From: a virus
Taxonomy: Duplodnaviria > Caudoviricetes
DNA: 44,071 bases
IMG/VR virus record: IMGVR_UViG_3300032233_001236
Location: 1 to 44,071 of that record
Reading direction: 5' to 3' (one strand)
Numbering within the stretch: position 1 is the first letter of the stretch; the number at the start of each line of letters is the position of its first letter. The notes under the pieces are model-generated. The model saw only the letters and a program-made list of their open reading frames with translations. It made no database searches and was not told where the DNA came from. A program made the translations under genes and the position numbers. Of this stretch, positions 1 through 44,071 are shown in pieces.

Positions 1-1
1 A

Positions 2-1027
2 GCTCTCGCTCCAAAACTTCAATCCATGTTGTCTGCAAAGTTACAAGAAATGGATATGGATATGGATGAGGCTGAAGAAGAGAAACTTGAAGAAAAATCA
101 CTCGGTCAAGACACTTATCGTACAGACGATTTTCAACATGTTGGTGCTAGAGAAAGACATGCTGCACTCGAAGAAAACGAAGAAGATCTTGAAGAAGATT
201 TCGATTTATCTTCTATCTTAGCTGAATTAAGCGATGATGAAGAAAAACCCGAAATGAACGAAGCCGAAGAAGAAGAAGAAGAAGCTGAAGACGAAGAAAT
301 GGAAGCTGACGAAGACGAAGCCGAAATGGAAGACGAAGAAGCTGAAGACGAATCTGAAATGGAAAGTATCACAGACTTAACTATGGATGAACTTAAAGAC
401 ATTATTAAAGACATCATCTCATCTGAAATGGGTGGCGACGAAATGGGCGCTGACATGGAAGATATGGGTGGTGAAGATGAAATGTCAATGGATCTTGGTG
501 GTGAAGAAGGTGGTGAAGAAGTTGGTATCGAAATGGATGCTGACGAAGAAGAAGAAATCGACGAAATCGATTTAGAAGAATTATTAGCTGAACTCGACGC
601 ACTTGGTGAAGGTGACGACGAAAACGAAGGTATGTATGAAGCTAAAAAGAAGAAAGAAGACAAAGACGATAAAAACGATATGAAAGAGGCAATCGATACA
701 ATCGAAGCTCTTCGTAACGAACTTAACGAAGTTAATCTTCTTAACGCTAAGTTGCTTTATGTAAACAAAGTATTCAAAGCTAAGAATTTGAACGAATCAC
801 AAAAACTCAAAGTAATTGCCCAGTTTGACAAAGCAACTACTGCGAAAGAAGCCAAAGCTATTTTTGAATCAATGAATAATGCTATCGCAAAATCAAAGAA
901 AAGCACTATCAAAGAATCATTAGGATTTGCTTCTAAAGCTGCTGGTGTAGCGCCTAAAAAACAAATCGTTCAAGTGGACGAAACAATGTCTAGGTGGCAA
1001 ATGCTCGCAGGTATTACTAAATATTAA
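2..1027 (+). CDS. Prohead scaffold/core protein (5'-partial; the frame is open from the window edge)
   Basis: Very acidic D/E-rich middle and coiled-coil C-terminus (ALRNELNEVNLLNAKLLYVNKVF...RWQMLAGI), directly upstream of the major capsid gene. The frame reads ALAPKLQS before the ATG at 26, so the real start probably lies outside the window. Confidence 0.8.
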   Translation, partial: ALAPKLQSMLSAKLQEMDMDMDEAEEEKLEEKSLGQDTYRTDDFQHVGARERHAALEENEEDLEEDFDLSSILAELSDDEEKPEMNEAEEEEEEAEDEEMEADEDEAEMEDEEAEDESEMESITDLTMDELKDIIKDIISSEMGGDEMGADMEDMGGEDEMSMDLGGEEGGEEVGIEMDADEEEEIDEIDLEELLAELDALGEGDDENEGMYEAKKKKEDKDDKNDMKEAIDTIEALRNELNEVNLLNAKLLYVNKVFKAKNLNESQKLKVIAQFDKATTAKEAKAIFESMNNAIAKSKKSTIKESLGFASKAAGVAPKKQIVQVDETMSRWQMLAGITKY

Positions 1028-1054
1028 TTTTTTAAAAACAAAAATTCATTTAAA

Positions 1055-2656
1055 ATGAACGTACAACAATTACTCGAATCATCAAACCAATACAAGAATG
1101 TAATGGATGATGCTCAAAAATTGTCGGCTAAATGGACTAAATCCGGCCTTTTGGAAGGAATTAAGTCTACAACTGACAAAAACACAATGTCAATGTTGCT
1201 TGAAAACCAAGCTAAACAATTGATCTCTGAAGCTTCTCAAACAGGTACTCAAGCAGGTGGTGCTGGTGCATACAGCGGCGAAAGCTGGTCTGGTGTTGCT
1301 TTGCCATTGGTTCGCCGTGTATTCGGTGAAATCGCTGCTAAAGAATTCGTTAGTGTACAACCAATGAACTTACCTTCTGGTCTTGTATTCTATCTTGATT
1401 TCAAATATGGTACCACTTCTGCTCCATTTGCTAATGGTGGTTCTCTCTATGGTGCTAATGCTTCTAACAACGTAACTGATATCAACTCAGCTTCATTATA
1501 TGGTGCTGGTAAGTTTGGTTATTCAATCAATCAATACTCTGCTTCTGCTGCTGCTGTAACTAGCTCTGCTGCATGGGCTGATTTTAACTTTGATTCTAAC
1601 TATTCTGCTTCTTATGGTACTTTCAAGAAAGTTAACGTTGCTCTTCCTTCTAACGCTGATCCACTTGCAGTTCGTGCTTTCATCATTACCTCTGGTTCTA
1701 TTGGTGTTGCTCAAAACTTACAAGCATTCACTACAATTAATGCTGCCTTCACTACAGCTTCATTTATGGTAACTGCTTCTGTAATCGATGGCGGTGCTGC
1801 TGCGGGTGTATTGTCTGGTGGTGTAATATTATACTATGATGTAGCTCCAACTGCTACTAGCCGTGGTGATTTTGAAGATGGTCAGCCTAAAACTAACGCT
1901 AATACAACTATCGCTATCCCTGAAATCAACGTTCAGTTGAAATCTGAAGCAATCGTTGCTAAAACTCGTAAGTTGAAAGCACAATGGACTCCGGAATTTG
2001 CTCAAGATCTTAACGCTTACCATAGTGTTGATGCTGAAGCTGAATTGACTGGTATCTTGTCTCAATACATCTCTATGGAAATCGACCTCGAAATCCTTGA
2101 TATGTTAATTCAGAATGCTTACACAACTGAAAGGTGGTCTGCCGTTAATAACATAGCTTTAGATGCTGTTGGTGCTTCTTCAAACCTCGGATTTTATAAC
2201 ACACAAGGTGGTTGGTTCCAAACCCTCGGTACTAAGTTACAGAAGGTTTCTAACATTATCCATCAGTTAACCCTCCGTGGTGGTGCTAACTTCCTCGTTA
2301 CTTCTCCAACCGTATCTACAATCCTCGAATCAATCCCTGGATTTGCTGCTGATGGTGATGGCGATAAGTTGCAGTACAACTTCGGTATCCAAAAGATCGG
2401 TTCTCTTAACAGTCGTTACAAGGTTTACAAAAACCCTTACATGACCGAGAACGTTATCTTGATGGGTTACAAAGGTGCTCAATTCCTTGAGTGTGGTGCT
2501 GTATTTGCTCCATATGTTCCATTGATCATGACTCCATTGCTTTACGATCCTAACACCTTCACTCCTAGAAAAGGATTGATGACTAGGTACGCGAAGAAGA
2601 TGATTCGTCCCGATTATTATGGTAAGATTTATGTTGCTGGTTTGAATACTCTTTAG
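1055..2656 (+). CDS. gp23: Major capsid protein, T4 gp23-like
   Basis: Typical gp23 motifs: LLENQ, PLVRR, VSVQPMNLPSGLVFYL, AKTRKLKAQWTPEFAQDLNAYH, EIDLEIL, YVPL, FTPRKGLMTRY. Codon usage suggests high expression. Confidence 0.97.
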   Translation: MNVQQLLESSNQYKNVMDDAQKLSAKWTKSGLLEGIKSTTDKNTMSMLLENQAKQLISEASQTGTQAGGAGAYSGESWSGVALPLVRRVFGEIAAKEFVSVQPMNLPSGLVFYLDFKYGTTSAPFANGGSLYGANASNNVTDINSASLYGAGKFGYSINQYSASAAAVTSSAAWADFNFDSNYSASYGTFKKVNVALPSNADPLAVRAFIITSGSIGVAQNLQAFTTINAAFTTASFMVTASVIDGGAAAGVLSGGVILYYDVAPTATSRGDFEDGQPKTNANTTIAIPEINVQLKSEAIVAKTRKLKAQWTPEFAQDLNAYHSVDAEAELTGILSQYISMEIDLEILDMLIQNAYTTERWSAVNNIALDAVGASSNLGFYNTQGGWFQTLGTKLQKVSNIIHQLTLRGGANFLVTSPTVSTILESIPGFAADGDGDKLQYNFGIQKIGSLNSRYKVYKNPYMTENVILMGYKGAQFLECGAVFAPYVPLIMTPLLYDPNTFTPRKGLMTRYAKKMIRPDYYGKIYVAGLNTL

Positions 2657-2698
2657 TCTAGTATAACATACTTAACCCCGTAAGGTTAAAAAGAAAAT

Positions 2699-2728
2699 GG
2701 CCGGACTTTGCAGTCCGGCCTTTCTTTC
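2699..2728 (+). terminator. Rho-independent terminator after the capsid gene
   Basis: Perfect 9-bp stem GGCCGGACT-ttgc-AGTCCGGCC followed by TTTCTTTC. Confidence 0.85.
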
Positions 2729-2730
2729 GT

Positions 2731-2738
2731 ATATTTAT
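2731..2738 (+). promoter_or_regulatory. Putative late promoter ATATTTAT (first of 16 copies)
   Basis: Copies at 2731, 3293, 4002, 8573, 14031, 16424, 18789, 25507, 26533, 27541, 29339, 29919, 30002, 31044, 32940 and 41002, all at gene boundaries and all in this orientation. Confidence 0.75.
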
Positions 2739-2744
2739 ACACGT

Positions 2745-3293
2745 ATGAAAGCATGTAAACGTTGTAACATAGAAAAACCAATAGATAACTTTTGTAAACG
2801 AAAAGGAGAAAAAGACGGTCTTCATCGTTATTGCAAAGAATGTCTAAATGAAGAATTTAAAGGGTATTACCAGAAAGTAAAACCGGAACATAATGCTCGT
2901 TCTTCTAAATGGATAGCTGAAAATAAAGAATATCATAAAAAATTAGTAAACGATCATTATTATAATAATAAAGACTACTACCGTCAATGGAACCAAACCA
3001 AATACGATACGGATCCCCTATTCCGCCTCCGCCACGCAATTAACGCACTAATCAATTTTCACCTTAAAGAAGGTAAATCACAAAGCAGTATCGACTATCT
3101 AGGATGTACAATACAAGAATACAAAACATATCTTGAACCAATGTTTACACCAGAAATGAATTGGGACAATTATGGCTCTTATTGGGAAATAGATCACATC
3201 CATCCACTAGCTAAAGGCGGATCGTTTTATTATACTAACACACAACCACTCACAATAAATGAAAATAGAGTGAAATCGGATAAGTTTGTTTAA
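2745..3293 (+). CDS. HNH-family (homing-type) endonuclease with an N-terminal Cys zinc-binding region
   Basis: CxxC...CKEC N-terminus, YLGCT...MNWDNYG.YWEIDHIHPL...YTNTQPL...N core. Start moved from 2697 to the ATG at 2745 because 2697 overlaps the terminator and lies upstream of the promoter motif. Confidence 0.85.
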   Translation: MKACKRCNIEKPIDNFCKRKGEKDGLHRYCKECLNEEFKGYYQKVKPEHNARSSKWIAENKEYHKKLVNDHYYNNKDYYRQWNQTKYDTDPLFRLRHAINALINFHLKEGKSQSSIDYLGCTIQEYKTYLEPMFTPEMNWDNYGSYWEIDHIHPLAKGGSFYYTNTQPLTINENRVKSDKFV

Positions 3294-3322
3294 TATTTAT
3301 ATAAAACAAACACACATCGTTT

Positions 3323-3991
3323 ATGAAGGAACCAAATCGCGTACGTAAAAACGAAATCAAGGCAATCAATGTTTTACAGTTAAATGAAGAGCAAAAAGAA
3401 GCAAAAAGGTTAATAGTAGAAAATCAAATTGTTATAGTTACGGGTAGAGCAGGTAGTGGAAAATCATTAGTATGTGCTCAAGCAGCATTAGATTTCCTTA
3501 AGAAAAAACAAATAGACTGCATCTACAATACAAGAGCCGCCATTGAAGTCGGCAAATCATTAGGTTACCTCCCAGGAGCATTAAGTGAAAAATTCGATCC
3601 ATATATGGAAGCGTTAGTTGAAAATCTTAACAAATGCTGCACCGATAAAAATGAAGTAACTAAATTACTTCAAGACGAAAAAATTAAAGCATTACCCGTT
3701 CAATTTATTCGTGGTAAAACTATTGACGATATATTAATCGTTGAGGAAGCACAAAACCTAACTAAAGGTGAAATGCTAGCTATATTAACACGTTTAGGAA
3801 AAACTGGCAAAATCGTTATCAACGGTGACAACGAACAGACCGATATCAAAACGTTAACGGGTGAAATAAACGGCTTGAGTTACGCTATCGAATTATCCAA
3901 AAAAATAGAGGAAATTAAGTGGATTAAATTGAAAGAGAACCACCGCTCTGATTTAGTAGGTAAGATACTCGAACACGAATATGGAAAGTAA
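3323..3991 (+). CDS. phoH: PhoH-family ATPase
   Basis: Walker A GRAGSGKS, LGYLPG.L.EKFDPY, FIRGKT, IVEEAQN, LTRLG, GDNEQTD, HRS motifs. Confidence 0.95.
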   Translation: MKEPNRVRKNEIKAINVLQLNEEQKEAKRLIVENQIVIVTGRAGSGKSLVCAQAALDFLKKKQIDCIYNTRAAIEVGKSLGYLPGALSEKFDPYMEALVENLNKCCTDKNEVTKLLQDEKIKALPVQFIRGKTIDDILIVEEAQNLTKGEMLAILTRLGKTGKIVINGDNEQTDIKTLTGEINGLSYAIELSKKIEEIKWIKLKENHRSDLVGKILEHEYGK

Positions 3992-4032
3992 TAGCTATCC
4001 AATATTTATACGTGTTAAATACTACTTAAATA

Positions 4033-5655
4033 ATGAGCGCAAAAGCAATAAATCTAAAAAGACTGTGGGATGAATATTACGGTGATACATCGTATTTAAA
4101 TCCTGTTAAATGTAATACTCCATTTGAGTATTATACTAATGATCCTGAATTCGTTCGTGATGCTAAAAGCTGCACACGCTTTGTAGCACAGCGTTTAGGC
4201 GCTAGTGGTTTAGGTCTTACTCAATTAAATATTAGTGATCTTACTGTATATGCTGCTTTTGAAGAAGCAGTTACTACATATGGTAATTTAGTTTATCAAT
4301 ACAAAATTAGAGATCAATTTATTAACATTGAAGGATCAGATGCTGCTCCTTTCAATAATAATACTGTTACTTTTGTTAATAGTATTGATATTAACTCTCC
4401 AGTAACTTGGTCTGCTGCTAGGTTAGCTACGTATGCTGATATTAATTACGATGCACATTTTTCTCAATCAATTGTTAATGGAGGTGTATATGTAATATCT
4501 GCTTCTGTAAATAATTTTGTGTTACCTAATATTGATTATGTAAAGTCAATTACATTAGCTACAGAATTTGTAACAGTAAATACAGGATTAACTGTTGATT
4601 TAAGTACATATGTTTATAATCAATTAAATAGAACCGGAGGTCCAACAAGTGCCTCTGTTATTACAGCAGGTAATAGTCATGTTTACTTATTTACTACTAG
4701 CCCACAAATAGCAGGAGGAAATGCAATATTCGGAACTGGATCTATACCAACAGTTTATATTCAAGATAGCTTAGAACCTGAATTAAATAATAAGTTAATT
4801 ACTAATAACCTTGCTAATTTAACTACTACTATAGCAGACGATTATGCTTCTGAGGCAGGTATTGGTGGTAACTTTAATGTAATGACAGGTTCCATAGAAA
4901 TGAAAAATGGAACCCAAAACTATGATTTAAACGCTTGGGCTGCTATTTCTGCATCATTAGATGCTGGTGATAGAGTTGAAATTAGAAGAGTATTTTATGA
5001 AGAACCACCCGCAATCGTTCGTTACTTTGACCCATATGCAGGTACAGGTACTGGTATACAATCATTATTGGAAACTTTTGGATTTGGTCAATTTTCTCCT
5101 GGTATTAACTTCTTATTAATGCCAATTAACTTTGACGTTCAAAAAATTCAAGCAATTGAATTTAATGATCAGATCAGAAAAGCAGCGTTTTCATTTAATC
5201 TAGTAAACAATCAACTAAAAATATTCCCTATTCCTGATAGAGATAAAAGATTATTTTTTGAATATGTTAAAATAAGTGAAAAATATAACCCAGTAAAAGA
5301 TACTAGAACAAATCTTGTTACTGATATAATGAATGCTCCTTTTAGAAATCCAATCTATTCTAAAATTAATACTGTAGGTAGAACTTGGATTTTTAAATAT
5401 ACTTTAGCATTATCTCGTGAAATTGAAGCACACATCCGTATTCAATTTGCTAATGTTAATGTACAAGGTGTAGGTTCACTTCAAGGATCTGAGTTAGTAG
5501 CTGATGCTAGAACAGAAAAAGATCAATTGATAACAGAATTAAAGGAAATGTTAAATGAAACATCACGTAAAGGTCAATTAGAGCGTAAACAACTCGAAGC
5601 TAGCTTTATGAGAGATACATTACAACAAATACCCTTACCAATTTATATATTCTAA
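4033..5655 (+). CDS. Neck/head-completion protein (gp13-like) with a Ser/Thr-rich insertion
   Basis: Position after the capsid gene; RLG...QLNISD...YAAFEEAV, NQLKIFPIP, WIFKYTLAL, L.GSELV.DARTEK motifs resemble gp13-type adaptors. Confidence 0.7.
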   Translation: MSAKAINLKRLWDEYYGDTSYLNPVKCNTPFEYYTNDPEFVRDAKSCTRFVAQRLGASGLGLTQLNISDLTVYAAFEEAVTTYGNLVYQYKIRDQFINIEGSDAAPFNNNTVTFVNSIDINSPVTWSAARLATYADINYDAHFSQSIVNGGVYVISASVNNFVLPNIDYVKSITLATEFVTVNTGLTVDLSTYVYNQLNRTGGPTSASVITAGNSHVYLFTTSPQIAGGNAIFGTGSIPTVYIQDSLEPELNNKLITNNLANLTTTIADDYASEAGIGGNFNVMTGSIEMKNGTQNYDLNAWAAISASLDAGDRVEIRRVFYEEPPAIVRYFDPYAGTGTGIQSLLETFGFGQFSPGINFLLMPINFDVQKIQAIEFNDQIRKAAFSFNLVNNQLKIFPIPDRDKRLFFEYVKISEKYNPVKDTRTNLVTDIMNAPFRNPIYSKINTVGRTWIFKYTLALSREIEAHIRIQFANVNVQGVGSLQGSELVADARTEKDQLITELKEMLNETSRKGQLERKQLEASFMRDTLQQIPLPIYIF

Positions 5656-6266
5656 TGAAGCAATTTTTAGGAGTACAAAGGTATATTAACTTAGGTGATT
5701 GTGAAGATGGAAATTTTCCAAACACCTCTCCTACAGCATCTGCAACTAAATCTGGAGTTCCATCAACACCTCCCGGTCCTCCTACTGTAGGTACTAATGT
5801 TATTAAAAATAATTATATAGATCAAGCTATACAAGCGCAAATCAATTTTTCAAATATGAAAGTTGGTTATTTTAAAATTGATTTATTTAGAACAACAGTT
5901 AATATATATGGTGAAGCAACTGAAAAATGGTATTACCCTCCATTTGAAGTTAAATGTTTAATCGAAAGAGGAGATTTTGCTTATTCTGATACTGAGTATG
6001 GTCCAGATATAAATCAGACTATGACAATTAAGATACCAAAATTAAATATAGACGAAACTGGATTAAATTTTAATCCTGAAGTAGGAGATATAATAACTGA
6101 TCAAGAAAGATATTACCAAGTAAACACAGTAGACAGATCATTTATAACAATACCTGGAAGTGGAGATGCTGGAGCTTCTCTAGGAACACCAGGGCAGATA
6201 GTATTATTCACATTAGGTGCTTACTTAACAAGAATAACAAACCTTAACTTAATAAAATATAGCTAA
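5655..6266 (+). CDS. Putative head-closure/neck protein (gp14-like)
   Basis: Coupled to the previous gene (TAATG overlap); NIYGEA..K.Y..P and PEVGDII....YYQV motifs. Confidence 0.6.
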   Translation: MKQFLGVQRYINLGDCEDGNFPNTSPTASATKSGVPSTPPGPPTVGTNVIKNNYIDQAIQAQINFSNMKVGYFKIDLFRTTVNIYGEATEKWYYPPFEVKCLIERGDFAYSDTEYGPDINQTMTIKIPKLNIDETGLNFNPEVGDIITDQERYYQVNTVDRSFITIPGSGDAGASLGTPGQIVLFTLGAYLTRITNLNLIKYS

Positions 6267-6607
6267 TGGGATTATTAGGTAAAATATTATTAAATGAAGG
6301 CATCACAATTTTTAGGTGTGATGTGCTCATTAAAACAAGAGCAGATCAAAATAAAGTAGAAATTTATAATGAAATTAGAGCTCTAAACGGTGTTGTTGTT
6401 GTTACTATTGAACAAAGTGACTTTTTAAATGCTAAGGCAACTAAAGATTATGAATATTCTTTACTTAAAATAAAATATATTGGTAGAGGAGATGCAAAAT
6501 CTTCAATTAAAGAAATTGGTATAGATGCTGTAACCAAGAACCGCGTTCCGGGCCTATTGCAGTTTATACCTCGATACAATACAATTAATAAAGTAGGATC
6601 ATATTAA
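6266..6607 (+). CDS. Hypothetical protein, possibly head-associated
   Basis: Translationally coupled 113-aa ORF with N-terminal LGKILLNE. Confidence 0.6.
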   Translation: MGLLGKILLNEGITIFRCDVLIKTRADQNKVEIYNEIRALNGVVVVTIEQSDFLNAKATKDYEYSLLKIKYIGRGDAKSSIKEIGIDAVTKNRVPGLLQFIPRYNTINKVGSY

Positions 6608-6617
6608 TATTATAAAG

Positions 6618-7001
6618 ATGAAATTATTAGACATTTTACAGGAATTAGATCGTCCAAAGCAAATATATGCTGATAGAAACCCAAATAAACAAGTTACTAT
6701 TGCTGATTTAACTCCTGAAGAAAAAGATGAATTATTTGCAAAAGGATCTTTATTAGTAAAGATGCCTGCTGATCCTAATCGCCCTGAAACAAGTGCGTCT
6801 CAAGTAATTAACTTACCTAAAATGGATCAAGTTAAAAAAGACATCATTCAATATAAAAAAGAATTTGATGTATTTATGTTTTCTCCTGATCCTGATATTA
6901 AAGCAATAGCAAAAGAAATAAATAAAAATTTTAATCAATTATACAGAGTATTAAATGCTCTTGATAAGTCTATTGATTTAAAAAAAAGAGGTAGAATATA
7001 A
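6618..7001 (+). CDS. Hypothetical protein, possibly an internal head protein
   Basis: 127-aa ORF starting MKLLDILQE, coupled to the next gene. Confidence 0.6.
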   Translation: MKLLDILQELDRPKQIYADRNPNKQVTIADLTPEEKDELFAKGSLLVKMPADPNRPETSASQVINLPKMDQVKKDIIQYKKEFDVFMFSPDPDIKAIAKEINKNFNQLYRVLNALDKSIDLKKRGRI

Positions 7002-8251
7002 TGCCAAGAGATAGAAAACCGATACCAAAAAACCAATCCGAAATAGTACAAGATACTATTCATTCTTTCCTTAATCAGGGAAAACCAGTTAGTCAAAATG
7101 TATTCACTCATCGTGATAATAGAGCATTAAATACTACTCGTAAAACTGATAAGATAAAGGATATTACTGTTGGTTTAGAAGATATTGATTATGCTATTAA
7201 ATACTATTTTGAAACTGCTGTTTTACCAACAATAATACAAGATGGGAATAGAATAGCAGTTCCTGTTATATATGGTTCTCCGGAGCGCTGGAAATCAATT
7301 CAATCAGATGGTTATTATAGAGATACTAATGGTAAATTAGTAATTCCTCTTATAATGTATAAAAGAACCAATATTGAAAAAAATAGAAACTTAGGTAATA
7401 AAATAGATGGTAACCTAGCTGCATTATTTCAAACATTTGAAACAAAATATAACCAAAGAAATCAATATGATAAGTTTTCTATTTTAAATAATAGAATCCC
7501 ATCAAAACAAATTTATGTTTCTGTAGTACCTGACTATGTTACTATAACATATGAATGTATTATAATTACAAATTATGTAGAACAAAATAATAGTATAATT
7601 GAATCAATAGAATATGCTGCTGATTCATATTGGGGTGATAAGAGTAGATATCAATTTAGAACATCAATTGATAGCTTTGCTACAACAAATGTTATTAATT
7701 CTGGAGAAGATAGAATAGCAACTACTAATGTTAATTTAAAAGTAAACGGATACCTAATACCAAATACTATTAATCAACACCTATCAGATACTAATCTTCA
7801 TTATTCTCCCGCTCAGATTGTATTTACAATGGAGACAACAGATAGTTCTGAAATATTTACTACTGCTGCTAAACAGGCAGCACCAAAAACCGCAATGGGT
7901 GGTGCTTCAATTTCTGATTCTTATAACGTGAATATAACATCAACATCATCTGGCGGCGTGACAAGCGATGTATCTATTTATCTTGCTACAAGTGAAACAA
8001 AATATGCTGCTACAATAACAACAAATACAGCTATTTTTAATGCTGCTTTCCTAGCAGCACCCTCACCTTTACCACCTACATCAAAATCTAATTTTACATT
8101 TTTTGTAAATGGCCAATTAGTGGATATTAATTCAGTAACTAGCTTTACTGACAACAATAATGGAACCTGTACACTAGTTGTAGACACGGACAACTTAGAT
8201 TATACATTAGAATCTGACGACCAGATACTAGCAATTGGTAAATTTCAATAA
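7001..8251 (+). CDS. Tail terminator / sheath stabiliser (gp15-like) with a C-terminal extension
   Basis: VPVIYGSPERW, IPLI, VPDYVTITYE, EQNN.IIE.I, LKVNGYL motifs of the gp15-like fold; position after the neck genes. Confidence 0.65.
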   Translation: MPRDRKPIPKNQSEIVQDTIHSFLNQGKPVSQNVFTHRDNRALNTTRKTDKIKDITVGLEDIDYAIKYYFETAVLPTIIQDGNRIAVPVIYGSPERWKSIQSDGYYRDTNGKLVIPLIMYKRTNIEKNRNLGNKIDGNLAALFQTFETKYNQRNQYDKFSILNNRIPSKQIYVSVVPDYVTITYECIIITNYVEQNNSIIESIEYAADSYWGDKSRYQFRTSIDSFATTNVINSGEDRIATTNVNLKVNGYLIPNTINQHLSDTNLHYSPAQIVFTMETTDSSEIFTTAAKQAAPKTAMGGASISDSYNVNITSTSSGGVTSDVSIYLATSETKYAATITTNTAIFNAAFLAAPSPLPPTSKSNFTFFVNGQLVDINSVTSFTDNNNGTCTLVVDTDNLDYTLESDDQILAIGKFQ

Positions 8252-8252
8252 A

Positions 8253-8540
8253 ATGGCACGACTAAAATTAAAGCAAGTTCTATCAAATCTGCATTACGAT
8301 GCACAGAACGACCAATTAATTCTAAGCGGGTCTAAAATTCCAACTGCTCTTCTAAACCCAGAAGATGCAGACATTAATTGGGATCAAGCTTTTGGAGATT
8401 GGGAGGGTACTAGAAGAGGAATACCAGACTTTGTAATTTATGGGGAAACTTTTGTTACTTCTAGCGCTTATTTAACAGGATCGTTAACTATAAAAGGTAA
8501 TTTAACGGTAAGTGGATCATTCCAAACAAGTTCAATCTAA
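8253..8540 (+). CDS. Small virion/fibre-associated protein
   Basis: Likely start is ATG 8253 (MARLKLKQ), just after the gp15-like stop, rather than the upstream start at 8235; C-terminal TGSLTIKGNLTVSGS fibre-type strands. Confidence 0.6.
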   Translation: MARLKLKQVLSNLHYDAQNDQLILSGSKIPTALLNPEDADINWDQAFGDWEGTRRGIPDFVIYGETFVTSSAYLTGSLTIKGNLTVSGSFQTSSI

Positions 8541-8602
8541 GAAAAAAAGGTCGCTAAGTTACGTATACATTAATATTTATCGATAGACTATAATTATAAA
8601 AA

Positions 8603-11600
8603 ATGGCATCATTAACTGGACAAAAGATAAAAGATACATATAAGTCGTTATTAAAATTAAATGATAACGGACAAATAAGTTCTAATTTTAAAAATATATC
8701 TGATGGATCAGGAAGCGCTACTGGACTTTATTTAAAAAGTGATGGAGTAGAAGTTAGTGGATCTTTTGTAGTATCCGGATCTTTAGAAGTATCTGGATCT
8801 ATTTTTATAACTGAAATTTACGGTAATTTATACGGAACCGCTAGTTACGCAATTACAGCTAGTCGAGCTATCACATCATCTTTCTCGCAAACCGCTTCAT
8901 TTGCTCCCAATTATACTACTTTAGTTGGATTTAATTCTTTCACATCTAGCTATAAAGCAGACAGTGGTTCTTTTGATCAAAGGACTGATTTGCTAGAAGC
9001 CGCAATGTCTGGATCTAAAAGACTTTATGTATCTCCTGAAGGATTAGATTCAAATGACGGTACAGAGCCACATAAACCCTTTAAAACTATTAAAGCTGCT
9101 GTAGATAGTTTAGGAGCAAAAAGTCCATATAACGTAAAAAGATATACAATATTTGTTGGATCTGGAGACTATACCGAGCAGAATCCTATCGTAGTTCCAC
9201 CTGGAGTAGCAATAGTTGGAGATAACTTACGTACAGTAAGGTTAACAGCCGCTAATCCAACAAAAGACTATTTTCATGTTTATGAATCTAGCTATTTTTA
9301 CGGACTTAGATTTTTAAATTTAAAGCATCCCGCTTTCTGTTTTTCTTTCCCTTGCTCTACAGCTACAGCTACCATATCAGGGGGACAAGTAACCGGACTT
9401 AATCTTATACACTCTAGCACTGGATACACTGATGGAGTAAATCAGAATATAGACATATTAATAGAAGAACCAGACGCAGCAGGAACTGCTGCAACTGCAG
9501 TAGCAACAATATCTGGAGGAGTAATAACCTCATTCACTATTACAAGCGGAGGATCTGGGTACGTTTTAGGAGAAAAACCACTAGTATCTATTCCGATTGC
9601 TGCTTCTATAAGACCTTTTGTTGCAACTTCTCCCTACATTCAGAACTGCTCCTCAATCACAGGTCCATTTGATACTTCTGGAAATCAAATTTCAGTACTT
9701 ACTCCGCTCCCTTACGATACAAGTAATGTTGATGAGCAAGGTGCTGGTGGAGGAATAAGAATAGATGGAAATCTAACAACTACAACGACTCCATTAAGAT
9801 CGATGGTAGCGGACTCATTTACTCAAGTTAACCAAGGGGGACCTGGTCACTTAGTAATTAATAGGGGATACGCTCAGTTTGTATCTTGCTTCACCACTTT
9901 TTGTACTTATGGTTTTAAAACCGCAGCTGGTGGATTTGCAAACGTATCAAACTCTGTAATTGACTTTGGAAAGTACGGATTAGTTTCTAAAACCTATTAC
10001 CCAGTAGCTTATAATACTGGGTCTTCACTAGAAACTAAAACTTCATCTGTAAGTGGATTTGTTATAGATGAAAATGGAGCTGGATATACTGGATCAATAG
10101 CTGGAGTAACTATTTCTGGTGGTGGTGCCTCAGTAAATGCAACAGCTCAAGCAAGTGTAAATGCAAATGGATCAATAAATGAAATAATATTACTTACCTC
10201 AGGTAGTGGGTATACAGATCAACCTAATGTAGTAATTGCCGCTCCAACTGGAGTTGGAGGAATTCAAGCTACAACTGTAGCAGGAAAAGCCAACATTACA
10301 GGAGTTTCTGAAATGTTAATTAGTTTAGTTAGTGGATCTAGAAGTGTAGATATAAGCTCAAATATGAGACTTAACGGCACTAACTATCTTATCACAGGGG
10401 TTGCTGCTGTAAGTGGACAACCTTCACAAAAAAGAATAACTACCTATCCTTCTCCTTCAAGTATCACAACTGGAAATGTAGTAAATTTCTATGATTTATC
10501 TAATATATCTACTGGAGGTTTAGTTAATGAATATGTTGGTTCTGGAGTAACTTACAACGCATTACCTCAATACGGTGGAATTCCAATAAAACAAAGAGAA
10601 GTTACTCAAATAGCCCCAGGTAAAGTATTTTATGTTACTATTGATAATATAGGTAATTTAACTATTGGAAGTTTCTTTGCTGTTAATCAACTAACCGGTG
10701 AAGTAACAATCAACGCAAATTCATTTAACCTATCAGGATTAAATGCAATAGGACCATTTAAAAGAAATGGAGTTCCTGTTGGAGTAGTACTTCAAGAGGT
10801 AAGTAACAACACAGCTTTAATAAACTCTCAAGGAATTTATGGTGAAGACACAGCACCAACACAATATGCAGTTCAACAATACGTGTCTGTAATAAGTTCT
10901 TCATTATCTTCTAGAATATTACAAAATAGCTCAAGTATAAGTACACTTTCAGCTTCTTATGAAAATTTTAGACTTGTATATAATACGGGGTCATTTACTG
11001 GTTCATTTAGAGGTAACTTTACTGGTAGTTTTACTGGATCTTTAAGTAATCTAAAGGGAAAAATTCAATACATCCCAGCTTTTGCTTCTGTAGATACTTT
11101 AGTTACTAGCTCTATGTATCAAATATACCCACAGAGCATAGCAATCAATCAAGAAGCAATAACCACTGCTGCTCCTGAAGCATTGTATGTATGGCAAGCT
11201 AGCACTTCTTCATTTAATGTAATAAGCGGTAAAGGTAATTTAAATAACTACTTACAGCTCAATATACAAAATACAAATCAAGGAGTAAGCGCATCGTCAG
11301 ATGTAGTTGCAACCGCAAATAACGGAGACGAAACTACGAATTACATAGACATGGGTATTAACGGAGGAAATTTCGTTGGTCCTATTGGCGCAGCTAATGA
11401 TGCTTATCTTTACTCAGCAGGAAGGCATTTACATATAGGTAATGTTTCAAACTATCCGGTTCAAATATTTGCAGGAGGATTTGATACAGATGCTAATAGA
11501 AAAGCAGTATTTAATCCTAGTGGAGCTCATGAAATAACAGGATCTTTAAGAATAACCGGATCATTAACAGTTAGCCACGGAATAACTGGAAGTTTATTTG

Positions 11601-14014
11601 GAACTGCGAGTAATGCAGTTTCTTCCTCATATGCTCTCTCAGCTTCTCAAGCTCAAAATACTACATTATTTGACGGAAGAAGCAGACAAACATTCGCTAC
11701 TACTGGATCTAACTCTTTCTTAGGAACTCAAACAATAACAGGAAGCGTTAGTATTTCAGGATCCACTACTCAAATTGGTAATAATACTCTTCTTGGAACA
11801 ACTCTATTATCAGGTAGTATAACTATTTCAGGATCATTAGGATCTACTATTCCAAGTGTACAAATTTATGGTGACATTAGACAAGCTGGTTACCACAGAT
11901 TCGATCCAGTAACAACAAATATAGATACAAGTATATCTGCTTCTTACATTTATGTTTCTGGCTCTACGAATGACTTATATTTTTCTCAAAATGGATCAGG
12001 ATATAGTAACGTAACACGTCTTCGTTGGTTAGAAGGTAATCTATACACTGGATTGTTAAATGGAGGTGTGATTGGATCATCATCATCCACAGTTTATACA
12101 GTATCAAGTGGTTCTGGTATTATAGTAGATTTAAATGCGTCTCTAAGCACCAATCCATATCCAATTGTAAAGTACATAAATTGGAATGCACTATCTGCTA
12201 GTATTGCTCCACAAACGGGATCGTATGATCAAACTTTTGTAGGTATTGATAATACGGGTAATATATACGCACAAGGAACTCCGTTTATTGCTGATCAATT
12301 TGATACTTTAATTAATGTAGGGATTGTACTTCATCAAAATCGTTCCACAATTAATGCAGTTAAGACACAACCTGGTGTAGCATATGGAGCAGTACAAAGA
12401 AATAATATATTTACTAAAGCATTTGGACCATTAAAACTTTCTGGATTTACTTTAGCAGCTAGTGGATCCTCCACGGGAAGTTTAGTAGTAGGTAGTGGAA
12501 CCGCCTATTCAGACGGGGCATATTACACAGCAAACCCAGATAATCCAAGTTATGTAATAGACAATGGAACTACTACTTCAAAAATATTTAGATATAGACA
12601 ATCTGGATCTCAATGGGTTTATGATACAAACGCAGGAGCAGGCTATGCAGTAATAGACCCAGCAAACTATTCAAATAATGGAGTCTTAACTTCTGTTGGA
12701 TCAGGAAACTTTTCTATACAAAGAGTTTTCTGGTTCCCTAATTCAGTAGCAAAAGCGATAGTAGTTTATTACGGAAATGCTGTATACACTACTTTAGCAA
12801 ATGCAATTGCAAATGTTAATGTAGAATCTTTTGTTGAAGCACCAAATACAGCAGCTAATGCAATATATCTAGGAGCTATTTGTATCTCAGGAGCTAATAA
12901 TGCATCACTTCAAACACCAGCTGACTGTACAATCTTGCCTTCAGGCCTATTTAGGTCTGTTGGAGGATCAGGCGGTGGTGGTTCTACAATCACAACTACT
13001 TTAGCTGGACTTTCAGATGTATCTATAACCGCTCCTACAAATCAACAACCTTTTGCATATAATACTACTTCGGGTAAATGGCAAAATCAATCCACAATCA
13101 CAGCTACTTTAATTGGTAATGCTTCCACAGCAACTACTGCCTCTTACGCACTTACAGCTTCCTTCGCTTTAAATGGCGGCGGTGGTGGTTCTGGAGCAGG
13201 ATTTCCATTCTCTGGATCTGCAGTAATTACTGGAAGTTTATTAGTTTCTTCAAGTTTAAGTGTAATAGGAACCCAAACAATAACAGGAAGTAATGGTAGA
13301 TTAATTTATACAGGAACTACTCCTGGAGCATATCCTACATTAGCAGAAGTACACGCAAACAATGATTATCCTTGGCTGCATAGGTTCTATAACGATACAT
13401 TCTCAACTTCAAGTGCTATAATGGCATATTTTGGTCAGAATGATGGTAGATTTGTATTTCATAACGAATCAACACGTAGTATAGGATTACAAGTAAATGG
13501 ATATAATGCTGAAAATGGATTATTAGTTTATTCGAATAAAGTTGCTTTTGTTAACAATGTTGAAGTAACTGGTTCATTAAATGTAGTTGGAGGAATAACA
13601 GGATCTTTATATGGTACTGCTAGCTGGGCTCAAAATGCATTAACTGCTTCTTATGCTAATAATGCTATTAGTGCTTCATATGCAGACACATTTAGTATAA
13701 AAGAGACTATAACTTCTTATGCTAAAGTAAATTCATCTATAGTAGGATCTAATAATTTATTCACTTCAGCTACTGGAAGCTACACTGCAGGATTTTTAAA
13801 ATATACATTATATAATGGAGCCAATGCCAGATCTGGAGAAATATTTGCAGTGTGGAATGCCGGAAGCACTCAATATACAGATGTATCTACTTTTGATATT
13901 GGGAATACTTCTCAAGCTACTTTCTCTGTAGCAATAGTAAGTTCACAAGTTCAATTTAATGCAGTAACAGCTAACTCTGGATGGACAATAAAAAGTATTG
14001 TGACTTATATATAA
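8603..14014 (+). CDS. Large fibre/spike protein (1803 aa) with a pectin-lyase-like beta-helix region
   Basis: YVSPEG.DSNDG....PFKTIKAA and TIFVGSGDYTE.NP...GVAIVGDNLR (beta-helix lead-in), GSGY..P.V.I repeats, many ITGSL/VSGS and TASYA repeats. Confidence 0.75.
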   Translation: MASLTGQKIKDTYKSLLKLNDNGQISSNFKNISDGSGSATGLYLKSDGVEVSGSFVVSGSLEVSGSIFITEIYGNLYGTASYAITASRAITSSFSQTASFAPNYTTLVGFNSFTSSYKADSGSFDQRTDLLEAAMSGSKRLYVSPEGLDSNDGTEPHKPFKTIKAAVDSLGAKSPYNVKRYTIFVGSGDYTEQNPIVVPPGVAIVGDNLRTVRLTAANPTKDYFHVYESSYFYGLRFLNLKHPAFCFSFPCSTATATISGGQVTGLNLIHSSTGYTDGVNQNIDILIEEPDAAGTAATAVATISGGVITSFTITSGGSGYVLGEKPLVSIPIAASIRPFVATSPYIQNCSSITGPFDTSGNQISVLTPLPYDTSNVDEQGAGGGIRIDGNLTTTTTPLRSMVADSFTQVNQGGPGHLVINRGYAQFVSCFTTFCTYGFKTAAGGFANVSNSVIDFGKYGLVSKTYYPVAYNTGSSLETKTSSVSGFVIDENGAGYTGSIAGVTISGGGASVNATAQASVNANGSINEIILLTSGSGYTDQPNVVIAAPTGVGGIQATTVAGKANITGVSEMLISLVSGSRSVDISSNMRLNGTNYLITGVAAVSGQPSQKRITTYPSPSSITTGNVVNFYDLSNISTGGLVNEYVGSGVTYNALPQYGGIPIKQREVTQIAPGKVFYVTIDNIGNLTIGSFFAVNQLTGEVTINANSFNLSGLNAIGPFKRNGVPVGVVLQEVSNNTALINSQGIYGEDTAPTQYAVQQYVSVISSSLSSRILQNSSSISTLSASYENFRLVYNTGSFTGSFRGNFTGSFTGSLSNLKGKIQYIPAFASVDTLVTSSMYQIYPQSIAINQEAITTAAPEALYVWQASTSSFNVISGKGNLNNYLQLNIQNTNQGVSASSDVVATANNGDETTNYIDMGINGGNFVGPIGAANDAYLYSAGRHLHIGNVSNYPVQIFAGGFDTDANRKAVFNPSGAHEITGSLRITGSLTVSHGITGSLFGTASNAVSSSYALSASQAQNTTLFDGRSRQTFATTGSNSFLGTQTITGSVSISGSTTQIGNNTLLGTTLLSGSITISGSLGSTIPSVQIYGDIRQAGYHRFDPVTTNIDTSISASYIYVSGSTNDLYFSQNGSGYSNVTRLRWLEGNLYTGLLNGGVIGSSSSTVYTVSSGSGIIVDLNASLSTNPYPIVKYINWNALSASIAPQTGSYDQTFVGIDNTGNIYAQGTPFIADQFDTLINVGIVLHQNRSTINAVKTQPGVAYGAVQRNNIFTKAFGPLKLSGFTLAASGSSTGSLVVGSGTAYSDGAYYTANPDNPSYVIDNGTTTSKIFRYRQSGSQWVYDTNAGAGYAVIDPANYSNNGVLTSVGSGNFSIQRVFWFPNSVAKAIVVYYGNAVYTTLANAIANVNVESFVEAPNTAANAIYLGAICISGANNASLQTPADCTILPSGLFRSVGGSGGGGSTITTTLAGLSDVSITAPTNQQPFAYNTTSGKWQNQSTITATLIGNASTATTASYALTASFALNGGGGGSGAGFPFSGSAVITGSLLVSSSLSVIGTQTITGSNGRLIYTGTTPGAYPTLAEVHANNDYPWLHRFYNDTFSTSSAIMAYFGQNDGRFVFHNESTRSIGLQVNGYNAENGLLVYSNKVAFVNNVEVTGSLNVVGGITGSLYGTASWAQNALTASYANNAISASYADTFSIKETITSYAKVNSSIVGSNNLFTSATGSYTAGFLKYTLYNGANARSGEIFAVWNAGSTQYTDVSTFDIGNTSQATFSVAIVSSQVQFNAVTANSGWTIKSIVTYI

Positions 14015-14058
14015 GGTATTAAAAGTTAACATATTTATATGTAATAGATAAAACCCTC

Positions 14059-14082
14059 ATCTTGGGGAGAGTGAACCAAGAT
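14059..14082 (+). promoter_or_regulatory. Leader hairpin with a purine-rich loop before the 84-aa fibre gene
   Basis: ATCTTGG-ggagagtgaa-CCAAGAT, perfect 7-bp stem, no U-tract, 8 nt before ATG 14091 and downstream of ATATTTAT at 14031. Confidence 0.55.
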
Positions 14083-14090
14083 ACAACAAT

Positions 14091-14345
14091 ATGAGTCTAG
14101 AATTTATAGCCCGGAACGGACTAATAGCCCAAAACAATTCTATAGTAACAGGATCTTTAACCGTAACAAACGGAATCACAGGATCGTTTTTCGGTACAGC
14201 ATCAAATGCAGTATCTTCTTCCTACTCTCTATCAAGTTCATTTGCCGTAAGCTCTTCTTACGCGCTTAGCTCTTCTTACGCAGTAACTTCTTCTTTTTCA
14301 ATAACTGGATCTTTTGCTTTAAACGTTGATGGAGGCACATACTAA
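14091..14345 (+). CDS. Mini fibre/adaptor protein (84 aa)
   Basis: N-terminal EFIARNGL, SSS[YF]xx hexapeptide repeats, C-terminal DGGTY. Confidence 0.75.
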   Translation: MSLEFIARNGLIAQNNSIVTGSLTVTNGITGSFFGTASNAVSSSYSLSSSFAVSSSYALSSSYAVTSSFSITGSFALNVDGGTY

Positions 14346-15190
14346 TGCCAATACTAATATCAAATACAGGATTAGGCGGAAGACTTAAGGTCTCTGGAAA
14401 CACTACTGGAGGTTTTAAAGCTAGATATGGAGGAGTAGATGCAGACGCACAAGCATTTTTTAGTAGAGTAACAACCGCTGGAGGAACATTAACTGCAACA
14501 GAACAAACGGCAGTAAATACTCTTGTTGTTTCTTTAAAAAGTGTAGGTATATGGACTTTAATGAAAGCTATTTATCCTATGGTTGGAGCAAGTGCCGCAG
14601 CTTGTGCTCAAAATTTAAGAAGCAGTTCGTTTACAGGTACTTTTTCAAGTGGATGGAGTTTTGCAAGTACGGGTATTACCGCTAATGGTAGCAGTACATT
14701 TATGGACACCGCTTTAACTCCAAGTACAAGTTTATCATTAACTAGTGGACATATTTCTATATACATAAGGACAGACGTTGATGAAGCAAAATGTGATTTT
14801 GGCACAACCAATGGTGCATTTGGTTCGACTGATGAAATATTGTTAATGTCAAGGTATACTGGGTTAGGATTTGTTCCAGTATATACACAATATGGCGGTG
14901 CGGTTGCAAATAGTGATTCAAGAGGTTTTTATATCACAAATAGAAATAATTCAGTTACGAATACTGGAGGATTTAAAAATAATACTAAAGTCGCTAATCT
15001 AGCACAATTTTCAGCAGTCTTACCTCCTTTACCTATTGCAATAGGATGTCAAAATGCAACAAGTAAAACAAGATTTGCATCAAAACAATATGCATTTGCA
15101 TCAATAGGTGATGGCTTAACAGATTCTGAAGCATCTAATTTCTACACAGCAGTACAAGCATTCCAAACTTCTTTAAGCAGACAAGTATAA
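14345..15190 (+). CDS. Putative lectin-like (ConA/LamG-type) receptor-binding head, copy 1
   Basis: Gly-rich N-terminal segment followed by a DADAQAFF.RVT.AGGTL...LSRQV domain; clear paralogue of 17598..18461. The fold is inferred. Confidence 0.65.
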   Translation: MPILISNTGLGGRLKVSGNTTGGFKARYGGVDADAQAFFSRVTTAGGTLTATEQTAVNTLVVSLKSVGIWTLMKAIYPMVGASAAACAQNLRSSSFTGTFSSGWSFASTGITANGSSTFMDTALTPSTSLSLTSGHISIYIRTDVDEAKCDFGTTNGAFGSTDEILLMSRYTGLGFVPVYTQYGGAVANSDSRGFYITNRNNSVTNTGGFKNNTKVANLAQFSAVLPPLPIAIGCQNATSKTRFASKQYAFASIGDGLTDSEASNFYTAVQAFQTSLSRQV

Positions 15191-15396
15191 AAAATAAAAT
15201 TATGATAGGATACAAATTAACCCCAGAACAAAAGGAAGACATTCAAGGAAAAGAATATACTCCTTACCAAATATTCAATTGTGTACAAGACATCAACGAA
15301 ATTTGGTTCACATTCTTAACAGATGAAGACAAACGATCAATAATAGGAACTCAATATGAATGGTTACTACTCTGTCCGCAAGAAGAATACGTACCT
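15159..15396 (+). repeat. Direct repeat, copy 1 (copy 2 at 18430-18667, offset 3271 bp)
   Basis: 75 bp identical (15159-15233 = 18430-18504) spanning gene end, intergenic DNA and next start, then about 90% identity by eye. Confidence 0.92.
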
Positions 15397-15420
15397 ACTG
15401 AGCCAATTCCTATTATCTAA
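15202..15420 (+). CDS. 72-aa partner/chaperone of the receptor-binding head, copy 1
   Basis: Nearly identical to 18473..18691; both copies directly follow a head paralogue. Confidence 0.75.
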   Translation: MIGYKLTPEQKEDIQGKEYTPYQIFNCVQDINEIWFTFLTDEDKRSIIGTQYEWLLLCPQEEYVPTEPIPII

Positions 15421-15438
15421 TAAAATAAAAATAAACAA

Positions 15439-16410
15439 ATGGCACTAACACTATCTACTGGAGGACAAGGAGGAGTATTTACTCTTAGAGGAGGATCTTT
15501 TGGAGGAAGATTTCAAGCTAGTGTTACTCCTCCTGGGTTGTTATTAGACACTTATCCGGGTGCTGCTGCTGCGTATTCATTGCGTAAATTGAGAAGTGCA
15601 TATACTGGTGCTGCAATAAGAGTAAGAAGGTCATTGGACAATATTGAATTTGATATTAATTTTCTTGCAAACGGTGAATTAGATACAACAAATTTACTAT
15701 TATCTTGTGGTGGAACCAATGGTAATGTAGTAAAATGGTATGACCAAAGCGGTAATGGTGTAGATGCTACACATCCTACAGGACCTCAAATAGTTGTTTC
15801 GGGTGTATTACAATTACAAAATGGAAAACCTACACTTACACAAACTGCCGTTAATAGTCAATGGTTAGAAACACCATATTCATTTAATTTAGCCGCAAAT
15901 AAATTAGCATCAATATACAGTATAACAAAAGCTGTTGAATTATATGGTAATTATTATGCCATGCGTAGGAACGCATTAGCTGATTATACAAGTGGAATAG
16001 CATTAATTGCGACTGATACAAGTTTTTTAAATAGAATCAATTTAGGTAGAGGCTCAGGAGGAAGTAATTTTGCTGATACAAATATTAAAGATTGGACATT
16101 CAATTCAACAATACAACAATTAACAAGTGCATTAATATCAACATCAAATATTGCTATATATAAAAACGGCGCTAATCAAACACTAAGTACATCACTTGGA
16201 ACCATGCCGCTATCTGATTGGTTAAGCACAGGTTCTGGATTACACAACATAATATTAGGAGGAAGAAACTATAATAATACAAATAGTCCTTCCGTTACTG
16301 ATCCGACTATGCTAGGAAACTATCAAGAATTTATTTTTTATTTTAGTGATCAATCTGGAAATAATACTGCAATTCAAAATAACATTAACTCATACTACTC
16401 AATATACTAA
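15439..16410 (+). CDS. Carbohydrate-binding head resembling the alpha-L-arabinofuranosidase B (GH54) ConA-like domain
   Basis: AAAAYSLRKLRSAYTGAAIRVRRS.DN...DI.F...G.LDT and VVKWYDQSGNG.DA motifs. Confidence 0.7.
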   Translation: MALTLSTGGQGGVFTLRGGSFGGRFQASVTPPGLLLDTYPGAAAAYSLRKLRSAYTGAAIRVRRSLDNIEFDINFLANGELDTTNLLLSCGGTNGNVVKWYDQSGNGVDATHPTGPQIVVSGVLQLQNGKPTLTQTAVNSQWLETPYSFNLAANKLASIYSITKAVELYGNYYAMRRNALADYTSGIALIATDTSFLNRINLGRGSGGSNFADTNIKDWTFNSTIQQLTSALISTSNIAIYKNGANQTLSTSLGTMPLSDWLSTGSGLHNIILGGRNYNNTNSPSVTDPTMLGNYQEFIFYFSDQSGNNTAIQNNINSYYSIY

Positions 16411-16438
16411 TTAACCTAACCAGATATTTATATAAGAC

Positions 16439-17215
16439 ATGCCAATACAATTAAAAAGAAGTTTAACTTCAGGATCGCTACCTACAACAGCCTCTCTAGT
16501 ACAAGGAGAACTGGCCTTAAATGTGCCAGACGGTAGAATATTCTTACGTAAGTCTGGATCTGGATCAGATACAATCCAATCTGCAATTACTACTGGAGCT
16601 CAAAACTCTGGATCTGTAGTATTGAGTGGATCATTAACTCTTTTCACTACCTCAGGAAGCGCTTTATCAGTAGCTAGTGATACCTTAGAGTTCAATGGTG
16701 ATCAGATGGAGTTTACAGGATCGTTTATAGTCTCTGGAAGCATGACAGTTTCTGGATCTTTAAATGCTGCAAACATAACCGGAAGTTTATTTGGAACAGC
16801 AAGTAGAGCAATAAGTTCAAGCTTCGCAACAAGCGCTTCTTATTCTACTAACGGCTTCCCTTTCTCTGGAAGCGCAGTAATAACAGGATCCTTATCTGTG
16901 TCTGGAAGTGTGAGTGTTTTCACTAATGAATTCACAGTTCAACCTACTGGAGTAACTATAGGAAACATTAGTACAGATACCCATAATGTTACTGGATCAT
17001 TTTCAGTTTCGGGTAGTGTAAACGTTTTAAATAACGAATTTACAGTTCAGACTACTGGAGTAAAGATAGGAAACATTATCACGGATATCCATACAATAAC
17101 AGGATCTCTATCTGTTTCTGGAAGTATTACAGGGTCTATAACAACAGCTTCTTATGCTTTAACAGCTGCATTAGATGAGTTACAAGCATCATTAGTATCA
17201 CAAGTGTACGGATAA
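16439..17215 (+). CDS. Short fibre/adaptor protein with an Mtd-N-like start and an internal 36-aa duplication
   Basis: IQLKRS...G.LP...L..GELALN..DGRIF N-terminus, dense SGS/TGS repeats, NEFTVQ.TGV.IGNI.TD.H repeated at a 108-bp spacing. Confidence 0.7.
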   Translation: MPIQLKRSLTSGSLPTTASLVQGELALNVPDGRIFLRKSGSGSDTIQSAITTGAQNSGSVVLSGSLTLFTTSGSALSVASDTLEFNGDQMEFTGSFIVSGSMTVSGSLNAANITGSLFGTASRAISSSFATSASYSTNGFPFSGSAVITGSLSVSGSVSVFTNEFTVQPTGVTIGNISTDTHNVTGSFSVSGSVNVLNNEFTVQTTGVKIGNIITDIHTITGSLSVSGSITGSITTASYALTAALDELQASLVSQVYG

Positions 17216-17238
17216 ATTAAAAATATAAAATATAAAAT

Positions 17239-17598
17239 ATGCCTATTTCAAAAGTATTATTAAGTGGATCAACTGGCGGTATGCCAATAAAAATTGCCGC
17301 TACTGGCTCAGTTGGAACTACAATCCACGCAACGGGAACAAGCTCAACTACTATAGATGAAGTATGGTTGTACGCAACAAACACATCAGCAGCATCAGTT
17401 AATTTAACGATTGAGTTTGGTTCTACTACAGCACCAGATCAAAATATTATAGTAGCAATTCCATCAAAAAGTGGTTTAAGCATCTGTACTGCTGGGTTAG
17501 TATTAACCGGTACTGGAGCCGCTGCAAGAACCATTACAGCCTTTGCAGGAACTACAAACGTAATAAACATTATAGGATATATTAATAGAATTTCATAA
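17239..17598 (+). CDS. Small beta-rich adaptor protein (119 aa)
   Basis: SKVLLSGSTGG.PIKIAAT...GTTIHAT...DEVWLYATN...GYINRIS; coupled to the next gene by TAATG. Confidence 0.7.
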   Translation: MPISKVLLSGSTGGMPIKIAATGSVGTTIHATGTSSTTIDEVWLYATNTSAASVNLTIEFGSTTAPDQNIIVAIPSKSGLSICTAGLVLTGTGAAARTITAFAGTTNVINIIGYINRIS

Positions 17599-18461
17599 TG
17601 AGTAGGTTTGATTTAAGAACAAGAAGCGGACAAATATCTGCAATAATTCAAGGTCAAGCAGCAACATCAATTGATGCTGATTCACAAGCATTTTATGATA
17701 GAGTGACTGCCGCTGGTGGAACTTTAAGTGCAACTGAGCAAACGGCAGTTAATACATTAACAGTAAGTTTAAAAGCGGCTGGTATTTGGACATTAATGAA
17801 AGCAATCTATCCAATGGTCGGAGCAAGTGCTGCTGCTTGTGCACAGAATTTAAAGAGCAGTTCCTTTACGGGAACATTTTCAAGTGGGTGGACTTTTGCA
17901 TCAACAGGTGTTACTCCAAATGGAGCAAGTGCCTACATGAACACCGATTTAACTCCAAATGCTATTTTGACACCTGCATCATTTCATTTAAGTTATTATT
18001 CAAGAAGCAATAATGCAATTGCATCTGATTTTGATATGGGATGCGGACAACCTGCTGGACAATATTCTAACTCAATGTTTATAAGGCGGTCAGGTGATAC
18101 AGCAGCATTTGATAGTAGTAATTCAAGTGGTGTTGTTAGAATATCTGCATCATCACAAACAAACTCTCAAGGTTTTTATGTTGGTTCTATAAGAAGTACA
18201 AGTGACCGTATTTTAATTAAAAATGGAGTTACAACTATAGCATCATCAACTGCTACAAATAGTAATGACTTACATGATTCAAAAATATTATTAGCGGCTT
18301 ACAATAGTACAAATTTTGGTGCGCCTACAATAAGTCCAATTTTGTACGGAAGCAAAGAATGTGCTTTTAGTTCCATAGGAGATGGATTAACTAATACACA
18401 AATATCAGATTTCTATACGGCAGTTCAAACATTCCAAACTTCTTTAAGCAGACAAGTATAA
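17598..18461 (+). CDS. Putative lectin-like receptor-binding head, copy 2
   Basis: Paralogue of 14345..15190 with a different N-terminal segment (MSRFDLRTRSG) and a divergent middle. Confidence 0.65.
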   Translation: MSRFDLRTRSGQISAIIQGQAATSIDADSQAFYDRVTAAGGTLSATEQTAVNTLTVSLKAAGIWTLMKAIYPMVGASAAACAQNLKSSSFTGTFSSGWTFASTGVTPNGASAYMNTDLTPNAILTPASFHLSYYSRSNNAIASDFDMGCGQPAGQYSNSMFIRRSGDTAAFDSSNSSGVVRISASSQTNSQGFYVGSIRSTSDRILIKNGVTTIASSTATNSNDLHDSKILLAAYNSTNFGAPTISPILYGSKECAFSSIGDGLTNTQISDFYTAVQTFQTSLSRQV

Positions 18462-18667
18462 AAAATAAAATTATGATAGGATACAAATTAACCCCAGAAC
18501 AAAAAGAAGACATTCAAGGAAAAGAATATGCACCTTACCAAATATTCAACTGTGTACAAGACATCAACGAAGTTTGGTTTACATTCCTAACCGATGACGA
18601 CAAACGATCAATAATAGGAACTCAATATGAATGGTTATTACTCTGTCCACAAGAAGAGTACATACCA
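18430..18667 (+). repeat. Direct repeat, copy 2
   Basis: Matches 15159-15396. Confidence 0.92.
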
Positions 18668-18691
18668 CCAACACCCCCTCCTATTTCATAA
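18473..18691 (+). CDS. 72-aa partner/chaperone, copy 2
   Basis: Near-identical to 15202..15420. Confidence 0.75.
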   Translation: MIGYKLTPEQKEDIQGKEYAPYQIFNCVQDINEVWFTFLTDDDKRSIIGTQYEWLLLCPQEEYIPPTPPPIS

Positions 18692-18816
18692 ACAAATAAC
18701 ATAAGTTAGAAAATTTGGTTATTTCTAAACCCTATTATGTATTCATACATTAAATAAAAAATGTGTATGTAATAACTCCATTATAGTAATATTTATACGA
18801 GAACTAATAATCAATA

Positions 18817-21800
18817 ATGGGGCAGTCTATTAATATACCTAGGATGGATGGTCATGCTAGGTTTGATACTTTACAAGTAGCACTCACTGAAAGCAGTTCT
18901 ATAACTAGAACAGTAGTAGCTGACAATAATGGTAAGTTTTATTATTCTACAGGCAGTACTGGTGGTGGCGGTGGAGGTACAGGCACTGTAACTAATGTAT
19001 CGGTTGTAACCGCTAATGGATTAGCAGGATCTGTAGCTAACCCAACAACAACACCTTCAATTACATTATCAACAACGGTTACTGGCATTTTAAAAGGTAA
19101 TGGTACTGCTATATCGGCAGCAACCCCAGGAACAGATTACATAACATCAACAGCAGGGACTGCATCGTGGTCTCAAAATTCTGTAACATCTTCATTTGTA
19201 ACGGCATCAAATGTCTATGGTCCTTACGGATCAAATAGCGTAATAAGTGCATCTTATACCGCTACATCGTCATTTGCTACCTCAGCTTCTTACGCAGCAA
19301 ATGGTGGAGTTACTCAATTATTAGCAGGAACTAATATAACTTTATCTCCAACAAATGGTTTAGGACAAGTTACGATTAGTTCTACTGGAGGTGGTAGTGG
19401 AAGTAATTATAATACCGCTACAGGATCTTATGGTAGTTTCTATGACACTACCACACAAACAGCAACTACAATTAATACTCCGTATTCGATGTCTTTTAAT
19501 ACAACAGACATTTCAAATGGTGTATCAATTTCAGGATCTGGAAATACAAAAATCAAATTTACTAATCCCGGTGTATATGATCTACAATTCTCAGCTCAGT
19601 TAGCTAGAGCTGTAGGTTCTGGTACTGAAAATGTATTAATATGGATTAGAAAAAATGGATCAAATATATCAAATAGTAACACTAATGTAACTTTTGCTGG
19701 TGGTACAAATGTAAGACAAGTAGCAGCCTGGAACTGGTTTTTGAATGTAGCCGCTAGTGACTACTATGAAATAATGTGGTCTACTACTAGTACAAATATA
19801 GTATTACAATCAGACGCTACCACTACCCCAGCTATACCGTCAGTTATTGCTACAGTTACTAGAATAGATACGTTTTTAAGTAATACTGGATCCTTTAGTG
19901 GATCGTTTACTGGAAATTTAATTGGAACAGCTTCATACGCAAACTACGCATCTCAATCATTAAGCGCATCTTATGCACTTACTGCTTCATACGCTTTAAT
20001 CTCAACTTCGGCTTCATACGCTTCAAATACAACTTCGGCTTCATATGCAACCACAGCATCTTATGCTCTAAGTGCAACTACAGCCTCATACGCCACTACA
20101 TCTTCAAATGTTTTAGGCGGTGCTGCAAATTATATTCCATTATGGAATACGAATACTACTTTAAGCAGTAGTGTAATGTATCAATCTAGTGGAAATGTTG
20201 GTATAGGTACTACATCTCCAGGCTCTTATAAATTAGCAGTAGCCGGTGATGTTCAATTAGGAACAAATCAAAGCAGACCAGTCCAATATGATTCTAACGG
20301 AGGTAATTTTAGAATAACACCCAATGCTGGCGGATGGGCAACAGGATATCTATTTAATAACTTATCAGGAACTTATAAAGGAGGGTTTGGCGCTTATGGA
20401 ACCTCAGCTAGTGATTTTTACTATTATTGGATAGGACCTAACTTTGATACACCTACAATGGTTATTACCTCTGGATCAACAGCATTGGGAGGTAGTGTTG
20501 GTATAGGTACTACATCACCATCAACTAAACTTCATGTTAGTGGTGGTAATTCAACACTTCACGGTGTTATAGTAGGAGATGATCAAACATACGGTTCGCC
20601 TTATAAGGTGGTCTCTTTTGGTAATAATGCTGATGGTAATAACAGAATATTTGCAGCTACAAATACAGCAGATGGAATGTACTTTGCTGCAGCTACTGGG
20701 CGAGGATTTTCCTTTAGACCAAATGGGGGTACGAGTGATCTAGTTATAATTAATTCTAGTGGTAATGTTGGTATAGGTACTACATCTCCCTCATATACAT
20801 TAGATATTAATGGAACCTTTAGATCAAAAGGATTTTGGACTGATGATAGCGCTATCTCTTATTGGGGAAATGGACCAATAACATCATCATATGGAATTTT
20901 AACATATAATACAGGATATGCTGCTGTGTATGCTACAAGCGGTAATAATTTAAGATTAGGAGCTAATAATAGCATATCTCATTTATTTATTTCTGCCAGC
21001 GGTAATGTTGGTATAGGTACTACAGACCCAACAGATAAACTCTATGTATCAGGAAGTGTATATGTAAAAGATGGTATTATACGCATTGAGAAAACTGCTA
21101 GCGACACAGTTCAATTAGGCCCTTCTTTATATTTGATAGGAGGTAGTGGTGCTTCTTATTCTCAATTACAACAAGGCGTAGGTAGGTTTACAATATGGGG
21201 ATTTAATGGATCTTTATGGAATGAAACCCTTACTATCAACAACAGTACAGGTAATGTTGGTATAGGTACTACATCCCCATCAACTAGACTACATACAGCC
21301 GGTTCAACACAAAGTACAGCTGCTGCCGGAGTTGCTAGATTAGGTTTTGCTGATAGCTCCTCAGTAGCATTATTTTCAAATGGTGATGTAAATTATGGTA
21401 CTCTATTCGGTACATTAAGTTCAGGTAAAGGTTGGATACAACAACAAAGAGTTGATGGAACAGCAACAGCTTATGATTTAATACTACAACCTAATGGTGG
21501 TAATGTTGGTATAGGCACTACATCACCATCATCCCTATTAACAGTAGCAGGTAACATATCTAGCTCAGCCGCCGTATATTTCAAAGGTATAACATCTGCA
21601 ACTCAAACTAATATAGTTGGTATAGACACAACAACAGGACAACTATACTATCAAACAACATCATCATTAAATGTAAGTAGTGCATCATATGCAGCAACTG
21701 CATCTAATGTATTAGGTGGAACTACTAACTATCTTGCTAGATGGACTAGCGCTACTACATTAGGTATTGGTGTTGCATACGATAATGGAACTAACGTAGG

Positions 21801-24800
21801 TATAGGTACTACATCACCAGAAGCACTACTACATATAAATAAATCAACAGCAGCAGGTGAAGGTGGTTATTTATACTTAGACAATCCTGCTACATCAACA
21901 CTTGGTAATAAATCGGGAATTAAATTTGGAACCTCAAATGGTGCTTCTTTTGCATCAGTTCCAACAGGAGAGATAACAAATATAGTTACAAGTGCAGGTA
22001 GTGGAGCATCTGCTTTAACATTTGGTACATTTGATGGTTCATCAAGTGGTGAACGCCTCCGCATCACTTCAGGAGGGCAACTTCTTGTAGGAAGTACATC
22101 TTCTATTTTTAGTGCAACCGGTCGTGGGGTTGTTGAGATAAATGGAGTATCTACCTCAATCCTTGCCTTAACAGTTAATGGAGCGAGTGCAGGTTATTTT
22201 TATCATGGAGGAACTGACTTGTCAGTATGGAATGTAATAAGTGGTAATATACAATTCGGTACAAATAACATCGAACGTATGCGCATCACATCTGGTGGGG
22301 ATGTTGGTATAGGTACTACATCACCTGCGTATAAGTTGGATGTCAACGGAACATTAGGTGTAACAGGACAAGCTACCTTTAGTAGTACTGTAGTATTATC
22401 AAGTGCAAGTACTTTATTATCAAACGCTATAGCTGCTATACAATTTAGAAATGCTGGTTCATTAAGATGGGAATTAGATAGAGAGGTTACAGAAACAGGA
22501 AGTAATGTAGGTTCAAATCTAACATTATATAGATACGATGACTCAGGTAATTTTTTAGGAACTTCTTTTACTTTAAGTAGAGCAACAGGAGCAGCTACAT
22601 TTAGTTCAACGGTAACCGCATCATCATTCATCAAGTCGGGTGGTACATCAGCACAGTATTTAATGGCAGATGGTAGTACCTCTACACTTACTAACCCAGT
22701 TACAGGTACAGGAACAACTAACTACTTGCCTAAGTGGACAAGTGGAACTGCGATAGGGGATAGTTTGGTTTATGATAATGGAACTAATGTTGGTATAGGA
22801 ACAACATCGCCAAGTGGGAAATTACAAATAGCAAACTCACCAGCAGATTCGCTAGTATTTGATGCTGATAGTTCAGCATTTGGTGGTAGATATGCATTAT
22901 TACCTGGAATTTTTTCTATAGGTACTCTTGGTAATGGATATCCTGAAGCAGGATACAATTTTGCAACTAGTGGTAGTGTTTATACAAAAATAGGTAACGA
23001 TACTGCTTGGGGTATATCCTATGGCAATAGTAGTGTAATGTCATTTAAATATGCTGCTGCCGGAACAGGTACTTTTTCATGGAACACTGCCATGGTTATA
23101 AACCTTAGTGGTAATGTTGGTATAGGCACTACATCACCGCTAACGCGATTAGATCTTAGAGCAAGTACTAATAGTTCAATAACATCACTAGCTATTGTAC
23201 CTGATACAACAACAACTCTCTTAATAGGTAATATAGGCACTAATGGAGTATTAGCATTAGGTCATGATAACGCAGGACATCCTTGGCTTCAAGGTAGAAG
23301 TGCATTAGCAAATCAACCTGCTGAAGATATTTTAATAAATCCTTTAGGAGGTAACGTAGGTATAGGTACTACATCACCACAAAGTCAATTACACATATAC
23401 AATAACTCAGCAGGTGTAACATTTAGATTGCAAGGTACTCGTACTGCTGACGGAGAGGTAGGTGTAATTAATTTCAGTAATATCACAGATATTGCAGGTG
23501 GATATATTATTGGTTCAATAGCTGTTAATAGAAGCGGATATGATAATGGCGGAGCAATGATTTTTAGTACGGCTACTGCCGCTTCTACTCCTACCGAACG
23601 TATGCGTATAACCAGCGCGGGTACTGTTGGTATAGGTACTACATCTCCACAAAATAAATTACATGTTGATGGTTCTAATGAATTTATAAGAATATCAAAC
23701 TCATCAACAGGTGATGGAGGTATTAAGATAAGCTACCAAAATTCAGACACACATGGTCTACATTTAATTTATAATCCTTCAACAGCTGTTTCGTATATAG
23801 ATAATACTTATCCAACAGCATCTGGTCAGGTATATGGAGACATATACTTTAGACAGAATGTAGGTAGTACTATGACCTCTAGAATGATGATCCAAGCTCG
23901 AAGTGGTAATGTTGGTATAGGTACTACATCACCAGCAACAAAATTACAAGTAAATGGAACATTTGCAAGCAATGCCTTATGGACAGATGCAGCATCAATT
24001 GGTTATTGGGGTAATTACTCAACTGCTTATGGTGGACTTACTTGGGATTCTGGTTATGCTTTAGTATTTGCTGCTGGTGGTAATGCTTTAAGATTAGGAG
24101 CTAATGGAACCAACACATATATGACTATTAATACTAGTGGTAATGTTGGTATAGGTACTACATCTCCTTCATATTTGTTGGATGTCAATAGGTCATCTTT
24201 AGGAGCAATTGCACAATTTATAGCTAATGATGGGACGTATAATCCAAGATTATTAATAAGCGGAACGGCAGAAGGAGTACAGTTGTTTGCTACCTATTCA
24301 ACTGTTGCAGATGCATTAATGTTTGGAACAGGCAATACAGAGAAAATGCGCATCACTTCGGGGGGCAATGTAGGAATTAATTGTACTGCAACAAATGCCA
24401 AACTTGAAGTTGTATCAACTACTGGAGAAGTATTTAGAGCAGATGCAGCGAGTGGGGCATATAGAATAGTAGCAACTCAGACAGGAGTTAATATGAATGG
24501 TAATGTTGGTATAGGTACTACATCGCCTGTAAGGAAATTAGAAGTATATACTACCACTGAGGATCTTCATATTGCTGCTGTTGGTAGTGCACCTAGTTTA
24601 AATCTACTTGATGCTAGTTCCGGCGCTACTATAGCAGGAACAATAGGACTAGCTACAGGTACAAATAATTTTATTCAAAACTCAGTACCTGGAGATTTAT
24701 GTATATCTACTAGAGGATCAACTAATGCCTCCGCCTATATAATGTTTGGATCCGGTAGCACAATGACGGCTTATATTAGTGGTAGTGGAGATATGTACAT

Positions 24801-25098
24801 AGCCGGAACTTTAACTCAAGGATCTACTAGAAATATAAAAGAAAACATTGTACCTATAAGTAATGCGTTATCAATAGTAACACAAATACAAGGCGTTACC
24901 TATAATAAAAAAGACGGTAGTGCAACAAATGAGCCTGGCTTTATAGCAGAAGATATGTATTCTATATTACCTAGTCTTGTATCTTTAGATAGAGCGGGTG
25001 ATCCTCAAGGAATAAAATATACTAATTTAACAGCATATTTATTAGAAGCCATCAAAGAACTTAAAGCAGAAATAGATATTTTAAAAAATAAAACATAA
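18817..25098 (+). CDS. Giant modular tail fibre (2093 aa) with a C-terminal peptidase S74 intramolecular chaperone
   Basis: 15 xxVGIGTT[SD]P linkers, TASYA repeats, a C1q/BclA-like segment (YGSFYDTTTQ...GVYDLQFSAQL), and a C-terminal S.RNIKENI...GFIAED...Y..L.AYLLEAIKEL S74 signature. Confidence 0.88.
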   Translation: MGQSINIPRMDGHARFDTLQVALTESSSITRTVVADNNGKFYYSTGSTGGGGGGTGTVTNVSVVTANGLAGSVANPTTTPSITLSTTVTGILKGNGTAISAATPGTDYITSTAGTASWSQNSVTSSFVTASNVYGPYGSNSVISASYTATSSFATSASYAANGGVTQLLAGTNITLSPTNGLGQVTISSTGGGSGSNYNTATGSYGSFYDTTTQTATTINTPYSMSFNTTDISNGVSISGSGNTKIKFTNPGVYDLQFSAQLARAVGSGTENVLIWIRKNGSNISNSNTNVTFAGGTNVRQVAAWNWFLNVAASDYYEIMWSTTSTNIVLQSDATTTPAIPSVIATVTRIDTFLSNTGSFSGSFTGNLIGTASYANYASQSLSASYALTASYALISTSASYASNTTSASYATTASYALSATTASYATTSSNVLGGAANYIPLWNTNTTLSSSVMYQSSGNVGIGTTSPGSYKLAVAGDVQLGTNQSRPVQYDSNGGNFRITPNAGGWATGYLFNNLSGTYKGGFGAYGTSASDFYYYWIGPNFDTPTMVITSGSTALGGSVGIGTTSPSTKLHVSGGNSTLHGVIVGDDQTYGSPYKVVSFGNNADGNNRIFAATNTADGMYFAAATGRGFSFRPNGGTSDLVIINSSGNVGIGTTSPSYTLDINGTFRSKGFWTDDSAISYWGNGPITSSYGILTYNTGYAAVYATSGNNLRLGANNSISHLFISASGNVGIGTTDPTDKLYVSGSVYVKDGIIRIEKTASDTVQLGPSLYLIGGSGASYSQLQQGVGRFTIWGFNGSLWNETLTINNSTGNVGIGTTSPSTRLHTAGSTQSTAAAGVARLGFADSSSVALFSNGDVNYGTLFGTLSSGKGWIQQQRVDGTATAYDLILQPNGGNVGIGTTSPSSLLTVAGNISSSAAVYFKGITSATQTNIVGIDTTTGQLYYQTTSSLNVSSASYAATASNVLGGTTNYLARWTSATTLGIGVAYDNGTNVGIGTTSPEALLHINKSTAAGEGGYLYLDNPATSTLGNKSGIKFGTSNGASFASVPTGEITNIVTSAGSGASALTFGTFDGSSSGERLRITSGGQLLVGSTSSIFSATGRGVVEINGVSTSILALTVNGASAGYFYHGGTDLSVWNVISGNIQFGTNNIERMRITSGGDVGIGTTSPAYKLDVNGTLGVTGQATFSSTVVLSSASTLLSNAIAAIQFRNAGSLRWELDREVTETGSNVGSNLTLYRYDDSGNFLGTSFTLSRATGAATFSSTVTASSFIKSGGTSAQYLMADGSTSTLTNPVTGTGTTNYLPKWTSGTAIGDSLVYDNGTNVGIGTTSPSGKLQIANSPADSLVFDADSSAFGGRYALLPGIFSIGTLGNGYPEAGYNFATSGSVYTKIGNDTAWGISYGNSSVMSFKYAAAGTGTFSWNTAMVINLSGNVGIGTTSPLTRLDLRASTNSSITSLAIVPDTTTTLLIGNIGTNGVLALGHDNAGHPWLQGRSALANQPAEDILINPLGGNVGIGTTSPQSQLHIYNNSAGVTFRLQGTRTADGEVGVINFSNITDIAGGYIIGSIAVNRSGYDNGGAMIFSTATAASTPTERMRITSAGTVGIGTTSPQNKLHVDGSNEFIRISNSSTGDGGIKISYQNSDTHGLHLIYNPSTAVSYIDNTYPTASGQVYGDIYFRQNVGSTMTSRMMIQARSGNVGIGTTSPATKLQVNGTFASNALWTDAASIGYWGNYSTAYGGLTWDSGYALVFAAGGNALRLGANGTNTYMTINTSGNVGIGTTSPSYLLDVNRSSLGAIAQFIANDGTYNPRLLISGTAEGVQLFATYSTVADALMFGTGNTEKMRITSGGNVGINCTATNAKLEVVSTTGEVFRADAASGAYRIVATQTGVNMNGNVGIGTTSPVRKLEVYTTTEDLHIAAVGSAPSLNLLDASSGATIAGTIGLATGTNNFIQNSVPGDLCISTRGSTNASAYIMFGSGSTMTAYISGSGDMYIAGTLTQGSTRNIKENIVPISNALSIVTQIQGVTYNKKDGSATNEPGFIAEDMYSILPSLVSLDRAGDPQGIKYTNLTAYLLEAIKELKAEIDILKNKT
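20191..24528 (+). repeat. Dispersed in-frame ~30-bp repeats encoding GNVGIGTTSP
   Basis: Copies start at 20191, 20491, 20761, 21001, 21250, 21499, 21790, 22297, 22783, 23110, 23350, 23620, 23905, 24139 and 24499; 10 of them share the exact 18-mer GTTGGTATAGGTACTACA. Confidence 0.92.
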
Positions 25099-25103
25099 AC
25101 AAC

Positions 25104-25475
25104 ATGGAAACTACTTACAATTGGAATTTTAACCCGCTAGAATCTTACCCTACAGCATCTGGAGAAACAGATGTAGTATTCATGGTACATTGGCAGCTAT
25201 ACGCTACTAAAGGTCCATACACTGGTTCATTTACAGGATCATACACCGCTTCTAGTATTGGAACCCAAACCGTTGGTCCTTTACAATCTGGATCTGTATT
25301 TACTCCATTCAATGAATTAACTAAAGACATAGTATTTGGTTGGGTTACTTCATCTATGGCTTCTGGTAGTGTAGATAGATTATATGCTTCATTAGAACAA
25401 CAGATTGAAAATCAAATTAACCCACCAATATTAATTCAACAGGCACCTTGGTTAAATCCAACACCTGCAGAATAA
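25104..25475 (+). CDS. Small fibre-associated protein
   Basis: Y.W......DVV..VHW, F.PF.ELT...V.GWV and QI..QINPP....PW pattern; directly follows the S74 fibre. Confidence 0.7.
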   Translation: METTYNWNFNPLESYPTASGETDVVFMVHWQLYATKGPYTGSFTGSYTASSIGTQTVGPLQSGSVFTPFNELTKDIVFGWVTSSMASGSVDRLYASLEQQIENQINPPILIQQAPWLNPTPAE

Positions 25476-25481
25476 AATAAA

Positions 25482-25514
25482 TTTGGTTGTCTTTAAACTC
25501 TACTGTATATTTAT
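25482..25514 (+). promoter_or_regulatory. Bacteroidota-type promoter (TTTG-N20-TATATTTA) overlapping ATATTTAT
   Basis: TTTG at 25482 and TATATTTA at 25506; same spacing at 27204/27228, 29977/30001 and 41765/41789. Confidence 0.6.
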
Positions 25515-25539
25515 ATATATAAACCAAATAAAATAAATT

Positions 25540-25809
25540 ATGTTAACATTGATTATTGCATTATTAGTAGCCTCAGCTATCCTTACATTTATTCTTATGA
25601 AAAAAGGCAAAATTGCTGATGCAAACAACAACAACATTCCTGACGCTATCGAAGATAAAGTAGAAGCGGTTAAAGAAGTAGTTGAAAAGGTTGAAGAAAT
25701 TGTTAAAAAGGTGTCTAAATCTAAAAAAGTAGAAGCACCAAAACCAGTTGCTAAAATGGATGCTTCAAAACCATCTGCTAGCAATAAACCAGTAAAAAAG
25801 AGTAAATAA
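25540..25809 (+). CDS. Small membrane-anchored protein
   Basis: N-terminal hydrophobic helix, DANNNNIPD motif, Lys-rich tail. Confidence 0.7.
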   Translation: MLTLIIALLVASAILTFILMKKGKIADANNNNIPDAIEDKVEAVKEVVEKVEEIVKKVSKSKKVEAPKPVAKMDASKPSASNKPVKKSK

Positions 25810-25813
25810 TAAT

Positions 25814-26275
25814 ATGGAAAAAGTTACGTTAAAGTTACAAGAATATTATCAGCTTGAAGCTGAATTAAATGGTGTTACCAACCAACAAACAGGTGAAGTA
25901 GTATCTAAAGGCCTATTATCTGAACGAGTAAAATTAACCACTAAGTATTGGTTAGCTGATTTAGCTAAAAAAGTAGCAGCTGAAAAAGAATCAATTGATA
26001 AACTTAGAGAAGAACTCGTTAAAAAATATGGTGTAGAAGAAAACGGTAGTATTAGTATTCCTATCTACATTAATGAAGTAATTGATGATGAAACTAAAGA
26101 AGTAGTTTCTCGTGAAGTAAATCCTGATTTTATTGCATTTCAAAATGATTTCAATCAATTGCTTCAAGAAGAACGCGAATTAGAATATCATCCATTCAAA
26201 TTAGAAGAATTTGAAAATGTAGAAACCGACGGTGTTTATGTTACATTCTTTAAATTAATTAAAGTAGGTGAATAA
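25814..26275 (+). CDS. Hypothetical coiled-coil protein
   Basis: 153-aa acidic helical ORF (KYWL..L....E...REELVKKYG) in operon context. Confidence 0.75.
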   Translation: MEKVTLKLQEYYQLEAELNGVTNQQTGEVVSKGLLSERVKLTTKYWLADLAKKVAAEKESIDKLREELVKKYGVEENGSISIPIYINEVIDDETKEVVSREVNPDFIAFQNDFNQLLQEERELEYHPFKLEEFENVETDGVYVTFFKLIKVGE

Positions 26276-26501
26276 AATATCTGAAATATTTAAGTCGTGG
26301 GTAACTGCGGCTAATCCATCCCCTGAAGAACAAGCGATAGCCCAATATAGGGCTAACGTTTGTGATTCATGTTTTAAAAAAGAATATGTTAGAGCAGTTA
26401 ATACATTTATTTGTAGTGATTGTGGATGTCCACTCAATAAAAAAGTATTTAGCCCTAAACCAGGTAAAGAAGCTTGCCCATTAGCTAAATGGGAAAAATA
26501 A
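26268..26501 (+). CDS. Small Cys-rich putative metal-binding protein (GTG start)
   Basis: CDSC...CSDCGCPL.KK......CPL.KW pattern; overlaps the previous stop. Confidence 0.7.
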   Translation: MNKISEIFKSWVTAANPSPEEQAIAQYRANVCDSCFKKEYVRAVNTFICSDCGCPLNKKVFSPKPGKEACPLAKWEK

Positions 26502-26563
26502 GAGCCTTCCAAAAGGAAAGCTCAAATTTTTGATATTTATTATTGACCAAAACAATAAAATCG

Positions 26564-27220
26564 ATGATAAATATTACTTATAAATTTCCCATTGCTGGGA
26601 TATATAAAATTGTTTCTCCTTCTAATAAAGTTTATATCGGCCAATCTATTAACATTTATCAAAGGTGGGCAAATTACCATTCATTAAATAGAAAAGCAAC
26701 AGGTTTAAAACTTTTAAATTCTTTTCAAAAATATAATTGTAAAAACCATTTATTTACTCTTATAAAAGAATGTCCTATTGAGCAACTTAATGAACGTGAA
26801 ACTTATTGGAAACAAGTAGAATTAGATAAAGTTAATAATGATTGGAGTAAAGTATTATTTTGTGAATTATATGATAATGGTACCGGCCCTCGTTCAAAAC
26901 AAATAAAGGAAAAAATAAGTAAGTCTAGTATAGGCAAAAAATTTAGCGAAACTAGCAAAAAGAAAATGTCAGAGGCTAAAAAAGGCATACCCTTATCTGA
27001 AGATCATAAGCAAAAAATAATCAAAACTAGATTAAGTGAAGAATGGAAACAACAAATACGAAAACCTATCACTCAGTATGATATAAATGGAAATTTTATA
27101 AAAGAATGGAATAGTATTAAAGAAGCAGGAGAATCATTAAATATTAACCAATCTAATATAGGATCAGTATGTTCTGGTAGATTTAAAACTGCTGGTAAAT
27201 TTATTTGGAATTTTAAATAA
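26564..27220 (+). CDS. GIY-YIG homing endonuclease with NUMOD3- and NUMOD1-type DNA-binding motifs
   Basis: GIYKI.SPSNKVYIGQS.NI..R, LNERE.YW, K.KIS/KKMSEAKKG..LSEDHK.KI, PITQYD.NG.FIKEW.SIKEA...L...K.AG.F.W. ATG 26564 preferred over TTG 26543. Confidence 0.92.
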   Translation: MINITYKFPIAGIYKIVSPSNKVYIGQSINIYQRWANYHSLNRKATGLKLLNSFQKYNCKNHLFTLIKECPIEQLNERETYWKQVELDKVNNDWSKVLFCELYDNGTGPRSKQIKEKISKSSIGKKFSETSKKKMSEAKKGIPLSEDHKQKIIKTRLSEEWKQQIRKPITQYDINGNFIKEWNSIKEAGESLNINQSNIGSVCSGRFKTAGKFIWNFK

Positions 27221-27246
27221 AATTTATTATATTAATATAAAAAAAT

Positions 27247-27513
27247 ATGTCAAAACTTACTACGGAAGAATTAGAAAGTATAAAACTATTACAGTCAAAA
27301 TACAACCAAACTATATTTGAAATTGGTGTAGCTGAAGCACAACGCCTTGCCTTGCAAGAGCAAATTGAAAAACTTCAAAGCACTAAAGTAGAATTAGTAA
27401 ATGATCTAGCTACAATTGAAAAACAAGAATCAGATCTAGTAACATCACTCCAAACCAAATACGGAAATGGAGCTATTAACCCAGAAACGGGAGAAATAAC
27501 ACCTGCCCAATAA
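27247..27513 (+). CDS. Small coiled-coil protein upstream of the sheath gene
   Basis: Heptad-rich 88-aa ORF ending L..KYG.G.INPETGEIT. Confidence 0.75.
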   Translation: MSKLTTEELESIKLLQSKYNQTIFEIGVAEAQRLALQEQIEKLQSTKVELVNDLATIEKQESDLVTSLQTKYGNGAINPETGEITPAQ

Positions 27514-27592
27514 TACCCTGCAGTTTATAATTATTTTTAGATATTTATCGATAGGTCAATCCTATTAAATTTTTCAAAAACAATTATACAAA

Positions 27593-29323
27593 ATGGCAGA
27601 AAAAATTCTATCTCCCGGTGTATTCCAAAATGAATCCGATCAATCGTTGGTTCAAAGAGGTATTCAAGGGACATCAACCGCAATCGTTGGACCTACAGTA
27701 TTAGGCCAACCATTAGTTCCAACTTATGTTACCTCATACAGTGAGTTCGTATCTAAGTTTGGTGAAACTTTTAAAAGTGGTAGTTATTACTACGAATATT
27801 TTACATCATTAGCTGCTAAAGATTTCTTTAACAACGGTGGTCAAACATTGTTAGTTACTAAAATAATTAGTGGTAGTGCAAATATTAGTACTTATGCTAA
27901 TTCAACTGTAACTGCTTTTACAAATAGTGGTCCTTCAACTTCATCATTTGCTCTTGAAACTATAGCTTGGGGTGATGTTATGAATAATACTTCTAGTATG
28001 AGCGCCGGTGCTTTAGCAAGTGGTAGTGCACTTAATGTTCGTTGGGAAATTACAAATGTAAATACTGGAAGTGGTGTATTTAGTTTAGCAGTTCGTGCTG
28101 GTAATGACAACAATGCTCAACCTAACTATCTTGAAACATGGCCTAACTTATCATTAGACCCAGCTCAACCAAACTATATCTCTCGTGTAATCGGTGATAT
28201 TAAACCAGTTTATAGAGTAGATACTGATAATACCCCTTACATTGATTATACTGGATCTTATGCTAATGCCTCTCAGTTTATTCGTGTTAGATCAATAACT
28301 ACTCCCCAAGTAGATTCTATTGATAACAATGGTAATTTTAAAGCAGCACAATATAGTGGTAGTTTACCAGCATTAGGAAGTGGATCTTACGGTGGTTCAT
28401 TTAGTGGTGGAGTTGCCGCAACTAACCTTGCTCAGTTAATGAACGAAAATATCACAGCTACAAACGTTCAAGGATTTGCTGTTGCTGATTATCAAGCTGC
28501 TTTTAATTTGTTATCAAATAGTGATGAATATCAATTCAATGTATTATTAGCACCTGGTGTAGGTTTAGATAATGCTGCTTCTACAACTATGATTTCTACT
28601 TGCGAAGGTAGAGGTGATGCTATTGCAGTAGTAGATACTAAATTATATGGTGCTGTTGTATCTAGTGCTGCTACTGCTGCTGCTGGACAATCAAGCAACT
28701 ACGCAGCCACATACTGGCCTTGGATTCAATTATATTCAACTGCATTAGGTAAAGCTGTATGGGCTCCTGCCTCTACAGTAATGGGTGGTGTATTCGCATT
28801 TAACGACCAAGTAGGTGCTGAATGGTTTGCTCCTGCAGGATTGAATCGTGGAGGTGTACCCTCAGTATTAAAAGCTGAACGTAAATTAACTCAAAACGAT
28901 CGTGATGTATTATACCAATCAAATGTTAACCCATTAGCTACATTCCCTGGAGAGGGTGTTGTAGTGTTTGGTCAGAAAACATTACAGCGCAGAGCAACTG
29001 CTCTCGACCGCGTAAACGTTCGTCGTTTGTTGATTGCTCTTAAAGGATATATTGGTCAAGTTGCTAATAACTTAGTATTTGAACAAAATACCAACGTGAC
29101 TCGCAATCGTTTCTTAGCTCAAGTTAACCCATATCTTGAATCAGTAGTACAACGTCAAGGCTTATATGCTTATAAAGTTGTAATGGATGATACAAATAAT
29201 ACTCCTGATGTAATTGATAGAAATCAGTTAGTAGGTCAGATTTATATTCAACCTACCAAAACCGCTGAATTTATCATATTGAATTTCAACGTATTACCAA
29301 CTGGCGCTACATTCCCTGCATAG
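27593..29323 (+). CDS. gp18: Contractile tail sheath protein
   Basis: SPGV...E.D, AIVGP...G, YAATYWPW, WFAPAGLNRG, NPLATFPG, FGQKTL, RVNVRRL, FEQN, PTKTAEFI motifs. Confidence 0.97.
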   Translation: MAEKILSPGVFQNESDQSLVQRGIQGTSTAIVGPTVLGQPLVPTYVTSYSEFVSKFGETFKSGSYYYEYFTSLAAKDFFNNGGQTLLVTKIISGSANISTYANSTVTAFTNSGPSTSSFALETIAWGDVMNNTSSMSAGALASGSALNVRWEITNVNTGSGVFSLAVRAGNDNNAQPNYLETWPNLSLDPAQPNYISRVIGDIKPVYRVDTDNTPYIDYTGSYANASQFIRVRSITTPQVDSIDNNGNFKAAQYSGSLPALGSGSYGGSFSGGVAATNLAQLMNENITATNVQGFAVADYQAAFNLLSNSDEYQFNVLLAPGVGLDNAASTTMISTCEGRGDAIAVVDTKLYGAVVSSAATAAAGQSSNYAATYWPWIQLYSTALGKAVWAPASTVMGGVFAFNDQVGAEWFAPAGLNRGGVPSVLKAERKLTQNDRDVLYQSNVNPLATFPGEGVVVFGQKTLQRRATALDRVNVRRLLIALKGYIGQVANNLVFEQNTNVTRNRFLAQVNPYLESVVQRQGLYAYKVVMDDTNNTPDVIDRNQLVGQIYIQPTKTAEFIILNFNVLPTGATFPA

Positions 29324-29370
29324 GGGATGTAGTTGCTTATATTTATTAACAGCAATAAAATAAACATAAA

Positions 29371-29859
29371 ATGCCTGTATTAGACGCAAATGAAATAATG
29401 TTCACAGCATTTGAACCCAAAGTTCCAAATCGCTTTATCATGTATATTGATGGTATTCCATCATACTTGATTAAGAAAGCGTCGGCTCCTGGGTTTGAAG
29501 CAAATATGATCAAACTTGATCACATCAACGTTTACCGTAAAGTTAAAGGTAAAGTTGAATGGAACGACATGACTTTAGAATTATACGATCCCGTAACCCC
29601 ATCAGGCGCACAAGCCGTAATGGAATGGGCTCGTTTAGCACACGAATCAGTAACTGGTCGTGATGGATATTCCGACTTTTATAAGAAAGATTTAACATTA
29701 GATATTTTAGGACCTGTAGGTGACGTAGTAGGTGAGTGGATTATTAAAGGTGCTTATTGTAAAACAGCTACCTTTGGAGAATATGATTGGTCTTCAGGCG
29801 ACGCTGCAATCAGTTTATCTGTAACCGTTGCTATGGATTACTGCGTCCTCAATTTTTGA
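29371..29859 (+). CDS. gp19: Tail tube protein
   Basis: FEPK..NRF, GK.EW..M...YDP, EW......TG, YKKD.TL..LGP.G.VV.EW.I.G; follows the sheath gene. Confidence 0.92.
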   Translation: MPVLDANEIMFTAFEPKVPNRFIMYIDGIPSYLIKKASAPGFEANMIKLDHINVYRKVKGKVEWNDMTLELYDPVTPSGAQAVMEWARLAHESVTGRDGYSDFYKKDLTLDILGPVGDVVGEWIIKGAYCKTATFGEYDWSSGDAAISLSVTVAMDYCVLNF

Positions 29860-29882
29860 TCCTTAATTGTATTTATTTTAAG

Positions 29883-29911
29883 AGACGTTTGCTTCGGCAA
29901 GCGTCTTTTTT
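29883..29911 (+). terminator. Rho-independent terminator with a C(UUCG)G tetraloop
   Basis: AGACGTTTGC-ttcg-GCAAGCGTCT followed by a T-run. Confidence 0.9.
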
Positions 29912-29966
29912 GTTTGTAATATTTATTGCAAACGATGAAAAATAAGTCATTCGTATTTATAAAGAT

Positions 29967-29998
29967 AGGTATCTGCTTTGGTAGATGCCTTTTTTCTT
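29967..29998 (+). terminator. Second terminator-like hairpin
   Basis: AGGTATCTGC-tttg-GTAGATGCCT (two G-U pairs) followed by TTTTTCTT. Confidence 0.7.
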
Positions 29999-30031
29999 CG
30001 TATATTTATATATACACAAATAAAATAGTTT

Positions 30032-30790
30032 ATGGCAGAATTAAAAATCCCAACAGAAACAGTTACATTACCCTCAAAAGGCTTACTGTATCCTGAGACA
30101 TCTCCACTCGCTAAAGGAGAAATTGAAATGAAGTATATGACTGCTAAGGAAGAAGATATTCTTACCAACAGCAATTATATCAAAAACGGAACCGTAATTG
30201 ATAAATTACTACAAGCCTTGATTATTACACCTATTGATTATAATGAATTATTGATTGGAGATAAAAATGCAATAATCATTGCAGCTCGCGTTTTAGGTTA
30301 TGGTAAAGATTATTCATTTAGATATTTAAATTCAAAAGGACAAGAAGTAGAAACAACAGTTGATCTATCTAAATTAGAAGATAAAGAACTAAATACTAGT
30401 TTATTCACAAAAGGAGTTAATGATTTTACTTTTAATTTACCCAAATCCGGTAATGTAATAACATTTAAATTGTTAACACACGGTGATGAAAAGAAAATTG
30501 AATCTGAAATTAAAGGATTACAAAAAGTAAATCCAAATGGCTCATACGATGTTACAACTCGTCTTAAATATATGATCACTTCAATTAATGGTGATCGTGA
30601 TATAAAATCAATTCGTGACTTTATCGATACATCATTACTAGCCCCAGATGCTAGAGCATTACGCGAATACTATGCATCAGTACAACCTGATATTGATATG
30701 AAATTTATACCGGATGATGAAAATTATACAGGGGAGGGTATAAACATTCCTGTTTCTCTTAACTTTTTTTGGCCTGACTCCGGAGTATAG
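30032..30790 (+). CDS. gp26-like baseplate hub / tail assembly chaperone
   Basis: PTE.V.LPSKG..Y, KYMTAKEEDIL, L.IGDK.AI...AR..GYG, C-terminal FFWP; lies between tube and tape measure. Confidence 0.8.
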   Translation: MAELKIPTETVTLPSKGLLYPETSPLAKGEIEMKYMTAKEEDILTNSNYIKNGTVIDKLLQALIITPIDYNELLIGDKNAIIIAARVLGYGKDYSFRYLNSKGQEVETTVDLSKLEDKELNTSLFTKGVNDFTFNLPKSGNVITFKLLTHGDEKKIESEIKGLQKVNPNGSYDVTTRLKYMITSINGDRDIKSIRDFIDTSLLAPDARALREYYASVQPDIDMKFIPDDENYTGEGINIPVSLNFFWPDSGV

Positions 30791-31034
30791 ACTCTACCTA
30801 TTTAAACAAATACATGAAATAGTATTTAATGGTCAAGGAGGTTATGATTGGGAAACTGTTTATAATATGCCTATTTGGTTGCGTCGTTTTACATTTGAAA
30901 CTTTAAAAGAACACTATGAAAAACAACGTGAAGCTGCTGAAAAGCAACAAAATATGCTTAAAAATAATAATAAAGGTGAAATATCACGACCAAACGTAAC
31001 TCCAACATATACAACCAAGGCGCCTAAAAAATAG
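30771..31034 (+). CDS. Out-of-frame extension (gp51-like), probably reached by frameshifting; absent from the ORF track
   Basis: +1 frame reads GLTPEYRLYLFKQIHEIVFNGQGGYDWETVYNMPIWLRRFTFETLKEHYEKQREAAEKQQ...KAPKK*. It is open from 30744, with no ATG until 30867. Confidence 0.75.
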   Translation, partial: GLTPEYRLYLFKQIHEIVFNGQGGYDWETVYNMPIWLRRFTFETLKEHYEKQREAAEKQQNMLKNNNKGEISRPNVTPTYTTKAPKK

Positions 31035-31041
31035 GCGCCTT
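31017..31041 (+). terminator. Perfect 10-bp hairpin over the extension's stop codon
   Basis: AAGGCGCCTA-aaaaa-TAGGCGCCTT; weak U-tract, immediately followed by ATATTTAT. Confidence 0.55.
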
Positions 31042-31069
31042 CAATATTTATATAATGTAATATTAAATT

Positions 31070-32932
31070 ATGACTTTAGAAGAACTAGAAAAACTCGCAG
31101 AAGACTTAGGTGATATACGAAGTGTCACTAGTGATATAGGTAATTCATTAAAAGAAGCCTTTAAATCAGATGCTTTAAGATCTCTTGGAAATGAATTAAG
31201 ATCAAGTTTATCTTCTTTTAATAAGATAGATAGAGTTTTAGGAAGTACGGCTTCTACATTAGATAAAGTTACAAAAAAAGAAATAAGCAGAAAAGATTTA
31301 CAAAAAGAACTAAATAAACTTACATCTTTAGAAAGTGATATTCTAGCAGAAATACAGAAAGTTGAAGCTAAAAAACTTTATTTACAAGGAGATCAATTCA
31401 ACGCAGCTAATGAATTATCTCAACAACTTACAGATCAGTTAACAATACTTCAACAACAAAGACAAGAAGTTAATAACGCAACTAGAGGGTATACAGGACA
31501 AAAAAATATATTAGATACTATAAAAGATAAAGTTGGGGATGTATCTAAAAAACTTACCTGGGCTTATTTTATTCAATTAGCAATAGATGCTGGATATAAA
31601 TTTAGTAAGATATCAACTGAAATAGGTAAAAACTTAGGTTATGGTGCTGATAATGCAAATAGAACAGCAGCTAATCTAGTTAAAGTAGCCCAAGATTCCT
31701 CCAACATCAATGTTACTCTCCAGAATGCTGCTGAGGCAATGAATGAAATAAGTACCTCTACAGGATATGTAGCAGAGTACTCAGCAGATGCTTTGGAAAC
31801 TCAAATAATGTTAACTAAACAATTTGGTTTACAAGCAGAGGAAGCAGCTGGAATTTATAAATTATCGGTATTAACAGGAAAGTCATCCAAAGCAGTTAAT
31901 GATGCTATGGTTAGCGCTTATGTTGCTACTAGAAACCAACTTAGAGTAGGTGTTCCGTTTAAAGCAGCAATAGCAGAAGCAGCTAAAATATCAGGTCAAT
32001 TAGCAGCTAATTTACAAAACAATCCTGGACAAATTGTTAAAGCAGTAGTACAAGCAAAAGCATTAGGTACTACTTTAGAGCAAGTTAAAGGTCAAGGTGA
32101 ATCGCTTCTTAATTTTGAATCATCAATTGAAAATGAATTAAAAGCTGAATTATTAACTGGAAAGCAGCTAAATTTAGAAAGAGCTAGAGCTGCAGCTTTA
32201 ACTGGCGATCAAATAGTATTAGCTGAAGAATTAAATAAAAATGTAGGTTCATTAGAGGAATTCCAAAAAATGAACGTCATACAGCAAAAAACATTAGCTG
32301 AAGCTGTAGGGTTAACTGCTGATCAATTAGCTGAACAGTTAAGAAGACAAAAATTAGCTGTTGAAAGTGGAAAATCATTAGCTCAAATAACAGAAGAAGA
32401 AGCTAAACAAGCACAAGAAAGACAAAATGCTCAAGATAAATTTAATTTAGCTATTACTAAACTACAAGATTTAGTAGGTAATCTAGTAGCTGGTCCTTTT
32501 GGACAATTATTAGATATGGTATCTAGCATAGCTACTATTATATTAAAAATAATTCAACCTTTTGTAAGTGTAGCTGGAGCAATATTAAATCCTATACTAG
32601 GAGGTATATCAGGGGCTCTTGGAGCGATGACAGGTGATGATATAGTAGGATATGGTGCTCGTACATTAATCACTCCTCAAGGTGCAGTAGCATTAAATAA
32701 TAATGACACAGTAATAGCTGGTACTAACTTATCAAAAGGGGATGATGTAATATCACTTCCTAAAGGATCATTAAATTTAGGAGGAAGTGGTGGAAGTGAT
32801 GTAGTAGATGCTATAAAAGATTTAAAACAAACATTAGTAAATCGCCCAGCACAAGCCTTTATACAAGGTGAAAATGCATTTGTATCAAGAGTAACCACTA
32901 AAGGAGTACAAAATACATACAAATCAGCATAA
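31070..32932 (+). CDS. Tape measure protein
   Basis: 620 aa, Ala/Gln/Leu-rich and helical, LLNFESSIE.EL.AELLTGK.LNLERAR motif; position after tube and chaperone. Confidence 0.8.
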   Translation: MTLEELEKLAEDLGDIRSVTSDIGNSLKEAFKSDALRSLGNELRSSLSSFNKIDRVLGSTASTLDKVTKKEISRKDLQKELNKLTSLESDILAEIQKVEAKKLYLQGDQFNAANELSQQLTDQLTILQQQRQEVNNATRGYTGQKNILDTIKDKVGDVSKKLTWAYFIQLAIDAGYKFSKISTEIGKNLGYGADNANRTAANLVKVAQDSSNINVTLQNAAEAMNEISTSTGYVAEYSADALETQIMLTKQFGLQAEEAAGIYKLSVLTGKSSKAVNDAMVSAYVATRNQLRVGVPFKAAIAEAAKISGQLAANLQNNPGQIVKAVVQAKALGTTLEQVKGQGESLLNFESSIENELKAELLTGKQLNLERARAAALTGDQIVLAEELNKNVGSLEEFQKMNVIQQKTLAEAVGLTADQLAEQLRRQKLAVESGKSLAQITEEEAKQAQERQNAQDKFNLAITKLQDLVGNLVAGPFGQLLDMVSSIATIILKIIQPFVSVAGAILNPILGGISGALGAMTGDDIVGYGARTLITPQGAVALNNNDTVIAGTNLSKGDDVISLPKGSLNLGGSGGSDVVDAIKDLKQTLVNRPAQAFIQGENAFVSRVTTKGVQNTYKSA

Positions 32933-32963
32933 TTTTTAAATATTTATATCAAACGATAAGACC

Positions 32964-33266
32964 ATGGGATTATTAGACAAATTAAAAGACAGTATCTTAG
33001 GATTGGGTGGAAATAAACCATCGCAATTTGGAGTTGATCCACTCCCTCCAGGCTCTCTTCACGACCAGTTTTCTGTTAATGGAGAACCCAACATAACCTG
33101 GAGATTGATTAAGGGTAATAAAAGTATGAAGCCACAACCATCAAAAATGGATGAACTGGATACTCAAGCCCCTAACCTAAAACCAGTTGGAGTTGTATCA
33201 CAAGTATACAAATCCAAGCAAGGCCGCAGATACAAAGACCTAGGACCAACCGAAGGACGTTACTAA
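32964..33266 (+). CDS. Hypothetical tail/baseplate-region protein
   Basis: 100-aa ORF with its own ATATTTAT motif at 32940. Confidence 0.7.
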   Translation: MGLLDKLKDSILGLGGNKPSQFGVDPLPPGSLHDQFSVNGEPNITWRLIKGNKSMKPQPSKMDELDTQAPNLKPVGVVSQVYKSKQGRRYKDLGPTEGRY

Positions 33267-33267
33267 C

Positions 33268-35448
33268 ATGCCACTACTTGATCTAAAAACCGACTTAAAA
33301 TCACTTAAGTACGGAAGTGATCGACCAGGCGGAGGTGACAGTGGCCAACCATACCAAAAAGTCGATATCAACACTGTTGATAGTGGCTTTAACCGTTTTC
33401 GAATGACTAACTTCGATGATGGTTTAGTAAGAGGTGGAGTTGTAGGCGCTGCTAATGCTTCAATTGTCGATACATTTCGTATAGGGAAATTTCTTACTGA
33501 TTTTCCAAAAGGTCCATTGTGGATCGTTAAGCAAGTAGGTTTACAATTAGCAAATCCTAAATTAGAATCCAAAGCTGTTAAAACAGGTATTGGCTTCTTA
33601 GATAATGTATTAAATACTCTTAACGATAAAGTTGGAATAGGTCCTACTCGCATATATAATTTAGGTATTAATACATTAGCACAGATTCCGGTTAATACCT
33701 TAGGTATTCATCTTAATAGACACGGTATATTACCGGTTCAAGATGATAATACTAAGTATTTAGCTATTGCTCAAAATAATAATTTAAACACTGAATATAA
33801 TAGTGCTGGGTTACCAAAAACTAGTACTAATAGGCTTGTAAGATACGCCTCTAAATTACTCCCAACCCCACCCCCACAAAACACTAGAACCTCAAATTTA
33901 CTCCAAACTGCTCTATCTTTAATACCTGGTGCGTCTTTATTTGTTAAACCTCAGCAACAAATGATAGATGAATATGTTGGTGGTCCTGGATCTGTTTATG
34001 GTGTTGGTAAAACATTTATTAGACGTTTTGATTATACTTCAAACGGGGTGAATAAACAACAACCTCAAAATCATTCAAGAGTAGGAGGTAATCCTGGAAA
34101 TATAAATTATAATGGTCTTTTAGGATTATCAAAACAATATTTTTCAGCTTTATCTCCTATAGCATCATCTCCAATATTTTCTGCTTTAGGTATAGGAGGT
34201 CCATTTGGAGGAACTTTAGGAGGACTTTTTGGAGCAGTTAGTGCAGTATCTACAGCAAAAAATCTGCAAAAATATAATAATTTAGATCCTAGCAATCCTA
34301 CAAATGCTCCAACTAATATTGATCAAGCAACTTATAGTAATGTAGGGCGTCAAGTTAGATATTCTTCTTTATCTAATGGGGATATTAAATCTGTAATTCC
34401 TCCTAGTACTGATAATATAGTTTCTATAAAAAATGCTTCTTATCAAACATATCAACAAATTATCAATTCTAAACAATTATCTCAAAATATTAATTATGTT
34501 AATGGAGTACAAGCAAATCAGTTTGGAATTTATGGAGATATAACTAATAAAGAAACTCTAGGTAAAACCTTACTACCTAATTCTCTTTCATTTCCTACCT
34601 ACACAGATGGAAATACAGTAATAAAATTAAATATACCTTGGAATAAAGTAACACGTGAGAAAATAATTGGCAGTGGAAAACAAGATAAAATAAATTTAAC
34701 CCCTTTATTTACAGCAGACGCTGGAACAATGACAGATAATATTTTTATTCCTGGAGTAGGAGCTAGAAAAATAAATGATCTGGTTAAATTTAGAATCCAA
34801 GCAATAAACACAGACAACCCAGAAAAAGCCACTTGGATGATATTTAGAGCATATATTACTCAGTTTTCTGATAATACAGATGCTACCTGGAATGATATAA
34901 AATATGCAGGCCGTGGAGAGAGTTTTTATATTTACAGTGGATTTACTCGTAAAATACAAATTGGATTTAAAGTAGCAGCTTTATCTGCTGTTGAAATGCA
35001 ACCAATGTATCAAAAACTAAATTACTTAATGGGTAATTTAATGCCTGATTATGAAAATAATTTAATGAGAGGTCCATTGGTAAGAATGACTATAGGTAAC
35101 TGGATTGATGGTCAAGCAGGTATTTTAAACAACATATCATATACTGTTCCTCAAGATTCACCTTGGGAAATAGGATTAGCAACTAATGATGGTATTGAAC
35201 CACTAATATTACCTCATGTTGTAGAAGTAAATATGACATTTACACCTATTGGTTCCCAAACATTCAAAGATAATAAAATATCTAAAAAAGATCATCTTAC
35301 ATCTCATATTGCCCAAAATATGAATAAAAAAAATAACCAGTACATAACAGGTAGTTCTAATATACCTGAAGGAATACCATCAGCAGTAGATGCTGATGCT
35401 TTAGAGGCTATAGGTAAGACATTTTCAATTCCTTTAAGATTTAAATAA
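33268..35448 (+). CDS. Baseplate / tube-initiator-like protein
   Basis: C-terminal FRAYI..FSD...A.W....Y.GR.E..Y.Y.GF.R.I...F, P.VRMTIG, PWE motifs resemble tube-fold baseplate initiators. Confidence 0.6.
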   Translation: MPLLDLKTDLKSLKYGSDRPGGGDSGQPYQKVDINTVDSGFNRFRMTNFDDGLVRGGVVGAANASIVDTFRIGKFLTDFPKGPLWIVKQVGLQLANPKLESKAVKTGIGFLDNVLNTLNDKVGIGPTRIYNLGINTLAQIPVNTLGIHLNRHGILPVQDDNTKYLAIAQNNNLNTEYNSAGLPKTSTNRLVRYASKLLPTPPPQNTRTSNLLQTALSLIPGASLFVKPQQQMIDEYVGGPGSVYGVGKTFIRRFDYTSNGVNKQQPQNHSRVGGNPGNINYNGLLGLSKQYFSALSPIASSPIFSALGIGGPFGGTLGGLFGAVSAVSTAKNLQKYNNLDPSNPTNAPTNIDQATYSNVGRQVRYSSLSNGDIKSVIPPSTDNIVSIKNASYQTYQQIINSKQLSQNINYVNGVQANQFGIYGDITNKETLGKTLLPNSLSFPTYTDGNTVIKLNIPWNKVTREKIIGSGKQDKINLTPLFTADAGTMTDNIFIPGVGARKINDLVKFRIQAINTDNPEKATWMIFRAYITQFSDNTDATWNDIKYAGRGESFYIYSGFTRKIQIGFKVAALSAVEMQPMYQKLNYLMGNLMPDYENNLMRGPLVRMTIGNWIDGQAGILNNISYTVPQDSPWEIGLATNDGIEPLILPHVVEVNMTFTPIGSQTFKDNKISKKDHLTSHIAQNMNKKNNQYITGSSNIPEGIPSAVDADALEAIGKTFSIPLRFK

Positions 35449-35756
35449 TGAATCGCTACCAGAATGCAACCATATTAAAAACACAATATACTGATCGTCC
35501 CTATTATAAAGGCAAATATTATCAAAATATTCCTTTATCAGAGAATGATGTGTATGTTATTACTACTGTAGGTGATAGATTAGATAGTTTAGCCTATTCC
35601 TATTATGGTGATGCTACTTTATGGTGGGTAATAGCAGCTGCTAACAATAATGCTACTAAAGGAGCTTTATACCCAATACCCGGCACTCAATTAAGAATAC
35701 CAACTGATGTAAATAGTGTTTTACAATCATTTAATCAATTTAATAAAGCTAGATAA
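35448..35756 (+). CDS. LysM-like baseplate wedge protein (gp53/tail X-like)
   Basis: GDRLDSLAY.YYGD..LWWVIA.AN......G.QLRIP motif. Confidence 0.85.
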   Translation: MNRYQNATILKTQYTDRPYYKGKYYQNIPLSENDVYVITTVGDRLDSLAYSYYGDATLWWVIAAANNNATKGALYPIPGTQLRIPTDVNSVLQSFNQFNKAR

Positions 35757-35761
35757 ATGTT

Positions 35762-38700
35762 ATGTCTATATTCAAACAAACCTTTCCTGATTTTGTACAA
35801 AACGAATTAAAAAATCGCCAAGAACTTCTTAGTGATCCTATTAAACGCGGCGATTTAGTAAATTACCAAACATCAAGAAACTCATGGGCACGAATGACCT
35901 CAGGAGTTAATATTATTAATAATGGAGTACCAGATAATGGAGCTTTAGCAAAACAATATGTTTTATTAGGAGGAACTTTAAGAAAAAGAGGATTAACCAC
36001 TAATTCAGTTGAAGGTGAATCCCAAGATGTTTTTTCTCAAAAATCAGGAATAGGCTCAGCGTTTGATAAATACGCATATAGTAATAAAAGTGCTACTGGT
36101 AAAGATTATTTAAGAGGTATTAGGCCAATGCCTGGCATTAATAGTATATCAACGTCAACAAAAGCAGCTTATGGTTCTTTAATTGAAGTTGTAGTTAGTT
36201 TTCAATGTTGGGATATTAGACAATTAGAAGATCTTGAATTATTATACATGCGCCCCGGGTATACAGTATTAATAGAATGGGGGTGGGTATATGGTAAACA
36301 ATCACCTTTATTTTATGATATATTAAATAAAGGCAATATTGACTTTCAAAAAGTTAATAAGGAATTATTTGATTTATCTAAAGACAGTAATGGAAATTAT
36401 GAAGCTATTTTAGGTTATGTTAAAAACTATAATTGGAAAGCTCGTCCTGATGGAGGTTATGATTGCACTACCTCTATAATATCATTTGGTGAAGTAATAG
36501 AATCAATTAAAGTAAATTATGCCCCTTACAATATTAATATTACCTCCCCACAAGAACCAGGAATAATAAAAAAAGGTACATACGGCTTTCAAACAGGAGT
36601 TAAAATAGAAGATATTCCTGTTTCTAGTATAAATAAAGCAGATACAATCTCAATACAAGACCAATACGCTAAAGGTATACTAAATGGATTATTTTATGAA
36701 TTGCGACTATTAATAGAACAGATGCCCGATGCTGGAGCCCTAGCAAAAGACTCAGCAAACTCATATGAATATCCTTCTTTAGATATAATTACACCAAATA
36801 ATATTAATAGAAGATATTTTGTATTTAAAAAAGAATTTATTTTTAAGCAAACAACTGACGAACAAAAACCTAACTCAATTTTTGGAAATAACAGACATTA
36901 TATTACTTTACAAAGTTTATGTACTTTAATAAATGATTACGTTTTAATTAGAAATAGTAATAGTAATGGCTCTTTGCTTGCTGAAATGTCTACTAAAGAT
37001 AGAATATATGCTGGATATAATAATACTCTTACTTGTTTAGCACATCCTCTTCAAGTATCAACTGATCCTACTAAATGTTTAATTAGAGCAGATTATTGGA
37101 TAAATGGAAAAAGTATTTCTACTGGCCAATCTATAGATGATGCAGTTAAATTAAATAAAGACATAGCAAATGAAGTCTCTATAATTCAACCAAACCCAAT
37201 AATAAGAACCTTTCTTAATACTAGAAATACTAGAAATCTACTTATAGCTATAGCAACAATTAGTGATTCCACTAAAATAGGATCTGAAGTAAATTCTTTA
37301 TTTAAAGTTTTTCAAAAATTAAGATATCAAATTGAAGGTTCTATAAGTGCTATACAAGAAGGAATTACTTATAATATTACCTCTGATGGAACTACAAGAG
37401 GTAATAGTTGGGGAAATATTACAAATCAAGCAGCTATAAATAACGGTAATGCAACGGGACCTTTAGGCCTTAATATTCTTGCTTTAATGGGAGTAAGTGC
37501 TGATCAATTGTATGAAGAAATAAAAGGATATTTTAACACTACATTATATAAAAATGATAAATCTAATAGTAAAATAAAAGCTATTTTAGATAAATTAGAT
37601 ACAGAATATTTTAAAGATAAAGAAGATAAAAATAAAGCTATTATTATTCAAAACATAACTGATGGCCTTAATTTTCAAGATTTTAAAACTATCCATGCTC
37701 GATCATTAGAAAATGATTTTACTGGAAAAATTATAGAAAGTTCTTTTAAAAAAGCAGCAGAAGCTTTAGAAGGTTTAAAATTATTAAAAAAATATTTTGT
37801 TGGTGACGCCGGTAGATTAGGAGAAATTTCTAATATATATGTTGATTTGGAATATTTAATGGAACTAGCTTCTAGTCCTAATATAGAATCAAGAGATACA
37901 CAAAATAAAAATACTATTAGTCTAATTAATTTTTTTAAAGAAATTCTAAAAACTATTCAAAGTTGCACAGGTAATATCAATAATTTTGATGTTCATATTG
38001 ATAAAGATAGTATTGGAAGAATAATTGATATTAACTTTACGGATGATGATAATTTATCTCAAAATAAAGATAAAATATTCCAAATTGAACTTCACAATTT
38101 GAAATCAATGATCCGAAATTACCAATTAGAATCTAAAATATTCCCAGAACAAGGAACAATTGTTGCTATAAGTGCTCAAGCTGCCATCCCTGGAAAGTTA
38201 GGGTACAATAATTCTACTTTAGTAGCATATAATAGAGGAGTTGAAGATAGATTAATACCACAAAAACTATCAGCTTCTGATTATTTACAAGCACCGGATT
38301 TATCTAGTGTATTAATTACAAATTTTGTTCCTCTTTTAAAATATTTTGATTTTCTTAATAATAGTGATACAAATACTTCTTATTCTCCTGGGGAATACAA
38401 TAATGCTTTAAGAGATTTAATAGGATTTTTTAATGGCTTAGCAGAAAGTAATCCTAATCAATTTAAAGCAATTATACCTATAATGTTAAGTTTTGATATG
38501 GATGGAATTGGAGGTATTATTGTAGGAAATATCTTTAGAATAAATGATAATATATTACCTAGCGGATATAATAGTCCTGATTTAGGATTTTTAGTAAAAT
38601 CATTCAATCATAAAATTGAAAATAGTGATTGGATAACAACATTAGAAGCTTATCCTGTTATATTAGATAATCAAGATAAAAAATTTACAGAAAATAATAC

Positions 38701-39238
38701 TATAACTTATTGGAATGCTTTTTTTGGAAAAGCAATTAAAGAATTACGTACTATAGATCCAAATAGATTAGATTTGGATAGTGCAAGAGCAGTCTCTGCA
38801 GAAACTAATATAAATAAATTTGATTCTAATAATATAGAAGCTGCTGCAAGTTTCTTCACAAATATAGGGTATAGTTTAGAAGCAACTTCCGCTATAGTAG
38901 GAGGACTTCTCCAAGAATCAGGCCTTAAACCAGATATGACTAATTCTATAGGAGCATATGGAATTGCTCAATGGCTAGGGAATAGAAAAGATACATTAAA
39001 AGCAAAACAAAACTTTAATACTTTACAAACTCAACTTAACTATATAGCTGAGGAGCTTAATTCTACTGAAAAAGTAGCAGGAGATAAATTAAAATCGGCT
39101 AAAAATATTTCTGAAGCTGTAGCTGCTGCTGCTTCCTATGAAAGATTTAAAGGATATGATACTAATAGTTTTATTGGAAATGAATGGGGGAATAGATATT
39201 CATATACTTTACAAATATATAACAAATATAAAAAATGA
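35762..39238 (+). CDS. Baseplate hub protein with a C-terminal phage tail lysozyme domain
   Basis: N-terminal RPMPGI, YGS, LE.LYMRPGY.V.IEWGW; hub end DGIGGI..GN.F...H.I....W.T; C-terminal AIVG.L.QESGL.P, AYGIAQW.G.R, QL.YI..EL lysozyme motifs. Confidence 0.78.
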   Translation: MSIFKQTFPDFVQNELKNRQELLSDPIKRGDLVNYQTSRNSWARMTSGVNIINNGVPDNGALAKQYVLLGGTLRKRGLTTNSVEGESQDVFSQKSGIGSAFDKYAYSNKSATGKDYLRGIRPMPGINSISTSTKAAYGSLIEVVVSFQCWDIRQLEDLELLYMRPGYTVLIEWGWVYGKQSPLFYDILNKGNIDFQKVNKELFDLSKDSNGNYEAILGYVKNYNWKARPDGGYDCTTSIISFGEVIESIKVNYAPYNINITSPQEPGIIKKGTYGFQTGVKIEDIPVSSINKADTISIQDQYAKGILNGLFYELRLLIEQMPDAGALAKDSANSYEYPSLDIITPNNINRRYFVFKKEFIFKQTTDEQKPNSIFGNNRHYITLQSLCTLINDYVLIRNSNSNGSLLAEMSTKDRIYAGYNNTLTCLAHPLQVSTDPTKCLIRADYWINGKSISTGQSIDDAVKLNKDIANEVSIIQPNPIIRTFLNTRNTRNLLIAIATISDSTKIGSEVNSLFKVFQKLRYQIEGSISAIQEGITYNITSDGTTRGNSWGNITNQAAINNGNATGPLGLNILALMGVSADQLYEEIKGYFNTTLYKNDKSNSKIKAILDKLDTEYFKDKEDKNKAIIIQNITDGLNFQDFKTIHARSLENDFTGKIIESSFKKAAEALEGLKLLKKYFVGDAGRLGEISNIYVDLEYLMELASSPNIESRDTQNKNTISLINFFKEILKTIQSCTGNINNFDVHIDKDSIGRIIDINFTDDDNLSQNKDKIFQIELHNLKSMIRNYQLESKIFPEQGTIVAISAQAAIPGKLGYNNSTLVAYNRGVEDRLIPQKLSASDYLQAPDLSSVLITNFVPLLKYFDFLNNSDTNTSYSPGEYNNALRDLIGFFNGLAESNPNQFKAIIPIMLSFDMDGIGGIIVGNIFRINDNILPSGYNSPDLGFLVKSFNHKIENSDWITTLEAYPVILDNQDKKFTENNTITYWNAFFGKAIKELRTIDPNRLDLDSARAVSAETNINKFDSNNIEAAASFFTNIGYSLEATSAIVGGLLQESGLKPDMTNSIGAYGIAQWLGNRKDTLKAKQNFNTLQTQLNYIAEELNSTEKVAGDKLKSAKNISEAVAAAASYERFKGYDTNSFIGNEWGNRYSYTLQIYNKYKK

Positions 39239-39660
39239 GTATAGTACCTAAAAATATTATTATAGAAAACCAATATACTTTAGGAGGAGAATTTCTAGAA
39301 AAAAATACTTCAAAACTATATCAAGGATACTATTGTATAGTAAAAACTAAATATTACACCGAAAAAACCTATCTTTCTACCTCAGTAGAACTAGTTAAAA
39401 TCCCAGAAAAAACTCCCACAACATCATCTTTTAATTCAAATTTTCCTGATAATAGATTTGGAGAAAGATTTTTTGCTAAAAAATTAAATTTTACTCCTAT
39501 TCTTATTAGAGAAGTAAATAAAGAATCCTATTCAAAATTATTATTAGATCCTTTTTATCAAACTATAACTATAAAAGGAACAGAAATATTTTCTGGATCT
39601 AAGATATTAGATCAAGCAGATAAACAAATGCCTGGATTAAAATCTTTTTTAGTAGGCTAA
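39235..39660 (+). CDS. Hypothetical baseplate-region protein
   Basis: ATGA overlap with the hub gene; YT.GGEF......Y.GYY motif. Confidence 0.7.
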   Translation: MSIVPKNIIIENQYTLGGEFLEKNTSKLYQGYYCIVKTKYYTEKTYLSTSVELVKIPEKTPTTSSFNSNFPDNRFGERFFAKKLNFTPILIREVNKESYSKLLLDPFYQTITIKGTEIFSGSKILDQADKQMPGLKSFLVG

Positions 39661-39696
39661 ATTCTTTTATTATATTCAATTCAAAGGTTATGAAAT

Positions 39697-41001
39697 ATGT
39701 TTTACATTATAGAGCGATCAGATCAATTACAACAATTAAATTTATTTGAGGATTGCTTCATTAAGTTTATTCCTAAAAACAATAACTTTCATCCTGCATT
39801 AACATCATTGAGTCTAATTTATATTAGACCAATTAATGGAAAGAAAGGATATGTGTTGTGTTTAGATCATAATGAATCATTTAGTTTAGATCAATCCGAA
39901 GTATTTGGTTGGTTAGTAAACAACACTAATAAATTATGGGTGATAGATAAAAAGGAAGCAATGTATTGGTTTCCTCACCCCAATAAATTATTTGATGTTT
40001 ATCTATTGGAATTTATTAATTTAAGTGAAGCATTATCATCTTCACCCTGTATTGATTATTATTATACTAATCACATTAATTTAGCTAATGTAAATTGCCT
40101 AATTCCAATTAGTAAACATTATGAAGAATGCGAAGCAATATTCAAAGCATCACTCCCAATAATACAAAAATACACATTAACCAATACACAATTCCAATTC
40201 CAGAATTTCAGAACAACTGAAGTGTTCTATCAAATCGAGAAAAACGGCATTAAATTAGATAAAGACTGCTTTATAAACTATTATAAAGGTAAATTACAAC
40301 ATCCCGAATTTAATTTATCTAAGAGCAGAATATATTCTCAATATAATTTATATAATACCACTTCACGCCCATCTAACACATATAACAGCATTAATTTCGC
40401 CGCATTAAATAAAGACGATGGTGAACGTAACTGCTACAAACCCGAAAATGATAAATTCATTGAAATTGACTTTCAGGGGTACCACCCACGTTTAATAGGT
40501 GAAATGATTGGGTTTGAATTTCCTAAAGATCGCAACACATATGAATTGCTAGGTGAATTATTAGATGTATCACAACAAGAAGCTAAAGAATTAACATTTA
40601 AACAATTATATGGTGGTGTGTGGAGCGAATATCAAAATAAACCATTCTTTAAAAACGTAGTAGCGTATGTTGATGATTTATGGGATACATTGCAATATGG
40701 TGGAACTATAACTACTGAAAATAAAATATTTATACGTGATGATCTTGATAAAATGACACCGCATAAATTATTAAATTATGTAGTTCAAAGTAAAGAAACA
40801 TCAACTAACGTTCAATTACTTGAAAGAGTATTTAATTATTTAAAAGACAAAAAAACAAAACTAGTATTATACACATATGATGCTTTCTTATTTGATTATA
40901 ATAAAGAAGATAATAATATAATACAAGAACTAATAAATATACTAGAATATCCTGTAAGCATTAAACAAGGAACATCATATCACGGTTTAACTAAAATATA
41001 A
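39697..41001 (+). CDS. Compact family-A DNA polymerase-like protein
   Basis: IEKNGI, YN.Y.TT.RPSN, motif A IEIDFQGYHPRLI, motif B AKELTFKQLYG, NY.VQ, motif C LYTYDAFLFD. Confidence 0.8.
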   Translation: MFYIIERSDQLQQLNLFEDCFIKFIPKNNNFHPALTSLSLIYIRPINGKKGYVLCLDHNESFSLDQSEVFGWLVNNTNKLWVIDKKEAMYWFPHPNKLFDVYLLEFINLSEALSSSPCIDYYYTNHINLANVNCLIPISKHYEECEAIFKASLPIIQKYTLTNTQFQFQNFRTTEVFYQIEKNGIKLDKDCFINYYKGKLQHPEFNLSKSRIYSQYNLYNTTSRPSNTYNSINFAALNKDDGERNCYKPENDKFIEIDFQGYHPRLIGEMIGFEFPKDRNTYELLGELLDVSQQEAKELTFKQLYGGVWSEYQNKPFFKNVVAYVDDLWDTLQYGGTITTENKIFIRDDLDKMTPHKLLNYVVQSKETSTNVQLLERVFNYLKDKKTKLVLYTYDAFLFDYNKEDNNIIQELINILEYPVSIKQGTSYHGLTKI

Positions 41002-41007
41002 ATATTT

Positions 41008-41424
41008 ATGACAGACAATATATTTTTCGATTTGAACAAGCTATTCTGTACATTTACTACCCCAGACGAATTAGATACGGTTCTTGCCGATATCAATCGC
41101 CGATATACAATAATGTATAACAAAATATTCGTTCTTGAGTCACCTCAAAGCAAAGAATTAATGTGTACATACAATATTGATATGGGCAATGCATCCGACA
41201 GCCCCTTACCTAATACAATATTGCTTCATCGCAAGAAAGAATCAAATACATTATATACAATTAATGCTCTTAATGCATTGATTAGAACATTAAATGAGGG
41301 TATATTAGATACTAGATTTATTGTTAATTGGTCTGATTATAAAAATTGTATATTACTTAATAACGGCCCTGAATTGCGCCGTTTAGATACTGCTATTTAT
41401 AAAATCATAGATCTTAATAAATAA
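41008..41424 (+). CDS. Hypothetical protein (alternative TTG start at 41032)
   Basis: 138-aa ORF, LFCTF...KIFVL...CTYNID...HRKKESNTLYTINALN; coupled to the next gene. Confidence 0.75.
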   Translation: MTDNIFFDLNKLFCTFTTPDELDTVLADINRRYTIMYNKIFVLESPQSKELMCTYNIDMGNASDSPLPNTILLHRKKESNTLYTINALNALIRTLNEGILDTRFIVNWSDYKNCILLNNGPELRRLDTAIYKIIDLNK

Positions 41425-41759
41425 TGGCAACATATACTGCAGCACAACTTTATGGTACTGGATCGATTGGTGAAAACTTATCTGGGTTAAAGACATTTAC
41501 ATTTACTAATCCCAGCGATTCATCATATTTTACTTTGGAAACTATTCCAAATGCAACTGGATCATTTGCTAGTGCTCCTACTAATGCTTTAGGAACATGG
41601 GTTGTATCTGCATCAATGGGTTTTGTATCATCTTCATATGTTGCTTCAGTTGTAGTACAACCTGGTTCATCTGCTTTAACTTTTACTCCTGCCTCTGCTG
41701 TTACTGGTACAACATACCGTTTAAGAGGAACAGGAACTTATAGTTTGACTATTGCTTAA
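41424..41759 (+). CDS. Ser/Thr-rich beta protein, probably a virion component
   Basis: 111 aa with few charged residues; carries TGS, TGS, SAS and SSS motifs like the fibre proteins. Confidence 0.65.
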   Translation: MATYTAAQLYGTGSIGENLSGLKTFTFTNPSDSSYFTLETIPNATGSFASAPTNALGTWVVSASMGFVSSSYVASVVVQPGSSALTFTPASAVTGTTYRLRGTGTYSLTIA

Positions 41760-41764
41760 GATCG

Positions 41765-41796
41765 TTTGGCGGTCTAAATAAGGATTAGTATATTTA
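41765..41796 (+). promoter_or_regulatory. Bacteroidota-type promoter upstream of the SSB gene
   Basis: TTTG (41765) N20 TATATTTA (41789); lacks the final T of ATATTTAT. Confidence 0.6.
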
Positions 41797-41815
41797 ATTC
41801 TAAAATAAATAAGTT

Positions 41816-42646
41816 ATGGATTTAAACATCGCAAAACAGAAGCTTGCTGCTTCACAAAACAAAGGTGGTCAACAACGCGAGCGTATTGATTACACTAAAA
41901 TTTTCTTTAAACCTAAAGCTGGTAAGTACCAAGTACGTATTCTACCAAGCAAATTTGACAAATCATGGCCTATCCGTGAAGTACAATTCCATTATGGATT
42001 TGCTAAAGGACCAATCTTGTCATTAACAAACTGGAATGAAGCCGATCCGATTGCTGATTTTGCAAAACAACTTCGCAAATCAGGCGATAAGGAAGATTGG
42101 CAATTGGCAAACAAAATCTCCCCTAAATCACGTTTCTTTGCTGCTGTAATCGTACGTGGTGAAGAGCATTTAGGTGCTCGTTTGTGGGAATTTGGTAAAT
42201 TAACTCATGATCAACTTCTCGGCATTGCTGCTGATGATGATTATGGTGATTTTACAGACATCACAGATGGTAGGGATTTCACAATTGATGCTGTTGAAGA
42301 CACCATTGCTGGTAGGAAAGGTATTAAGTGTAATCTTCGTATTAAACCTAAAACTACTCCAATCTCAGAAGATGGCGCTTTAGTAACTAAATTGCTCGAA
42401 GAACAACCAGACATCTTGGGTATTAATCGTAAGTATTCTTATGATCAACTTAAAGACGTATTGGCTAAATGGCTAAATCCTGAAGAAGAACCAGCTGCAA
42501 CTGAAGCTCCAATCGCATCAAAAGATGAGGACGAAGATGATTTTATTACTGAAATTAACAAACCAGTAGCACCAGCTTATTCACTCGAAACACCTGCTGC
42601 TAAAACTAGCAACGCAGACAAATTTAATGACCTATTTAACGATTAA
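41816..42646 (+). CDS. Single-stranded DNA-binding protein, T4 gp32-like
   Basis: FFKP..G...VRILP, HY, DPI, V.VRGEE, LWEFGK, D.TD...GRDF; acidic tail ending FNDLFND. Confidence 0.82.
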   Translation: MDLNIAKQKLAASQNKGGQQRERIDYTKIFFKPKAGKYQVRILPSKFDKSWPIREVQFHYGFAKGPILSLTNWNEADPIADFAKQLRKSGDKEDWQLANKISPKSRFFAAVIVRGEEHLGARLWEFGKLTHDQLLGIAADDDYGDFTDITDGRDFTIDAVEDTIAGRKGIKCNLRIKPKTTPISEDGALVTKLLEEQPDILGINRKYSYDQLKDVLAKWLNPEEEPAATEAPIASKDEDEDDFITEINKPVAPAYSLETPAAKTSNADKFNDLFND

Positions 42647-43758
42647 TGATGGCAAAAAGTAAAGACAGTTTAACGTCAGTAGTATCTGAATCACTTAAAA
42701 AGTCTTTTGACATTGATGCCTTTAAGAAATCCAAATTTCTAGATCAAGCATCAAAGTTTAAAAAGCAAAGATGGATTCCATTTTCATCTGCTGTAGGCGA
42801 TGCTCTATCCATTCCTGGAATTCCAATGGGACATGTTTCCATTGCCCGTGGAGGATCTGATACTGGAAAAACCACATTGATGATTGAGACAGCAGTAGCT
42901 GCTCAGAAGATGGGTGTACTACCCGTCTTCATCATCACTGAGATGAAATGGGATTTCGATCATGCTCAAAAAATGGGATTTCAACTTGAAGCAGTTCCAG
43001 ATGAGGAATCAGGTGAAGTAGTGAATTATAAAGGATTCTTCCTATATGTTGATAGATCATCTCTTAACACAATTGAAGATGTATCTGCCTTCATCGCAGA
43101 TATCCTCAGTGAACAATCAAAAGGTAAACTACCATATGACCTATTATTCCTTTGGGATTCAGTAGGATCTATTCCATGCGATATGAGTGTTAAACAAAAT
43201 AACAACAATCCAATGTGGAATGCAGGAGCTATGGCTACGCAATTTGGTAATTTTATCAATCAGAAGTTCCCAATATCTCGTAAGGAAACATACCCATATA
43301 CAAATACATTCTTTGTAATTAATAAAACAGGTGTACAACCAGCATTAACTCCTATGAGTCAACCTCGTATGACAAATAAAGGTGGTAATGCAATGTATTG
43401 GGATGCTTCAATTGTGATTACATTTGGTAATGTAACTAACAGCGGTACTTCTAAAATCCATGCACAGCATAAGGGCAAGAAAGTAGAATTCGCTAAACGT
43501 ACTAAAATATCGATTGATAAAATTCATGCTGATTGTGGAGTAGCAACTACATCAACTGTAATTGTAACCCCTCATGGTTTTATTCCTGATGATAAGGATG
43601 AAGAGAAAGCATACAAAGCATCTCATGCATCCGAATGGTTTGGAACTAACGTCAATGTAGATGAAATCCAAATTACAGAAGATAACAGCGAATGGGAAGA
43701 AAGTAGAAGTATATCTCCGATGATAGAAATAGACAACGATGAGGTAGAAGTTAAATAA
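42646..43758 (+). CDS. RecA/UvsX-like recombinase
   Basis: GIPMG......GGSDTGKTT Walker A, FLWDSVGS Walker B, KGG.A...DAS; follows the SSB gene. Confidence 0.85.
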   Translation: MMAKSKDSLTSVVSESLKKSFDIDAFKKSKFLDQASKFKKQRWIPFSSAVGDALSIPGIPMGHVSIARGGSDTGKTTLMIETAVAAQKMGVLPVFIITEMKWDFDHAQKMGFQLEAVPDEESGEVVNYKGFFLYVDRSSLNTIEDVSAFIADILSEQSKGKLPYDLLFLWDSVGSIPCDMSVKQNNNNPMWNAGAMATQFGNFINQKFPISRKETYPYTNTFFVINKTGVQPALTPMSQPRMTNKGGNAMYWDASIVITFGNVTNSGTSKIHAQHKGKKVEFAKRTKISIDKIHADCGVATTSTVIVTPHGFIPDDKDEEKAYKASHASEWFGTNVNVDEIQITEDNSEWEESRSISPMIEIDNDEVEVK

Positions 43759-43763
43759 ACAAA

Positions 43764-44071
43764 ATGAAGAGTAAATATGAACAATTACTCTCCAATGTAC
43801 AACCAGACTTTCGCAAAGAACTAAGTTCGATTTTAATCATAGACGGCCTCAATACATTTTTGAGGTCGTTTACTATGATTAATCATTTAAATCCTGATGG
43901 TCACCATATTGGTGGCCTAACAGGATTTCTTAAATCTATCGGTTATGCTATACGCATGTCTGATCCAACTAAAGTGGTTGTAATATTTGATGGTATTGGA
44001 GGGTCAAACGCAAGACGAAATTTATATCCTGAATATAAGGCAAACCGTAATTCTAGCCGTATAACTAATCA
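43764..44071 (+). CDS. 5'-3' exonuclease / flap endonuclease (PolI N-terminal, T4 RNase H-like), 3'-partial
   Basis: Hand translation MKSKYEQLL...ILIIDGLNTFLRSF...IGGLTGFLKSI...PTKVVVIFDG.GGS..RRNLYPEYKANR; runs off the window end. Confidence 0.9.
   Translation, partial: MKSKYEQLLSNVQPDFRKELSSILIIDGLNTFLRSFTMINHLNPDGHHIGGLTGFLKSIGYAIRMSDPTKVVVIFDGIGGSNARRNLYPEYKANRNSSRITN

Follow-up and report, generated by a model that had tools for sequence, protein, structure and literature searches.

A short serine motif in the outer virion proteins of Immutovirus-like phages, a candidate signal for phage-encoded O-glycosylation

Introduction

What could be read from a three-residue pattern that recurs in the capsid, neck, sheath and fibres of a single phage? 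The question is raised by the window (the whole stretch of 44,071 nucleotides analyzed here), which, judging by its sequence, is a fragment of the genome of an Immutovirus-like, contractile-tailed, T4-like aquatic myophage. The nearest cultured relatives are immuto 2-6A, which infects Flavobacterium sp. LMO8, Mel-JY01 and RM378 (capsid identity 60%, 52% and 37%, respectively), and capsid patterns matched some 2,700 IMG/VR stretches, i.e., this is an abundant aquatic lineage. A first-pass annotation had proposed [S/T]-[G/A/S]-S as a virion-wide sequon for O-glycosylation of the particle. Reports of glycosylated phage particles concern a few mycobacteriophages, Che8 among them (Freeman et al. 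2023, as cited in PMC12619734 and PMC11256854). Our search of the literature, mostly open-access main texts, turned up neither a short acceptor motif in any phage nor a description of the motif or of virion glycosylation in the Immutovirus-like lineage.

Distribution of the motif in the window

The motif was recounted in the window proteins and compared with 12-residue block shuffles. All the hand counts of the first-pass annotation were reproduced, from the capsid, sheath and neck to the small ORFs at 8253, 14091, 25104 and 41424 and the motif-rich long fibres (Table 1), as were the absence of sites in scaffold, PhoH, tube, SSB and RecA and the single sites in the polymerase-like ORF 39697 and the tape measure ORF 31070. 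The excess in virion proteins survived the composition-matched shuffles. Capsid, sheath and neck together had 21 motifs against 7.6 in shuffles and the other virion proteins 49 against 29; the fibres had 134 against 57, with 61 of the 134 in 6-residue-spaced repeats and thus not independent. The 11 non-virion proteins had 1 motif against 3.4.

Table 1. Motif-bearing features of the window and internal controls
Feature	Coordinates	Strand	Motif sites and remarks
gp23-type major capsid protein	1055..2656	+	7 sites (nt 1487-1780), confined to insertion aa 119-288 (nt 1409-1918)
Neck/head-tail adaptor	4033..5655	+	5 sites (nt 4498-4956); weak phrog_211 match
95-aa ORF	8253..8540	+	5 sites, 0.4 expected
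1803-aa fibre	8603..14014	+	60 sites
84-aa ORF	14091..14345	+	9 sites, 8 with 6-residue spacing
258-aa fibre-type protein, bactofilin-like beta-helix repeats	16439..17215	+	23 sites
119-aa phrog_30535 protein	17239..17598	+	3 sites, alone not significant
2093-aa fibre with S74 chaperone	18817..25098	+	42 sites, mainly enriched in N-terminal 460 aa
DUF7936 protein	25104..25475	+	7 sites
Tail sheath	27593..29323	+	9 sites (nt 27776-28387; aa 62-265); 0 in Pfam core domains aa 299-567
Tube, baseplate hub, tape measure	29371..32932	+	0, 0 and 1 sites; internal negative controls
111-aa S/T-rich ORF	41424..41759	+	4 sites, alone not significant (1.9 expected, p=0.11)

The order of the residues matters, TGS being found 43 times and SGT 5 times in the window, and [ST][GAS]T was not enriched over shuffles. 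As for the middle residue, the proposal held for G (90 motifs, 28 in shuffles) and A (53 and 24, respectively) but S was barely enriched (40 and 34). The core of the motif is consequently [ST]-[GA]-S, with an excess of about threefold over local shuffles, and TSS and SSS were rejected as true members. The general O-glycosylation sequon of Bacteroidota is D-[ST]-[AILVMT]. It was no more frequent than in shuffles (fibres 15 vs 14.4, remaining virion proteins 16 vs 22.4) and was rejected. The sequon of N-linked glycosylation, N-X-S/T, used for example by HMW1C (PMC8498110), was rejected on the same grounds (fibres 82 vs 73, p=0.11; remaining virion proteins 80 vs 84).

The term virion-wide proved too broad. 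ORFs 7001, 14345, 15439, 17598, 33268 and 35762 were only at chance level, as were the final 800 aa of the fibre 18817 (4 vs 5.5), and the count of ORF 41424, correct as it was, did not make it a significant carrier by itself. In the 1803-aa fibre the sites are dense in aa 1-140 and 741-1803; the stretch between them, aa 141-740, which cyanophage fibres have in common with it, does not exceed chance. The motif is confined to the capsid insertion, the neck, the N-terminal half of the sheath, wedges and fibres, under selection at the protein level.

The restriction of capsid sites to a variable insertion, with none in the conserved core, had been noticed in the window. Over 139 related capsids the motif is likewise in excess in the insertion (634 against an expected 224) and short in the core (33 against 101). 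The sites occupy 71 alignment columns, TGS, TAS, SAS and SGS interchanging among homologues. The insertion takes the place of the I domain of T4 gp23, described as forming protrusions on the capsid surface (PMC9546572). The capsid model places the sites in several contexts (strands, a helix end, turns); as a whole the model is poor (pLDDT 60), and only residues 160-265 of the insertion and some of the core can be relied on. The same insertion carries no sites in LR756508, L273 and L062. Capsid sites number 3 in immuto (about 2 expected) and 1 in RM378, the excess in these two phages lying mostly in other S/T-rich proteins. The DUF7936 protein has 3-9 sites apiece in 120 close homologues, 0, 0, 0 and 2 in four from unrelated phages, and 0 in the immuto homologue.

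A glycosyltransferase pair in the relatives

Searches of the proteins of the 44-kb window found no glycosyltransferase, confirming what had been stated; since it is a fragment, the cassette of this phage is assumed from its kin. The first-pass annotation had suggested looking for such enzymes in the rest of the genome and for their co-occurrence with the motif in relatives. A conserved pair of predicted GT4 genes was found, and its presence tracks the motif. All five near-complete relatives chosen by capsid have the pair, here GT-A and GT-B (the immuto gp90/gp91 family), downstream of which lie a Zn-ribbon gene, a GT2 and a sugar island that varies. Like these relatives, the cultured phages immuto, Mel-JY01 and RM378 have both the pair (in RM378 diverged, in tandem) and the motif excess. 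All 8 virus records with a completeness of 90% or more contain GT-B, five of these having been picked by capsid. Over 80 GT-B loci, GT-A was adjacent in 79 and GT2 present in 62, and the island downstream varied; RM378, with motif and pair, gave no match to GT2. The cassette GT-A/GT-B/Zn-ribbon/GT2 is conserved and co-occurs with the motif.

GT-A matches PF00534 above the cut-off, and its model (pLDDT 88.9) matches structures of the GT-B fold, with its two Rossmann domains. The GT-B gene product matches PF00534 below the cut-off, phrog_2170 at 4.8e-21 and the GT-A profile at 96.7%; it retains the invariant E297/E305 and R207/K208, which suggests an active enzyme. Both proteins keep an E-x7-E pair, and so neither would seem to be a chaperone of the GtfB kind. 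GT-A was matched best, in sequence as well as in structure, by B736L of chlorovirus NY-2A (PDB 3oy2; E 2.9e-14, 19% identity; Z 32.1, rmsd 3.1, 371 aligned), then came small-molecule GT4s, and the protein O-glycosyltransferase GtfA ranked 49 (Z 19.2); the comparison gave no solved structure linking the pair with protein acceptors. B736L is a viral GT-B-fold enzyme from a virus with a glycosylated capsid but, unlike what is proposed here, chlorovirus capsid glycans are N-linked, and B736L has no established acceptor (PMC9614988).

The GtfA/GtfB system of serine-rich-repeat proteins, as described in PMC6973325, is similar in its conserved adjacent two-gene set (the priming role would be our assignment here), its variable downstream glycosyltransferases and its Ser-x-Ser spaced acceptors. 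Unlike that system, neither phage enzyme has DUF1975 (a Pfam scan at E<=0.05 gave only Glycos_transf_1 and Glyco_trans_1_4). With DUF1975 absent and GtfA such a distant fold match, close homology was rejected. The candidate acceptors are folded virion domains, not low-complexity repeats only. With the mycobacteriophages the likeness is that phage-encoded glycosyltransferases, here in the genomes of relatives, are proposed to glycosylate outer virion proteins. In mycobacteriophages the capsid and tail tube are reported to bear their glycans at the C-terminus (PMC12619734, PMC11256854). In these contractile-tailed T4-like phages, by contrast, each protein has many candidate sites, which are internal and follow a short ordered motif; scoring the motif rather than glycans, it lies inside the capsid insertion and is missing from the tube in 8 of 8 genomes. 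Modification of DNA was also considered. By LC-MS, immuto DNA is reported to contain only dA, dC, dT and fdPreQ1, with no glycosylated base (bioRxiv 2023.04.13.536721), which speaks against DNA-glycosylating enzymes of the T4 AGT/BGT kind.

Motif and gene pair across genomes

In S/T-rich proteins the motif ratio was 2.41-4.12 for the window and 8 pair-bearing genomes and 0.57-1.60 for 10 pair-less control phages, most of the positive genomes being one lineage, so that few independent events underlie the contrast. For the sibling pattern [ST][GA]T the values were 1.06 and 1.41, respectively. Control sheaths were also enriched (1.7-2.2x), and single control fibres reached 28 vs 8 (S-SKS1) and 18 vs 7.5 (S-CBS4). 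In the hot-spring phage RM378, too, a number of S/T-rich proteins carry the motif. In G027:C1 the core genes are distant (TerL 27%, helicase 23%) and the glycosyltransferases in-family (45/43/56%), adjoining a block of motif-rich fibres. This genome has the pair, yet it reached only 1.79x overall with capsid, sheath and baseplate unenriched; dividing it by region restores the signal, but this division was post hoc, and the contig may be chimeric. LR756508 has a lone GT-A, without GT-B and without the motif. A search for relatives of this GT-A found none, the capsid tree gave no decision on the placement of LR756508 or on loss of GT-B, and the GT-B tree was mostly without resolution. Looking for a pair-less subclade through motif-poor marine capsids led mostly to short contigs; in the motif-poor loci examined the capsid has lost the motif, and neck and fibre mostly retain it.

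An additional sign, which the first-pass annotation had not predicted, is a shortage of the motif in proteins low in S/T, most of them non-virion, with 70 vs 113 expected (0.62) in 8 sets and 183 vs 175 in controls. With one protein per family the depletion persisted (33.6 vs 52.0, p~0.003), and with all pair-bearing sets pooled it was weaker (113 vs 153, 0.74). The exceptions are RM378 (1.42) and G027 (1.27), and among controls crAss001 (0.60). Portal, terminase, tube, hub, GroEL and GT-A had no sites in every pair-bearing genome where they were found.

Alternative explanations

The role of the motif might be structural, as a beta-turn or the corner of a beta-solenoid, propagated by repeat expansion and common descent, the cassette being an unrelated lineage marker. 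The 6-residue repeats of the fibres fit this, as do the hydrophobic residue directly after 117 of the 188 window sites and the finding that turn-like tripeptides are in general 1.2-1.4x in excess in controls. Nevertheless, we consider it unlikely. The capsid insertion and the DUF7936 fold occur without the motif, the sites span strand, helix-end and turn contexts, those of G027 appear from the sequence to lie in heptad-like repeats, and a turn does not predict depletion in enzymes. Moreover, at the strand corner phi-[ST]-G-x-phi, x is S in 66% and T in 4% of the pair-bearing group (n=399), i.e., S is fixed, whereas S, T, N and D interchange in controls (16, 16, 11 and 9%; n=192). Slightly less probable still is that another enzyme or chemistry reads the site (GT2 priming, a host cytoplasmic enzyme, phosphorylation or acylation), with the pair serving, e.g., the host envelope. 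Enrichment and avoidance show only that something reads the motif, GT2 is frequent at GT-B loci, and a preprint counts phage glycosyltransferases as possible envelope-glycan genes (10.64898/2026.10.24.761521). However, RM378 combines motif and pair with no GT2 match, and the absence of enrichment in the Bacteroidota-infecting PTm1 (1.10) and crAss001 (1.02) argues against a general host enzyme.

Non-covalent docking or surface chemistry (a decoration protein, chaperone, ice or particles) seems quite improbable. The sites are in outer proteins, and residues i and i+2 of a strand face the same side, so that both hydroxyls would share one face. Isolated single sites in small proteins and the strict serine at position 3 would suit an enzyme pocket better, the motif co-occurs with the pair, and ice binding was rejected because the motif occurs in a hot-spring phage. 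An effect at the DNA level, a sequence motif or codon bias, is the most remote and was largely rejected: motif serines of the capsid use TCN in 93% of cases, against 80% in the rest of the insertion, but across 7 genomes synonymous codon use at the motif is close to background with both Ser codon families present, and the pattern occurs 1085 times in frame and only 8 and 8 times in the other two forward frames.

A putative O-glycosylation system

We consider that [S/T]-[G/A]-S is probably the acceptor signal of a phage-encoded O-glycosylation, with the GT4 pair as candidate enzymes. The first-pass proposal of such a sequon is favored by the shuffle-proof excess, the sites equivalent to the I domain and the pair that tracks the motif; it is tempered by RM378 and G027, both without depletion, and by the single main lineage. 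The predicted pair would add the first sugar to Ser/Thr of the motif on virion proteins predicted to face the surface, the invariant third Ser being marginally preferred over position 1 as acceptor. GT2 and the variable sugar-biosynthesis island would extend this sugar into a strain-specific coat that may shield or stabilize the particle. The cassette would act on protein, in the cytoplasm, before or during assembly, which would explain the avoidance of the motif by enzymes.

More tentatively, and with a little less than even confidence, a widespread aquatic T4-like family may have its own sequon pathway, in which the pair primes, a swappable island builds a changeable "serotype" coat with thousands of glycans per particle (7 sites times several hundred capsid subunits, a presumed copy number), the sequon accumulates in outer proteins and disappears from enzymes, and the cassette can move between lineages with motif-rich fibres. 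If true, this would explain why a core glycosyltransferase pair is kept beside variable sugar islands, glycosylated phages would become predictable from sequence, and the system might provide a compact cytoplasmic O-glycosylation tag.

Motif content of the window and of related capsids

The 44-kb window, which is the complete record of its source virus, holds the part of a T4-like myophage genome that covers head, tail and replication, with genes for the Gp23 capsid, PhoH, fibres, sheath, tube, hub, SSB and RecA. The capsid is 60% identical to that of Flavobacterium phage immuto 2-6A, 52% to Mel-JY01 and 37% to RM378 among cultured relatives, and 51% to the uncultured phage LR756508; by analogy with immuto, the host would belong to the Bacteroidota.

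The first-pass annotation had proposed [S/T]-[G/A/S]-S as a recognition site recurring in virion proteins, and its hand counts were all exact on recount. Against shuffles confined to 12-residue blocks, we found 21 sites versus 7.6 expected in capsid, sheath and neck, 134 versus 57 in the fibres (61 of them within 6-spaced repeats), 49 versus 29 in other virion proteins and 1 versus 3.4 in 11 non-virion proteins, with several presumed outer proteins of the window showing no excess. The order of residues matters (TGS 43, reversed SGT 5), and the middle position is enriched for G (90 versus 28) and A (53 versus 24), with S barely up (40 versus 34). The motif is selected at the protein level: codon use broadly tracks the background, and the underlying DNA pattern keeps to the reading frame.

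Among 139 distinct capsids of relatives (each 440 aa or longer, and not independent, since paralogues and near-duplicates were kept), the insertion held 634 sites versus 224 expected and the core 33 versus 101; nine capsids had 0–1 sites. Two blocks alignable to T4 gp23 bracket the insertion, the position occupied in T4 by the I domain, described in PMC9546572 as protruding on the capsid surface. The sites are spread over 71 alignment columns and interchange among variants. In a confident model of the insertion (pLDDT about 75–88 over residues 160–260) they are predicted to fall on strands, a helix end and turns. Three capsids (LR756508 and loci L273 and L062) retain the insertion with no site at all, and therefore the fold has no need of them.

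Features observed in the window and in related genomes and loci
Genome or locus	Coordinates	Feature
Window	14345-15420; 17598-18691	Duplicated gene pair (281/287-aa protein, then a 72-aa protein, almost identical) on either side of other tail genes; motif excess in neither copy
L001	4261-5514	Second capsid paralogue directly after the first; longer insertion, also with 7-8 sites
L003	11659-13353	As L001
L017	11743-13446	As L001
L062, L265, L305, L307, L308		Capsid with 0-1 sites, yet neck and fibre proteins retain the motif
G001	44579-60078	Very long proteins, mainly S/G/T low-complexity repeats (repeat-dominated: 2011, 1374, 1084 aa), masked from counts; recall serine-rich repeat adhesins
Mel-JY01 (L113)	2-3052	Very long S/G/T-repeat protein sequence, masked; same resemblance
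G003	62690-64218	GT-A as two adjacent ORFs, break near the boundary of two Rossmann domains
Mel-JY01	83441-84932	As G003
immuto gp92 (L082)	41520-41978	Short Zn-ribbon gene separating GT-B from GT2
L121, L156, L174, L188, L189		ORFs of 180-230 aa inserted between cassette genes
G027:C1 (L282)		248-kb phage contig within a Flavobacteriaceae MAG

A conserved glycosyltransferase cassette

The sugar cluster of immuto (gp90–102) begins with four conserved genes, coding for two predicted GT4 glycosyltransferases (GT-A and GT-B), a Zn-ribbon protein and a GT2. Of 80 loci found through GT-B, some incomplete, 79 also had GT-A, 63 the Zn-ribbon gene and 62 GT2, and the genes downstream differed; in more distant loci both GT-A and GT-B appeared in 49 of 55 (excluding seven weak Acidobacteria-type matches). 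GT-B was detected in 19 of the 31 records searched and in all eight virus records at least 90% complete, five of them picked via the capsid and three via GT-B itself. Searching 50,697 GenBank phage records with GT-B by tblastn gave matches only in immuto (four records) and Mel-JY01. RM378 has a diverged tandem partner, detectable only by profile, and LR756508 has GT-A alone. Strong GTDB matches were exclusively MAG contigs, mostly short, that are probably mis-binned phages.

Two related genomes, G001 and G002, have the cassette some 25–35 kb past the exonuclease gene that marks the end of the window. The sugar islands are variable and can be far from the core pair, as in G001, with GT4 matches near 90–97 kb besides the pair at 32–34 kb; a genome could therefore lose an island and still keep the pair. 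The predicted fold of GT-A is GT4, its best structural match being chlorovirus B736L, with GtfA distant; nothing in the structural comparison indicated that the acceptor is a protein. As for DNA, the LC-MS data in bioRxiv 2023.04.13.536721 show only dA, dC, dT and fdPreQ1 for immuto.

Co-occurrence of the pair with motif excess and avoidance

Proteins with S+T of at least 16%, S/G/T runs masked, stood in for outer virion proteins; in them the observed/expected ratio of [ST][GA]S was 2.41–4.12 in the window and eight pair-bearing genomes (Mel-JY01 covered for 100 of 190 kb only) and 0.57–1.60 in ten controls, a contrast built on few independent events. The controls were T4, PAU, PTm1, HTVC008M, P-SSM2 and crAss001 as whole genomes, 456 of 484 kb of LR756508, and 50 kb each of S-SKS1, S-SCSM1 and S-CBS4; LR756511 was left out, having too little S/T-rich sequence. 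Among them, apart from LR756508, only S-CBS4 gave a GT-A-like match, a weak one. Two genomes were tested later. G029 fits the pattern (2.47 over just 1,161 S/T-rich residues; 4 low-S/T sites versus 10.4 expected). G027:C1 reached 1.79, with no low-S/T depletion; in a post hoc split, it combines distant core genes (TerL 27%) with in-family glycosyltransferases that adjoin a motif-rich fibre block, cassette and fibres having apparently been imported together. This fits a recent co-transfer of glycosyltransferases and fibres, or a chimeric contig.

The excess might instead reflect a structural turn. Sibling tripeptides do show a generic turn excess of 1.2–1.4x in controls, and, counting against a specific reader, control sheaths are 1.7–2.2x motif-enriched and single control fibres strongly so. 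In the pair-bearing group, though, turn-type excess is found only for the Ser-ending tripeptide, and the third residue at strand-corner contexts is S in 66% and T in 4%, versus S 16%, T 16%, N 11% and D 9% in controls. What a turn accounts for worst of all is avoidance. Low-S/T proteins (S+T below 13%) of the window and seven pair-bearing genomes had 70 sites versus 113 expected, and those of controls 183 versus 175; with one protein per family the values were 33.6 versus 52.0 (p~0.003) and 121 versus 119. With RM378 excluded, S[GA]S came second and T[GA]S third in depletion among 81 classes. RM378 (1.42) and G027 (1.27) show no depletion, and the control crAss001 has a ratio of 0.60; adding RM378, G027 and G029 the pool was 113 versus 153, and a rank test of 10 versus 11 genomes gave p=0.02. 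The avoidance signal is real, though modest, and suggests that whatever reads the motif shares a compartment with the working phage enzymes.

A putative coat-building system

From these sequence patterns, we consider it rather probable that the pair and the island build a glycan coat on the motif. GT-A and/or GT-B would act in the cytoplasm, priming structural proteins at a hydroxyl of [S/T]-[G/A]-S. The proposed way of working resembles mycobacteriophage virion glycosylation, and the priming that of GtfA/GtfB; defining features of each are missing here, and therefore the system would not be a member of either. The primed sugar would be lengthened by GT2 and the island enzymes, and the released particle would bear a dense, variable coat.
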